A DNA stretch of 64,000 nucleotides, from NCBI GenBank assembly GCA_051362555.1, contig CM120646.1:3410001-3474000 (forward strand), in the 5' to 3' direction. The position numbers and the translations under genes are program-made. Below, one piece after another: positions 1 through 64,000 of this stretch. This stretch comes from Lingula anatina. Taxonomy: Eukaryota; Animalia; Brachiopoda. Below the pieces are notes generated by a model. The model was not told where the DNA came from, did no database searches, and saw only the letters and a program-made list of their open reading frames with translations. Position 1 is the stretch's first letter; the number at the start of each line of letters is the position of its first letter.

Positions 1-1233
1 GCGACGGCGAGGACACACCAATCAGACACACCAATCAGGATTACATGTGTCTGTATATAGATAGCAAAAAGAAAGAAAACGCGGTATTCCGGCGGCTGGT
101 TTCCTTAACAACGTACCAACAAATAACTGACAACAAATAAACAGCCTATCAGACATCCCCTGCACATGCTATACAAACAAACCGACAACTTGGCCAATTA
201 ACTTGGTCATTTAACTTGCCCGTTATGCTGTTAACAATGCAAAGACGACCTAAAGAATGGGCCCAGCCAGGGTGTTATAAACATGGGGCACGTATGAATA
301 AGGGGACTGCGTAGTGAGCTCAAATCGTAGGATGTTAGGCAGAAAGATCCCATTGCGTCCCAGGTTTTAACTTTTAATTTCAAACCTTTAAGTCAAGAAG
401 AAATGTGAATAAGGCAGACCCAACCCACTCCACCAATAAACACTTTTATTAATCTTATTCTCATTTTGTGATTTTAAAATTTTGCGTTATTGTACATTTG
501 TTTAAATTGACCACTTATACGTTGCAAGGTATTCTGATATAGCTACTAGAGGGCTATATTTATAACGGAAAAATAACATTATATAAAAAAGCCCCGTATA
601 GACCCGCCGTCGTTTTCTTTGTCAACGTACAAACACAACTCGACAAACCCCATGACTCATTTGATACCCCCTGTATTGACAATAACAAAAAAAAAAAAGC
701 CCTCGGATGAAGTCTATACAATAGGGTCTACAAACAATTTTGCGATCACGATCATTAGCTGTAACCTGAGTAACATACCTATTTTGTATTTAAACTATAT
801 TAATTTATGCTATATTTATATATTTGTCCAATGATCCATTTGTTAATTATTCCAGTTGTCATTCTTTATATTTTCATATATCAATTTATAATACATTTAC
901 ATCAAATAATACTAATTGTAAAATATTATATATATAGGAAGAGAAATAAAGAAACTAAGTTAAATTTGAATGAATTGAAAAAAATTATAAGGTGGTATAT
1001 TGAAGTAGAAAAATTCAGGTACATTAGTAAAGGTGAGAAAGAAAAGTTAAACAAAAATGGACATCATTAATACACTTGTTTCAGAAAGAAGGAGTGAGTG
1101 AGTGAGCGAGAGAACAATTTATGTAATTTGTAACAACATTTTCTTTCTGGGAGAATAAATACATCTAAAAAAATTATAATACATCGAGGGAGAGGGAGAG
1201 AGAGATAGATAAGATCGAATCATCTATTTTGTG

Positions 1234-1752
1234 CTACCGACCTTGTTCCGGCTGTGAAACACTCGCAGTCAGCGCTCTCCGCAGATCACCCAGTGCTTTT
1301 TGATCTTTAGGAAGGACTTCATTAGCATTAAAGTAAAGGCGTCTTATAGCTCTATATTTCTCCATCTTGTTAAAAGTATCTTGTACGGTAACGCCAAGAG
1401 CACATACGGGTATGAACTGGGGACGTCCCAACCGATCTAGAAAGGCACTTTCAGCAATATGTTCGCTCCAGCAGTCTTGGATGAAAGCCGGGCACATGAC
1501 TGGTACAATAAACTTTGACTCTTTTAAAGCATTAAAAAGTGCCTCAAAAACTCTTTGCCCAGGGTTCACGTCTCTGTGGGGATAGAATACTTTAAGTTTA
1601 CATTCTTTTTCCAAATATTCCAAGAGCGCTTCCGTAAATTTTTCACTTCTCGTTATAGCTTCCTCGTCTGCGTTTCCTGTTAACATTGTTCTGTCACAGC
1701 TCAACAATAAAACGTCATATTTCCTCTGCTCCGATTTGCAACTTGCCGCCAT
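1234..1752 (-). CDS. TIR-domain exon, class A (172 aa if unspliced); its tail exons would lie left of the window
   Basis: TIR hallmarks: YDVLLLS (box 1/betaA), KVFYPHRDVNPG (BB loop RDxxPG), SKFIVPVMCPAFIQDCW (betaC-alphaC), FIPV (betaD). In-frame TGA two codons before the ATG. Donor-like AG|GTCGGT at 1242. Confidence 0.88.
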   Translation of the reverse strand: MAASCKSEQRKYDVLLLSCDRTMLTGNADEEAITRSEKFTEALLEYLEKECKLKVFYPHRDVNPGQRVFEALFNALKESKFIVPVMCPAFIQDCWSEHIAESAFLDRLGRPQFIPVCALGVTVQDTFNKMEKYRAIRRLYFNANEVLPKDQKALGDLRRALTASVSQPEQGR

Positions 1753-2846
1753 ATCTCAGATAGGACTATTGATTTGTGAGTTCAATCTTCTTGTGTACAG
1801 TGTCCTAACAACGAGCTTTCCGACCTCTGCCAGTGTGTAAACCTATATATATTTTGGCCCCTTACTGTCAAGCGGAGAAAACTGAAGTGCCGTCGTGTGG
1901 ACAACAATACAGGGAATATGTTTATATGTTGTTGCGTTTCCAACCAACGCCGCCATTTTGTTATACAGTACAATATGCTTTATTCCAATAATCAATGATT
2001 GCATTTGTCAGTCTTTAAAAATATAGTGCAGAGAAAGCCACATGTAAACGGGTAAAATTCATTAGAAGAAAAAATGAAAGAAATATATATAGAAATATAT
2101 CGATTGATATTGCTTTATTTTAACATTTGAGCAACTTGTATAACATTAACATCTAAAGCAAAGTACCAGCAATGAAAATATGTCAATATTGTTACACCCA
2201 ACATTGATTAAAGCAATGCAAAAATACATGAATGTGGCCAAAATGGTTAGTTTTTATTTTAATGTGGTGATTATTTTATTTCATACTTTAGACAGTTAGC
2301 CAGTGAACACTAAATTCTCTTTTAAAACTTGGAGCACTCTTCAATTTCAGCCAAAAATTAAATTTCACAAATTTATCTGCGTTCCAGTATCAGTTCATAT
2401 TTGCATCTGAATTAATTAATCTTTAATAAATAGCACTTGTCTACAAACCATGTCATGTGTGCAAAAACTTGCATATTAAACTAAAAACAATGTACTTTTT
2501 GACTGCATACACCTTTCTTTAGGTGGTTCAAACCTAAGATAATATGACAAATTTAGGTACACTGATTACCAATAAATATTATTATAAACAACAGCCAGCA
2601 CAGCTCAAAAATATTTTTTTATCCCTTAAAAGTTCGTCAAAAGTTGTGACCAAATTCAACTCACATTCTAAATTCTACTTAAAAACTAGACAGCAGAGCT
2701 GAGAAATATACAGATACCATAGAGGAAACAAGGCAGCAAAGCTGACAAATGTTCAGTACACAGAAAAGAGTGCGCCAAATAATATTTTGACCAATTTTAG
2801 TGTACTGTTTCCGGGTACATAATGCTTTGTAACAGCATAATCACTC

Positions 2847-2929
2847 TTATCTTCTTACATTATGTACTACAGGTAACATGGACATTGAAATACCACCAAG
2901 TAATTCAGTTTCATGGGATAGAAAAGCCA
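2847..2929 (-). other. Candidate short alternative or terminal exon (V)AFLSHETELLGGISMSMLPVVHNVRR*
   Basis: Acceptor ttttacacattttcag and open frame in phase 1, matching the TIR-exon donor. Homologues occur in every unit (e.g. 11207-11289, 40756-40834). Confidence 0.3.
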
Positions 2930-3086
2930 CTGAAAATGTGTAAAAAATAAAATAAATATTAAAAAAAGATTAATTACCGTAAACGTAAACCTATCATGTA
3001 AATCAGGATTACATGTGTCTGTATATAAATAGCAAAAAGAAAGAAAACGCGGTATTCCGGCGGCTGGTTTCCTTAACAACGTACCA

Positions 3087-4043
3087 CACCCAAACCCAAT
3101 ATAGAGGTGTAATTGATGTCACAAGCATGTTATTAAAAATATTTACTGCACAGATTGCTAACTGTGTTTGATTATTTTAGGGTCCCACATGAAGAAGCTT
3201 GTATAAAAGTTTCACTCTCCTGGAACCATGAATAATTAAAAATAATTCATCGTTTAACCCCAAAAAGGAACATACGTTACTGTTACAAATACAAAACGTC
3301 CAACTGTGAAGCCTTCTACTGACTTTGAAAATTCAGTCATCACTGGTTTTGTGCATTGATTTATCTCCTACATGTATAACGTTGCTAAAAATTATAATAA
3401 TCTTCTGTATAGACCAGTTAATTGTTTTTTTGCGACTTAAGTTTGCTTGTCACAGAATATTAAAAAATGGGGAAAATTCACCCTACCGACAGTAAAATAA
3501 GCATTAAATAATCATGTTTCCCTTCATGATCCAAAGATTATATCAGAAATGTCAAACTATCATGGAACCACAATATATTGTTCGGTCAGCAAAAGAAAAC
3601 ATTGTATCTCTTGCACACAAGTACTTGAACAAAATTAAACATTTTGACAATTTTTCTAGGGAACATACGTTACCTAGTATAAGCCATGACGCAAAGCCCC
3701 TTGAGATACATTTTAAATATTTTTAAAAACGTCCTTACGTCATGTCTAATTTACCATGACTGAACCACTAAAAAACATATCGGAACGCGGCATAAAAATG
3801 AAAATTAAGTGGCAAGAACATACGTTACCGTACGTTTTTTGGAACATACGTTACCATATAGGGCTCTTTGCTTAATGTTAAAGATATGGTAAAAATTAAA
3901 AATTGAATTTCAGTTGAGACAGTCGTGGATTTTTGTTCTATACACATATATGTTTTGAAATATTGAATACAATTTTGAATTCATTCATTTTTATTTTTTG
4001 ACACTTCAACATGTGAAATGCACCTCTATATTGGGTTTGGGTG
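3087..4043. mobile_element. Non-autonomous DNA transposon, CAC...GTG termini with 4-bp TSD (Chapaev/CMC-like)
   Basis: 23-bp perfect terminal inverted repeats CACCCAAACCCAATATAGAGGTG. ACCA is duplicated at 3083-3086 and 4044-4047. The empty site cgtACCAacaaat is seen at ~113-125. Internal motif GAACATACGTTAC occurs four times. No transposase ORF. Confidence 0.85.
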
Positions 4044-5832
4044 ACCAACAAATAACTGACAACAAATAAACAGCCTATCAGACATTTGAAACCCTCTGTA
4101 TTGACTAAAACAACAGAAAAGCAACTAAGTGTGTATACAAGCAATATGGGGAGCGAATGGTGACCTCAGATTATTCCAATCTCTAAGTCAAGAACAAATG
4201 TAAATATGGCGCTTGATTACACCCCACCCCCGTCCACTAAGTAACCTAGTTTTTTCGCGATGACGGTTATATGCATAAGGATAAGGATGTTTTGTTTTAT
4301 AATATTTTTTATTAAAGAGATAACAGCTCTTCATATCAAATTAAAAAGCCCACAATGCATACATGTACATTGTAAGCAACACAGAGAAATCTTATAAATT
4401 CCATTCTACAACCAAAACGGTGGCTAGCGCAATTATTCTAAAATCTGCTTGCCATCGGACATCGTGGACCTTCATAGTTAGCTACCCTACGACCCTCCCC
4501 CCACCCCCCACCCCCCAAAAAAAAACACTTAAAAATCATGCAATCGACTAACTTTGAATGTTGGAGCAGATTCATTATCCACTACTAAAGATGGGAACAC
4601 CGTCGGTCACTTTTCCAGAAAAAAAATTAAACTTTGGTCTGTAAACACCATGGACCCATGGTCATTTACATTTTTTTTAATTGATCACTTTTACGTTGCA
4701 AGGTATTCTGATATAATATCTGGAAAAGGAAAGACCCACTGTTGGCTTCTTTGTCAACGTGCTGAACTCGACTCAGCCCATGACTCATTTGAAATCCCCA
4801 GTGTTGACAATAACAAAAAAAGCCCCTCGCTTGGAAAAAATCTATAGCCTACAAAAGGGTCTACAAACATTGGCACTTATGAATAAGGAGACTGCGTAGT
4901 GAGCTCTAATCGGAGGATGTGAGGCAGAAAGATCCCCTTGCGTCCCAGGTTTTAATTTTTAATTTCAAACCTGTCAGTCAAGAAGAAATGTGAATAAGGT
5001 GGACTCAACCCACTCAACCAATAAACAATTTTATTAATCTTATTCTCAATTAGTGATTTATATTATTGTACATTTGTTTAAATTGACCACTTATACGTTG
5101 CAAGGTATCCTGATATAGCTACTAGAGGGCTATATTTATAACGGAAAAATAATATTGTATAAAAAAAGTCCCGTATAGACCCACCGTTGTTTTTTTTTTT
5201 GTCAACGTGCAAAAACAACTCGACAAAGCCCATGACTCATTTGATACATGTACCCCCTGTATTGACAATAACAAAAAAAGCCCCTCTCTCGGATGAAGTC
5301 TATACAGTAGGGTCTACAAACAGTTTCGCGATCACGATCATTAGCTGTAACCTGAGTAACATACCTATTTTGTATTTAAACTATATTAATTTATGCTATA
5401 TTTATATATTTGTCCAATGATCCATTTGTTCATTATTCCAGTTGTCTTTCTTTATATTTTCATATATCAATTTATAATACATTTACATCAAATAATAATA
5501 ATTGTAAAATATTATATATATAGGAAGAGAATTAAAGAAACTAAGTTAAATTTTAATGAATTGGAAAAAAATGATAAGGTGGTATTTTGAAGTAGAAAAA
5601 TTCAGGTACATTAGTAAAGGTGAGAAAGAAAAGTTAAACAAAAATGGACATCATTAATACACTTGTTTCAGAAAGAAGACGAATGAATGAGGAGTGAGTG
5701 AGTGAGCGAGAGAACAATTTATGTAATTTGTAACAACATTTTCTTTCTGGGAGAATAAATATATTTCAAAAAATTATAACACATCGAGGGAGAGGGAGAG
5801 AGAGATAGATAAGATCGAATCATCTATTTGTG

Positions 5833-6352
5833 CTACTGACCTTGTTCCGGCTGTGAAACACTCGCAGTCAGCGCTCTCCGCAGATCACCCAGCGCTTTTT
5901 TTGTCTTTAGGAAGGACTTCATTAGCATTAAAGTAAAGGGATCTTATAACTCTATATTTCTTCATTTTGTCGTTAATATCTTGGACGGTAACGCCAAGGG
6001 CACATACGGGTATGAACTGGGCACGTCCCAACCGATCTAGAAAGGCACTATCAGCAATATATTTGCTCCAGCAGTCTTGGATGAACGCCGGGCACATGAC
6101 TGGTACAATAAACTTCGACTTTTCTAAAGCATTAAAAAGTGCCTCAAAAACAGGTTGCCCAGGGTTCACGTCTCTGCGGGCATAGAATACATTAAGTTTA
6201 CATTCTTTTTCCAAATATTCCAAGAGCGCTTCCGTAAATTTTTCACTTCTCGTTATAGCTTCCTCGTCTGCGTTTCCTGTAAACATTGTTCTGTCACAGC
6301 TCAACAATAAAACGTCATATTTCCTCTGCTCCGATCTGCAACTTGCCGCCAT
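5833..6352 (-). pseudogene. TIR-domain exon, class B, with +1 frameshift near the 3' end (real lesion or homopolymer error)
   Basis: Nearly identical to 17306-17824, but T7 at 5896-5902 versus T6 in sister copies ends the ORF at 155 aa (...KDKKSAG*). Confidence 0.7.
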
Positions 6353-6649
6353 ATCTCAGATAGGACTATTGATTTGTGAGTTCAATCTTCTTGTGTACAG
6401 TGTCCTAACAACGAGCTTTCCGACCTCTGCCAGTGTGTAAACCTATATATATTTTGGCCCCTTACTGTCAAGCGGAGAAAACTGAAGTGCCGTCGTGTGG
6501 ACAACAATACAGGGAATATGTTTATATGTTGTTGCGTTTCCAACCAACGCCGCCATTTTGTTATACAGTGCATTTATGCTTTATTCCAATAATCAATGAT
6601 TGCATTTGTCAGTCTTTAAAAATATAGTGCAGAGAAAGCCACATGTAAA

Positions 6650-6975
6650 CGGGTACTTTCGGGTCTTTTGTGACATTCTTTTAAGTTTTAATATGAAAAA
6701 TAAGTTAGAAAACTCTCCTTTATCTGATATACAGAAACCAATAGTCTAAAACAAGTGGGGCACTTGCGCTGAGGTGATTCATCCCCAGAAATGGACTGCA
6801 TGACGTCACGCATAGCCCACTGCGCATGCGTGCATTTTTAATACGTTTGCTAGATTGCCATAGATAAATGAATGGGTTCGCGATTCGTGGGTAATTCGTG
6901 ATACTTGACAAACTAACGGCCTGCTGTCGATAGACAGCAACGCTGTGCTATGCTTCAAGCAACTCCTGACCAATA
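6650..6975. promoter_or_regulatory. Putative promoter block upstream of the B/C-unit TIR ATG (repeated in all 7 units)
   Basis: Locally CpG-rich. Perfect CRE TGACGTCA at 6801-6808, NRF1-like TGCGCATGCGTGCA at 6821-6834, CCAAT at ~6738 and ~6970, imperfect kB-like GGGTACTTTC at 6651-6660. Lies 300-600 bp upstream of the ATG. Confidence 0.55.
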
Positions 6976-7129
6976 GGGTTTAAAAAAATTATGTTGTACA
7001 CACGTACTAAGAAGTTTGCCGTGCATTGCCTAGCCTACCCTCAGCAAAACGAAATTATTTTCAGAAATAGTGATTTTAGACTGTAGATTCACTCAGAAAC
7101 AAAGGCAAACTTATTCGTTGCCGATAGCA

Positions 7130-7145
7130 CCAGCAGATGGCAGCA
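7130..7145 (+). promoter_or_regulatory. CTCF-like motif CCAGCAGATGGCAGCA (also at 18601, 29617, 36717, 44517, 52367, 60184)
   Basis: Close visual match to the bilaterian CTCF core consensus. One per unit, same orientation, ~330 bp from the CRE. Confidence 0.5.
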
Positions 7146-7211
7146 CCATACAGAGTCTGTTTTAAAACTTTCATGGCAATTGAAGAACTTTTACCACTGT
7201 ACAATGGAGTC

Positions 7212-7212
<1 letters not shown>

Positions 7213-7257
<45 letters not shown>
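7213..7257 (+). repeat. Poly(A) tract, length variable between units
   Basis: Long A run here and much shorter runs at ~18683 and ~29700, with identical flanks. Confidence 0.9.
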
Positions 7258-7258
<1 letters not shown>

Positions 7259-8323
7259 CACTTGGCACAAATGTAAAACTGTCCAGTGCAAGGCCAAGAA
7301 TTCAATCATTTTCAATCATATTATCAGATTCTACATAAATTGACTGACAATATCACTATTTAATTAATCTCTTAATCCAAAATTCCTATCATCATTTAGT
7401 AATTATGCAAAATTCTTCTTTCAGATTGCTATTTATTTTAATTTTTTAATGCTGCAACTGTTCCAAAATAATCTTGCAGAAAAGGAAAAATACAAAATAG
7501 AAGTGGAAGACCATTTTTACTCAAATTATTCATTTATTTGAATATAAAAAGAATAAGATCACTATTTAACAACTTAAAATAATATTTCATGAACTCTTTC
7601 ATAAATAACATATTAAACAAAAATAATAGTTATAAATTAGTGGTAATGGCTTATTCTGAAATATATGACCTCTGCACACCATCAGTACTTGGTACAGTAT
7701 AGTTACTTCTTGGATACAGAGTTATATTTTTTATAATGTAACAATAAGAACAATATATATTACAATAAACTCCTCTGCACATGTCAGACGCTAGTTACTA
7801 CGAACTAACACTCGAGCACTTATCACAGAGTCTGTGTACGATGACATTGTTGTGCTGTGATTGGCTAGTTAAGTCACGTGAAGCCCTACTGTAGCGCCCT
7901 CGCGTATCGCGTGAAAGCTGCGCATTATTGGCCTTTCAGCCAGAACTTCTAACACAGTCAGCGAGCCTTTCAGATTCATGGTGAACTTACTAAATGTAGG
8001 TCTATTTAACACCTGTCTGTCTCGTTTTTTTTTTTCCTTTTTGACACATGCATTGCATTTTTAAACACGAACGCTTCTTATGTTTGAGAATTCTGAAATA
8101 TATGAAACGTCGCCAAGCTGACTTTAAAAATGTTAAAGACTGTCTTAACCAAACAGACTAAGCGTGCTCGAAAGGTATACTGGAGTATCTGATTTGTTTT
8201 GTTAAATGAGCTTTGAAATTTTCATCATATGACTAACAATGTCACATCACTCCAATGCAGAGGTACTCCTTCCATCTTAAAACATAAAAACACACGCATG
8301 CATGCATGCATACATGTATGAGC

Positions 8324-8350
8324 ACACACACACACACACACACACACACA
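8324..8350 (+). repeat. (CA)n microsatellite, one per unit, variable length
   Basis: Seen directly; also at ~19758, 30778, 37891, 45697, 53540 and 61368. Confidence 0.9.
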
Positions 8351-9295
8351 TTAAGCGATAAAAGGCAAAACCAATACATTTACCGTCCTGTGTCCTATAT
8401 TACTAGTTAACTGTCCTTATTAACAGTGTACTACATTAGGTTTACATAACATCTACCAGGGTGAGTGAGGTGATTTCTTTCAGTTTTAATTGTCACCTTT
8501 GCCAAAGATTGTAAAGATTTCCTTTGCCAAAGATTGTGAATTCTTCCAGACTATCTACATCTACAGTAGGTCTCGACTATAACTATTGCTGCATTTTTCT
8601 CCACTTCTAGACGAGGCCATATAAAATGTTTCACTAACTTTGGTAGGCCTATAATATTTTTAGGCCATTTAGAATTACAAACAACTTTGTGGGTACTGGT
8701 ATCAGCAGTGATTTTGGTCGGTGATTACACATTCATTGCCCCAAATCAAAACAATTATATATACTGGGTATTTGTCGATAAAAAAACAACGTAAACTTGA
8801 TTTTAGTATGATAGTGCTATGCCATAAATACCCAGTAAGCAATAAACAGAATATCCTCACATAACAATAACGCTGAGTTTTTGGTTTAAATAAAATGCTT
8901 TAAGTAATACAGGTCATGCATTTCTCGACTTCATACAATACGGTACGTTCTATTTACCTTTGCAAATTATTTTTATTATTATTATAATTATTATTGTTAC
9001 AATCTACATTCTATTATGGCTTCAACAAGGTCTAATATCATCACATAATTTACATATCAGAACGTCGTATTTAAAAAAGATATTTTATGCGCCGTTTGAG
9101 GCCCATAAACAGTTCATTAATGAACTGCCATCTCTTACTTCATCCTGGTGAAATATTTGGATGGACATCAAAGTTCTCTTAAACTTTTGCCAAAGTTTCT
9201 TTATGAAGAAACTTGATCACAACACATTAGATTTGATGGGTCTCAGTCTACACTTAAATTACTGGAATGTACACGAGTATTAACCTTACATTGTG

Positions 9296-9422
9296 CCATT
9301 AGTCAGTCTGTGCATTAGCCAGACCTAGCATTAGTCAGTCTTTGCATTAGCCAGACTTAGCATTAGTCAGTCTTTGCATTAGCCAGTCTCAACATTAGCC
9401 GGTCTTTGCATTAGTCAGTCTT
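9296..9422. repeat. 16-bp degenerate minisatellite (GCATTAGYCAGWCTxx, about 8 units) just downstream of the tail stop codon
   Basis: Alternating gcattagtcagtcttt / gcattagccagactta units. The copy at ~62357-62451 is two units shorter. Confidence 0.85.
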
Positions 9423-9447
9423 ATCAATGGCCATTCTTAGCATTGTT

Positions 9448-10466
9448 TTAAGCTGAGAACAGCTGTGGTGTCGAGTTTTCTGTACACAAAATACACATCC
9501 AGAAGACTGGGGCAACATCTCTAAGAAAAGATGACAGTGAACCCATCCAACCTCGCACAGAATTCTCGCTGCTTGCATCCTCCACAGCGTCTTGGCCCTG
9601 TCTCTCTTCGGCTGTGTCTTCGCCCATGGCTTCGCAATCCCTGTCTTCACGGTTTGGGCCCTGAAAAACTTTCGACTGTGTTTTGGACATAGGTGAGACG
9701 GGGCTGTACCAGTCCACAGGGGGTGAGGAAGAACCACGGTCTTCAGGAGCGGCCGCATTTCCCTCACTGAAATTCTGATTTAATGGCTCCAGTCGCGCTG
9801 TAACGGAGTCACGGCCGGTGCCAACATGCACAAGTGGTCGTGGTGGTAAATCCTGACTCAGATTATCCCCGGGAGAACTCGGACCTGGTTGAGGTTGTCC
9901 TTCCACAGTTTGGTGCCTTACATCGTCGTTGAAGTGCGGTCCATATGAGCTTTCGACCCTTGTCTGACGTACTCCATCCCGAGGTTCTAGTGTCTTCATT
10001 CCCTTGTTTTGAAAGGAATAAAGAAATAATTTAATTTAATTTGTTATATTACAAATAATATGTTTTAGAATGCACATGTTGAAATGACGACATCTGTTAT
10101 TCAAGTGTATTTGGATGATACACATTTAGGTCTCCTATTAGATCAAGAGCAAAACAAATATGAAAAACAAATCATTTACATGTGAGAACATGCAATTTAA
10201 CCAAAACGTTGATTTGTCGTGCAACTTTCGATTGTGGTATATATTTTTTGTCATTGCAGATATTCGGAGTAGTATATCACGTAATTAAACCTGAAGTAAC
10301 TATTGTTCATTAAATTAGATATGTATACCTCTTGCTGGCATTCCAAGCCGTCAGACTGTGTCTGGAGAAGAGGGGGAGGTTGGCCACCCCTGAAAAATTA
10401 AGAAAATGAAAATAAATGAAATTTGAAATAAGCTAAAATAACAACAATTTTATCAATTCCTTTTTA

Positions 10467-10514
<48 letters not shown>

Positions 10515-10984
10515 AGAAAATGGGAGGGGTCGAAATAGGTAAAGTTTGGTATTTCTCATTAGGTTTTAAGTTAAATAAAATCTTACTTCAGTATACAACC
10601 CATTTTTAAAGAAAACCAATTATAATAAAAGACATAAAACTTAAATTTAAAAATTCACAAAACGAAGCAGGAGGACGAGGGGGCTCCCTGTAGCCCTGTG
10701 TATCTGCCTCTCGGTATGCTTCTGACTATCAGATTATTTTATATATAATTATATATATATATATATATGGAATAATCTGATAATCATATTATTCCATATA
10801 TAATTATGATTAAATTTACACCTCATTCAGCTCTCAATCATGGAAACCACTCGGAGAGGAGTACAATGCATTATGGTTAAGATATTAACATACGTGACGC
10901 CGTCGCATGGCGGAACTGACTCTTCCTTTGGTCGACTTAATTCTCCATTGCTTTCATCGCCTGGTCCTTCGTTATTCCCGTCAT
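9448..10984 (-). CDS. Tail module 1: exons 10984-10894 (91 nt), 10389-10329 (61 nt), 10002-9448 (555 nt); disordered acidic/Pro-rich region with hydrophobic C-terminus
   Basis: tttgcag|ATGAC...GTCAC|gtatgt; tttttcag|GGGTG...AAGAG|gtatac; ttcctttcaaaacaag|GGAATG. Phases 1-2, 2-0 and 0 give one open frame: (D)DGNNEGPGDESNGELSRPKEESVPPCDGVTGGQPPPLLQTQSDGLECQQEG followed by MKTLEPRD... Confidence 0.75.
10468..10508 (+). repeat. (TC)n microsatellite in a tail intron, one per unit
   Basis: Seen directly; length and interruptions differ among units. Confidence 0.9.
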
Positions 10985-11339
10985 CTGCAAATATATTAAC
11001 AATATTTAAGGGACCAAATTCAACTCACATTCTAAATTCTACTTAAAAACTAGACAGCAGAGCTGAGAAATATACAGATACCATAGAGGAAACAAGGGAG
11101 CAAAGCTGACAAATGTTCAGTACACAGAAAAGATTGCGCCAAATAATATTTTGACTAATTTTAGTGCACTGTTTCCGGGTACATAATGCTTTAAAACAGC
11201 ATACTCTTATCTTCTTACATTATGTACTACAGGTAACATGGACACTGAACTACTAGCAAGTAATTCAGTTTCATGGGATAGAAAAGCCACTGAAAATGTG
11301 TAAAATAAAATAAATATAAAAAAAAGATTAATTACCGTA

Positions 11340-11695
11340 AACGTAAACCTATCATGCCGATTTTTGAAAGCAAGCTGCCTTTTAATCAAATAAAGCCACG
11401 AAGTAAATTTAAAGTAAAACGAAAATATAGTTTGATAACCGATAATGCTGATTTTTGAAAGCAACCTCATTATTTACCAAACAAAGCCACTCAGTAACTT
11501 TAAAGCAAAACAAAAATAAGGTTTAGAAGTTGTGGGGCGAACGTCACCAAAATGTGAAAAAAACGAATTATTGCCGTAAATGAAAACAGATCGTGCCGAT
11601 CTTCGAAAGTGACCTGCCTCTTTACCAATGAAAGCCACTCAGCAAATTTCAAGTAAAACAAAAATACGGTTTGGAAGTTATGGGGCGAAGGTCAT
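11340..11695. repeat. Old degenerate direct-repeat tract in the first intron (longer form at ~40880-41450)
   Basis: Recurrent motifs AAAGCCACTCAGTAA, TTTAAAGTAAAAC, GAAGTT.TGGGGCGAA and GAAAGCAACC. C-type units carry about one extra unit. Confidence 0.7.
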
Positions 11696-12938
11696 GTGTC
11701 GGATAGCGACAGCGACGGCGAGGACACACCAATCAGGATTACATGTGTCTGTATATAGATAGCAAAAAGAAAGAAAACGCGGTATTCCGGCGGCTGGTTT
11801 CCTTAACAACGTACCAACAAATAACTGACAACAAATAAACAGCCTATCAGACATCCCCTGCACATGCTATACAAACAAACCGGCAACTTGGCCAATTAAC
11901 TTGGTCATTTAACTTGCCCGTTATGCTGTTAACAATGCAAAGACGACCTAAAGAATGGGCCCAGCCAGGGTGTTATAAACATGGGGCACGTATGAATAAG
12001 GGGACTGCGTAGTGAGCTCAAATCGTAGGATGTTAGGCAGAAAGATCCCATTGCGTCCCAGGTTTTAACTTTTAATTTCAAACCTTTAAGTCAAGAAGAA
12101 ATGTGAATAAGGCAGACCCAACCCACTCCACCAATAAACACTTTTATTAATCTTATTCTCATTTTGTGATTTTAAAATTTTGCGTTATTGTACATTTGTT
12201 TAAATTGACCACTTATACGTTGCAAGGTATTCTGATATAGCTACTAGAGGGCTATATTTATAACGGAAAAATAACATTATATAAAAAAGCCCCGTATAGA
12301 CCCGCCGTCGTTTTCTTTGTCAACGTACAAACACAACTCGACAAACCCCATGACTCATTTGATACCCCCTGTATTGACAATAACAAAAAAAAAAAAAAAA
12401 AAGCCCTCGGATAAAGTCTATACAATAGGGTCTACAAACAATTTTGCGATCACGATCATTAGCTGTAACCTGAGTAACATACCTATTTTGTATTTAAACT
12501 ATATTAATTTATGCTATATTTATATATTTGTCCAATGATCCATTTGTTAATTATTCCAGTTGTCATTCTTTATATTTTCATATATCAATTTATAATACAT
12601 TTACATCAAATAATACTAATTGTAAAATATTATATATATAGGAAGAGAAATAAAGAAACTAAGTTAAATTTGAATGAATTAAAAAAAAATTATAAGGTGG
12701 TATATTGAAGTAGAAAAATTCAGGTACATTAGTAAAGGTGAGAAAGAAAAGTTAAACAAAAATGGACATCATTAATACACTTGTTTCAGAAAGAAGGAGT
12801 GAGTGAGTGAGCGAGAGAACAATTTATGTAATTTGTAACAACATTTTCTTTCTGGGAGAATAAATACATCTAAAAAAATTATAATACATCGAGGGAGAGG
12901 GAGAGAGAGATAGATAAGATCGAATCATCTATTTTGTG

Positions 12939-13457
12939 CTACCGACCTTGTTCCGGCTGTGAAACACTCGCAGTCAGCGCTCTCCGCAGATCACCCAGTG
13001 CTTTTTGATCTTTAGGAAGGACTTCATTAGCATTAAAGTAAAGGCGTCTTATAGCTCTATATTTCTCCATCTTGTTAAAAGTATCTTGTACGGTAACGCC
13101 AAGAGCACATACGGGTATGAACTGGGGACGTCCCAACCGATCTAGAAAGGCACTTTCAGCAATATGTTCGCTCCAGCAGTCTTGGATGAAAGCCGGGCAC
13201 ATGACTGGTACAATAAACTTTGACTCTTTTAAAGCATTAAAAAGTGCCTCAAAAACTCTTTGCCCAGGGTTCACGTCTCTGTGGGGATAGAATACTTTAA
13301 GTTTACATTCTTTTTCCAAATATTCCAAGAGCGCTTCCGTAAATTTTTCACTTCTCGTTATAGCTTCCTCGTCTGCGTTTCCTGTTAACATTGTTCTATC
13401 ACAGCTCAACAATAAAACGTCATATTTCCTCTGCTCCGATCTGCAACTTGCCGCCAT
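12939..13457 (-). CDS. TIR-domain exon, class A; predicted to splice at 12947 to tail module 1 (405-aa product)
   Basis: Same TIR motifs as 1234-1752. CAAG|gtcggt phase-1 donor. 511+91+61+555 = 1218 nt open frame. Confidence 0.88.
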   Translation of the reverse strand: MAASCRSEQRKYDVLLLSCDRTMLTGNADEEAITRSEKFTEALLEYLEKECKLKVFYPHRDVNPGQRVFEALFNALKESKFIVPVMCPAFIQDCWSEHIAESAFLDRLGRPQFIPVCALGVTVQDTFNKMEKYRAIRRLYFNANEVLPKDQKALGDLRRALTASVSQPEQGR

Positions 13458-14651
13458 ATCTCAGATAGGACTATTGATTTGTGAGTTCAATCTTCTTGTG
13501 TACAGTGTCCTAACAACGAGCTTTCCGACCTCTGCCAGTGTGTAAACCTATATATATTTTGGCCCCTTACTGTCAAGCGGAGAAAACTGAAGTGCCGTCG
13601 TGTGGACAACAATACAGGGAATATGTTTATATGTTGTTGCGTTTCCAACCAACGCCGCCATTTTGTTATACAGTACAATATGCTTTATTCCAATAATCAA
13701 TGATTGCATTTGTCAGTCTTTAAAAATATAGTGCAGAGAAAGCCACATGTAAACGGGTAAAATTCATTAGAAGAAAAAATGAAAGAAATATATATAGATA
13801 TATATCGATTGATATTGCTTTATTTTAACATTTGAGCAACTTGTATAACATTAACATCTAAAGCAAAGTACCAGCAATGAAAATATGTCAATATTGTTAC
13901 ACCCAACATTGATTAAAGCAATGCAAAAATACATGAATGTGGCCAAAATGGTTAGTTTTTATTTTAATGTGGTGATTATTTTATTTCATACTTTAGACAG
14001 TTAGCCAGTGAACACTGAATTCTCTTTTAAAACTTGGAGCACTCTTCAATTTCAGCCAAAAATTAAATTTCACAAATTTATCTGCGTTCCAGTATCAGTT
14101 CATATTTGCATCTGAATTAATTAATCTTTAATAAATAGCACTTGTCTACAAACCATGTCATGTGTGCAAAAACTTGCATATTAAACTAAAAACAATGTAC
14201 TTTTTGACTGCATACACCTTTCTTTAGGTGGTTCAAACCTAAGATAATATGACAAATTTAGGTACACTGATTACCAATAAATATTATTATAAACAACAGC
14301 CAGCACAGCTCAAAAATATTTTTTTATCCCTTAAAAGTTCGTCAAAAGTTGTGACCAAATTCAACTCACATTCTAAATTCTACTTAAAAACTAGACAGCA
14401 GAGCTGAGAAATATACAGATACCATAGAGGAAACAAGGCAGCAAAGCTGACAAATGTTCAGTACACAGAAAAGAGTGCGCCAAATAATATTTTGACCAAT
14501 TTTAGTGTACTGTTTCCGGGTACATAATGCTTTGTAACAGCATAACCACTCTTATCTTCTTACATTATGTACTACAGGTAACATGGACATTGAAATACCA
14601 CCAAGTAATTCAGTTTCATGGGATAGAAAAGCCACTGAAAATGTGTAAAAA

Positions 14652-15490
14652 AAAAGTTTCACTCTCCTGGAACCATGAATAATTAAAAATAATTCATCGT
14701 TTAACCCCAAAAAGGAACATACGTTACTGTTACAAATACAAAACGTCCAACTGTGAAGCCTTCTACTGACTTTGAAAATTCAGTCATCACTGGTTTTGTG
14801 CATTGATTTATCTCCTACATGTATAACGTTGCTAAAAATTATAATAATCTTCTGTATAGACCAGTTAATTGTTTTTTTGCGACTTAAGTTTGCTTGTCAC
14901 AGAATATTAAAAAATGGGGAAAATTCACCCTACCGACAGTAAAATAAGCATTAAATAATCATGTTTCCCTTCATGATCCAACGATTATAACAGAAATGTC
15001 AAACTATCATGGAACCACAATATATTGTTCGGTCAGCAAAAGAAAACATTGTATCTCTTGCACACAAGTACTTGAACAAAATTAAACATTTTGACAATTT
15101 TTCTAGGGAACATACGTTACCTAGTATAAGCCATGACGCAAAGCCCCTTGAGATACATTTTAAATATTTTTAAAAACGTCCTTACGTCATGTCTAATTTA
15201 CCATGACTGAACCACTAAAAAACATATCGGAACGCGGCATAAAAATGAAAATTAAGTGGCAAGAACATACGTTACCGTACGTTTTTTGGAACATACGTTA
15301 CCATATAGGGCTCTTTGCTTAATGTTAAAGATATGGTAAAAATTAAAAATTGAATTTCAGTTGAGACAGTCGTGGATTTTTGTTCTATACACATATATGT
15401 TTTGAAATATTGAATACAATTTTGAATTCATTCATCTTTATTTTTTGACACTTCAACATGTGAAATGCACCTCTATATTGGGTTTGGGTG
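14652..15490. mobile_element. Left-truncated copy of the CAC...GTG element
   Basis: Right inverted repeat and ACCA are intact at 15468-15494. The left end was removed by a ~260-bp deletion joined at an A run (~14650). Confidence 0.8.
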
Positions 15491-17305
15491 ACCAACAAAT
15501 AACTGACAACAAATAAACAGCCTATCAGACATTTGAAACCCTCTGTATTGACTAAAACAACAGAAAAGCAACTAAGTGTGTATACAAGCAATATGGGGAG
15601 CGAATGGTGACCTCAGATTATTCCAATCTCTAAGTCAAGAACAAATGTAAATATGGCGCTTGATTACACCCCACCCCCGTCCACTAAGTAACCTAGTTTT
15701 TTCGCGATGACGGTTATATGCATATGGATAAGGATGTTTTGTTTTATAATATTTTTTATTAAAGAGATAACAGCTCTTCATATCAAATTAAAAAGCCCAC
15801 AATGCATACATGTACATTGTAAGCAACACAGAGAAATCTTATAAATTCCATTCTACAACCAAAACGGTGGCTAGCGCAATTATTCTAAAATCTGCTTGCC
15901 ATCGGACATCGTGGACCTTCATAGTTAGCTACCCTACGACCCTCCCCCCACCCCACCCCCCAAAAAAAAACACTTAAAAATCATGCAATCGACTAACTTT
16001 GAATGTTGAAGCAGATTCATTATCCACTACTAAAGATGGGAACACCGTCGGTCACTTTTCCAGAAAAAAAATTAAACTTTGGTCTGTAAACACCATGGAC
16101 CCATGGTCATTTACATTTTTTTTAATTGATCACTTTTACGTTGCAAGGTATTCTGATATAATATCTGGAAAATAATATTATATATAAAACGGGAAAGACC
16201 CACTGTTGGCTTCTTTGTCAACGTGCTGAACTCGACTCAGCCCATGACTCATTTGAAATCCCCAGTATTGACAATAACAAAAAAAGCCCCTCGCTTGGAA
16301 AAAATCTATAGCCTACAAAAGGGTCTACAAACATTGGCACTTATGAATAAGGAGACTGCGTAGTGAGCTCTAATCGGAGGATGTGAGGCAGAAAGATCCC
16401 CTTGCGTCCCAGGTTTTAATTTTTAATTTCAAACCTGTCAGTCAAGAAGAAATGTGAATAAGGTGGACTCAACCCACTCAACCAATAAACAATTTTATTA
16501 ATCTTATTCTCAATTAGTGATTTATATTATTGTACATTTGTTTAAATTGACCACTTATACGTTGCAAGGTATCCTGATATAGCTACTAGAGGGCTATATT
16601 TATAACGGAAAAATAATATTGTATAAAAAAAGTCCCGTATAGACCCACCGTTGTTTTTTTTTTTTTTTTTTTTTTTTTTTGTCAACGTGCAAAAACAACT
16701 CGACAAAGCCCATGACTCATTTGATACCCCCTTTATTGACAATAACAAAAAAAGCCCCTCTCTCGGATGAAGTCTATACAGTAGGGTCTACAAACAGTTT
16801 CGCGATCACGATCATTAGCTGTAACCTGAGTAACATACCTATTTTGTATTTAAACTATATTAATTTATGCTATATTTATATATTTGTCCAATGATCCATT
16901 TGTTCATTATTCCAGTTGTCTTTCTTTATATTTTCATATATCAATTTATAATACATTTACATCAAATAATACTAATTGTAAAATATTATATATATAGGAA
17001 GAGAATTAAAGAAACTAAGTTAAATTTTAATGAATTGGAAAAAATGATAAGGTGGTATTTTGAAGTAGAAAATTTCAGGTACATTAGTAAAGGTGAGAAA
17101 GAAAAGTTAAACAAAAATGGACATCATTAATACACTTGTTTCAGAAAGAAGACGAATGAATGAGGAGTGAGTGAGTGAGCGAGAGAACAATTTATGTAAT
17201 TTGTAACAACATTTTCTTTCTGGGAGAATAAATATATTTAAAAAAATTATAACACATCGAGGGAGAGGGAGAGAGAGATAGATAAGATCGAATCATCTAT
17301 TTGTG

Positions 17306-17824
17306 CTACTGACCTTGTTCCGGCTGTGAAACACTCGCAGTCAGCGCTCTCTGCAGATCACCCAGCGCTTTTTTGTCTTTAGGAAGGACTTCATTAGCAT
17401 TAAAGTAAAGGGATCTTATAACTCTATATTTCTTCATTTTGTCGTTAATATCTTGGACGGTAACGCCAAGGGCACATACGGGTATGAACTGGGCACGTCC
17501 CAACCGATCTAGAAAGGCACTATCAGCAACATATTTGCTCCAGCAGTCTTGGATGAACGCCGGGCACATGACTGGTACAATAAACTTCGACTTTTCTAAA
17601 GCATTAAAAAGTGCCTCAAAAACAGGTTGCCCAGGGTTCACGTCTCTGCGGGCATAGAATACATTAAGTTTACATTCTTTTTCCAAATATTCCAAGAGCG
17701 CTTCCGTAAATTTTTCACTTCTCGTTATAGCTTCCTCGTCTGCGTTTCCTGTAAACATTGTTCTATCACAGCTCAACAATAAAACGTCATATTTCCTCTG
17801 CTCCGATCTGCAACTTGCCGCCAT
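17306..17824 (-). CDS. TIR-domain exon, class B (no tail module of its own; the next TIR exon intervenes)
   Basis: TIR motifs with BB loop FYARRDVNPGQP. Donor-like CAAG|gtcagt at 17314. Confidence 0.88.
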   Translation of the reverse strand: MAASCRSEQRKYDVLLLSCDRTMFTGNADEEAITRSEKFTEALLEYLEKECKLNVFYARRDVNPGQPVFEALFNALEKSKFIVPVMCPAFIQDCWSKYVADSAFLDRLGRAQFIPVCALGVTVQDINDKMKKYRVIRSLYFNANEVLPKDKKALGDLQRALTASVSQPEQGQ

Positions 17825-19755
17825 ATCTCAGATAGGACTATTGATTTGTGAGTTCAATCTTCTTGTGTACAGTGTCCTAACAACGAGCTTTCCGACCTCT
17901 GCCAGTGTGTAAACCTATATATATATTGGCCCCTTACTGTCAAGCGGAGAAAACTGAAGTGCCGTCGTGTGGACAACAATACAGGGAATATGTTTATATG
18001 TTGTTGCGTTTCCAACCAACGCCGCCATTTTGTTATACAGTGCATTTATGCTTTATTCCAATAATCAATGATAGCATTTGTTAGTCTTTAAAAATATAGT
18101 GCAGAGAAAGCCACATGTAAACGGGTACTTTCGGGTCTTTTGTGACATTCTTTTAAGTTTTAATATGAAAAATAAGTTAGAAAACTCTCCTTTATCTGAT
18201 ATACAGAAACCAATAGTCTAAAACAAGTGGGGCACTTGCGCTGAGGTGATTCATCCCCAGAAATGGACTGCATGACGTCACGCATAGCCCACTGCGCATG
18301 CGTGCATTTTTAATACGTTGCTAGATTGCCATAGATAAATGAATGGGTTCGCGATTCGTGGGTAATTCGTGATACTTGACAAACTAACGGCCTGCTGTCG
18401 ATAGACAGCAACGCTGTGCTATGCTTCAAGCAACTCCTGACCAATAGGGTTTAAAAAAATTATGTTGTACACACGTACTAAGAAGTTTGCCGTGCATTGC
18501 CTAGCCTACCCTCAGCAAAATGAAATTATTTTCAGAAATAGTGATTTTAGTCGGTAGATTCACTCAGAAACAAAGGCAAACTAATTCGTTGCCGATAGCA
18601 CCAGCAGATGGCAGCACCATACAGAGTCTGTTTTAAAACTTTCATGGCAATTGAAGAACTTTTACCACTGTACAATGGAGTCAAAAAAAAAAAAAGCACT
18701 TGGCACAAATGTAAAACTGTCCAGTGCAAGGCCAAGAATTCAATCATTTTCAATCATATTATCAGATTCTACATAAATTGACTGACAATATCACTATTTA
18801 ATTAATCTCTTAATCCAAAATTCCTATCATCATTTAGTAATTATGCAAAATTCTTCTTTCAGATTGCTGTTTATTTTAATTTTTTAATGCTGCAACTGTT
18901 CCAAAATAATCTTGCAGAAAAGGAAAAATACAAAATAGAAGTGGAAGACCATTTTTACTCAAATTATTCATTTATTTGAATATAAAAAGAATAAGATCAC
19001 TATTTAACAACTTAAAATAATATTTCATGAACTCTTTCATAAATAACATATTAAACAAAAATAATAGTTATAAATTAGTGGTAATGGCTTATTCTGAAAT
19101 ATATGACCTCTGCACACCATCAGTACTTGGTACAGTATAGTTACTTCTTGGATACAGAGTTATATTTTTTATAATGTAACAATAAGAACAATATATATTA
19201 CAATAAACTCCTCTGCACATGTCAGACGCTAGTTACTACGAACTAACACTCGAGCACTTATCACAGAGTCTGTGTACGATGACATTGTTGTGCTGTGATT
19301 GGCTAGTTAAGTCACGTGAAGCCCTACTGTAGCGCCCTCGCGTATCGCGTGAAAGCTGCGCATTATTGGCCTTTCAGCCAGAACTTCTAACACAGTCAGC
19401 GTGCCTTTCAGATTCATGGTGAACTTACTAAATGTAGGTCTATTTAACACCTGTCTGTCTCGTTTTTTTTCCTTTTTGACACATGCATTGCATTTTTAAA
19501 CACGAACGCTTCTTATGTTTGAGAATTCTGAAATATATGAAACGTCGCCAAGCTGACTTTAAAAATGTTAAAGACTGTCTTAACCAAACAGACTAAGCGT
19601 GCTCGAAAGGTATACTGGAGTATCTGATTTGTTTTGTTAAATGAGCTTTGAAATTTTCATCATATGACTAACAATGTCACATCACTCCAATGCAGAGGTA
19701 CTCCTTCCATCTTAAAACATAAAAACACACGCATGCATGCATGCATACATGTATG

Positions 19756-19804
<49 letters not shown>

Positions 19805-20882
19805 TAAGCGATAAAAGGCAAAACCAATACATTTACCGTCCTGTGTCCTATATAACTAGTTAACTGTCCTTATTAACAGTGTACTACATTAGGTTTACAT
19901 AACATCTACCAGGGTGAGTGAGGTGATTTCTTTCAGTTTTAATTGTCACCTTTGCCAAAGATTGTAAAGATTTCCTTTGCCAAAGATTGTGAATTCTTCC
20001 AGACTATCTACATCTACAGTAGGTCTCGACTATAACTATTGCTGCATTTTTCTCCACTTCTAGACGAGGCCATATAAAATGTTTCACTAACTTTGGTAGG
20101 CCTATAATATTTTTAGGCCATTTAGAATTACAAACAACTTTGTGGGTACTGGTATCAGCAGTGATTTTGGTCGGTGATTACACATTCATTGCCCCAAATC
20201 AAAACAATTATATATACTGGGTATTTGTCGATAAAAAAACAACGTAAACTTGATTTTAGTATGATAGTGCTATGCCATAAATACCCAGTAAGCAATAAAC
20301 AGAATATCCTCACATAACAATAACGCTGAGTTTTAGGTTTAAATAAAATGCTTTAAGTAATACAGGTCATGCATTTCTCGACTTCATACAATACGGTACG
20401 TTCTATTTACCTTTGCAAATTATTTTTATTTTTATTATTATTATAATTATTATTGTTACAATCTACATTCTATTATGGCTTCAACAAGGTCTAATATCAT
20501 CACATAATTTACATATCAGAACGTCGTATTTAAAAAAGATATTTTATGCGCCGTTTGAGGCCCATAAACAGTTCATTAATGAACTGCCATCTCTTACTTC
20601 ATAAACAGTTCTCTTAAACTTTTGCCAAAGTTTCTTTATGAAGAAACTTGATCACAACACATTAGATTTGATGGGTCTCAGTCTACACTTAAATTACTGG
20701 AATGTACACGAGTATTAACCTTACATTGTGCCATTAGTCAGTCTGTGCATTAGCCAGACCTAGCATTAGTCAGTCTTTGCATTAGCCAGACTTAGCATTA
20801 GTCAGTCTTTGCATTAGCCAGTCTCAACATTAGCCGGTCTTTGCATTAGTCAGTCTTATCAATGGCCATTCTTAGCATTGTT

Positions 20883-21914
20883 TTAAGCTGAGAACAGCTG
20901 TGGTGTCGAGTCTTCTGTACACAAAATACACATCCAGAAGACTGGGGCAACATCTCTAAGAAAAGATGACAGTGAACCCATCCAACCTCGCACAGAATTC
21001 TCGCTGCTTGCATCCTCCACAGCGTCTTGGCCCTGTCTCTCTTCGGCTGTGTCTTCGCCCATGGCTTCGCAATCCCTGTCTTCACAGTTTGGGCCCTGAA
21101 AAACTTTCGACTGTGTTTTGGACATAGGTGAGACGGGGCTGTACCAGTCCACAGGGGGTGAGGAAGAACCACGGTCTTCAGGAGCGGCCGCATTTCCCTC
21201 ACTGAAATTCTGATTTAATGGCTCCAGTCGCGCTGCAACGGAGTCACGGCCGGTGCCAACATGCACAAGTGGTCGTGGTGGTAAATCCTGACTCGGATTA
21301 TCCCCGGGAGAACTCGGACCTGGTTGAGGTTGTCCTTCCACAGTTTGGTGCCTTACATTGTCGTTGAAGTGCGGTCCATATGAGCTTTCGACCCTTGTCT
21401 GACGTACTCCATCCCGAGGTTCTAGTGTCTTCATTCCCTTGTTTTGAAAGGAATAAAGAAATAATTTAATTTAATTTGTTATATTACAAATAATATGTTT
21501 TAGAATGCACATGTTGAAATGACGACATCTGTTATTCAAGTGTATTTGGATGATACACATTTAGGTCTCCTATTAGATCAAGAGCAAAACAAATATGAAA
21601 AACAAATCATTTACATGTGAGAACATGCAATTTAACCAAAACGTTGATTTGTCGTGCAACTTTCGATTGTGGTATATATTTTTTGTCATTGCAGATATTC
21701 GGAGTAGTATATCACGTAATTAAACCTGAAGTAACTATTGTTCATAAAATTAGATATGTATACCTCTTGCTGGCATTCCAAGCCGTCAGACTGTGTCTGG
21801 AGAAGAGGGGGAGGTTGGCCACCCCTGAAAAATTAAGAAAATGAAAATAAATGAAATTTGAAATAAGCTGAAATAACAACAATTTTATCAATTCCTTTTT
21901 AGTTCTCTCTCTCC

Positions 21915-21967
<53 letters not shown>

Positions 21968-22433
21968 AGAAAATGGGAGGGGTCGAAATAGGTAAAGTTT
22001 GGTATTTCTCATTAGGTTTTAAGTTAAATAAAATCTTACTTCAGTATACAACCCATTTTTAAAGAAAACCCATTATAATAAAAGACATAAAACTTAAATT
22101 TAAAAATTCACAAAACGAAGCAGGAGGACGAGGGGGCTCCCTGTAGCCCTGTGTATCTGCCTCTCGGTATGCTTCTGACTATCAGATTATTTTATATATA
22201 ATTATATATATATATATGGAATAATCTGATAATCATATTATTCCATATATAATTATGATTAAATTTACACCTCATTCAGCTCTCAATCATGGAAACCACT
22301 CGGAGAGGAGTACAATGCATTATGGTTAAGATATTAACATACGTGACGCCGTCGCATGGCGGAACTGACTCTTCCTTTGGTCGACTTAATTCTCCATTGC
22401 TTTCATCGCCTGGTCCTTCGTTATTCCCGTCAT
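20883..22433 (-). CDS. Tail module 2: exons 22433-22343, 21824-21764, 21437-20883
   Basis: Same splice signals and open frame as module 1, with a few substitutions. Confidence 0.75.
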
Positions 22434-24398
22434 CTGCAAATATATTAACAATATTTAAGGGACCAAATTCAACTCACATTCTAAATTCTACTTAAAAACT
22501 AGACAGCAGAGCTGAGAAATATACAGATACCATAGAGGAAACAAGGGAGCAAAGCTGACAAATGTTCAGTACACAGAAAAGAGTGCGCCAAATAATATTT
22601 TGACCAATTTTAGTGCACTGTTTCCGGGTACATAATGCTTTAAAACAGCATACTCTTATCTTCTTACATTATGTACTACAGGTAACATGGACATTGAAAT
22701 ACTAGCAAGTAATTCAGTTTCATGGGATAGAAAAGCCACTGAAAATGTGTAAAATAAAATAAATATAAAAAAAAGATTAATTACCGTAAACGTAAACCTA
22801 TCATGCCGATTTTTGAAAGCAAGCTGCCTTTTAATCAAATAAAGCCACGAAGTAAATTTAAAGTAAAACGAAAATATAGTTTGATAACCGATAATGCTGA
22901 TTTTTGAAAGCAACCTCATTATTTACCAAACAAAGCCACTCAGTAACTTTAAAGCAAAACAAAAATAAGGTTTAGAAGTTGTGGGGCGAACGTCACCAAA
23001 ATGTGAAAAAAACGAATTATTGCCGTAAATGAAAACAGATCGTGCCGATCTTCGAAAGTGACCTGCCTCTTTACCAATGAAAGCCACTCAGCAAATTTCA
23101 AGTAAAAGAAAAATACGGTTTGGAAGTTATGGGGCGAAGGTCATGTGTCGGATAGCGACAGCGACGGCGAGGACACACCAATCAGACACACCAATCAGGA
23201 TTACATGTGTCTGTATATAGATAGCAAAAAGAAAGAAAACGCGGTATTCCGGCGGCTGGTTTCCTTAACAACGTACCAACAAATAACTGACAACAAATAA
23301 ACAGCCTATCAGACATCCCCTGCACATGCTATACAAACAAACCGGCAACTTGGCCAATTAACTTGGTCATTTAACTTGCCCGTTATGCTGTTAACAATGC
23401 AAAGACGACCTAAAGAATGGGCCCAGCCAGGGTGTTATAAACATGGGGCACGTATGAATAAGGGGACTGCGTAGTGAGCTCAAATCGTAGGATGTTAGGC
23501 AGAAAGATCCCATTGCGTCCCAGGTTTTAACTTTTAATTTCAAACCTTTAAGTCAAGAAGAAATGTGAATAAGGCAGACCCAACCCACTCCACCAATAAA
23601 CACTTTTATTAATCTTATTCTCATTTTGTGATTTTAAAATTTTGCGTTATTGTACATTTGTTTAAATTGACCACTTATACGTTGCAAGGTATTCTGATAT
23701 AGCTACTAGAGGGCTATATTTATAACGGAAAAATAACATTATATAAAAAAGCCCCGTATAGACCCGCCGTCGTTTTCTTTGTCAACGTACAAACACAACT
23801 CGACAAACCCCATGACTCATTTGATACCCCCTGTATTGACAATAACAAAAAAAAAAAAAAAAAGCCCTCGGATGAAGTCTATACAATAGGGTCTACAAAC
23901 AATTTTGCGATCACGATCATTAGCTGTAACCTGAGTAACATACCTATTTTGTATTTAAACTATATTAATTTATGCTATATTTATATATTTGTCCAATGAT
24001 CCATTTGTTAATTATTCCAGTTGTCATTCTTTATATTTTCATATATCAATTTATAATACATTTACATCAAATAATACTAATTGTAAAATATTATATATAT
24101 AGGAAGAGAAATAAAGAAACTAAGTTAAATTTGAATGAATTGAAAAAAATTATAAGGTGGTATATTGAAGTAGAAAAATTCAGGTACATTAGTAAAGGTG
24201 AGAAAGAAAAGTTAAACAAAAATGGACATCATTAATACACTTGTTTCAGAAAGAAGGAGTGAGTGAGTGAGCGAGAGAACAATTTATGTAATTTGTAACA
24301 ACATTTTCTTTCTGGGAGAATAAATACATCTAAAAAAATTATAATACATCGAGGGAGAGGGAGAGAGAGATAGATAAGATCGAATCATCTATTTTGTG

Positions 24399-24917
24399 CT
24401 ACCGACCTTGTTCCGGCTGTGAAACACTCGCAGTCAGCGCTCTCCGCAGATCACCCAGTGCTTTTTGATCTTTAGGAAGGACTTCATTAGCATTAAAGTA
24501 AAGGCGTCTTATAGCTCTATATTTCTCCATCTTGTTAAAAGTATCTTGTACGGTAACGCCAAGAGCACATACGGGTATGAACTGGGGACGTCCCAACCGA
24601 TCTAGAAAGGCACTTTCAGCAATATGTTCGCTCCAGCAGTCTTGGATGAAAGCCGGGCACATGACTGGTACAATAAACTTTGACTCTTTTAAAGCATTAA
24701 AAAGTGCCTCAAAAACTCTTTGCCCAGGGTTCACGTCTCTGCGGGGATAGAATACTTTAAGTTTACATTCTTTTTCCAAATATTCCAAGAGCGCTTCCGT
24801 AAATTTTTCACTTCTCGTTATAGCTTCCTCGTCTGCGTTTCCTGTTAACATTGTTCTATCACAGCTCAACAATAAAACGTCATATTTCCTCTGCTCCGAT
24901 CTGCAACTTGCCGCCAT
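24399..24917 (-). CDS. TIR-domain exon, class A (H59R variant); predicted to splice at 24407 to tail module 2
   Basis: TIR motifs. The upstream region carries a ~280-bp deletion at ~24958. Confidence 0.86.
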   Translation of the reverse strand: MAASCRSEQRKYDVLLLSCDRTMLTGNADEEAITRSEKFTEALLEYLEKECKLKVFYPRRDVNPGQRVFEALFNALKESKFIVPVMCPAFIQDCWSEHIAESAFLDRLGRPQFIPVCALGVTVQDTFNKMEKYRAIRRLYFNANEVLPKDQKALGDLRRALTASVSQPEQGR

Positions 24918-25960
24918 ATCTCAGATAGGACTATTGATTTGTGAGTTCAATCTTCTTGAAAGAAATATTTTTATCGATTGATATTGCTTTATTTTAACAT
25001 TTGAGCAACTTGTATAACATTAACATCTAAAGCAAAGTACCAGCAATGAAAATATGTCAATATTGTTACACCCAACATTGATTAAAGCAATGCAAAAATA
25101 CATGAATGTGGCCAAAATGGTTAGTTTTTATTTTAATGTGGTGATTATTTTATTTCATACTTTAGACAGTTAGCCAGTGAACACTAAATTCTCTTTTAAA
25201 ACTTGGAGCACTCTTCAATTTCAGCCAAAAATTAAATTTCACAAATTTATCTGCGTTCCAGTATCAGTTCATATTTGCATCTGAATTAATTAATCTTTAA
25301 TAAATAGCACTTGTCTACAAACCATGTCATGTGTGCAAAAACTTGCATATTAAACTAAAAACAATGTACTTTTTGACTGCATACACCTTTCTTTAGGTGG
25401 TTCAAACCTAAGATAATATGACAAATTTAGGTACACTGATTACCAATAAATATTATTATAAACAACAGCCAGCACAGCTCCAAAATATTTTTTTATCCCT
25501 TAAAAGTTCGTCAAAAGTTGTGACCAAATTCAACTCACATTCTAAATTCTATTTAAAAACTAGACAGCAGAGCTGAGAAATATACAGATACCATAGAGGA
25601 AACAAGGCAGCAAAGCTGACAAATGTTCAGTACACAGAAAAGAGTGCGCCAAATAATATTTTGACCAATTTTAGTGTACTGTTTCCGGGTACATAATGCT
25701 TTGTAACAGCATAATCACTCTTATCTTCTTACATTATGTACTACAGGTAACATGGACATTGAAATACCACCAAGTAATTCAGTTTCATGGGATAGAAAAG
25801 CCACTGAAAATGTGTAAAAAATAAAATAAATATTAAAAAAAGATTAATTACCGTAAACGTAAACCTATCATGTAAATCAGGATTACATGTGTCTGTATAT
25901 AAATAGCAAAAAGAAAGAAAACGCGGTATTCCGGCGGCTGGTTTCCTTAACAACGTACCA

Positions 25961-26918
25961 CACCCAAACCCAATATAGAGGTGTAATTGATGTCACAAGC
26001 ATGTTATTAAAAATATTTACTGCACAGATTGCTAACTGTGTTTGATTATTTTAGGGTCCCACATGAAGAAGCTTGTATAAAAGTTTCACTCTCCTGGAAC
26101 CATGAATAATTAAAAATAATTCATCGTTTAACCCCAAAAAGGAACATACGTTACTGTCACAAATACAAAACGTCCAACTGTGAAGCCTTCTACTGACTTT
26201 GAAAATTCAGTCATCACTGGTTTTGTGCATTGATTTATCTCCTACATGTATAACGTTGCTAAAAATTATAATAATCTTCTGTATAGACCAGTTAATTGTT
26301 TTTTTGCGACTTAAGTTTGCTTGTCACAGAATATTAAAAAATGGGGAAAATTCACCCTACCGACAGTAAAATAAGCATTAAATAATCATGTTTCCCTTCA
26401 TGATCCAAAGATTATATCAGAAATGTCAAACTATCATGGAACCACAATATATTGTTCGGTCAGCAAAAGAAAACATTGTATCTCTTGCACACAAGTACTT
26501 GAACAAAATTAAACATTTTGACAATTTTTCTAGGGAACATACGTTACCTAGTATAAGCCATGACGCAAAGCCCCTTGAGATACATTTTAAATATTTTTAA
26601 AAACGTCCTTACGTCATGTCTAATTTACCATGACTGAACCACTAAAAAACATATCGGAACGCGGCATAAAAATGAAAATTAAGTGGCAAGAACATACGTT
26701 ACCGTACGTTTTTTGGAACATACGTTACCATATAGGGCTCTTTGCTTAATGTTAAAGATATGGTAAAAATTAAAAAATTGAATTTCAGTTGAGACAGTCG
26801 TGGATTTTTGTTCTATACACATATATGTTTTGAAATATTGAATACAATTTTGAATTCATTCATTTTTATTTTTTGACACTTCAACATGTGAAATGCACCT
26901 CTATATTGGGTTTGGGTG
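25961..26918. mobile_element. Full copy of the CAC...GTG non-autonomous element
   Basis: Same 23-bp inverted repeats and ACCA duplication at the same site, so it was co-duplicated with the unit. Confidence 0.85.
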
Positions 26919-28050
26919 ACCAACAAATAACTGACAACAAATAAACAGCCTATCAGACATTTGAAACCCTCTGTATTGACTAAAACAACAGAAAAGCAAC
27001 TAAGTGTGTATACAAGCAATATGGGGAGCGAATGGTGACCTCAGATTATTCCAATCTCTAAGTCAAGAACAAATGTAAATATGGCGCTTGATTACACCCC
27101 ACCCCCGTCCACTAAGTAACCTAGTTTTTTCGCGATGACGGTTATATGCATAAGGATAAGGATGTTTTGTTTTATAATATTTTTTATTAAAGAGATAACA
27201 GCTCTTCATATCAAATTAAAAAGCCCACAATGCATACATGTACATTGTAAGCAACACAGAGAAATCTTATAAATTCCATTCTACAACCAAAACGGTGGCT
27301 AGCGCAATTATTCTAAAATCTGCTTGCCATCGGACATCGTGGACCTTCATAGTTAGCTACCCTACGACCCTCCCCCCCACCCCCACCCCAAAAAAAAAAA
27401 AAAACACTTAAAAATCATGCAATCGACTAACTTTGAATGTTGGAGCAGATTCATTATCCACTACTAAAGATGGGAACACCGTCGGTCACTTTTCCAGAAA
27501 AAAAATTAAACTTTGGTCTGTAAACACCATGGACCCATGGTCATTTACATTTTTTAATTGATCACTTTTACGTTGCAAGGTATTCTGATATAATATCTGG
27601 AAAATAATATTATATATAAAACGGGAAAGACCCACTGTTGGTTTCTTTGTCAACGTGCTGAACTCGACTCAGCCTATGACTAATTTGTATTGACAATAAC
27701 AAAAAAGCCGCTCGCTTGGAAAAAAATCTATAGCCTACAAAAGGGTCAATATTATATATAAAAAAAGCCCCGTTGGTTTCTTTGTCAACGTACTGTAACA
27801 CAACTCGACTCAGCCCATGACTCATTTGAAATCCACGGTATTAACAATAATAATAATAATTATAATAATTATAATAAAAGTCGGATGAAGTCCATACAAA
27901 AGAGTTTACAAACAACTTTGCGATCACGGCTATTATCAGTGATCTGAGTTTTCTGAATTTACATATTTGTCCAATGATCTATTTATTCATTCAGCAAGTT
28001 GTTTTTCTTCATATTTTCTTGTATCAATGTATTACATTACATTAAATTAA

Positions 28051-28260
28051 ATTACCTCCGCCAAGGAGGTTATGTTTTCACCCCTGTTTGTTTGTCCGTC
28101 TGTCATCAACATAACTCAAAAAGTTATGGACCGATTTTGATGAAATTTTCAGGAACTGTCAGAAGTGGGCCAAGGTACAGATGATTAGTTTTTGGTGGTG
28201 ATCGAAATTTTAGGGTTGAAACGGCATTGGATGGAGACTTTGCTGCCTTGGTGAAGGTCT
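28051..28260 (+). mobile_element. Short Helentron-associated (HINE/DINE-1-like) element in the C-type intron
   Basis: Starts ATTACCTCCGCCAAGGAGGTTATGTTTTCACC, then a tgtt/tgtc microsatellite and CCGATTTTGATGAAATTT core, ending in the degenerate inverted copy CCTTGGTGAAGGT. Family recognised from memory, not by search. Confidence 0.65.
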
Positions 28261-28318
28261 TGTTTATAATATATCAAGAGAGAGAGAGATAGAGAGAGAA
28301 TCAAACTCTCTTTTTCTA

Positions 28319-28840
28319 CTACCGACCTTGTACCGGCTGTGCAACACCCGCAGTCAGCGCTCTCCGCAACTTATCCAGCGCTTCTGGGTCATCTTCTGGT
28401 AGGACTGCGGCAGCTTCAAAGTAAAGGCATTTTATAACTCTATATTTCTTCATTTTGTCGTTAATATCTTGGACGGTAACGCCAAGGGCACATACGGGTA
28501 TGAACTGGGCACGTCCCAACCGATCTAATAAGGCACTGTCAGCAATATATTTGCTCCAGCAGTCTTGGGTGAACGCCGGGCACATGACTGGTACAATAAA
28601 CTTCGACTTTTCTAAAGCATTAAAAAGTGCCTCAAAAACAGGTTGCCCAGGGTTCACGTCTCTGCGGGCATAGAATACATTAAGTTTACATTCTTTTTCC
28701 AAATATTCCAAGAGCGCTTCCGTAAATTTTTCACTTCTCGTTATAGCTTCCTCGTCTGCGTTTCCTGTTAACATTGTTCTATCACAGCTCAACAATAAAA
28801 CGTCATATTTCCTCTGCTCCGATCTGCAACTTGCCGCCAT
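28319..28840 (-). CDS. TIR-domain exon, mosaic: B-type N-terminal part with C-type C-terminal part (173 aa)
   Basis: MAASCRSEQRK...FYARRDVNPGQP as in class B; SALLDR and KCLYFEAAAVLPEDDPEALDKL...PVQGR as in class C. Confidence 0.88.
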   Translation of the reverse strand: MAASCRSEQRKYDVLLLSCDRTMLTGNADEEAITRSEKFTEALLEYLEKECKLNVFYARRDVNPGQPVFEALFNALEKSKFIVPVMCPAFTQDCWSKYIADSALLDRLGRAQFIPVCALGVTVQDINDKMKKYRVIKCLYFEAAAVLPEDDPEALDKLRRALTAGVAQPVQGR

Positions 28841-30775
28841 ATCTCAGATAGGACTATTGATTTGTGAGTTCAATCTTCTTGTGTACAGTGTCCTAACAAC
28901 GAGCTTTCCGACCTCTGCCAGTGTGTAAACCTATATATATTTTGGCCCCTTACTGTCAAGCGGAGAAAACTGAAGTGCCGTCGTATGGACAACAATACAG
29001 GGAATATGTTTATATGTTGTTGCGTTTCCAACCAACGCCGCCATTTTGTTATACAGTACATTTATGCTTTATTCCAATAATCAATGATTGCATTTGTCAG
29101 TCTTTAAAAATATAGTGCAGAGAAAGCCACATGTAAACGGGTACTTTCGGGTCTTTTGTGACATTCTTTTAAGTTTTAATATGAAAAATAAGTTAGAAAA
29201 CTCTCCTTTATCTGATATACAGAAACCAATAGTCTAAAACAAGTGGGGCACTTGCGCTGAGGTGATTCATCCCCAGAAATGGACAGCATGACGTCACGCA
29301 TAGCCCACTGCGCATGCGTGCATTTTTAATACGTTGCTAGATTGCCATAGATAAATGAATGGGTTCGCGATTCGTGGGTAATTCGTGATACTTGACAAAC
29401 TAACGGCCTGCTGTCGATAGACAGCAACCCTGTGCTATGCTTCAAGCAACTCCTGACCAATAGGGTTTAAAAAAATTATGTTGTACACACGTACTAAGAA
29501 GTTTGCCGTGCATTGCCTAGCCTACCCTCAGCAAAATGAAATTATTTTCAGAAATAGTGATTTTAGTCGGTAGATTCACTCAGAAACAAAGGCAAACTAA
29601 TTCGTTGCCGATAGCACCAGCAGATGGCAGCACCATACAGAGTCTGTTTTAAAACTTTCATGGCAATTGAAGAACTTTTACCACTGTACAATGGAGTCCA
29701 AAAAAAAAAAAAAAAGCACTTGGCACAAATGTAAAACTGTCCAGTGCAAGGCCAAGAATTCAATCATTTTCAATCATATTATCAGATTCTACATAAATTG
29801 ACTGACAATATCACTATTTAATTAATCTCTTAATCCAAAATTCCTATCATCATTTAGTAATTATGCAAAATTCTTCTTTAGATTGCTGTTTATTTTAATT
29901 TTTTAATGCTGCAACTGTTCCAAAATAATCTTGCAGAAAAGGAAAAATACAAAATAGAAGTGGAAGACCATTTTTACTCAAATTATTCATTTATTTGAAT
30001 ATAAAAAGAATAAGATCACTATTTAACAACTTAAAATAATATTTCATGAACTCTTTCATAAATAACATATTAAACAAAAATAATAGTTATAAATTAGTGG
30101 TAATGGCTTATTCTGAAATATATGACTTCTGCACACCATCAGTACTTGGTACAGTATAGTTACTTCTTGGATACAGAGTTATATTTTTTATAATGTAACA
30201 ATAAGAACAATATATATTACAATAAACTCCTCTGCACATGTCAGACGCTAGTTACTACGAACTAACACTCGAGCACTTATCACAGAGTCTGTGTACGATG
30301 ACATTGTTGTGCTGTGATTGGCTAGTTAAGTCACGTGAAGCCCTACTGTAGCGCCCTCGCGTATCGCGTGAAAGCTGCGCATTATTGGCCTTTCAGCCAG
30401 AACTTCTAACACAGTCAGCGTGCCTTTCAGATTCATGGTGAACTTACTAAATGTAGGTCTATTTAACACCTGTCTGTCTCGTTTTTTTTTCCTTTTTGAC
30501 ACATGCATTGCATTTTTAAACACGAACGCTTCTTATGTTTGAGAATTCTGAAATATATGAAACGTCGCCAAGCTGACTTTAAAAATGTTAAAGACTGTCT
30601 TAACCAAACAGACTAAGCGTGCTCGAAAGGTATACTGGAGTATCTGATTTGTTTTGTTAAATGAGCTTTGAAATTTTCATCATATGACTAACAATGTCAC
30701 ATCACTCCAATGCAGAGGTACTCCTTCCATCTTAAAACATAAAAACACACGCATGCATGCATGCATACATGTATG

Positions 30776-30818
<43 letters not shown>

Positions 30819-31971
30819 TAAGCGATAAAAGGCAAAACCAATACATTTACCGTCCTGTGTCCTATATAACTAGTTAACTGTCCTTATTAACAGTGTACTA
30901 CATTAGGTTTACATAACATCTACCAGGGTGAGTGAGGTGATTTCTTTCAGTTTTAATTGTCACCTTTGCCAAAGATTGTAAAGATTTCCTTTGCCAAAGA
31001 TTGTGAATTCTTCCAGACTATCTACATCTACAGTAGGTCTCGACTATAACTGTTGCTGCATTTTTCTCCACTTCTAGACGAGGCCATATAAAATGTTTCA
31101 CTAACTTTGGTAGGCCTATAATATTTTTAGGCCATTTAGAATTACAAACAACTTTGTGGGTACTGGTATCAGCAGTGATTTTGGTCGGTGATTACACATT
31201 CATTGCCCCAAATCAAAACAATTATATATACTGGGTATTTGTCGATAAAAAAACTACGTAAACTTGATTTTAGTATGATAGTGCTATGCCATAAATACCC
31301 AGTAAGCAATAAACAGAATATCCTCACATAACAATAACGCTGAGTTTTTGATTTAAATAAAATGCTTTAAGTAATACAGGTCATGCATTTCTCGACTTCA
31401 TACAATACGGTACGTTCTATTTACCTTTGCAAATTATTTTTATTTTTATTATTATTATAATTATTATTGTTACAATCTACATTCTATTATGGCTTCAACA
31501 AGGTCTAATATCATCACATAATTTACATATCAGAACGTCGTATTTAAAAAAGATATTTTATGCGCCGTTTGAGGCCCATAAACAGTTCATTAATGAACTG
31601 CCATCTCTTACTTCATCCTGGTGAAATATTTGGATGGACATCAAAGTTCTCTTAAACTTTTGCCAAAGTTTCTTTATGAAGAAACTTGATCACAACACAT
31701 TAGATTTGATGGGTCTCAGTCTACACTTAAATTACTGGAATGTACACGAGTATTAACCTTACATTGTGCCATTAGTCAGTCTGTGCATTAGCCAGACCTA
31801 GCATTAGTCAGTCTTTGCATTAGCCAGACTTAGCATTAGTCAGTCTTTGCATTAGCCAGTCTCAACATTAGCCGGTCTTTGCATTAGTCAGTCTTATCAA
31901 TGGCCATTCTTAGCATTGTTTTAAGCTGAGAACAGCTGTGGTGTCGAGTTTTCTGTACACAAAATACACAT

Positions 31972-32949
31972 CTAGAAGACTGGGGCAACATCTCTAAGAA
32001 AAGATGACAGTGAACCCATCCAACCTCGCACAGAATTCTCGCTGCTTGCATCCTCCACAGCGTCTTGGCCCTGTCTCTCTTCGGCTGTGTCTTCGCCCAT
32101 GGCTTCGCAATCCCTGTCTTCACGGTTTGGGCCCTGAAAAACTTTCGACTGTGTTTTGGACATAGGTGAGACGGGGCTGTACCAGTCCACAGGGGGTGAG
32201 GAAGAACCACGGTCTTCAGGAGCGGCCGCATTTCCCTCACTGAAATTCTGATTTAATGGCTCCAGTCGCGCTGTAACGGAGTCACGGCCGGTGCCAACAT
32301 GCACAAGTGGTGGTGGTGGTAAATCCTGACTCGGATTATCCCCGGGAGAACTCGGACCTGGTTGAGGTTGTCCTTCCACAGTTTGGTGCCTTACATCGTC
32401 GTTGAAGTGCGGTCCATATGAGCTTTCGACCCTTGTCTGACGTACTCCATCCCGAGGTTCTAGTGTCTTCATTCCCTTGTTTTGAAAGGAATAAAGAAAT
32501 AATTTAATTTAATTTGTTATATTACAAATAATATGTTTTAGAATGCACATGTTGAAATGACGACATCTGTTATTCAAGTGTATTTGGATGATACACATTT
32601 AGGTCTCCTATTAGATCAAGAGCAAAACAAATATGAAAAACAAATCATTTACATGTGAGAACATGCAATTTAACCAAAACGTTGATTTGTCGTGCAACTT
32701 TCGATTGTGGTATATATTTTTTGTCATTGCAGATATTCGGAGTAGTATATCACGTAATTAAACCTGAAGTAACTATTGTTCATAAAATTAGATATGTATA
32801 CCTCTTGCTGGCATTCCAAGCCGTCAGACTGTGTCTGGAGAAGAGGGGGAGGTTGGCCACCCCTGAAAAATTAAGAAAATGAAAATAAATGAAATTTGAA
32901 ATAAGCTGAAATAACAATTTTATCAATTCCTTTTTAGTTCTCTCTCTCC

Positions 32950-32990
<41 letters not shown>

Positions 32991-33454
32991 AGAAAATGGG
33001 AGGGGTCGAAATAGGTAAAGTTTGGTATTTCTCATTAGGTTTTAAGTTAAATAAAATCTTACTTCAGTATACAACCCATTTTTAAAGAAAACCCATTATA
33101 ATAAAAGACATAAAACTTAAATTTAAAAATTCACAAAACGAAGCAGGAGGACGAGGGGGCTTCCTGTAGCCCTGTGTATCTGCCTCTCGGTATGCTTCTG
33201 ACTATCAGATTATTTTATATATAATTATATATATATATGGAATAATCTGATAATCATATTATTCCATATATAATTATGATTAAATTTACACCTCATTCAG
33301 CTCTCAATCATGGAAACCACTCGGAGAGGAGTACAATGCATTATGGTTAAGATATTAACATACGTGACGCCGTCGCATGGCGGAACTGACTCTTCCTTTG
33401 GTCGACTTAATTCTCCATTGCTTTCATCGCCTGGTCCTTCGTTATTCCCGTCAT
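31972..33454 (-). CDS. Tail module 3 with premature stop (loses last 17 aa): exons 33454-33364, 32862-32802, 32475-31972
   Basis: TGG>TAG at 31972-31974 removes WMCILCTENSTPQLFSA. Splice signals are intact. Confidence 0.7.
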
Positions 33455-35421
33455 CTGCAAATATATTAACAATATTTAAGGGACCAAATTCAACTCACAT
33501 TCTAAATTCTACTTAAAAACTAGACAGCAGAGCTGAGAAATATACAGATACCATAGAGGAAACAAGGGAGCAAAGCTGACAAATGTTCAGTACACAGAAA
33601 AGATTGCGCCAAATAATATTTTGACCAATTTTAGTGCACTGTTTCCGGGTACATAATGCTTTAAAACAGCATACTCTTATCTTCTTACATTATGTACTAC
33701 AGGTAACATGGACATTGAAATACCACCAAGTAATTCAGTTTCATGGGATAGAAAAGCCACTGAAAATGTGTAAAATAAAATAAATATAAAAAAAAGATTA
33801 ATTACCGTAAACGTAAACCTATCATGCCGATTTTTGAAAGCAAGCTGCCTTTTAATCAAATAAAGCCACGAAGTAAATTTAAAGTAAAACGAAAATATAG
33901 TTTGATAACCGATAATGCTGATTTTTGAAAGCAACCTCATTATATACCAAACAAAGCCACTCAGTAACTTTAAAGCAAAACAAAAATAAGGTTTAGAAGT
34001 TGTGGGGCGAACGTCACCAAAATGTGAAAAAAACGAATTATTGCCGTAAATGAAAACAGATCGTGCCGATCTTCGAAAGTGACCTGCCTCTTTACCAATG
34101 AAAGCCACTCAGCAAATTTCAAGTAAAAGAAAAATACGGTTTGGAAGTTATGGGGCGAAGGTCATGTGTCGGATAGCGACAGCGACGGCGAGGACACACC
34201 AATCAGGATTACATGTGTCTGTATATAGATAGCAAAAACAAAGAAAACGCGGTATTCCGGCGGCTGGTTTCCTTAACAACGTACCAACAAATAACTGACA
34301 ACAAATAAACAGCCTATCAGACATCCCCTGCACATGCCATACAAACAAACCGGCAACTTGGCCAATTAACTTGGTCATTTAACTTGCCCGTTATGCTGTT
34401 AACAATGCAAAGACGACCTAAAGAATGGGCCCAGCCAGGGTGTTATAAACATGGGGCACGTATGAATAAGGGGACTGCGTAGTGAGCTCAAATCGTAGGA
34501 TGTTAGGCAGAAAGATCCCATTGCGTCCCAGGTTTTAACTTTTAATTTCAAACCTTTAAGTCAAGAAGAAATGTGAATAAGGCAGACCCAACCCACTCCA
34601 CCAATAAACACTTTTATTAATCTTATTCTCATTTTGTGATTTTAAAATTTTGCGTTATTGTACATTTGTTTAAATTGACCACTTATACGTTGCAAGGTAT
34701 TCTGATATAGCTACTAGAGGGCTATATTTATAACGGAAAAATAACATTATATAAAAAAGCCCCGTATAGACCCGCCGTCGTTTTCTTTGTCAACGTACAA
34801 ACACAACTCGACAAACCCCATGACTCATTTGATACCCCCTGTATTGACAATAACAAAAAAAAAAAAAAAAAAAAGCCCTCGGATGAAGTCTATACAATAG
34901 GGTCTACAAACAATTTTGCGATCACGATCATTAGCTGTAACCTGAGTAACATACGTATTTTGTATTTAAACTATATTAATTTATGCTATATTTATATATT
35001 TGTCCAATGATCCATTTGTTAATTATTCCAGTTGTCATTCTTTATATTTTCATATATCAATTTATAATACATTTACATCAAATAATACTAATTGTAAAAT
35101 ATTATATATATAGGAAGAGAATTAAAGAAACTAAGTTAAATTTTAATGAATTGGAAAAAATGATAAGGTGGTATTTTGAAGTAGAAAAATTCAGGTACAT
35201 TAGTAAAGGTGAGAAAGAAAAGTTAAACAAAAATGGACATCATTAATACACTTGTTTCAGAAAGAAGACGAATGAATGAGGAGTGAGTGAGTGAGCGAGA
35301 GAACAATTTATGTAATTTGTAACAACATTTTCTTTCTGGGAGAATAAATCTATTTAAAAAAATTATAACACATCGAGGGAGAGGGAGAGAGAGATAGATA
35401 AGATCGAATCATCTATTTGTG

Positions 35422-35940
35422 CTACTGACCTTGTTCCGGCTGTGAAACACTCGCAGTCAGCGCTCTCTGCAGATCACCCAGCGCTTTTTTGTCTTTAGGA
35501 AGGACTTCATTAGCATTAAAGTAAAGGGATCTTATAACTCTATATTTCTTCATTTTGTCGTTAATATCTTGGACGGTAACGCCAAGGGCACATACGGGTA
35601 TGAACTGGGCACGTCCCAACCGATCTAGAAAGGCACTATCAGCAATATATTTGCTCCAGCAGTCTTGGATGAACGCCGGGCACATGACTGGTACAATAAA
35701 CTTCGACTTTTCTAAAGCATTAAAAAGTGCCTCAAAAACAGGTTGCCCAGGGTTCACGTCTCTGCGGGCATAGAATACATTAAGTTTACATTCTTTTTCC
35801 AAATATTCCAAGAGCGCTTCCGTAAATTTTTCACTTCTCGTTATAGCTTCCTCGTCTGCGTTTCCTGTAAACATTGTTCTATCACAGCTCAACAATAAAA
35901 CGTCATATTTCCTCTGCTCCGATCTGCAACTTGCCGCCAT
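35422..35940 (-). CDS. TIR-domain exon, class B; directly followed by tail module 3 (donor at 35430)
   Basis: TIR motifs and CAAG|gtcagt donor. The intron switches from B-type to A-type variants around 35040-35120. Confidence 0.88.
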   Translation of the reverse strand: MAASCRSEQRKYDVLLLSCDRTMFTGNADEEAITRSEKFTEALLEYLEKECKLNVFYARRDVNPGQPVFEALFNALEKSKFIVPVMCPAFIQDCWSKYIADSAFLDRLGRAQFIPVCALGVTVQDINDKMKKYRVIRSLYFNANEVLPKDKKALGDLQRALTASVSQPEQGQ

Positions 35941-37888
35941 ATCTCAGATAGGACTATTGATTTGTGAGTTCAATCTTCTTGTGTACAGTGTCCTAACAAC
36001 GAGCTTTCCGACCTCTGCCAGTGTGTAAACCTATATATATTTTGGCCCCTTACTGTCAAGCGGAGAAAACTGAAGTGCCGTCGTGTGGACAACAATACAG
36101 GGAATATGTTTATATGTTGTTGCGTTTCCAACCAACGCCGCCATTTTGTTATACAGTGCATTTATGCTTTATTCCAATAATCAATGATTGCATTTGTCAG
36201 TCTTTAAAAATATAGTGCAGAGAAAGCCACATGTAAACGGGTACTTTCGGGTCTTTTGTGACATTCTTTTAAGTTTTAATATGAAAAATAAGTTAGAAAA
36301 CTCTCCTTTATCTGATATACAGAAACCAATAGTCTAAAACAAGTGGGGCACTTGCGCTGAGGTGATTCATCCCCAGAAATGGACTGCATGACGTCACGCA
36401 TAGCCCACTGCGCATGCGTGCATTTTTAATACGTTGCTAGATTGCCATAGATAAATGAATGGGTTCGCGATTCGTGGGTAATTCGTGATACTTGACAAAC
36501 TAACGGCCTGCTGTCGATAGACAGCAACGCTGTGCTATGCTTCAAGCAACTCCTGACCAATAGGGTTTAAAAAAATTATGTTGTACACACGTACTAAGAA
36601 GTTTGCCGTGCATTGCCTAGCCTACCCTCAGCAAAACGAAATTATTTTCAGAAATAGTGATTTTAGACTGTAGATTCACTCAGAAACAAAGGCAAACTAA
36701 TTCGTTGCCGATAGCACCAGCAGATGGCAGCACCATACAGAGTCTGTTTTAAAACTTTCATGGCAATTGAAGAACTTTTACCACTGTACAATGGAGTCCA
36801 AAAAAAAAAAAAAAAAAAAAAAAAAAGCACTTGGCACAAATGTAAAACTGTCCAGTGCAAGGCCAAGAATTCAATCATTTTCAATCATATTATCAGATTC
36901 TACATAAATTGACTGACAATATCACTATTTAATTAATCTCTTAATCCAAAATTCCTATCATCATTTAGTAATTATGCAAAATTCTTCTTTCAGATTGCTG
37001 TTTATTTTAATTTTTTTAATGCTGCAACTGTTCCAAAATAATCTTGCAGAAAAGGAAAAATACAAAATAGAAGTGGAAGACCATTTTTACTCAAATTATT
37101 CATTTATTTGAATATAAAAAGAATAAGATCACTATTTAACAACTTAAAATAATATTTCATGAACTCTTTCATAAATAACATATTAAACAAAAATAATAGT
37201 TATAAATTAGTGGTAATGGCTTATTCTGAAATATATGACCTCTGCACACCATCAGTACTTGGTACAGTATAGTTACTTCTTGGATACAGAGTTATATTTT
37301 TTATAATGTAACAATAAGAACAATATATATTACAATAAACTCCTCTGCACATGTCAGACGCTAGTTACTACGAACTAACACTCGAGCACTTATCACAGAG
37401 TCTGTGTACGATGACATTGTTGTGCTGTGATTGGCTAGTTAAGTCACGTGAAGCCCTACTGTAGCGCCCTCGCGTATCGCGTGAAAGCTGCGCATTATTG
37501 GCCTTTCAGCCAGAACTTCTAACACAGTCAGCGAGCCTTTCAGATTCATGGTGAACTTACTAAATGTAGGTCTATTTAACACCTGTCTGTCTCGTATTTT
37601 TTTCCTTTTTGACACATGCATTGCATTTTTAAACACGAACGCTTCTTATGTTTGAGAATTCTGAAATATATGAAACGTCGCCAAGCTGACTTTAAAAATG
37701 TTAAAGACTGTCTTAACCAAACAGACTAAGCGTGCTCGAAAGGTATACTGGAGTATCTGATTTGTTTTGTTAAATGAGCTTTGAAATTTTCATCATATGA
37801 CTAACAATGTCACATCACTCCAATGCAGAGGTACTCCTTCCATCTTAAAACATAAAAACACACGCATGCATGCATGCATACATGTATG

Positions 37889-37923
<35 letters not shown>

Positions 37924-38988
37924 TAAGCGATAAAAGGCAAAACCAATACATTTACCGTCCTGTGTCCTATATAACTAGTTAACTGTCCTTATTAACAGTG
38001 TACTACATTAGGTTTACATAACATCTACCAGGGTGAGTGAGGTGATTTCTTTCAGTTTTAATTGTCACCTTTGCCAAAGATTGTAAAGATTTCCTTTGCC
38101 AAAGATTGTGAATTCTTCCAGACTATCTACATCTACAGTAGGTCTCGACTATAACTATTGCTGCATTTTTCTCCACTTCTAGACGAGGCCATATAAAATG
38201 TTTCACTAACTTTGGTAGGCCTATAATATTTTTAGGCCATTTAGAATTACAAACAACTTTGTGGGTACTGGTATCAGCAGTGATTTTGGTCGGTGATTAC
38301 ACATTCATTGCCCCAAATCAAAACAATTATATATACTGGGTATTTGTCGATAAAAAAACTACGTAAACTTGATTTTAGTATGATAGTGCTATGCCATAAA
38401 TACCCAGTAAGCAATAAACAGAATATCCTCACATAACAATAACGCTGAGTTTTTGGTTTAAATAAAATGCTTTAAGTAATACAGGTCATGCATTTCTCGA
38501 CTTCATACAATACGGTACGTTCTATTTACCTTTGCAAATTATTTTTATTTTTATTATTATTATAATTATTATTGTTACAATCTACATTCTATTATGGCTT
38601 CAACAAGGTCTAATATCATCACATAATTTACATATCAGAACGTCGTATTTAAAAAAGATATTTTATGCGCCGTTTGAGGCCCATAAACAGTTCATTAATG
38701 AACTGCCATCTCTTACTTCATCCTGGTGAAATATTTGGATGGACATCAAAGTTCTCTTAAACTTTTGCCAAAGTTTCTTTATGAAGAAACTTGATCACAA
38801 CACATTAGATTTGATGGGTCTCAGTCTACACTTAAATTACTGATATGTACACGAGTATTAACCTAACATTGTGCCATTAGTCAGTCTGTGCATTAGCCAG
38901 ACCTAGCATTAGTCAGTCTTTGCATTAGCCAGACTTAGCATTAGTCAGTCTTTGCATTAGCCAGTCTCAACATTAGCCGGTCTTTGCA

Positions 38989-40029
38989 TTAGTCAGTCTT
39001 ATCAATGGCCATTCTTAGCATTGTTTTAAGCTGAGAGTCTTCTGTACACAAAATACACATCCAGAAGACTGGGGCAACATCTCTAAGAAAAGATGACAGT
39101 GGACCCATCCAACCTCGCACAGAATTCTCGCTGCTTGCATCCTCCACAGCGTCTTGGCCCTGTCTCTCTTCGGCTGTGTCTTCGCCCATGGCTTCGCAAT
39201 CCCTGTCTTCACGGTTTGGGCCCTGAAAAACTTTCGACTGTGTTTTGGACATAGGTGAGACGGGGCTGTACCAGTCCACAGGGGGTGAGGAAGAACCACG
39301 GTCTTCAGGAGCGGCCGCATTTCCCTCACTGAAATTCTGATTTAATGGCTCCAGTCGCGCTGTAACGGAGTCACGGCCGGTGCCAACATGCACAAGTGGT
39401 GGTGGTGGTAAATCCTGACTCGGATTATCCCCGGGAGAACTCGGACCTGGTTGAGGTTGTCCTTCCACAGTTTGGTGCCTTACATCGTCGTTGAAGTGCG
39501 GTCCATATGAGCTTTCGACCCTTGTCTGACGTACTCCATCCCGAGGTTCTAGTGTCTTCATTCCCTTGTTTTGAAAGGAATAAAGAAATAATTTAATTTA
39601 ATTTGTTATATTACAAATAATATGTTTTAGAATGCACATGTTGAAATGACGACATCTGTTATTCAAGTGTATTTGGATGATACACATTTAGGTCTCCTAT
39701 TAGATCAAGAGCAAAACAAATATGAAAAACAAATCATTTACATGTGAGAACATGCAATTTAACCAAAACGTTGATTTATCGTGCAACTTTCGATTGTGGT
39801 GTATATTTTTTGTCATTGCAGATATTCGGAGTAGTATATCACGTAATTAAACCTGAATTAACTATTGTTCATAAAATTAGATATTTATACCTCTTGCTGG
39901 CATTCCAAGCCGTCAGACTGTGTCTGGAGAAGAGGGGGAGGTTGGCCACCCCTGAAAAATAAAGAAAATGAAAATAAATGAAATTTGAAATAAGCTAAAA
40001 TTACAACAATTTTATCAGTTCCTTTTTAG

Positions 40030-40068
<39 letters not shown>

Positions 40069-40528
40069 AGAAAGTGGGAGGGGGTCGAAATAGGTAAAGT
40101 TTGGTATTTCTCATTAGGTTCTAAGTTAAATAAAATCTTACTTCAGTTTACAACCCATTTTTAAAGAAAAACCATTTTAATAAAAGACATGAAACTTAAA
40201 TTTAAAAATTGACAAAGCGAAGCAGGAGGACGAGGGGGCTCCCTGTAGCCCTCTGTATCTGCCTCTCGGTATGCATCTGACTATCAGATTATTTTATATA
40301 TAATTATATATATATGGAATAATATATAATTATGATTAAATTTACACCTCATTCAGCTCTCAATCATGGAAACCACTCGGAGAGGAGTACAATGCATTAT
40401 GGTAAAGATATTAACATACGTGACGTCATCTTGTGAATAAAGGACGTCGCATGGCGGAACTGACTCTTCCTGTGGTCGACTTATTTCTCCATTGCTTTTA
40501 TCGCCTGGTCCTTCGTTATTCCCGTCAT
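38989..40528 (-). CDS. Tail module 4 (C-type): exons 40528-40420 (109 nt), 39951-39891, 39564-38989; altered C-terminus
   Basis: First tail exon is 18 nt longer in frame (PPCDVLYSQDDV). A 16-nt deletion at ~39036 shifts the end to ...CTEDSQLKTMLRMAIDKTD*. Confidence 0.72.
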
Positions 40529-42676
40529 CTGCAAATATATTAACAATATTTAAGGGACCAAATTCAACTCACATTCTAAATTCTACTTAAAAACTAGACA
40601 GCAGAGCTGTCAAATATACAGATACCATAGAGGAAACAAGGCAGCAAAGCTGACAAATGTTCAGTACACAGAAAAGAGTGCGCCAAATATTTTGACCAAT
40701 TTTAGTGCACTGTTTCCGGGTACATAATGCTTTATAACAGCATAATCACTCTTACCCTATTACATTATGTACTACAGGTAACATGGACATTGAAATACTA
40801 GCAAGTAATTCAGTTTCATGGGATAGAAAAGCCACTGAAAATGTGTAAAAAATAAAATAAATATAAAAAAAAGATTAATTACCGTAAACATAAACCTATC
40901 ATGCCGATTTTTGAAAGCAACCTGCCTTTTAATCAAAGAAAGCCACGAAGTAAATTTAAAGTAAAACGAAAATATAGTTTGATAACCGATAATGCTGATT
41001 TTTGAAAGCAACCTGATTTTTTACCAAACAATGCCACTCAGTAACTTTAAAGCAAAACAAAAATACGTTTTAGAAACTAAAGGATGAACGTCACCAACAT
41101 TTTGCAAGAAAACAAAAGTGTACGGTTAGGAAGTTATGGGGCAAAAATTATGAAAAAAAAGAAACAAAATAATTACCATAAATGTAAACCGATCATGCTT
41201 ATTTTCGAAAGCAACCAGCTTCTTTACCAATTGAACAAAGCCACTCAGTAAATTTAAAGTAAACAAAAATAAGGTCTGGAAGATGTGGGGCGAACGTCAC
41301 CAAAATGTGAAAAAAAAAGAATTATTGCCGTAAATGAAAACAGATCGTGCCGATCTTCGAAAGTGACCTGCCTCTTTACCAATTAAAGCCACTCAGCAAA
41401 TTTAAAGTAAAACAAAAATACGGTTTGGAAGTTATGGGGCGAAGGTCATGTGTCGGATAGCGACAGCGACAGCGAGGACACACCAATCAGAATTACATGT
41501 GTCTGTATATAAATAGCAAAAAGAAAGAAAACGCGGTATTCCGGCGGCTGGTTTCCTTAACAACGTACCAACAAATAACTGACAACAAATAAACAGCCTA
41601 TCAGACATTTGAAACCCCCTGCATTGCCTAGAACAACAGAAAAGCAACTAAGTGTGTATACAAGCAATATGGGGAGCGTATGTAACTATGGTGACCTCAG
41701 ATTATTCCAATCTCTAAGTCAAGAACAAATGTAAATATGGCGCTTGATTACACCCTAGTTTTTACCACCTAGTTTTTTCGCGATGACGGTTATATGCATA
41801 AGGATAAGGATGTTTTGTTTTATAATATTTTTTATTAAAGAGATAACAGCTCTTCATTTGAAATTAAAAATCCCACAATGCATACATTGTAAGCAACACA
41901 GAGAAATCTTATAAATTCCATTCTACAACCAAAACGGTGGCCATCGCAATTATTCTGAAATCGGACATCGTGGACCTTCATAGTTAGCTACCCTACGACC
42001 CTCCCCCCCACCCCCACCCCAAAAAAAAAACACTTAAAAATCATGCAATCGACTAACTTTGAATGTTGGAGCAGATTCATTATCCACTACTAAAGATGGG
42101 AACACCGTCGGTCACTTTTCCAGAAAAAAAATTAAACTTTGGTCTGTAAACACCATAGAACCATGGTCATTTACATTTTTTAATTGATCACTTTTACGTT
42201 GCAAGGTATTCTGATATAATATCTGGAAAATAATATTATATATAAAACGGGAAAGACCCACTGTTGGTTTCTTTGTCAACGTGCTGAACTCGACTCAGCC
42301 TATGACTAATTTGTATTGACAATAACAAAAAAGCCGCTCGCTTGGAAAAAAATCTATAGCCTACAAAAGGGTCAATATTATATATAAAAAAAGCCCCGTT
42401 GGTTTCTTTGTCAACGTACTGTAACACAACTCGACTCAGCCCATGACTCATTTGAAATCCACGGTATTAACAATAATAATAATAATTATAATAATTATAA
42501 TAAAAGTCGGATGAAGTCCATACAAAAGAGTTTACAAACAACTTTGCGATCACGGCTATTATCAGTGATCTGAGTTTTCTGAATTTACATATTTGTCCAA
42601 TGATCTATTTATTCATTCAGCAAGTTGTTTTTCTTCATATTTTCTTGTATCAATGTATTACATTACATTAAATTAA

Positions 42677-42886
42677 ATTACCTCCGCCAAGGAGGTTATG
42701 TTTTCACCCCTGTTTGTTTGTCCGTCTGTCATCAACATAACTCAAAAAGTTATGGACCGATTTTGATGAAATTTTCAGGAACTGTCAGAAGTGGGCCAAG
42801 GTACAGATGATTAGTTTTTGGTGGTGATCGAAATTTTAGGGTTGAAACGGCATTGGATGGAGACTTTGCTGCCTTGGTGAAGGTCT
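42677..42886 (+). mobile_element. HINE-like element, copy 2
   Basis: Same sequence and position as 28051-28260. Confidence 0.65.
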
Positions 42887-42944
42887 TGTTTATAATATAT
42901 CAAGAGAGAGAGAGATAGAGAGAGAATCAAACTCTCTTTTTCTA

Positions 42945-43466
42945 CTACCGACCTTGTACCGGCTGTGCAACACCCGCAGTCAGCGCTCTCCGCAACTTAT
43001 CCAGCGCTTCTGGGTCATCTTCTGGTAGGACTGCGGCAGCTTCAAAGTAAAGGCATTTTATAACTCTATATTTCTTCATCTTGTCGTTAATATCTTGAAC
43101 GGTAACGCCGAGGGCACATACGGGTATGAACTGGGCACGTCCCAACCGATCTAATAAGGCACTGTCAGCAATACATTTGCTCCAGCAGTCTTGGATGAAA
43201 GCCGGGCATATGACTGGTACAAAAAACTTCGACTTTTTTAAAACATCAAAACGTCCGTCAAAAACACTCTGTCCAGGGTTCACGTCATTGCAGTCAAAGA
43301 ACACTTTCAGGTTACATTTTGTTTCGAAATATTTTGCAAGGGCACACGCAAAGTCAATATTTTTTCTTATAGCTTCCTCGCCTGCGTTTCCTGTCGCCAG
43401 TTCACGATCATAGCCCAACAAGTAAACGTCATACATGTAAGGCTCTACACTCAAACTGGCCGCCAT
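42945..43466 (-). CDS. TIR-domain exon, class C; predicted to splice at 42953 to tail module 4
   Basis: YDVYLLGY (betaA), KVFFDCNDVNPG (BB loop), SKFFVPVICPAFIQDCW. Same TGA-GAT-ATG start context and CAAG|gtcggt donor. Confidence 0.88.
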   Translation of the reverse strand: MAASLSVEPYMYDVYLLGYDRELATGNAGEEAIRKNIDFACALAKYFETKCNLKVFFDCNDVNPGQSVFDGRFDVLKKSKFFVPVICPAFIQDCWSKCIADSALLDRLGRAQFIPVCALGVTVQDINDKMKKYRVIKCLYFEAAAVLPEDDPEALDKLRRALTAGVAQPVQGR

Positions 43467-43605
43467 ATCTCAGATACTGGTTTGGGAGTGCAATATTCTT
43501 GAGTAGGGTGTTCTGACAACGAGGTTTTCGACTCCTATTGTCAAGCGAAGAACAAGGAAGTGCCGTCGCGTCCGAATACAGTTTGGGTTGTACTAGTGGG
43601 CAACA

Positions 43606-43740
43606 CTACAGGAGCGCTTCCGTAAATTTTTCACTTCTCGTTATAGCTTCCTCGTCTGCGTTTCCTGTTAACATTGTTCTATCACAGCTCAACAATAAAA
43701 CGTCATATTTCCTCTGCTCCGATCTGCAACTTGCCGCCAT
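43606..43740 (-). pseudogene. 5' fragment of an A/B-type TIR exon forming a 44-aa upstream ORF
   Basis: MAASCRSEQRKYDVLLLSCDRTMLTGNADEEAITRSEKFTEAL followed by CTG TAG at the junction (~43611) with the C-type leader. Confidence 0.85.
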
Positions 43741-44598
43741 ATCTCAGATAGGACTATTGATTTGTGAGTTCAATCTTCTTGTGTACAGTGTCCTAACAAC
43801 GAGCTTTCCGACCTCTGCCAGTGTGTAAACCTATATATATTTTGGCCCTTTACTGTCAAGCGGAGAAAACTGAAGTGCCGTCGTATGGACAACAATACAG
43901 GGAATATGTTTATATGTTGTTGCGTTTCCAACCAACACCGCCATTTTGTTATACAGTACATTTATGCTTTATTCCAATAATCAATGATTGCATTTGTCAG
44001 TCTTTAAAAATATAGTGCAGAGAAAGCCACATGTAAACGGGTACTTTCGGGTCTTTTGTGACATTCTTTTAAGTTTTAATATGAAAAATAAGTTAGAAAA
44101 CTCTCCTTTATCTGATATACAGAAACCAATAGTCTAAAACAAGTGGGGCACTTGCGCTGAGGTGATTCATCCCCAGAAATGGACTGCATGACGTCACGCA
44201 TAGCCCACTGCGCATGCGTGCATTTTTAATACGTTGCTAGATTGCCATAGATAAATGAATGGGTTCGCGATTCGTGGGTAATTCGTGATACTTGACAAAC
44301 TAACGGCCTGCTGTCGATAGACAGCAACGCTGTGCTATGCTTCAAGCAACTCCTGACCAATAGGGTTTAAAAAAATTATGTTGTACACACGTACTAAGAA
44401 GTTTGCCGTGCATTGCCTAGCCTACCCTCAGCAAAACGAATTTATTTTCAGAAATAGTGATTTTAGACTGTAGATTCACTCAGAAACAAAGGCAAACTAA
44501 TTCGTTGCCGATAGCACCAGCAGATGGCAGCACCATACAGAGTCTGTTTTAAAACTTTCATGGCAATTGAAGAACTTTTACCACTGTACAATGGAGTC

Positions 44599-44634
<36 letters not shown>

Positions 44635-45694
44635 CACTTGGCACAAATGTAAAACTGTCCAGTGCAAGGCCAAGAATTCAATCATTTTCAATCATATTAT
44701 CAGATTCTACATAAATTGACTGACAATATCACTATTTAATTAATCTCTTAATCCAAAATTCCTATCATCATTTAGTAATTATGCAAAATTCTTCTTTCAG
44801 ATTGCTATTTATTTTAATTTTTTCATGCTGCAACTGTTCCAAAATAATCTTGCAGAAAAGGAAAAATACAAAATAGAAGTGGAAGACCATTTTTACTCAA
44901 ATTATTCATTTATTTGAATATAAAAAGAATAAGATCACTATTTAACAACTTAAAATAATATTTCATGAACTCTTTCATAAATAACATATTAAACAAAAAT
45001 AATAGTTATAAATTAGTGGTAATGGCTTATTCTGAAATATATGACCTCTGCACACCATCAGTACTTGGTACAGTATAGTTACTTCTTGGATACAGAGTTA
45101 TATTTTTTATAATGTAACAATAAGAACAATATATATTACAATAAACTCCTCTGCACATGTCAGACGCTAGTTACTACGAACTAACACTCGAGCACTTATC
45201 ACAGAGTCTGTGTACGATGACATTGTTGTGCTGTGATTGGCTAGTTAAGTCACGTGAAGCCCTACTGTAGCGCCCTCGCGTATCGCGTGAAAGCTGCGCA
45301 TTATTGGCCTTTCAGCCAGAACTTCTAACACAGTCAGCGAGCCTTTCAGATTCATGGTGAACTTACTAAATGTAGGTCTATTTAACACCTGTCTGTCTCG
45401 TATTTTTTTCCTTTTTGACACATGCATTGCATTTTTAAACACGAACGCTTCTTATGTTTGAGAATTCTGAAATATATGAAACGTCGCCAAGCTGACTTTA
45501 AAAATGTTAAAGACTGTCTTAACCAAACAGACTAAGCGTGCTCGAAAGGTATACTGGAGTATCTGATTTGTTTTGTTAAATGAGCTTTGAAATTTTCATC
45601 ATATGACTAACAATGTCACATCACTCCAATGCAGAGGTACTCCTTCCATCTTAAAACATAAAAACACACGCATGCATGCATGCATACATGTATG

Positions 45695-45733
<39 letters not shown>

Positions 45734-46835
45734 TAAGCGATAAAAGGCAAAACCAATACATTTACCGTCCTGTGTCCTATATAACTAGTTAACTGTCCTT
45801 ATTAACAGTGTACTACATTAGGTTTACATAACATCTACCAGGGTGAGTGAGGTGATTTCTTTCAGTTTTAATTGTCACCTTTGCCAAAGATTGTAAAGAT
45901 TTCCTTTGCCAAAGATTGTGAATTCTTCCAGACTATCTACATCTACAGTAGGTCTCGACTATAACTATTGCTGCATTTTTCTCCACTTCTAGACGAGGCC
46001 ATATAAAATGTTTCACTAACTTTGGTAGGCCTATAATATTTTTAGGCCATTTAGAATTACAAACAACTTTGTGGGTACTGGTATCAGCAGTGATTTTGGT
46101 CGGTGATTACACATTCATTGCCCCAAATCAAAACAATTATATATACTGGGTATTTGTCGATAAAAAAACTACGTAAACTTGATTTTAGTATGATAGTGCT
46201 ATGCCATAAATACCCAGTAAGCAATAAACAGAATATCCTCACATAACAATAACGCTGAGTTTTTGGTTTAAATAAAATGCTTTAAGTAATACAGGTCATG
46301 CATTTCTCGACTTCATACAATACGGTACGTTCTATTTACCTTTGCAAATTATTTTTATTTTTATTATTATTATAATTATTATTGTTACAATCTACATTCT
46401 ATTATGGCTTCAACAAGGTCTTATATCATCACATAATTTACATATCAGAACGTCGTATTTAAAAAAGATATTTTATGCGCCGTTTGAGGCCCATAAACAG
46501 TTCATTAATGAACTGCCATCTCTTACTTCATCCTGGTGAAATATTTGGATGGACATCAAAGTTCTCTTAAACTTTTGCCAAAGTTTCTTTATGAAGAAAC
46601 TTGATCACAACACATTAGATTTGATGGGTCTCAGTCTACACTTAAATTACTGATATGTACACGAGTATTAACCTAACATTGTGCCATTAGTCAGTCTGTG
46701 CATTAGCCAGACCTAGCATTAGTCAGTCTTTGCATTAGCCAGACTTAGCATTAGTCAGTCTTTGCATTAGCCAGTCTCAACATTAGCCGGTCTTTGCATT
46801 AGTCAGTCTTATCAATGGCCATTCTTAGCATTGTT

Positions 46836-47855
46836 TTAAGCTGAGAACAGCTGTGGTGTCGAGTCTTCTGTACACAAAATACACATCCAGAAGACTGGGG
46901 CAACATCTCTAAGAAAAGATGACAGTGGACCCATCCAACCTCGCACAGAATTCTCGCTGCTTGCATCCTCCACAGCGTCTTGGCCCTGTCTCTCTTCGGC
47001 TGTGTCTTCGCCCATGGCTTCGCAATCCCTGTCTTCACGGTTTGGGCCCTGAAAAACTTTCGACTGTGTTTTGGACATAGGTGAGACGGGGCTGTACCAG
47101 TCCACAGGGGGTGAGGAAGAACCACGGTCTTCAGGAGCGGCCGCATTTCCCTCACTGAAATTCTGATTTAATGGCTCCAGTCGCGCTGTAACGGAGTCAC
47201 GGCCGGTGCCAACATGCACAAGTGGTCGTGGTGGTAAATCCTGACTCGGATTATCCCCGGGAGAACTCGGACCTGGTTGAGGTTGTCCTTCCACAGTTTG
47301 GTGCCTTACATCGTCGTTGAAGTGCGGTCCATATGAGCTTTCGACCCTTGTCTGACGTACTCCATCCCGAGGTTCTAGTGTCTTCATTCCCTTGTTTTGA
47401 AAGGAATAAAGAAATAATTTAATTTAATTTGTTATATTACAAATAATATGTTTTAGAATGCACATGTTGAAATGACGACATCTGTTATTTAAGTGTAATT
47501 GGATGATACACATTTAGGTCTCCTATTAGATCAAGAGCAAAACAAATATGAAAAACAAATCATTTACATGTGAGAACATGCAATTTAACCAAAACGTTGA
47601 TTTATCGTGCAACTTTCGATTGTGGTGTATATTTTTTGTCATTGCAGATATTCGGAGTAGTATATCACGTAATTAAACCTGAATTAACTATTGTTCATAA
47701 AATTAGATATTTATACCTCTTGCTGGCATTCCAAGCCGTCAGACTGTGTCTGGAGAAGAGGGGGAGGTTGGCCACCCCTGAAAAATAAAGAAAATGAAAA
47801 TAAATGAAATTTGAAATAAGCTAAAATTACAACAATTTTATCAGTTCCTTTTTAG

Positions 47856-47914
<59 letters not shown>

Positions 47915-48374
47915 AGAAAGTGGGAGGGGGTCGAAATAGGTAAAGTTTGGTATTTCTCATTAGGTTCTAAGTTAAATAAAATCTTACTTCAGTTTACAAC
48001 CCATTTTTAAAGAAAAACCATTTTAATAAAAGACATGAAACTTAAATTTAAAAATTGACAAAGCGAAGCAGGAGGACGAGGGGGCTCCCTGTAGCCCTCT
48101 GTATCTGCCTCTCGGTATGCATCTGACTATCAGATTATTTTATATATAATTATATATATATGGAATAATATATAATTATGATTAAATTTACACCTCATTC
48201 AGCTCTCAATCATGGAAACCACTCGGAGAGGAGTACAATGCATTATGGTAAAGATATTAACATACGTGACGTCATCTTGTGAATAAAGGACGTCGCATGG
48301 CGGAACTGACTCTTCCTGTGGTCGACTTATTTCTCCATTGCTTTCATCGCCTGGTCCTTCGTTATTCCCGTCAT
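46836..48374 (-). CDS. Tail module 5 (C-type): exons 48374-48266, 47777-47717, 47390-46836
   Basis: Intact splice sites and frame. Joined to TIR exon 50803-51316 it gives 1239 nt (412 aa). Confidence 0.75.
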
Positions 48375-50514
48375 CTGCAAATATATTAACAATATTTAAG
48401 GGACCAAATTCAACTCACATTCTAAATTCTACTTAAAAACTAGACAGCAGAGCTGTCAAATATACAGATACCATAGAGGAAACAAGGCAGCAAAGCTGAC
48501 AAATGTTCAGTACACAGAAAAGAGTGCGCCAAATATTTTGACCAATTCTAGTGCACTGTTTCCGGGTACATAATGCTTTATAACAGCATAATCACTCTTA
48601 CCCTATTACATTATGTACTACAGGTAACATGGACATTGAAATACTAGCAAGTAATTCAGTTTCATGGGATAGAAAAGCCACTGAAAATGTGTAAAAAATA
48701 AAATAAATATAAAAAAAAGATTAATTACCATAAACATAAACCTATCATGCCGATTTTTGAAAGCAACCTGCCTTTTAATCAAACAAAGCCACGAAGTAAA
48801 TTTAAAGTAAAACGAAAATATAGTTTGATAACCGATAATGCTGATTTTTGAAAGCAACCTGATTTTTTACCAAACAATGCCACTCAGTAACTTTAAAGCA
48901 AAACAAAAATACGTTTTAGAAACTAAAGGATGAACGTCACCAACATTTTGCAAGAAAACAAAAGTGTACGGTTAGGAAGTTATGGGGCAAAAATTATGAA
49001 AAAAAAGAAACAAAATAATTACCATAAATGTAAACCGATCATGCTTATTTTCGAAAGCAACCAGCTTCTTTACCAATTGAACAAAGCCACTCAGTAAATT
49101 TAAAGTAAACAAAAATAAGGTCTGGAAGATGTGGGGCGAACGTCACCAAAATGTGAAAAAAAAAGAATTATTGCCGTAAATGAAAACAGATCGTGCCGAT
49201 CTTCGAAAGTGACCTGCCTCTTTACCAATTAAAGCCACTCAGCAAATTTAAAGTAAAACAAAAATACGGTTTGGAAGTTATGGGGCGAAGGTCATGTGTC
49301 GGATAGCGACAGCGACAGCGAGGACACACAAATCAGAATTACATGTGTCTGTATATAAATAGCAAAAAGAAAGAAAACGCGGTATTCCGGCGGCTGGTTT
49401 CCTTAACAACGTACCAACAAATAACTGACAACAAATAAACAGCCTATCAGACATTTGAAACCCCCTGTATTGCCTAGAACAACAGAAAAGCAACTAAGTG
49501 TGTATACAAGCAATATGGGGAGCGTATGTAACTATGGTGACCTCAGATTATTCCAATCTCTAAGTCAAGAACAAATGTAAATATGGCGCTTGATTACACC
49601 CTAGTTTTTACCACCTAGTTTTTTCGCGATGACGGTTATATGCATAAGGATAAGGATGTTTTGTTTTATAATATTTTTTATTAAAGAGATAACAGCTCTT
49701 CATTTGAAATTAAAAATCCCACAATGCATACATTGTAAGCAACACAGAGAAATCTTATAAATTCCATTCTACAACCAAAACGGTGGCCATCGCAATTATT
49801 CTGAAATCTGCTTGCCATCGGACATCGTGGACCTTCATAGTTAGCTACCCTACGACCCTCCCCCCCACCCCCACCCCCCAAAAAAAACACTTAAAAATCA
49901 TGCAATCGACTAACTTTGAATGTTGGAGCAGATTCATTATCCACTACTAAAGATGGGAACACCGTCGGTCAAAAAAAATTAAACTTTGGTCTGTAAACAC
50001 CATGGACCCATGGTCATTTACATTTTTTAATTGATCACTTTTACGTTGCAAGGTATTCTGATATAATATCTGGAAAATAATATTATATATAAAACGGGAA
50101 AGACCCACTGTTGGTTTCTTTGTCAACGTGCTGAACTCGACTCAGCCTATGACTAATTTGTATTGACAATAACAAAAAAGCCGCTCGCTTGGAAAAAAAT
50201 CTTTAGCCTACAAAAGGGTCAATATTATATATAAAAAAAGCCCCGTTGGTTTCTTTGTCAACGTACTGTAACACAACTCGACTCAGCCCATGACTCATTT
50301 GAAATCCACGGTATTAACAATAATAATAATAATTATAATAAAAGTCGGATGAAGTCCATACAAAAGAGTTTACAAACAACTTTGCGATCACGGCTATTAT
50401 CAGTGATCTGAGTTTTCTGAATTTACATATTTGTCCAATGATCTATTTATTCATTCAGCAAGTTGTTTTTCTTCATATTTTCTTGTATCAATGTATTACA
50501 TTACATTAAATTAA

Positions 50515-50724
50515 ATTACCTCCGCCAAGGAGGTTATGTTTTCACCCCTGTTTGTTTGTCCGTCTGTCATCAACATAACTCAAAAAGTTATGGACCGATT
50601 TTGATGAAATTTTCAGGAACTGTCAGAAGTGGGCCAAGGTACAGATGATTAGTTTTTGGTGGTGATCGAAATTTTAGGGTTGAAACGGCATTGGATGGAG
50701 ACTTTGCTGCCTTGGTGAAGGTCT
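50515..50724 (+). mobile_element. HINE-like element, copy 3
   Basis: Same sequence and position as 28051-28260. Confidence 0.65.
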
Positions 50725-50736
50725 TGTTTATAATAT

Positions 50737-50777
<41 letters not shown>

Positions 50778-50794
50778 CAAACTCTCTTTTTCTA

Positions 50795-51316
50795 CTACCG
50801 ACCTTGTACCGGCTGTGCAACACCCGCAGTCAGCGCTCTCCGCAACTTATCCAGCGCTTCTGGGTCATCTTCTGGTAGGACTGCGGCAGCTTCAAAGTAA
50901 AGGCATTTTATAACTCTATATTTCTTCATCTTGTCGTTAATATCTTGAACGGTAACGCCGAGGGCACATACGGGTATGAACTGGGCACGTCCCAACCGAT
51001 CTAATAAGGCACTGTCAGCAATATATTTGCTCCAGCAGTCTTGGATGAAAGCCGGGCATATGACTGGTACAAAAAACTTCGACTTTTTTAAAACATCAAA
51101 ACGTCCGTCAAAAACACTCTGTCCAGGGTTCACGTCATTGCAGTCAAAGAACACTTTCAGGTTACATTTTGTTTCGAAATATTTTGCAAGGGCACACGCA
51201 AAGTCAATATTTTTTCTTATAGCTTCCTCGCCTGCGTTTCCTGTCGCCAGTTCACGATCATAGCCCAACACGTAAACGTCATACATGTAAGGCTCTACAC
51301 TCAAACTGGCCGCCAT
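50795..51316 (-). CDS. TIR-domain exon, class C; predicted to splice to tail module 5
   Basis: Two amino-acid differences from 42945-43466. Confidence 0.88.
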   Translation of the reverse strand: MAASLSVEPYMYDVYVLGYDRELATGNAGEEAIRKNIDFACALAKYFETKCNLKVFFDCNDVNPGQSVFDGRFDVLKKSKFFVPVICPAFIQDCWSKYIADSALLDRLGRAQFIPVCALGVTVQDINDKMKKYRVIKCLYFEAAAVLPEDDPEALDKLRRALTAGVAQPVQGR

Positions 51317-51455
51317 ATCTCAGATACTGGTTTGGGAGTGCAATATTCTTGAGTAGGGTGTTCTGACAACGAGGTTTTCGACTCCTATTGTCAAGCGAAG
51401 AACAAGGAAGTGCCGTCGCGTCCGAATACAGTTTGGGTTGTACTAGTGGGCAACA

Positions 51456-51590
51456 CTACAGGAGCGCTTCCGTAAATTTTTCACTTCTCGTTATAGCTTC
51501 CTCGTCTGCGTTTCCTGTTAACATTGTTCTATCACAGCTCAACAATAAAACGTCATATTTCCTCTGCTCCGATCTGCAACTTGCCGCCAT
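51456..51590 (-). pseudogene. 5' TIR fragment / 44-aa upstream ORF, copy 2
   Basis: Same junction as 43606-43740. Confidence 0.85.
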
Positions 51591-54500
51591 ATCTCAGATA
51601 GGACTATTGATTTGCGAGTTCAATCTTCTTGTGTACAGTGTCCTAACAACGAGCTTTCCGACCTCTGCCAGTGTGTAAACCTATATATATTTTGGCCCTT
51701 TACTGTCAAGCGGAGAAAACTGAAGTGCCGTCGTATGGACAACAATACAGGGAATATGTTTATATGTTGTTGCGTTTCCAACCAACACCGCCAATTTGTT
51801 ATACAGTACATTTATGCTTTATTCCAATAATCAATGATTGCATTTGTCAGTCTTTAAAAATATAGTGCAGAGAAAGCCACATGTAAACGGGTACTTTCGG
51901 GTCTTTTGTGACATTCTTTTAAGTTTTAATATGAAAAATAAGTTAGAAAACTCTCCTTTATCTGATATACAGAAACCAATAGTCTAAAACAAGTGGGGCA
52001 CTTGCGCTGAGGTGATTCATCCCCAGAAATGGACTGCATGACGTCACGCATAGCCCACTGCGCATGCGTGCATTTTTAATACGTTGCTAGATTGCCATAG
52101 ATAAATGAATGGGTTCGCGATTCGTGGGTAATTCGTGATACTTGACAAACTAACGGCCTGCTGTCGATAGACAGCAACGCTGTGCTATGCTTCAAGCAAC
52201 TCCTGACCAATAGGGTTTAAAAAAATTATGTTGTACACACGTACTAAGAAGTTTGCCGTGCATTGCCTAGCCTACCCTCAGCAAAACGAAATTATTTTCA
52301 GAAATAGTGATTTTAGACTGTAGATTCACTCAGAAACAAAGGCAAACTAATTCGTTGCCGATAGCACCAGCAGATGGCAGCACCATACAGAGTCTGTTTT
52401 AAAACTTTCATGGCAATTGAAGAACTTTTACCACTGTACAATGGAGTCCAAAAAAAAAAAAAAAAAAAAAAAAAAAGCACTTGGCACAAATGTAAAACTG
52501 TCCAGTGCAAGGCCAAGAATTCAATCATTTTCAATCATATTATCAGATTCTACATAAATTGACTGACAATATCACTATTTAATTAATCTCTTAATCCAAA
52601 ATTCCTATCATCATTTAGTAATTATGCAAAATTCTTCTTTCAGATTGCTATTTATTTTAATTTTTTCATGCTGCAACTGTTCCAAAATAATCTTGCAGAA
52701 AAGGAAAAATACAAAATAGAAGTGGAAGACCATTTTTACTCAAATTATTCATTTATTTGAATATAAAAAGAATAAGATCACTATTTAACAACTTAAAATA
52801 ATATTTCATGAACTCTTTCATAAATAACATATTAAACAAAAATAATAGTTATAAATTAGTGGTAATGGCTTATTCTGAAATATATGACCTCTGCACACCA
52901 TCAGTACTTGGTACAGTATAGTTACTTCTTGGATACAGAGTTATATTTTTTATAATGTAACAATAAGAACAATATATATTACAATAAACTCCTCTGCACA
53001 TGTCAGACGCTAGTTACTACGAACTAACACTCGAGCACTTATCACAGAGTCTGTGTACGATGACATTGTTGTGCTGTGATTGGCTAGTTAAGTCACGTGA
53101 AGCCCTACTGTAGCGCCCTCGCGTATCGCGTGAAAGCTGCGCATTATTGGCCTTTCAGCCAGAACTTCTAACACAGTCAGCGAGCCTTTCAGATTCATGG
53201 TGAACTTACTAAATGTAGGTCTATTTAACACCTGTCTGTCTCGTTTTTTTTTCCTTTTTGACACATGCATTGCATTTTTAAACACGAACGCTTCTTATGT
53301 TTGAGAATTCTGAAATATATGAAACGTCGCCAAGCTGACTTTAAAAATGTTAAAGACTGTCTTAACCAAACAGACTAAGCGTGCTCGAAAGGTATACTGG
53401 AGTATCTGATTTGTTTTGTTAAATGAGCTTTGAAATTTTCATCATATGACTAACAATGTCACATCACTCCAATGCAGAGGTACTCCTTCCATCTTAAAAC
53501 ATAAAAACACACGCATGCATGCATGCATACATGTATGAGCACACACACACACACACACACATTAAGCGATAAAAGGCAAAACCAATACATTTACCGTCCT
53601 GTGTCCTATATAACTAGTTAACTGTCCTTATTAACAGTGTACTACATTAGGTTTACATAACATCTACCAGGGTGAGTGAGGTGATTTCTTTCAGTTTTAA
53701 TTGTCACCTTTGCCAAAGATTGTAAAGATTTCCTTTGCCAAAGATTGTGAATTCTTCCAGACTATCTACATCTACAGTAGGTCTCGACTATAACTATTGC
53801 TGCATTTTTCTCCACTTCTAGACGAGGCCATATAAAATGTTTCACTAACTTTGGTAGGCCTATAATATTTTTAGGCCATTTAGAATTACAAACAACTTTG
53901 TGGGTACTGGTATCAGCAGTGATTTTGGTCGGTGATTACACATTCATTGCCCCAAATCAAAACAATTATATATACTGGGTATTTGTCGATAAAAAAACTA
54001 CGTAAACTTGATTTTAGTATGATAGTGCTATGCCATAAATACCCAGTAAGCAATAAACAGAATATCCTCACATAACAATAACGCTGAGTTTTTGGTTTAA
54101 ATAAAATGCTTTAAGTAATACAGGTCATGCATTTCTCGACTTCATACAATACGGTACGTTCTATTTACCTTTGCAAATTATTTTTATTTTTATTATTATT
54201 ATAATTATTATTGTTACAATCTACATTCTATTATGGCTTCAACAAGGTCTAATATCATCACATAATTTACATATCAGAACGTCGTATTTAAAAAAGATAT
54301 TTTATGCGCCGTTTGAGGCCCATAAACAGTTCATTAATAAACTGCCATCTCTTACTTCATCCTGGTGAAATATTTGGATGGACATCAAAGTTCTCTTAAA
54401 CTTTTGCCAAAGTTTCTTTATGAAGAAACTTGATCACAACACATTAGATTTGATGGGTCTCAGTCTACACTTAAATTACTGATATGTACACGAGTATTAA

Positions 54501-54664
54501 CCTAACATTGTGCCATTAGTCAGTCTGTGCATTAGCCAGACCTAGCATTAGTCAGTCTTTGCATTAGCCAGACTTAGCATTAGTCAGTCTTTGCATTAGC
54601 CAGTCTCAACATTAGCCGGTCTTTGCATTAGTCAGTCTTATCAATGGCCATTCTTAGCATTGTT

Positions 54665-55684
54665 TTAAGCTGAGAACAGCTGTGGTGTCGAGTCTTCTGT
54701 ACACAAAATACACATCCAGAAGACTGGGGCAACATCTCTAAGAAAAGATGACAGTGGACCCATCCAACCTCGCACAGAATTCTCGCTGCTTGCATCCTCC
54801 ACAGCGTCTTGGCCCTGTCTCTCTTCGGCTGTGTCTTCGCCCATGGCTTCGCAATCCCTGTCTTCACGGTTTGGGCCCTGAAAAACTTTCGACTGTGTTT
54901 TGGACATAGGTGAGACGGGACTGTACCAGTCCACAGGGGGTGAGGAAGAACCACGGTCTTTAGGAGCGGCCGCATTTCCCTCACTGAAATTCTGATTTAA
55001 TGGCTCCAGTCGCGCTGTAACGGAGTCACGGCCGGTGCCAACATGCACAAGTGGTGGTGGTGGTAAATCCTGACTCGGATTATCCCCGGGAGAACTCGGA
55101 CCTGGTTGAGGTTGTCCTTCCACAGTTTGGTGCCTTACATCGTCGTTGAAGTGCGGTCCATATGAGCTTTCGACCCTTGTCTGACGTACTCCATCCCGAG
55201 GTTCTAGTGTCTTCATTCCCTTGTTTTGAAAGGAATAAAGAAATAATTTAATTTAATTTGTTATATTACAAATAATATGTTTTAGAATGCACATGTTGAA
55301 ATGACGACATCTGTTATTCAAGTGTATTTGGATGATACACATTTAGGTCTCCTATTAGATCAAGAGCAAAACAAATATGAAAAACAAATCATTTACATGT
55401 GAGAACATGCAATTTAACCAAAACGTTGATTTATCGTGCAACTTTCGATTGTGGTGTATATTTTTTGTCATTGCAGATATTCGGAGTAGTATATCACGTA
55501 ATTAAACCTGAATTAACTATTGTTCATAAAATTAGATATTTATACCTCTTGCTGGCATTCCAAGCCGTCAGACTGTGTCTGGAGAAGAGGGGGAGGTTGG
55601 CCACCCCTGAAAAATAAAGAAAATGAAAATAAATGAAATTTGAAATAAGCTAAAATTACAACAATTTTATCAGTTCCTTTTTAG

Positions 55685-55731
<47 letters not shown>

Positions 55732-56191
55732 AGAAAGTGGGAGGGGGTCGAAATAGGTAAAGTTTGGTATTTCTCATTAGGTTCTAAGTTAAATAAAATC
55801 TTACTTCAGTTTACAACCCATTTTTAAAGAAAAACCATTTTAATAAAAGACATGAAACTTAAATTTAAAAATTGACAAAGCGAAGCAGGAGGACGAGGGG
55901 GCTCCCTGTAGCCCTCTGTATCTGCCTCTCGGTATGCATCTGACTATCAGATTATTTTATATATAATTATATATATATGGAATAATATATAATTATGATT
56001 AAATTTACACCTCATTCAGCTCTCAATCATGGAAACCACTCGGAGAGGAGTACAATGCATTATGGTAAAGAAATTAACATACGTGACGTCATCTTGTGAA
56101 TAAAGGACGTCGCATGGCGGAACTGACTCTTCCTGTGGTCGACTTATTTCTCCATTGCTTTCATCGCCTGGTCCTTCGTTATTCCCGTCAT
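54665..56191 (-). CDS. Tail module 6 (C-type): exons 56191-56083, 55606-55546, 55219-54665
   Basis: Intact splice sites and frame. Confidence 0.75.
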
Positions 56192-58341
56192 CTGCAAATA
56201 TATTAACAATATTTAAGGGACCAAATTCAACTCACATTCTAAATTCTACTTAAAAACTAGACAGCAGAGCTGTCAAATATACAGATACCATAGAGGAAAC
56301 AAGGCAGCAAAGCTGACAAATGTTCAGTACACAGAAAAGAGTGCGCCAAATATTTTGACCAATTCTAGTGCACTGTTTCCGGGTACATAATGCTTTATAA
56401 CAGCATAATCACTCTTACCCTATTACATTATGTACTACAGGTAACATGGACATTGAAATACTAGCAAGTAATTCAGTTTCATGGGATAGAAAAGCCACTG
56501 AAAATGTGTAAAAAATAAAATAAATATAAAAAAAAGATTAATTACCATAAACATAAACCTATCATGCCGATTTTTGAAAGCAACCTGCCTTTTAATCAAA
56601 CAAAGCCACGAAGTAAATTTAAAGTAAAACGAAAATATAGTTTGATAACCGATAATGCTGATTTTTGAAAGCAACCTGATTTTTTACCAAACAATGCCAC
56701 TCAGTAACTTTAAAGCAAAACAAAAATACGTTTTAGAAACTAAAGGATGAACGTCACCAACATTTTGCAAGAAAACAAAAGTGTACGGTTAGGAAGTTAT
56801 GGGGCAAAAATTATGAAAAAAAAGAAACAAAATAATTACCATAAATGTAAACCGATCATGCTTATTTTCGAAAGCAACCAGCTTCTTTACCAATTGAACA
56901 AAGCCACTCAGTAAATTTAAAGTAAACAAAAATAAGGTCTGGAAGATGTGGGGCGAACGTCACCAAAATGTGAAAAAAAAAGAATTATTGCCGTAAATGA
57001 AAACAGATCGTGCCGATCTTCGAAAGTGACCTGCCTCTTTACCAATTAAAGCCACTCAGCAAATTTAAAGTAAAACAAAAATACGGTTTGGAAGTTATGG
57101 GGCGAAGGTCATGTGTCGGATAGCGACAGCGACAGCGAGGACACACAAATCAGAATTACATGTGTCTGTATATAAATAGCAAAAAGAAAGAAAACGCGGT
57201 ATTCCGGCGGCTGGTTTCCTTAACAACGTACCAACAAATAACTGACAACAAATAAACAGCCTATCAGACATTTGAAACCCCCTGTATTGCCTAGAACAAC
57301 AGAAAAGCAACTAAGTGTGTATACAAGCAATATGGGGAGCGTATGTAACTATGGTGACCTCAGATTATTCCAATCTCTAAGTCAAGAACAAATGTAAATA
57401 TGGCGCTTGATTACACCCTAGTTTTTACCACCTAGTTTTTTCGCGATGACGGTTATATGCATAAGGATAAGGATGTTTTGTTTTATAATATTTTTTATTA
57501 AAGAGATAACAGCTCTTCATTTGAAATTAAAAATCCCACAATGCATACATTGTAAGCAACACAGAGAAATCTTATAAATTCCATTCTACAACCAAAACGG
57601 TGGCCATCGCAATTATTCTGAAATCTGCTTGCCATCGGACATCGTGGACCTTCATAGTTAGCTACCCTACGACCCTCCCCCCCACCCCCACCCCAAAAAA
57701 AAAAACACTTAAAAATCATGCAATCGACTAACTTTGAATGTTGGAGCAGATTCATTATCCACTACTAAAGATGGGAACACCGTCGGTCAAAAAAAATTAA
57801 ACTTTGGTCTGTAAACACCATGGACCCATGGTCATTTACATTTTTTAATTGATCACTTTTACGTTGCAAGGTATTCTGATATAATATCTGGAAAATAATA
57901 TTATATATAAAACGGGAAAGACCCACTGTTGGTTTCTTTGTCAACGTGCTGAACTCGACTCAGCCTATGACTAATTTGTATTGACAATAACAAAAAAGCC
58001 GCTCGCTTGGAAAAAAATCTATAGCCTACAAAAGGGTCAATATTATATATAAAAAAAGCCCCGTTGGTTTCTTTGTCAACGTACTGTAACACAACTCGAC
58101 TCAGCCCATGACTCATTTGAAATCCACGGTATTAACAATAATAATAATAATTATAATAATTATAATAAAAGTCGGATGAAGTCCATACAAAAGAGTTTAC
58201 AAACAACTTTGCGATCACGGCTATTATCAGTGATCTGAGTTTTCTGAATTTACATATTTGTCCAATGATCTATTTATTCATTCAGCAAGTTGTTTTTCTT
58301 CATATTTTCTTGTATCAATGTATTACATTACATTAAATTAA

Positions 58342-58551
58342 ATTACCTCCGCCAAGGAGGTTATGTTTTCACCCCTGTTTGTTTGTCCGTCTGTCATCAA
58401 CATAACTCAAAAAGTTATGGACCGATTTTGATGAAATTTTCAGGAACTGTCAGAAGTGGGCCAAGGTACAGATGATTAGTTTTTGGTGGTGATCGAAATT
58501 TTAGGGTTGAAACGGCATTGGATGGAGACTTTGCTGCCTTGGTGAAGGTCT
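58342..58551 (+). mobile_element. HINE-like element, copy 4
   Basis: Same sequence and position as 28051-28260. Confidence 0.65.
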
Positions 58552-58611
58552 TGTTTATAATATATCGAGAGAGAGAGAGAGAGAGAGAGAGAATCAAACT
58601 CTCTTTTTCTA

Positions 58612-59133
58612 CTACCGACCTTGTACCGGCTGTGCAACACCCGCAGTCAGCGCTCTCCGCAACTTATCCAGCGCTTCTGGGTCATCTTCTGGTAGGACTG
58701 CGGCAGCTTCAAAGTAAAGGCATTTTATAACTCTATATTTCTTCATCTTGTCGTTAATATCTTGAACGGTAACGCCGAGGGCACATACGGGTATGAACTG
58801 GGCACGTCCCAACCGATCTAATAAGGCACTGTCAGCAATATATTTGCTCCAGCAGTCTTGGATGAAAGCCGGGCATATGACTGGTACAAAAAACTTCGAC
58901 TTTTTTAAAACATCAAAACGTCCGTCAAAAACACTCTGTCCAGGGTTCACGTCATTGCAGTCAAAGAACACTTTCAGGTTACATTTTGTTTCGAAATATT
59001 TTGCAAGGGCACACGCAAAGTCAATATTTTTTCTTATAGCTTCCTCGCCTGCGTTTCCTGTCGCCAGTTCACGATCATAGCCCAACAAGTAAACGTCATA
59101 CATGTAAGGCTCTACACTCAAACTGGCCGCCAT
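58612..59133 (-). CDS. TIR-domain exon, class C; predicted to splice at 58620 to tail module 6
   Basis: TIR motifs as in the other class C copies. Confidence 0.88.
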   Translation of the reverse strand: MAASLSVEPYMYDVYLLGYDRELATGNAGEEAIRKNIDFACALAKYFETKCNLKVFFDCNDVNPGQSVFDGRFDVLKKSKFFVPVICPAFIQDCWSKYIADSALLDRLGRAQFIPVCALGVTVQDINDKMKKYRVIKCLYFEAAAVLPEDDPEALDKLRRALTAGVAQPVQGR

Positions 59134-59272
59134 ATCTCAGATACTGGTTTGGGAGTGCAATATTCTTGAGTAGGGTGTTCTGACAACGAGGTTTTCGACT
59201 CCTATTGTCAAGCGAAGAACAAGGAAGTGCCGTCGCGTCCGAATACAGTTTGGGTTGTACTAGTGGGCAACA

Positions 59273-59407
59273 CTACAGGAGCGCTTCCGTAAATTTTTCA
59301 CTTCTCGTTATAGCTTCCTCGTCTGCGTTTCCTGTTAACATTGTTCTATCACAGCTCAACAATAAAACGTCATATTTCCTCTGCTCCGATCTGCAACTTG
59401 CCGCCAT
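59273..59407 (-). pseudogene. 5' TIR fragment / 44-aa upstream ORF, copy 3
   Basis: Same junction as 43606-43740. Confidence 0.85.
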
Positions 59408-60265
59408 ATCTCAGATAGGACTATTGATTTGTGAGTTCAATCTTCTTGTGTACAGTGTCCTAACAACGAGCTTTCCGACCTCTGCCAGTGTGTAAACCTA
59501 TATATATTTTGGCCCTTTACTGTCAAGCGGAGAAAACTGAAGTGCCGTCGTATGGACAACAATACAGGGAATATGTTTATATGTTGTTGCGTTTCCAACC
59601 AACACCGCCAATTTGTTATACAGTACATTTATGCTTTATTCCAATAATCAATGATTGCATTTGTCAGTCTTTAAAAATATAGTGCAGAGAAAGCCACATG
59701 TAAACGGGTACTTTCGGGTCTTTTGTGACATTCTTTTAAGTTTTAATATGAAAAATAAGTTAGAAAACTCTCCTTTATCTGATATACAGAAACCAATAGT
59801 CTAAAACAAGTGGGGCACTTGCGCTGAGGTGATTCATCCCCAGAAATGGACTGCATGACGTCACGCATAGCCCACTGCGCATGCGTGCATTTTTAATACG
59901 TTGCTAGATTGCCATAGATAAATGAATGGGTTCGCGATTCGTGGGTAATTCGTGATACTTGACAAACTAACGGCCTGCTGTCGATAGACAGCAACGCTGT
60001 GCTATGCTTCAAGCAACTCCTGACCAATAGGGTTTAAAAAAATTATGTTGTACACACGTACTAAGAAGTTTGCCGTGCATTGCCTAGCCTACCCTCAGCA
60101 AAACGAATTTATTTTCAGAAATAGTGATTTTAGACTGTAGATTCACTCAGAAACAAAGGCAAACTAATTCGTTGCCGATAGCACCAGCAGATGGCAGCAC
60201 CATACAGAGTCTGTTTTAAAACTTTCATGGCAATTGAAGAACTTTTACCACTGTACAATGGAGTC

Positions 60266-60306
<41 letters not shown>

Positions 60307-61365
60307 CACTTGGCACAAATGTAAAACTGTCCAGTGCAAGGCCAAGAATTCAATCATTTTCAATCATATTATCAGATTCTACATAAATTGACTGACAATA
60401 TCACTATTTAATTAATCTCTTAATCCAAAATTCCTATCATCATTTAGTAATTATGCAAAATTCTTCTTTCAGATTGCTATTTATTTTAATTTTTTCATGC
60501 TGCAACTGTTCCAAAATAATCTTGCAGAAAAGGAAAAATACAAAATAGAAGTGGAAGACCATTTTTACTCAAATTATTCATTTATTTGAATATAAAAAGA
60601 ATAAGATCACTATTTAACAACTTAAAATAATATTTCATGAACTCTTTCATAAATAACATATTAAACAAAAATAATAGTTATAAATTAGTGGTAATGGCTT
60701 ATTCTGAAATATATGACCTCTGCACACCATCAGTACTTGGTACAGTATAGTTACTTCTTGGATACAGAGTTATATTTTTTATAATGTAACAATAAGAACA
60801 ATATATATTACAATAAACTCCTCTGCACATGTCAGACGCTAGTTACTACGAACTAACACTCGAGCACTTATCACAGAGTCTGTGTACGATGACATTGTTG
60901 TGCTGTGATTGGCTAGTTAAGTCACGTGAAGCCCTACTGTAGCGCCCTCGCGTATCGCGTGAAAGCTGCGCATTATTGGCCTTTCAGCCAGAACTTCTAA
61001 CACAGTCAGCGTGCCTTTCAGATTCATGGTGAACTTACTAAATGTAGGTCTATTTAACACCTGTCTGTCTCGTTTTTTTTCCTTTTTGACACATGCATTG
61101 CATTTTTAAACACGAACGCTTCTTATGTTTGAGAATTCTGAAATATATGAAACGTCGCCAAGCTGACTTTAAAAATGTTAAAGACTGTCTTAACCAAACA
61201 GACTAAGCGTGCTCGAAAGGTATACTGGAGTATCTGATTTGTTTTGTTAAATGAGCTTTGAAATTTTCATCATATGACTAACAATGTCACATCACTCCAA
61301 TGCAGAGGTACTCCTTCCATCTTAAAACATAAAAACACACGCATGCATGCATGCATACATGTATG

Positions 61366-61406
<41 letters not shown>

Positions 61407-62476
61407 TAAGCGATAAAAGGCAAAACCAATACATTTACCGTCCTGTGTCCTATATAACTAGTTAACTGTCCTTATTAACAGTGTACTACATTAGGTTTAC
61501 ATAACATCTACCAGGGTGAGTGAGGTGATTTCTTTCAGTTTTAATTGTCACCTTTGCCAAAGATTGTAAAGATTTCCTTTGCCAAAGATTGTGAATTCTT
61601 CCAGACTATCTACATCTACAGTAGGTCTCGACTATAACTGTTGCTGCATTTTTCTCCACTTCTAGACGAGGCCATATAAAATGTTTCACTAACTTTGGTA
61701 GGCCTATAATCTTTTTAGGCCATTTAGAATTACAAACAACTTTGTGGGTACTGGTATCAGCAGTGATTTTGGTCGGTGATTACACATTCATTGCCCCAAA
61801 TCAAAACAATTATATATACTGGGTATTTGTCGATAAAAAAACTACGTAAACTTGATTTTAGTATGATAGTGCTATGCCATAAATACCCAGTAAGCAATAA
61901 ACAGAATATCCTCACATAACAATAACGCTGAGTTTTTGGTTTAAATAAAATGCTTTAAGTAATACAGGTCATGCATTTCTCGACTTCATACAATACGGTA
62001 CGTTCTATTTACCTTTGCAAATTATTTTTATTTTTATTATTATTATAATTATTATTGTTACAATCTACATTCTATTATGGCTTCAACAAGGTCTAATATC
62101 ATCACATAATTTACATATCAGAACGTCGTATTTAAAAAAGATATTTTATGCGCCGTTTGAGGCCCATAAACAGTTCATTAATGAACTGCCATCTCTTACT
62201 TCATCCTGGTGAAATATTTGGATGGACATCAAAGTTCTCTTAAACTTTTGCCAAAGTTTCTTTATGAAGAAACTTGATCACAACACATTAGATTTGATGG
62301 GTCTCAGTCTACACTTAAATTACTGGAATGTACACGAGTATTAACCTTACATTGTGCCATTAGTCAGTCTGTGCATTAGCCAGACCTAGCATTAGTCAGT
62401 CTTTGCATTAGCCAGACTCAACATTAGCCGGTCTTTGCATTAGTCAGTCTTATCAATGGCCATTCTTAGCATTGTT

Positions 62477-63496
62477 TTAAGCTGAGAACAGCTGTGGTGT
62501 CGAGTTTTCTGTACACAAAATACACATCCAGAAGACTGGGGCAACATCTCTAAGAAAAGATGACAGTGAACCCATCCAACCTCGCACAGAATTCTCGCTG
62601 CTTGCATCCTCCACAGCGTCTTGGCCCTGTCTCTCTTCGGCTGTGTCTTCGCCCATGGCTTCGCAATCCCTGTCTTCACGGTTTGGGCCCTGAAAAACTT
62701 TCGACTGTGTTTTGGACATAGGTGAGACGGGGCTGTACCAGTCCACAGGGGGTGAGGAAGAACCACGGTCTTCAGGAGCGGCCGCATTTCCCTCACTGAA
62801 ATTCTGATTTAATGGCTCCAGTCGCGCTGTAACGGAGTCACGGCCGGTGCCAACATGCACAAGTGGTCGTGGTGGTAAATCCTGACTCGGATTATCCCCG
62901 GGAGAACTCGGACCTGGTTGAGGTTGTCCTTCCACAGTTTGGTGCCTTACATCGTCGTTGAAGTGCGGTCCATATGAGCTTTCGACCCTTGTCTGACGTA
63001 CTCCATCCCGAGGTTCTAGTGTCTTCATTCCCTTGTTTTGAAAGGAATAAAGAAATAATTTAATTTAATTTGTTATATTACAAATAATATGTTTTAGAAT
63101 GCACATGTTGAAATGACGACATCTGTTATTCAAGTGTATTTGGATGATACACATTTAGGTCTCCTATTAGATCAAGAGCAAAACAAATATGAAAAACAAA
63201 TCATTTACATGTGAGAACATGCAATTTAACCAAAACGTTGATTTGTCGTGCAACTTTCGATTGTGGTATATATTTTTTGTCATTGCAGATATTCGGAGTA
63301 GTATATCACGTAATTAAACCTGAAGTAACTATTGTTCATAAAATTAGATATGTATACCTCTTGCTGGCATTCCAAGCCGTCAGACTGTGTCTGGAGAAGA
63401 GGGGGAGGTTGGCCACCCCTGAAAAATTAAGAAAATGAAAATATATGAAATTTGAAATAAGCTGAAATAACAACAATTTTATCAATTCCTTTTTAG

Positions 63497-63541
<45 letters not shown>

Positions 63542-64000
63542 AGAAAATGGGAGGGGTCGAAATAGGTAAAGTTTGGTATTTCTCATTAGGTTTTAAGTTA
63601 AATAAAATCTTACTTCAGTATACAACCCATTTTTAAAGAAAACCCATTATAATAAAAGACATAAAACTTAAATTTAAAAATTCACAAAACGAAGCAGGAG
63701 GACGAGGGGGCTCCCTGTAGCCCTGTGTATCTGCCTCTCGGTATGCTTCTGACTATCAGATTATTTTATATATAATTTTATATATATATATGGAATAATC
63801 TGATAATCATATTATTCCATATATAATTATGATTAAATTTACACCTCATTCAGCTCTCAATCATGGAAACCACTCGGAGAGGAGTACAATGCATTATGGT
63901 TAAGATATTAACATACGTGACGCCGTCGCATGGCGGAACTGACTCTTCCTTTGGTCGACTTAATTCTCCATTGCTTTCATCGCCTGGTCCTTCGTTATTC
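62477..64000 (-). CDS. Tail module 7 (A-type): exons >64000-63917, 63418-63358, 63031-62477; its TIR exon lies beyond the window
   Basis: Short PPCDGV form of the first tail exon, and intron variants matching modules 1-3. Confidence 0.72.

Follow-up and report, generated by a model that had tools for sequence, protein, structure and literature searches.

The window, by which we mean the whole 64-kb stretch of Lingula anatina DNA analysed here, carries a tandem array in which two TIR starts precede five of the six tails with a visible upstream region. This arrangement of two TIR first exons, or heads, before one tail in the repeat units, which resembles that of the RefSeq variants X1 and X2 of a Lingula gene, was overlooked in the earlier note on this DNA. 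In our judgement, the array is recent, and there is an even chance that it encodes an adaptor without enzymatic activity that associates with membranes, recruits TRAF proteins and has exchangeable heads.

The array itself is real: the 64-kb window holds ten TIR exons, seven tails, three 44-codon fragments, one mosaic and three lesions (the frameshift in T2, a premature TAG in tail 3 and a frameshifting deletion at the end of tail 4), all in one orientation on the minus strand (Table 1), and the birth-and-death turnover proposed from mosaic, fragments and lesions holds as well. Array copies differ by 10-45 substitutions between pairs, and the TIR exons share 99.4-99.8% of their DNA sequence within a class, 93-94% between classes A and B and 79-80% between A/B and C. 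There are more heads than tails because three extra upstream heads, T2, T4 and T6, exist; these have kept the full putative promoter region and have lost their own exon 2, the T4 intron being broken around 27 nt short of the expected exon 2 start. The tails of T1 and T2 lie outside the left edge of the window and the head of tail 7 outside the right edge. Class C units are deletions joining the A/B promoter and 44 codons to a remnant of C's own flank, and class C heads lie behind a 44-codon upstream ORF. A promoter role of the shared upstream region is suggested by the elements given in Table 1.

Table 1. Coordinates of TIR exons, tails and the shared upstream region in the window.
Feature	Position	Strand	Description
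T1	1234..1752	minus	class A; tail beyond left window edge; 302 nt shared upstream sequence kept
T2	5833..6352 (start approximate)	minus	class B; extra upstream head; 1-nt frameshift near 3' end
Tail 1	9448..10984	minus	exon 2 10894-10984; predicted exon 3 10659-10721, exon 4 10329-10389; last exon 9448-10002
T3	12939..13457	minus	class A; adjoins tail 1; 302 nt shared upstream sequence
T4	17306..17824	minus	class B; extra upstream head for tail 1
Tail 2	20883..22433	minus	exon 2 22343-22433; predicted exons 22112-22174, 21764-21824; last exon 20883-21437
T5	24399..24917	minus	class A; only 41 nt upstream sequence remains, so own promoter lost
T6	28319..28840	minus	B/C mosaic; extra upstream head for tail 2; full promoter region
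Tail 3	31972..33454	minus	exon 2 33364-33454; two small predicted exons; last exon from 32475; Trp/Cys-rich end lost through premature TAG in last exon
T7	35422..35940	minus	class B; sole single-head unit; exon used for fold model
Shared upstream region	36100..36400	minus	TGACGTCA (-456), TGAATCA (-429), AAAATGGCGG (-207) from ATG; consensus matches only
Tail 4	38989..40528	minus	exon 2 40420-40528; predicted exons 40214-40276, 39891-39951; last exon from 39564, with terminal frameshifting deletion
T8	42945..43466	minus	class C; upstream: remnant of own 5' flank and 44-codon A/B-type fragment 43606-43740
Tail 5	46836..48374	minus	exon 2 48266-48374; predicted exons 48060-48122, 47717-47777; last exon 46836-47390
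T9	50795..51316	minus	class C; with 44-codon fragment 51456-51590
Tail 6	54665..56191	minus	exon 2 56083-56191; predicted exons 55877-55939, 55546-55606; last exon 54665-55219
T10	58612..59133	minus	class C; with 44-codon fragment 59273-59407
Tail 7	62477..64000	minus	window edge cuts within exon 2

Synonymous divergence amounts to a dS of 0.07-0.27 for the heads versus 0-0.013 for the tails. The informative sites of the T6 mosaic are B-like at 70 of 70 positions on the left and at 3 of 29 on the right, and none of 2000 permutations was as extreme. From these sequence comparisons, we conclude that old heads sit on young tails and that gene conversion has occurred between heads. The differences between heads cluster in the BB loop, alpha-B, alpha-C, alpha-D and the strand-E region. 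While the adaptor-like anatomy described earlier, with an N-terminal TIR, a linker and a distinct end, stands, the accompanying idea of a rapidly diversifying family was not borne out: the dN/dS of the heads is 0.64-0.90 with all six intervals spanning 1, and positive selection on the heads was thus not demonstrated by this measure.

All four TIR exons tested scored 30.5-37.3 bits for Pfam TIR_2, above its cut-off of 28, and the TIR fold was confirmed by an AlphaFold model of T7 based on a 29-row alignment (pLDDT 82.7, pTM 0.78); TIR domains lead its Foldseek and VIA matches, with IL-1RAPL2 at Z 15.1 (rmsd 3.2, 146 aligned). This model superseded a single-sequence model with mostly flavodoxin matches (pLDDT 58.5). 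LRR, death, ARM and NACHT domains are absent, as had been stated, from the window ORFs tested with Pfam and from the relatives P0001 and P0002. The catalytic position, four residues after the alpha-C Trp, is occupied by Ile in classes A, B and C; the register was set by aligning W-s-k-Y-t of the family profile to W-S-K-Y-E of TLR2 and by an alignment with TLR15. No Glu was found at this position among the relatives with a correctly read motif, the catalytic-site pattern having misread three rows and missed three. A preprint describes this Glu as essential for TIR NAD+ processing and many animal TIRs as catalytic (bioRxiv 10.64898/2026.04.20.719644). Without the catalytic Glu, the TIR encoded in the window is likely non-enzymatic.

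Splicing was followed in RNA reads from diverged individuals, with T6 as the reference exon; none of the reads was at least 95% alike to the window's exon, and counts were low (2, 6 and 31). All seven reads in the two loose ends listed at the donor continue into exon-2 homologues, and reads from two further studies end at the identical donor base. In these individuals, heads of both types occur in spliced transcripts. An intron in the 5' UTR, preceded by a shared non-coding exon 1, was considered and dropped, as the 5' loose ends in run X11 (4 + 4 reads) continue as homologous unspliced UTR.

RNA covers the join between the TIR exon and exon 2, and exons 3 and 4 and the last-exon acceptor are predictions. 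Exon 2 and the last 58 codons of tail 1 match the relative P0001, which is without the middle of the linker. The linker, which had been called low-complexity, is not, but it is disordered (P/G/S/D/E/Q-rich), its middle ~150 residues being predicted. The last-exon ORF gave no Pfam match. Likewise, the hydrophobic end turned out to be an amphipathic stretch rather than a clear transmembrane helix: its moment of 0.61 was equalled in 4 of 2000 shuffles, and the Kyte-Doolittle 19-mer maximum is 1.36. The final 12 residues carry a net charge of -2 and, in being acidic, differ from a mitochondrial tail anchor. For 10 of the 15 full-length members, the most hydrophobic 25-mer ends at most 20 residues from the C-terminus, with a chance of 3-32% each. 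TRAF6, pLxIS and RHIM-core motifs were not found in the window's predicted tail, and a RHIM-like VHVG in the linker was rejected, having no Pfam RHIM match and being missing from P0001.

A TRAF-type motif directly after the TIR had also been overlooked. Of 16 members, 6 carry Px[QE][ED][TS] there, against an expectation of 0.2 from shuffles (none of 3000 as high), compared with 1 of 79 other linker windows; the pattern was picked once the alignment was seen, and the six carriers represent about four lineages. The window's own match in this test is PQEES in exon 2. Classes A/B read PKEES/PEQDD, to which PxQxT does not fit, and class C has QPVQD-D at a distance behind the TIR equal to that of QPVQDT in Mytilus. 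As the PVQET sequence of MAVS binds TRAF2/5 (PMC3743401), the motif may bind TRAF2/3/5-type proteins.

The nearest proteins are the uncharacterised X1 (XP_013415649.1) and X2 (XP_013415650.1) of L. anatina LOC106177431, which have an identical 94-residue tail behind different TIR heads. The TIR first exon of X1 is 77% identical to class C and 67% to A/B, and the locus shares with the window exon 2, the last 58 codons and two alternative TIRs on one tail, although the RefSeq join in X2 could be a modelling merge. In contrast to the window with its at least seven tails, it is annotated as one locus, and its tail has 94 residues rather than the about 240-260 predicted in the window, as well as 10 additional C-terminal residues. 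Further afield, 22 of 37 matches are of a mollusc type with an N-terminal TIR, a disordered linker and, in most of them, a hydrophobic end. The term lineage-specific applies to the expansion but not to the anatomy, which recurs in ten mollusc species (12 named records). Unnamed N-terminal-TIR proteins of Mercenaria, Mactra, Mya, Mytilus, Pinctada, Argopecten, Solemya, Haliotis and Gigantopelta resemble the window's in the long insert after strand A, the lack of the catalytic Glu, the disordered linker, the hydrophobic end and, in some, Px[QE][ED][TS]; two clam members have a Death domain after the TIR (P0004 by Pfam, P0035 by eye). However, the mollusc proteins form their own clade (98/92), separate from the Lingula clade (99/96). 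In a tree that took in 11 generic TIRs and left out vertebrate adaptors, the family was split from the generic TIRs at 99/96, with an Owenia TIR-Bcl-2 protein and P0033 on the family side. Held-out scores were 64-87 bits, versus 126-212 within the mollusc family and 33-49 for generic TIRs, and we regard the link between the Lingula array and the mollusc family as moderately supported. Word-based homologue searches yielded none of 692 longer and one of 62 near-length candidates, and an alignment-based search confined to proteins of 1244-3550 residues none of 4790. A protein-atlas search, in which small clusters cannot appear, gave look-alikes of TIRAP (0.89) and MyD88 (0.90) only and no cluster of its own.

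We propose that the first exon, encoding the whole TIR, would be spliced to the tail and that the TIR head would join receptor or adaptor TIR assemblies, while the motif behind it would recruit TRAF proteins and the amphipathic C-terminal end may dock on membranes. T2, T4 and T6 might serve as alternative first exons that skip the downstream head to join the shared tail, and the differences between heads could alter partner choice. A wider reading, which we consider possible but rather doubtful, is that an undescribed lophotrochozoan family of TIR-headed, MAVS/TRIF-like proteins fills the otherwise missing MyD88-independent branch. Its layout would consist of a TIR, an optional death domain, a TRAF site, a disordered linker and a membrane-binding end, which Lingula would vary by means of interchangeable TIR first exons that recombine, placed before a constant tail.

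Ordinary recent tandem duplication with decay, leaving one or two working genes and extra heads as leftovers without a special role, is in our estimate unlikely. The units are 0.3-1% apart, one of ten heads is frameshifted, two of seven tails are damaged, three fragments and one head without a promoter are present, and a dN/dS near 1 is also consistent with relaxed selection. In run X11, moreover, the two donor loose ends lead from the two head types into exon-2 variants that are not the same (3 differences in 18 letters), as would fit separate genes that do not share a tail. However, 9 of 10 copies of heads that are a dS of 0.27 apart retain an open frame of 170 codons, two heads per tail are seen in both kinds of unit and again in the RefSeq model, which comes from another assembly, and transcription and splicing extend to both head types. 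We give similarly little weight to the possibility that the proteins are decoys or negative regulators, either TIR-only forms made by donor read-through or full-length proteins acting as dominant negatives by capping TIR assemblies. An in-frame TAG lies two codons beyond the donor in all ten TIR exons, intron 1 contains AATAAA at +340 (C type) or about +800 (A/B), a death domain is lacking, and oyster TIR-only MyD88-like genes have been proposed as competitors (PMC4346834). Yet the depth beside the donor matches the reads ending there and each of the two listed loose ends leads into exon 2, which speaks weakly against read-through, and the conserved TRAF-type motif and the hydrophobic end point to an output.

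It seems improbable that the variable TIR heads serve to bait or sense pathogen proteins attacking TIR signalling, whose binding would trigger assembly on the constant tail: a variable head on a constant tail, gene conversion, a dN/dS that is high for a folded domain and differences in TIR interaction surfaces agree with this, but dN/dS is never above 1. Finally, an assembly artefact, conceivable for units at least 99% alike, or an NAD+-consuming TIR, as in many animals, can practically be set aside, as the three C units are 23-26 substitutions apart pairwise and the four upstream regions 10-27, a number of versions too large for two haplotypes, the class C deletion junction as well as A-type and A/B-type letters occur in DNA contigs from run X1, which may be the window's own sample, and the catalytic Glu is absent.

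In vertebrates, TRIF relays receptor signals to TRAF proteins, a role that an unnamed adaptor family of molluscs and brachiopods, to which the array likely belongs, would take on. Innate adaptors are usually low-copy. Molluscs have TRAF3, TBK1 and IRFs and no clear TRIF, TRAM or TIRAP, and uncharacterised TIR proteins have been guessed to replace the missing adaptors (PMC3308963, PMC4346834); abalones are reported to be without MAVS too (PMC11103948). A search of the literature outside subscription papers turned up, in the passages covered, no account of such a family, nor of TIR exons serving as alternative first exons. Members from mussel, scallop, clams and abalone are named candidates whose TRAF site can be tested. 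If the reading as an expanded adaptor with exchangeable heads is true, immune diversification would shift one step downstream of the receptors, and variable-exon logic would operate in an innate adaptor instead of a receptor.

Among solved structures, TIRAP/MAL gives class C its best sequence match (E 0.001) and the family profile its second best (E 4e-14), with an RDxxPG box, W-x-x-Y in alpha-C and a non-catalytic TIR in common. TIRAP/MAL (TIR group 10) is defined by Box 1 YDVCVCH with two cysteines, Box 2 RDxxPG, W-x-x-Y-x3-Q-x3-E and YPxELR (PMC7075850). The window heads instead have YDVLLLS or YDVYLLG without the cysteines in Box 1, W-x-x-Y in classes B and C only, with S and D at the places of the alpha-C Gln and Glu, and no YPxELR in alpha-D; Box 2 agrees in classes A and B (RDVNPG) and has lost its Arg in class C (NDVNPG). 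In addition, the TIR comes first in the window protein and the presumed membrane part last. Taken together, the TIR does not qualify as TIRAP/MAL. MyD88 has a death domain at its N-terminus and a TIR at its C-terminus, whereas the window protein has no death domain (profile E 0.005). TRIF/TICAM-1 and TRAM differ in the BB loop, EDFxxPG versus RDVNPG (profile E 0.4-0.6 for TRIF, 2e-5 for TRAM), TRIF also in its RHIM core and pLxIS, and SARM1 in its ARM/SAM domains and catalytic Glu.

The plan as a whole, with an assembly domain first, a TRAF-type motif, a long disordered linker and a hydrophobic end, is MAVS-like in layout only. Vertebrate MAVS consists of a CARD, a Pro-rich region and a TM. 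Here, the N-terminus is a TIR in place of the CARD, which speaks against MAVS membership, and the end is amphipathic and not a clear TM. Oyster MAVS, with its CARD-Death-TM layout (PMC5557890), has a Death domain in second place like some of the relatives. At the level of gene structure, the array recalls a different kind of locus. In the clustered protocadherins and UGT1A, several first exons, each comprising a promoter and a domain, precede shared constant exons. The window differs from these loci in that only two heads precede each tail, which they may use jointly, and in that the whole unit is repeated.

The window is animal DNA with a GC content of 31-40%, built entirely from tandemly repeated units that lie on the minus strand and continue past both of its edges. 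The earlier note had described an array of ten TIR exons in three classes with seven tails (exon 2 through the last exon). This array was recovered, with the ten TIR first exons (heads, T1-T10) falling into three each of classes A, B and C plus one B/C mosaic (T6), alongside three 44-codon TIR fragments. Repeated units differ by 10-45 substitutions in 12 of 12 pairs, more versions than two haplotypes would yield. DNA contigs of sequencing run X1, which is possibly the window's own sample and whose depth is not usable as a copy count, carry letters specific to single classes as well as the deletion junction of class C. Under the same species label, runs X3 and X14-X17 hold a share of 0.02-0.09 of one unit's words, compared with 0.71-0.79 in runs X1 and X2, which may mean that in other populations the array has strongly diverged or is absent. 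The intron of upstream heads carries a 957-bp element, a MITE-like DNA transposon, whose 28-nt terminal inverted repeats are 93% complementary and which shows an apparent 4-bp duplication, ACCA. A 16/32-nt tandem repeat follows the tail stops in the 3' UTR.

Coordinates of features in the window
Feature	Positions	Strand	Remarks
B/C mosaic TIR exon T6	28319-28840	minus	
Intact tail end	9448-9457	minus	With the six other tail ends; intact tails all stop 10 codons before the RefSeq relative (TAA vs its Lys)
Intron 1 tandem repeats, 91-nt and 152-nt	11346-11518; 41168-41448		Further copies; A/B and C units differ
957-bp element	3087-4043		
957-bp element	25961-26918		
957-bp element, one-ended copy	ending at 15490		
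Run X1 contigs	28240-29140		Loose ends at 28520, 28620

Two TIR starts lie ahead of five of the six tails whose upstream region is inside the window (T4+T3, T6+T5 and, three times, a fragment plus a class C head), and T2+T1 form a further pair with its tail beyond the window edge. The upstream heads retain 2.5 kb of common upstream sequence (98.4-98.8% identity), and their introns all break about 27 nt short of exon 2; the downstream class A heads retain 302, 302 and 41 nt of this sequence. In class C units, a deletion brought an A/B promoter with 44 codons up against what is left of C's own flank, so these, too, were two-head units. Head dS is 0.09 (A-B) and 0.27 (A/B-C) and tail dS 0-0.013 (230 codons, 15 pairs); by this measure, the heads are old and the tails young. 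The mosaic T6 and a weaker mosaic signal in class B (p 0.002) show exchange between heads. dN/dS is 0.64-0.90, with 1 inside all six intervals. We infer from this layout that the heads may serve as alternative first exons, in the manner of variable-first-exon loci such as the clustered protocadherins and UGT1A. However, two loose read ends at the donor in RNA run X11 bear different exon-2 variants, as expected of separate genes, which argues against alternative first exons. The run X1 contigs listed in the table contain X2-like TIR variants (X2 being an isoform of the Lingula gene LOC106177431) that are absent from the window, pointing to further head types outside it.

The whole TIR domain is a single exon with a phase-1 donor at its end and a TAG two codons past the donor. 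When exons are joined by splice consensus, the TIR is followed in the prediction by exon 2 (91 or 109 nt), a 63-nt exon that is optional, one of 61 nt and the last exon, giving predicted proteins of 388-440 residues; isoform X1 is matched by exon 2 and, at the 3' end, by the last 58 codons, and the middle exons are predicted from open frame and phase alone. RNA reads aligned to T6 (901 nt, likeness 80%) numbered 2, 6 and 31 in three runs from three studies, with 0 at a likeness of at least 95%. Run X11 has the class C letter at 30 of 38 coding differences, among the differences listed. Its two donor loose ends (3 and 4 reads) are both exon-2 homologues, and reads of runs X5 and X8 end at the same donor base; the family is therefore transcribed and spliced head-to-tail, at a low level and in diverged individuals. 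A further loose end, of 3 reads, resembles X2. At the 5' side, the loose ends read on into homologous unspliced UTR, so the TIR exon comes first in the gene.

The TIR assignment was upheld, as four of four exons tested passed the Pfam TIR_2 cut-off and the best fold-search matches of an AlphaFold model (29 alignment rows, pLDDT 82.7) were TIR domains. Ile occupies the place of the catalytic Glu in the window heads, and the TIR is thus likely a scaffold. Of 15 full-length family members, 10 have the most hydrophobic 25-mer of the tail ending at most 20 residues from the C-terminus. The motif Px[QE][ED][TS] occurs at most 45 residues past the TIR in 6 of 16 members, compared with 0.2 expected from shuffles and 1 of 79 windows elsewhere in the linkers, a count that omits five too-short rows and the dependent isoform X1, and for which the pattern was chosen after the alignment had been seen; the six carriers represent about four lineages. 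MAVS binds TRAF2 and TRAF5 via PVQET (PMC3743401).

The sole close matches were the RefSeq isoforms X1 (XP_013415649.1; 77% identity to class C, 67% to A/B) and X2 (XP_013415650.1; 44-51%) of the Lingula anatina gene LOC106177431, which differ in their TIR domains and have an identical 94-residue tail; the source of the window is accordingly probably a lingulid brachiopod. A full HMMER search gave 37 matches, sorted by eye into X2, 22 mollusc-type proteins (N-terminal TIR, disordered linker and, in most, a hydrophobic end), 11 generic TIRs and 3 unplaced; the 20 looked up were 12 named molluscs (10 species), one annelid TIR-Bcl-2 protein, X2 and six unnamed. A profile of 20 non-Lingula members scored the Lingula heads at 64-87 bits, generic TIRs at 33-49, unplaced at 42-75 and left-out members at 126-212. 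In a TIR tree of 40 rows, free of near-duplicates and vertebrate adaptors, support was 99/96 for Lingula, 98/92 for mollusc-type and 99/96 for generic TIRs. The annelid protein (P0016, Owenia fusiformis CAH1781043.1) is a TIR-Bcl-2 fusion: its N-terminal TIR, related to this group, is joined to a Bcl-2 domain, and a transmembrane helix lies at the C-terminus. Two bivalve matches, P0004 (Mercenaria) and P0035 (Mactra, by eye), have a TIR followed by a Death domain, a long linker and a common end resembling RPxLAYN; this order is the reverse of that in MyD88, and a parallel is oyster MAVS (CARD-Death-TM; PMC5557890). Abalones have two members per species (Haliotis rubra P0006, P0024; Haliotis asinina P0008, P0009), on equally long contigs, and they are possibly clustered there too.

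We propose, at about an even chance, that the product is an adaptor. The amphipathic end would keep it at a membrane, the head would enter TIR assemblies, clustered linkers would draw in TRAFs and different heads could tune which receptor is served. Heads (A, B, mosaic) differ at residues 54-67, 77-78, 97-101, 126-138 and 142-158, which fall on presumed TIR interaction surfaces (PMC7075850). That the products are decoys is improbable, and duplication with decay is no more probable; TIR heads as pathogen bait seem quite unlikely. An assembly artefact or an enzyme is scarcely credible, the former in view of unit versions exceeding two haplotypes and the run X1 contigs, the latter in view of the Ile.

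Taken together, the family is real and expressed, in diverged individuals, and would be a variant of the TIR-adaptor kind with a proposed function. Gerdol et al. reportedly classified invertebrate and Lingula TIR proteins in 2017 and 2018, and those sets may already contain it as an orphan-TIR family. Searches of the open literature turned up no description of the family; the supplements of bioRxiv 10.64898/2026.04.20.719644 may include the protein. The significance rests on the candidate adaptor family and the variable-head layout, both functionally putative. Whereas the Lingula product lacks defining features of TIRAP, MyD88, TRIF, SARM1 and MAVS, its general plan is similar to that of TRIF and MAVS, and the TIR sequence of its heads resembles that of TIRAP.
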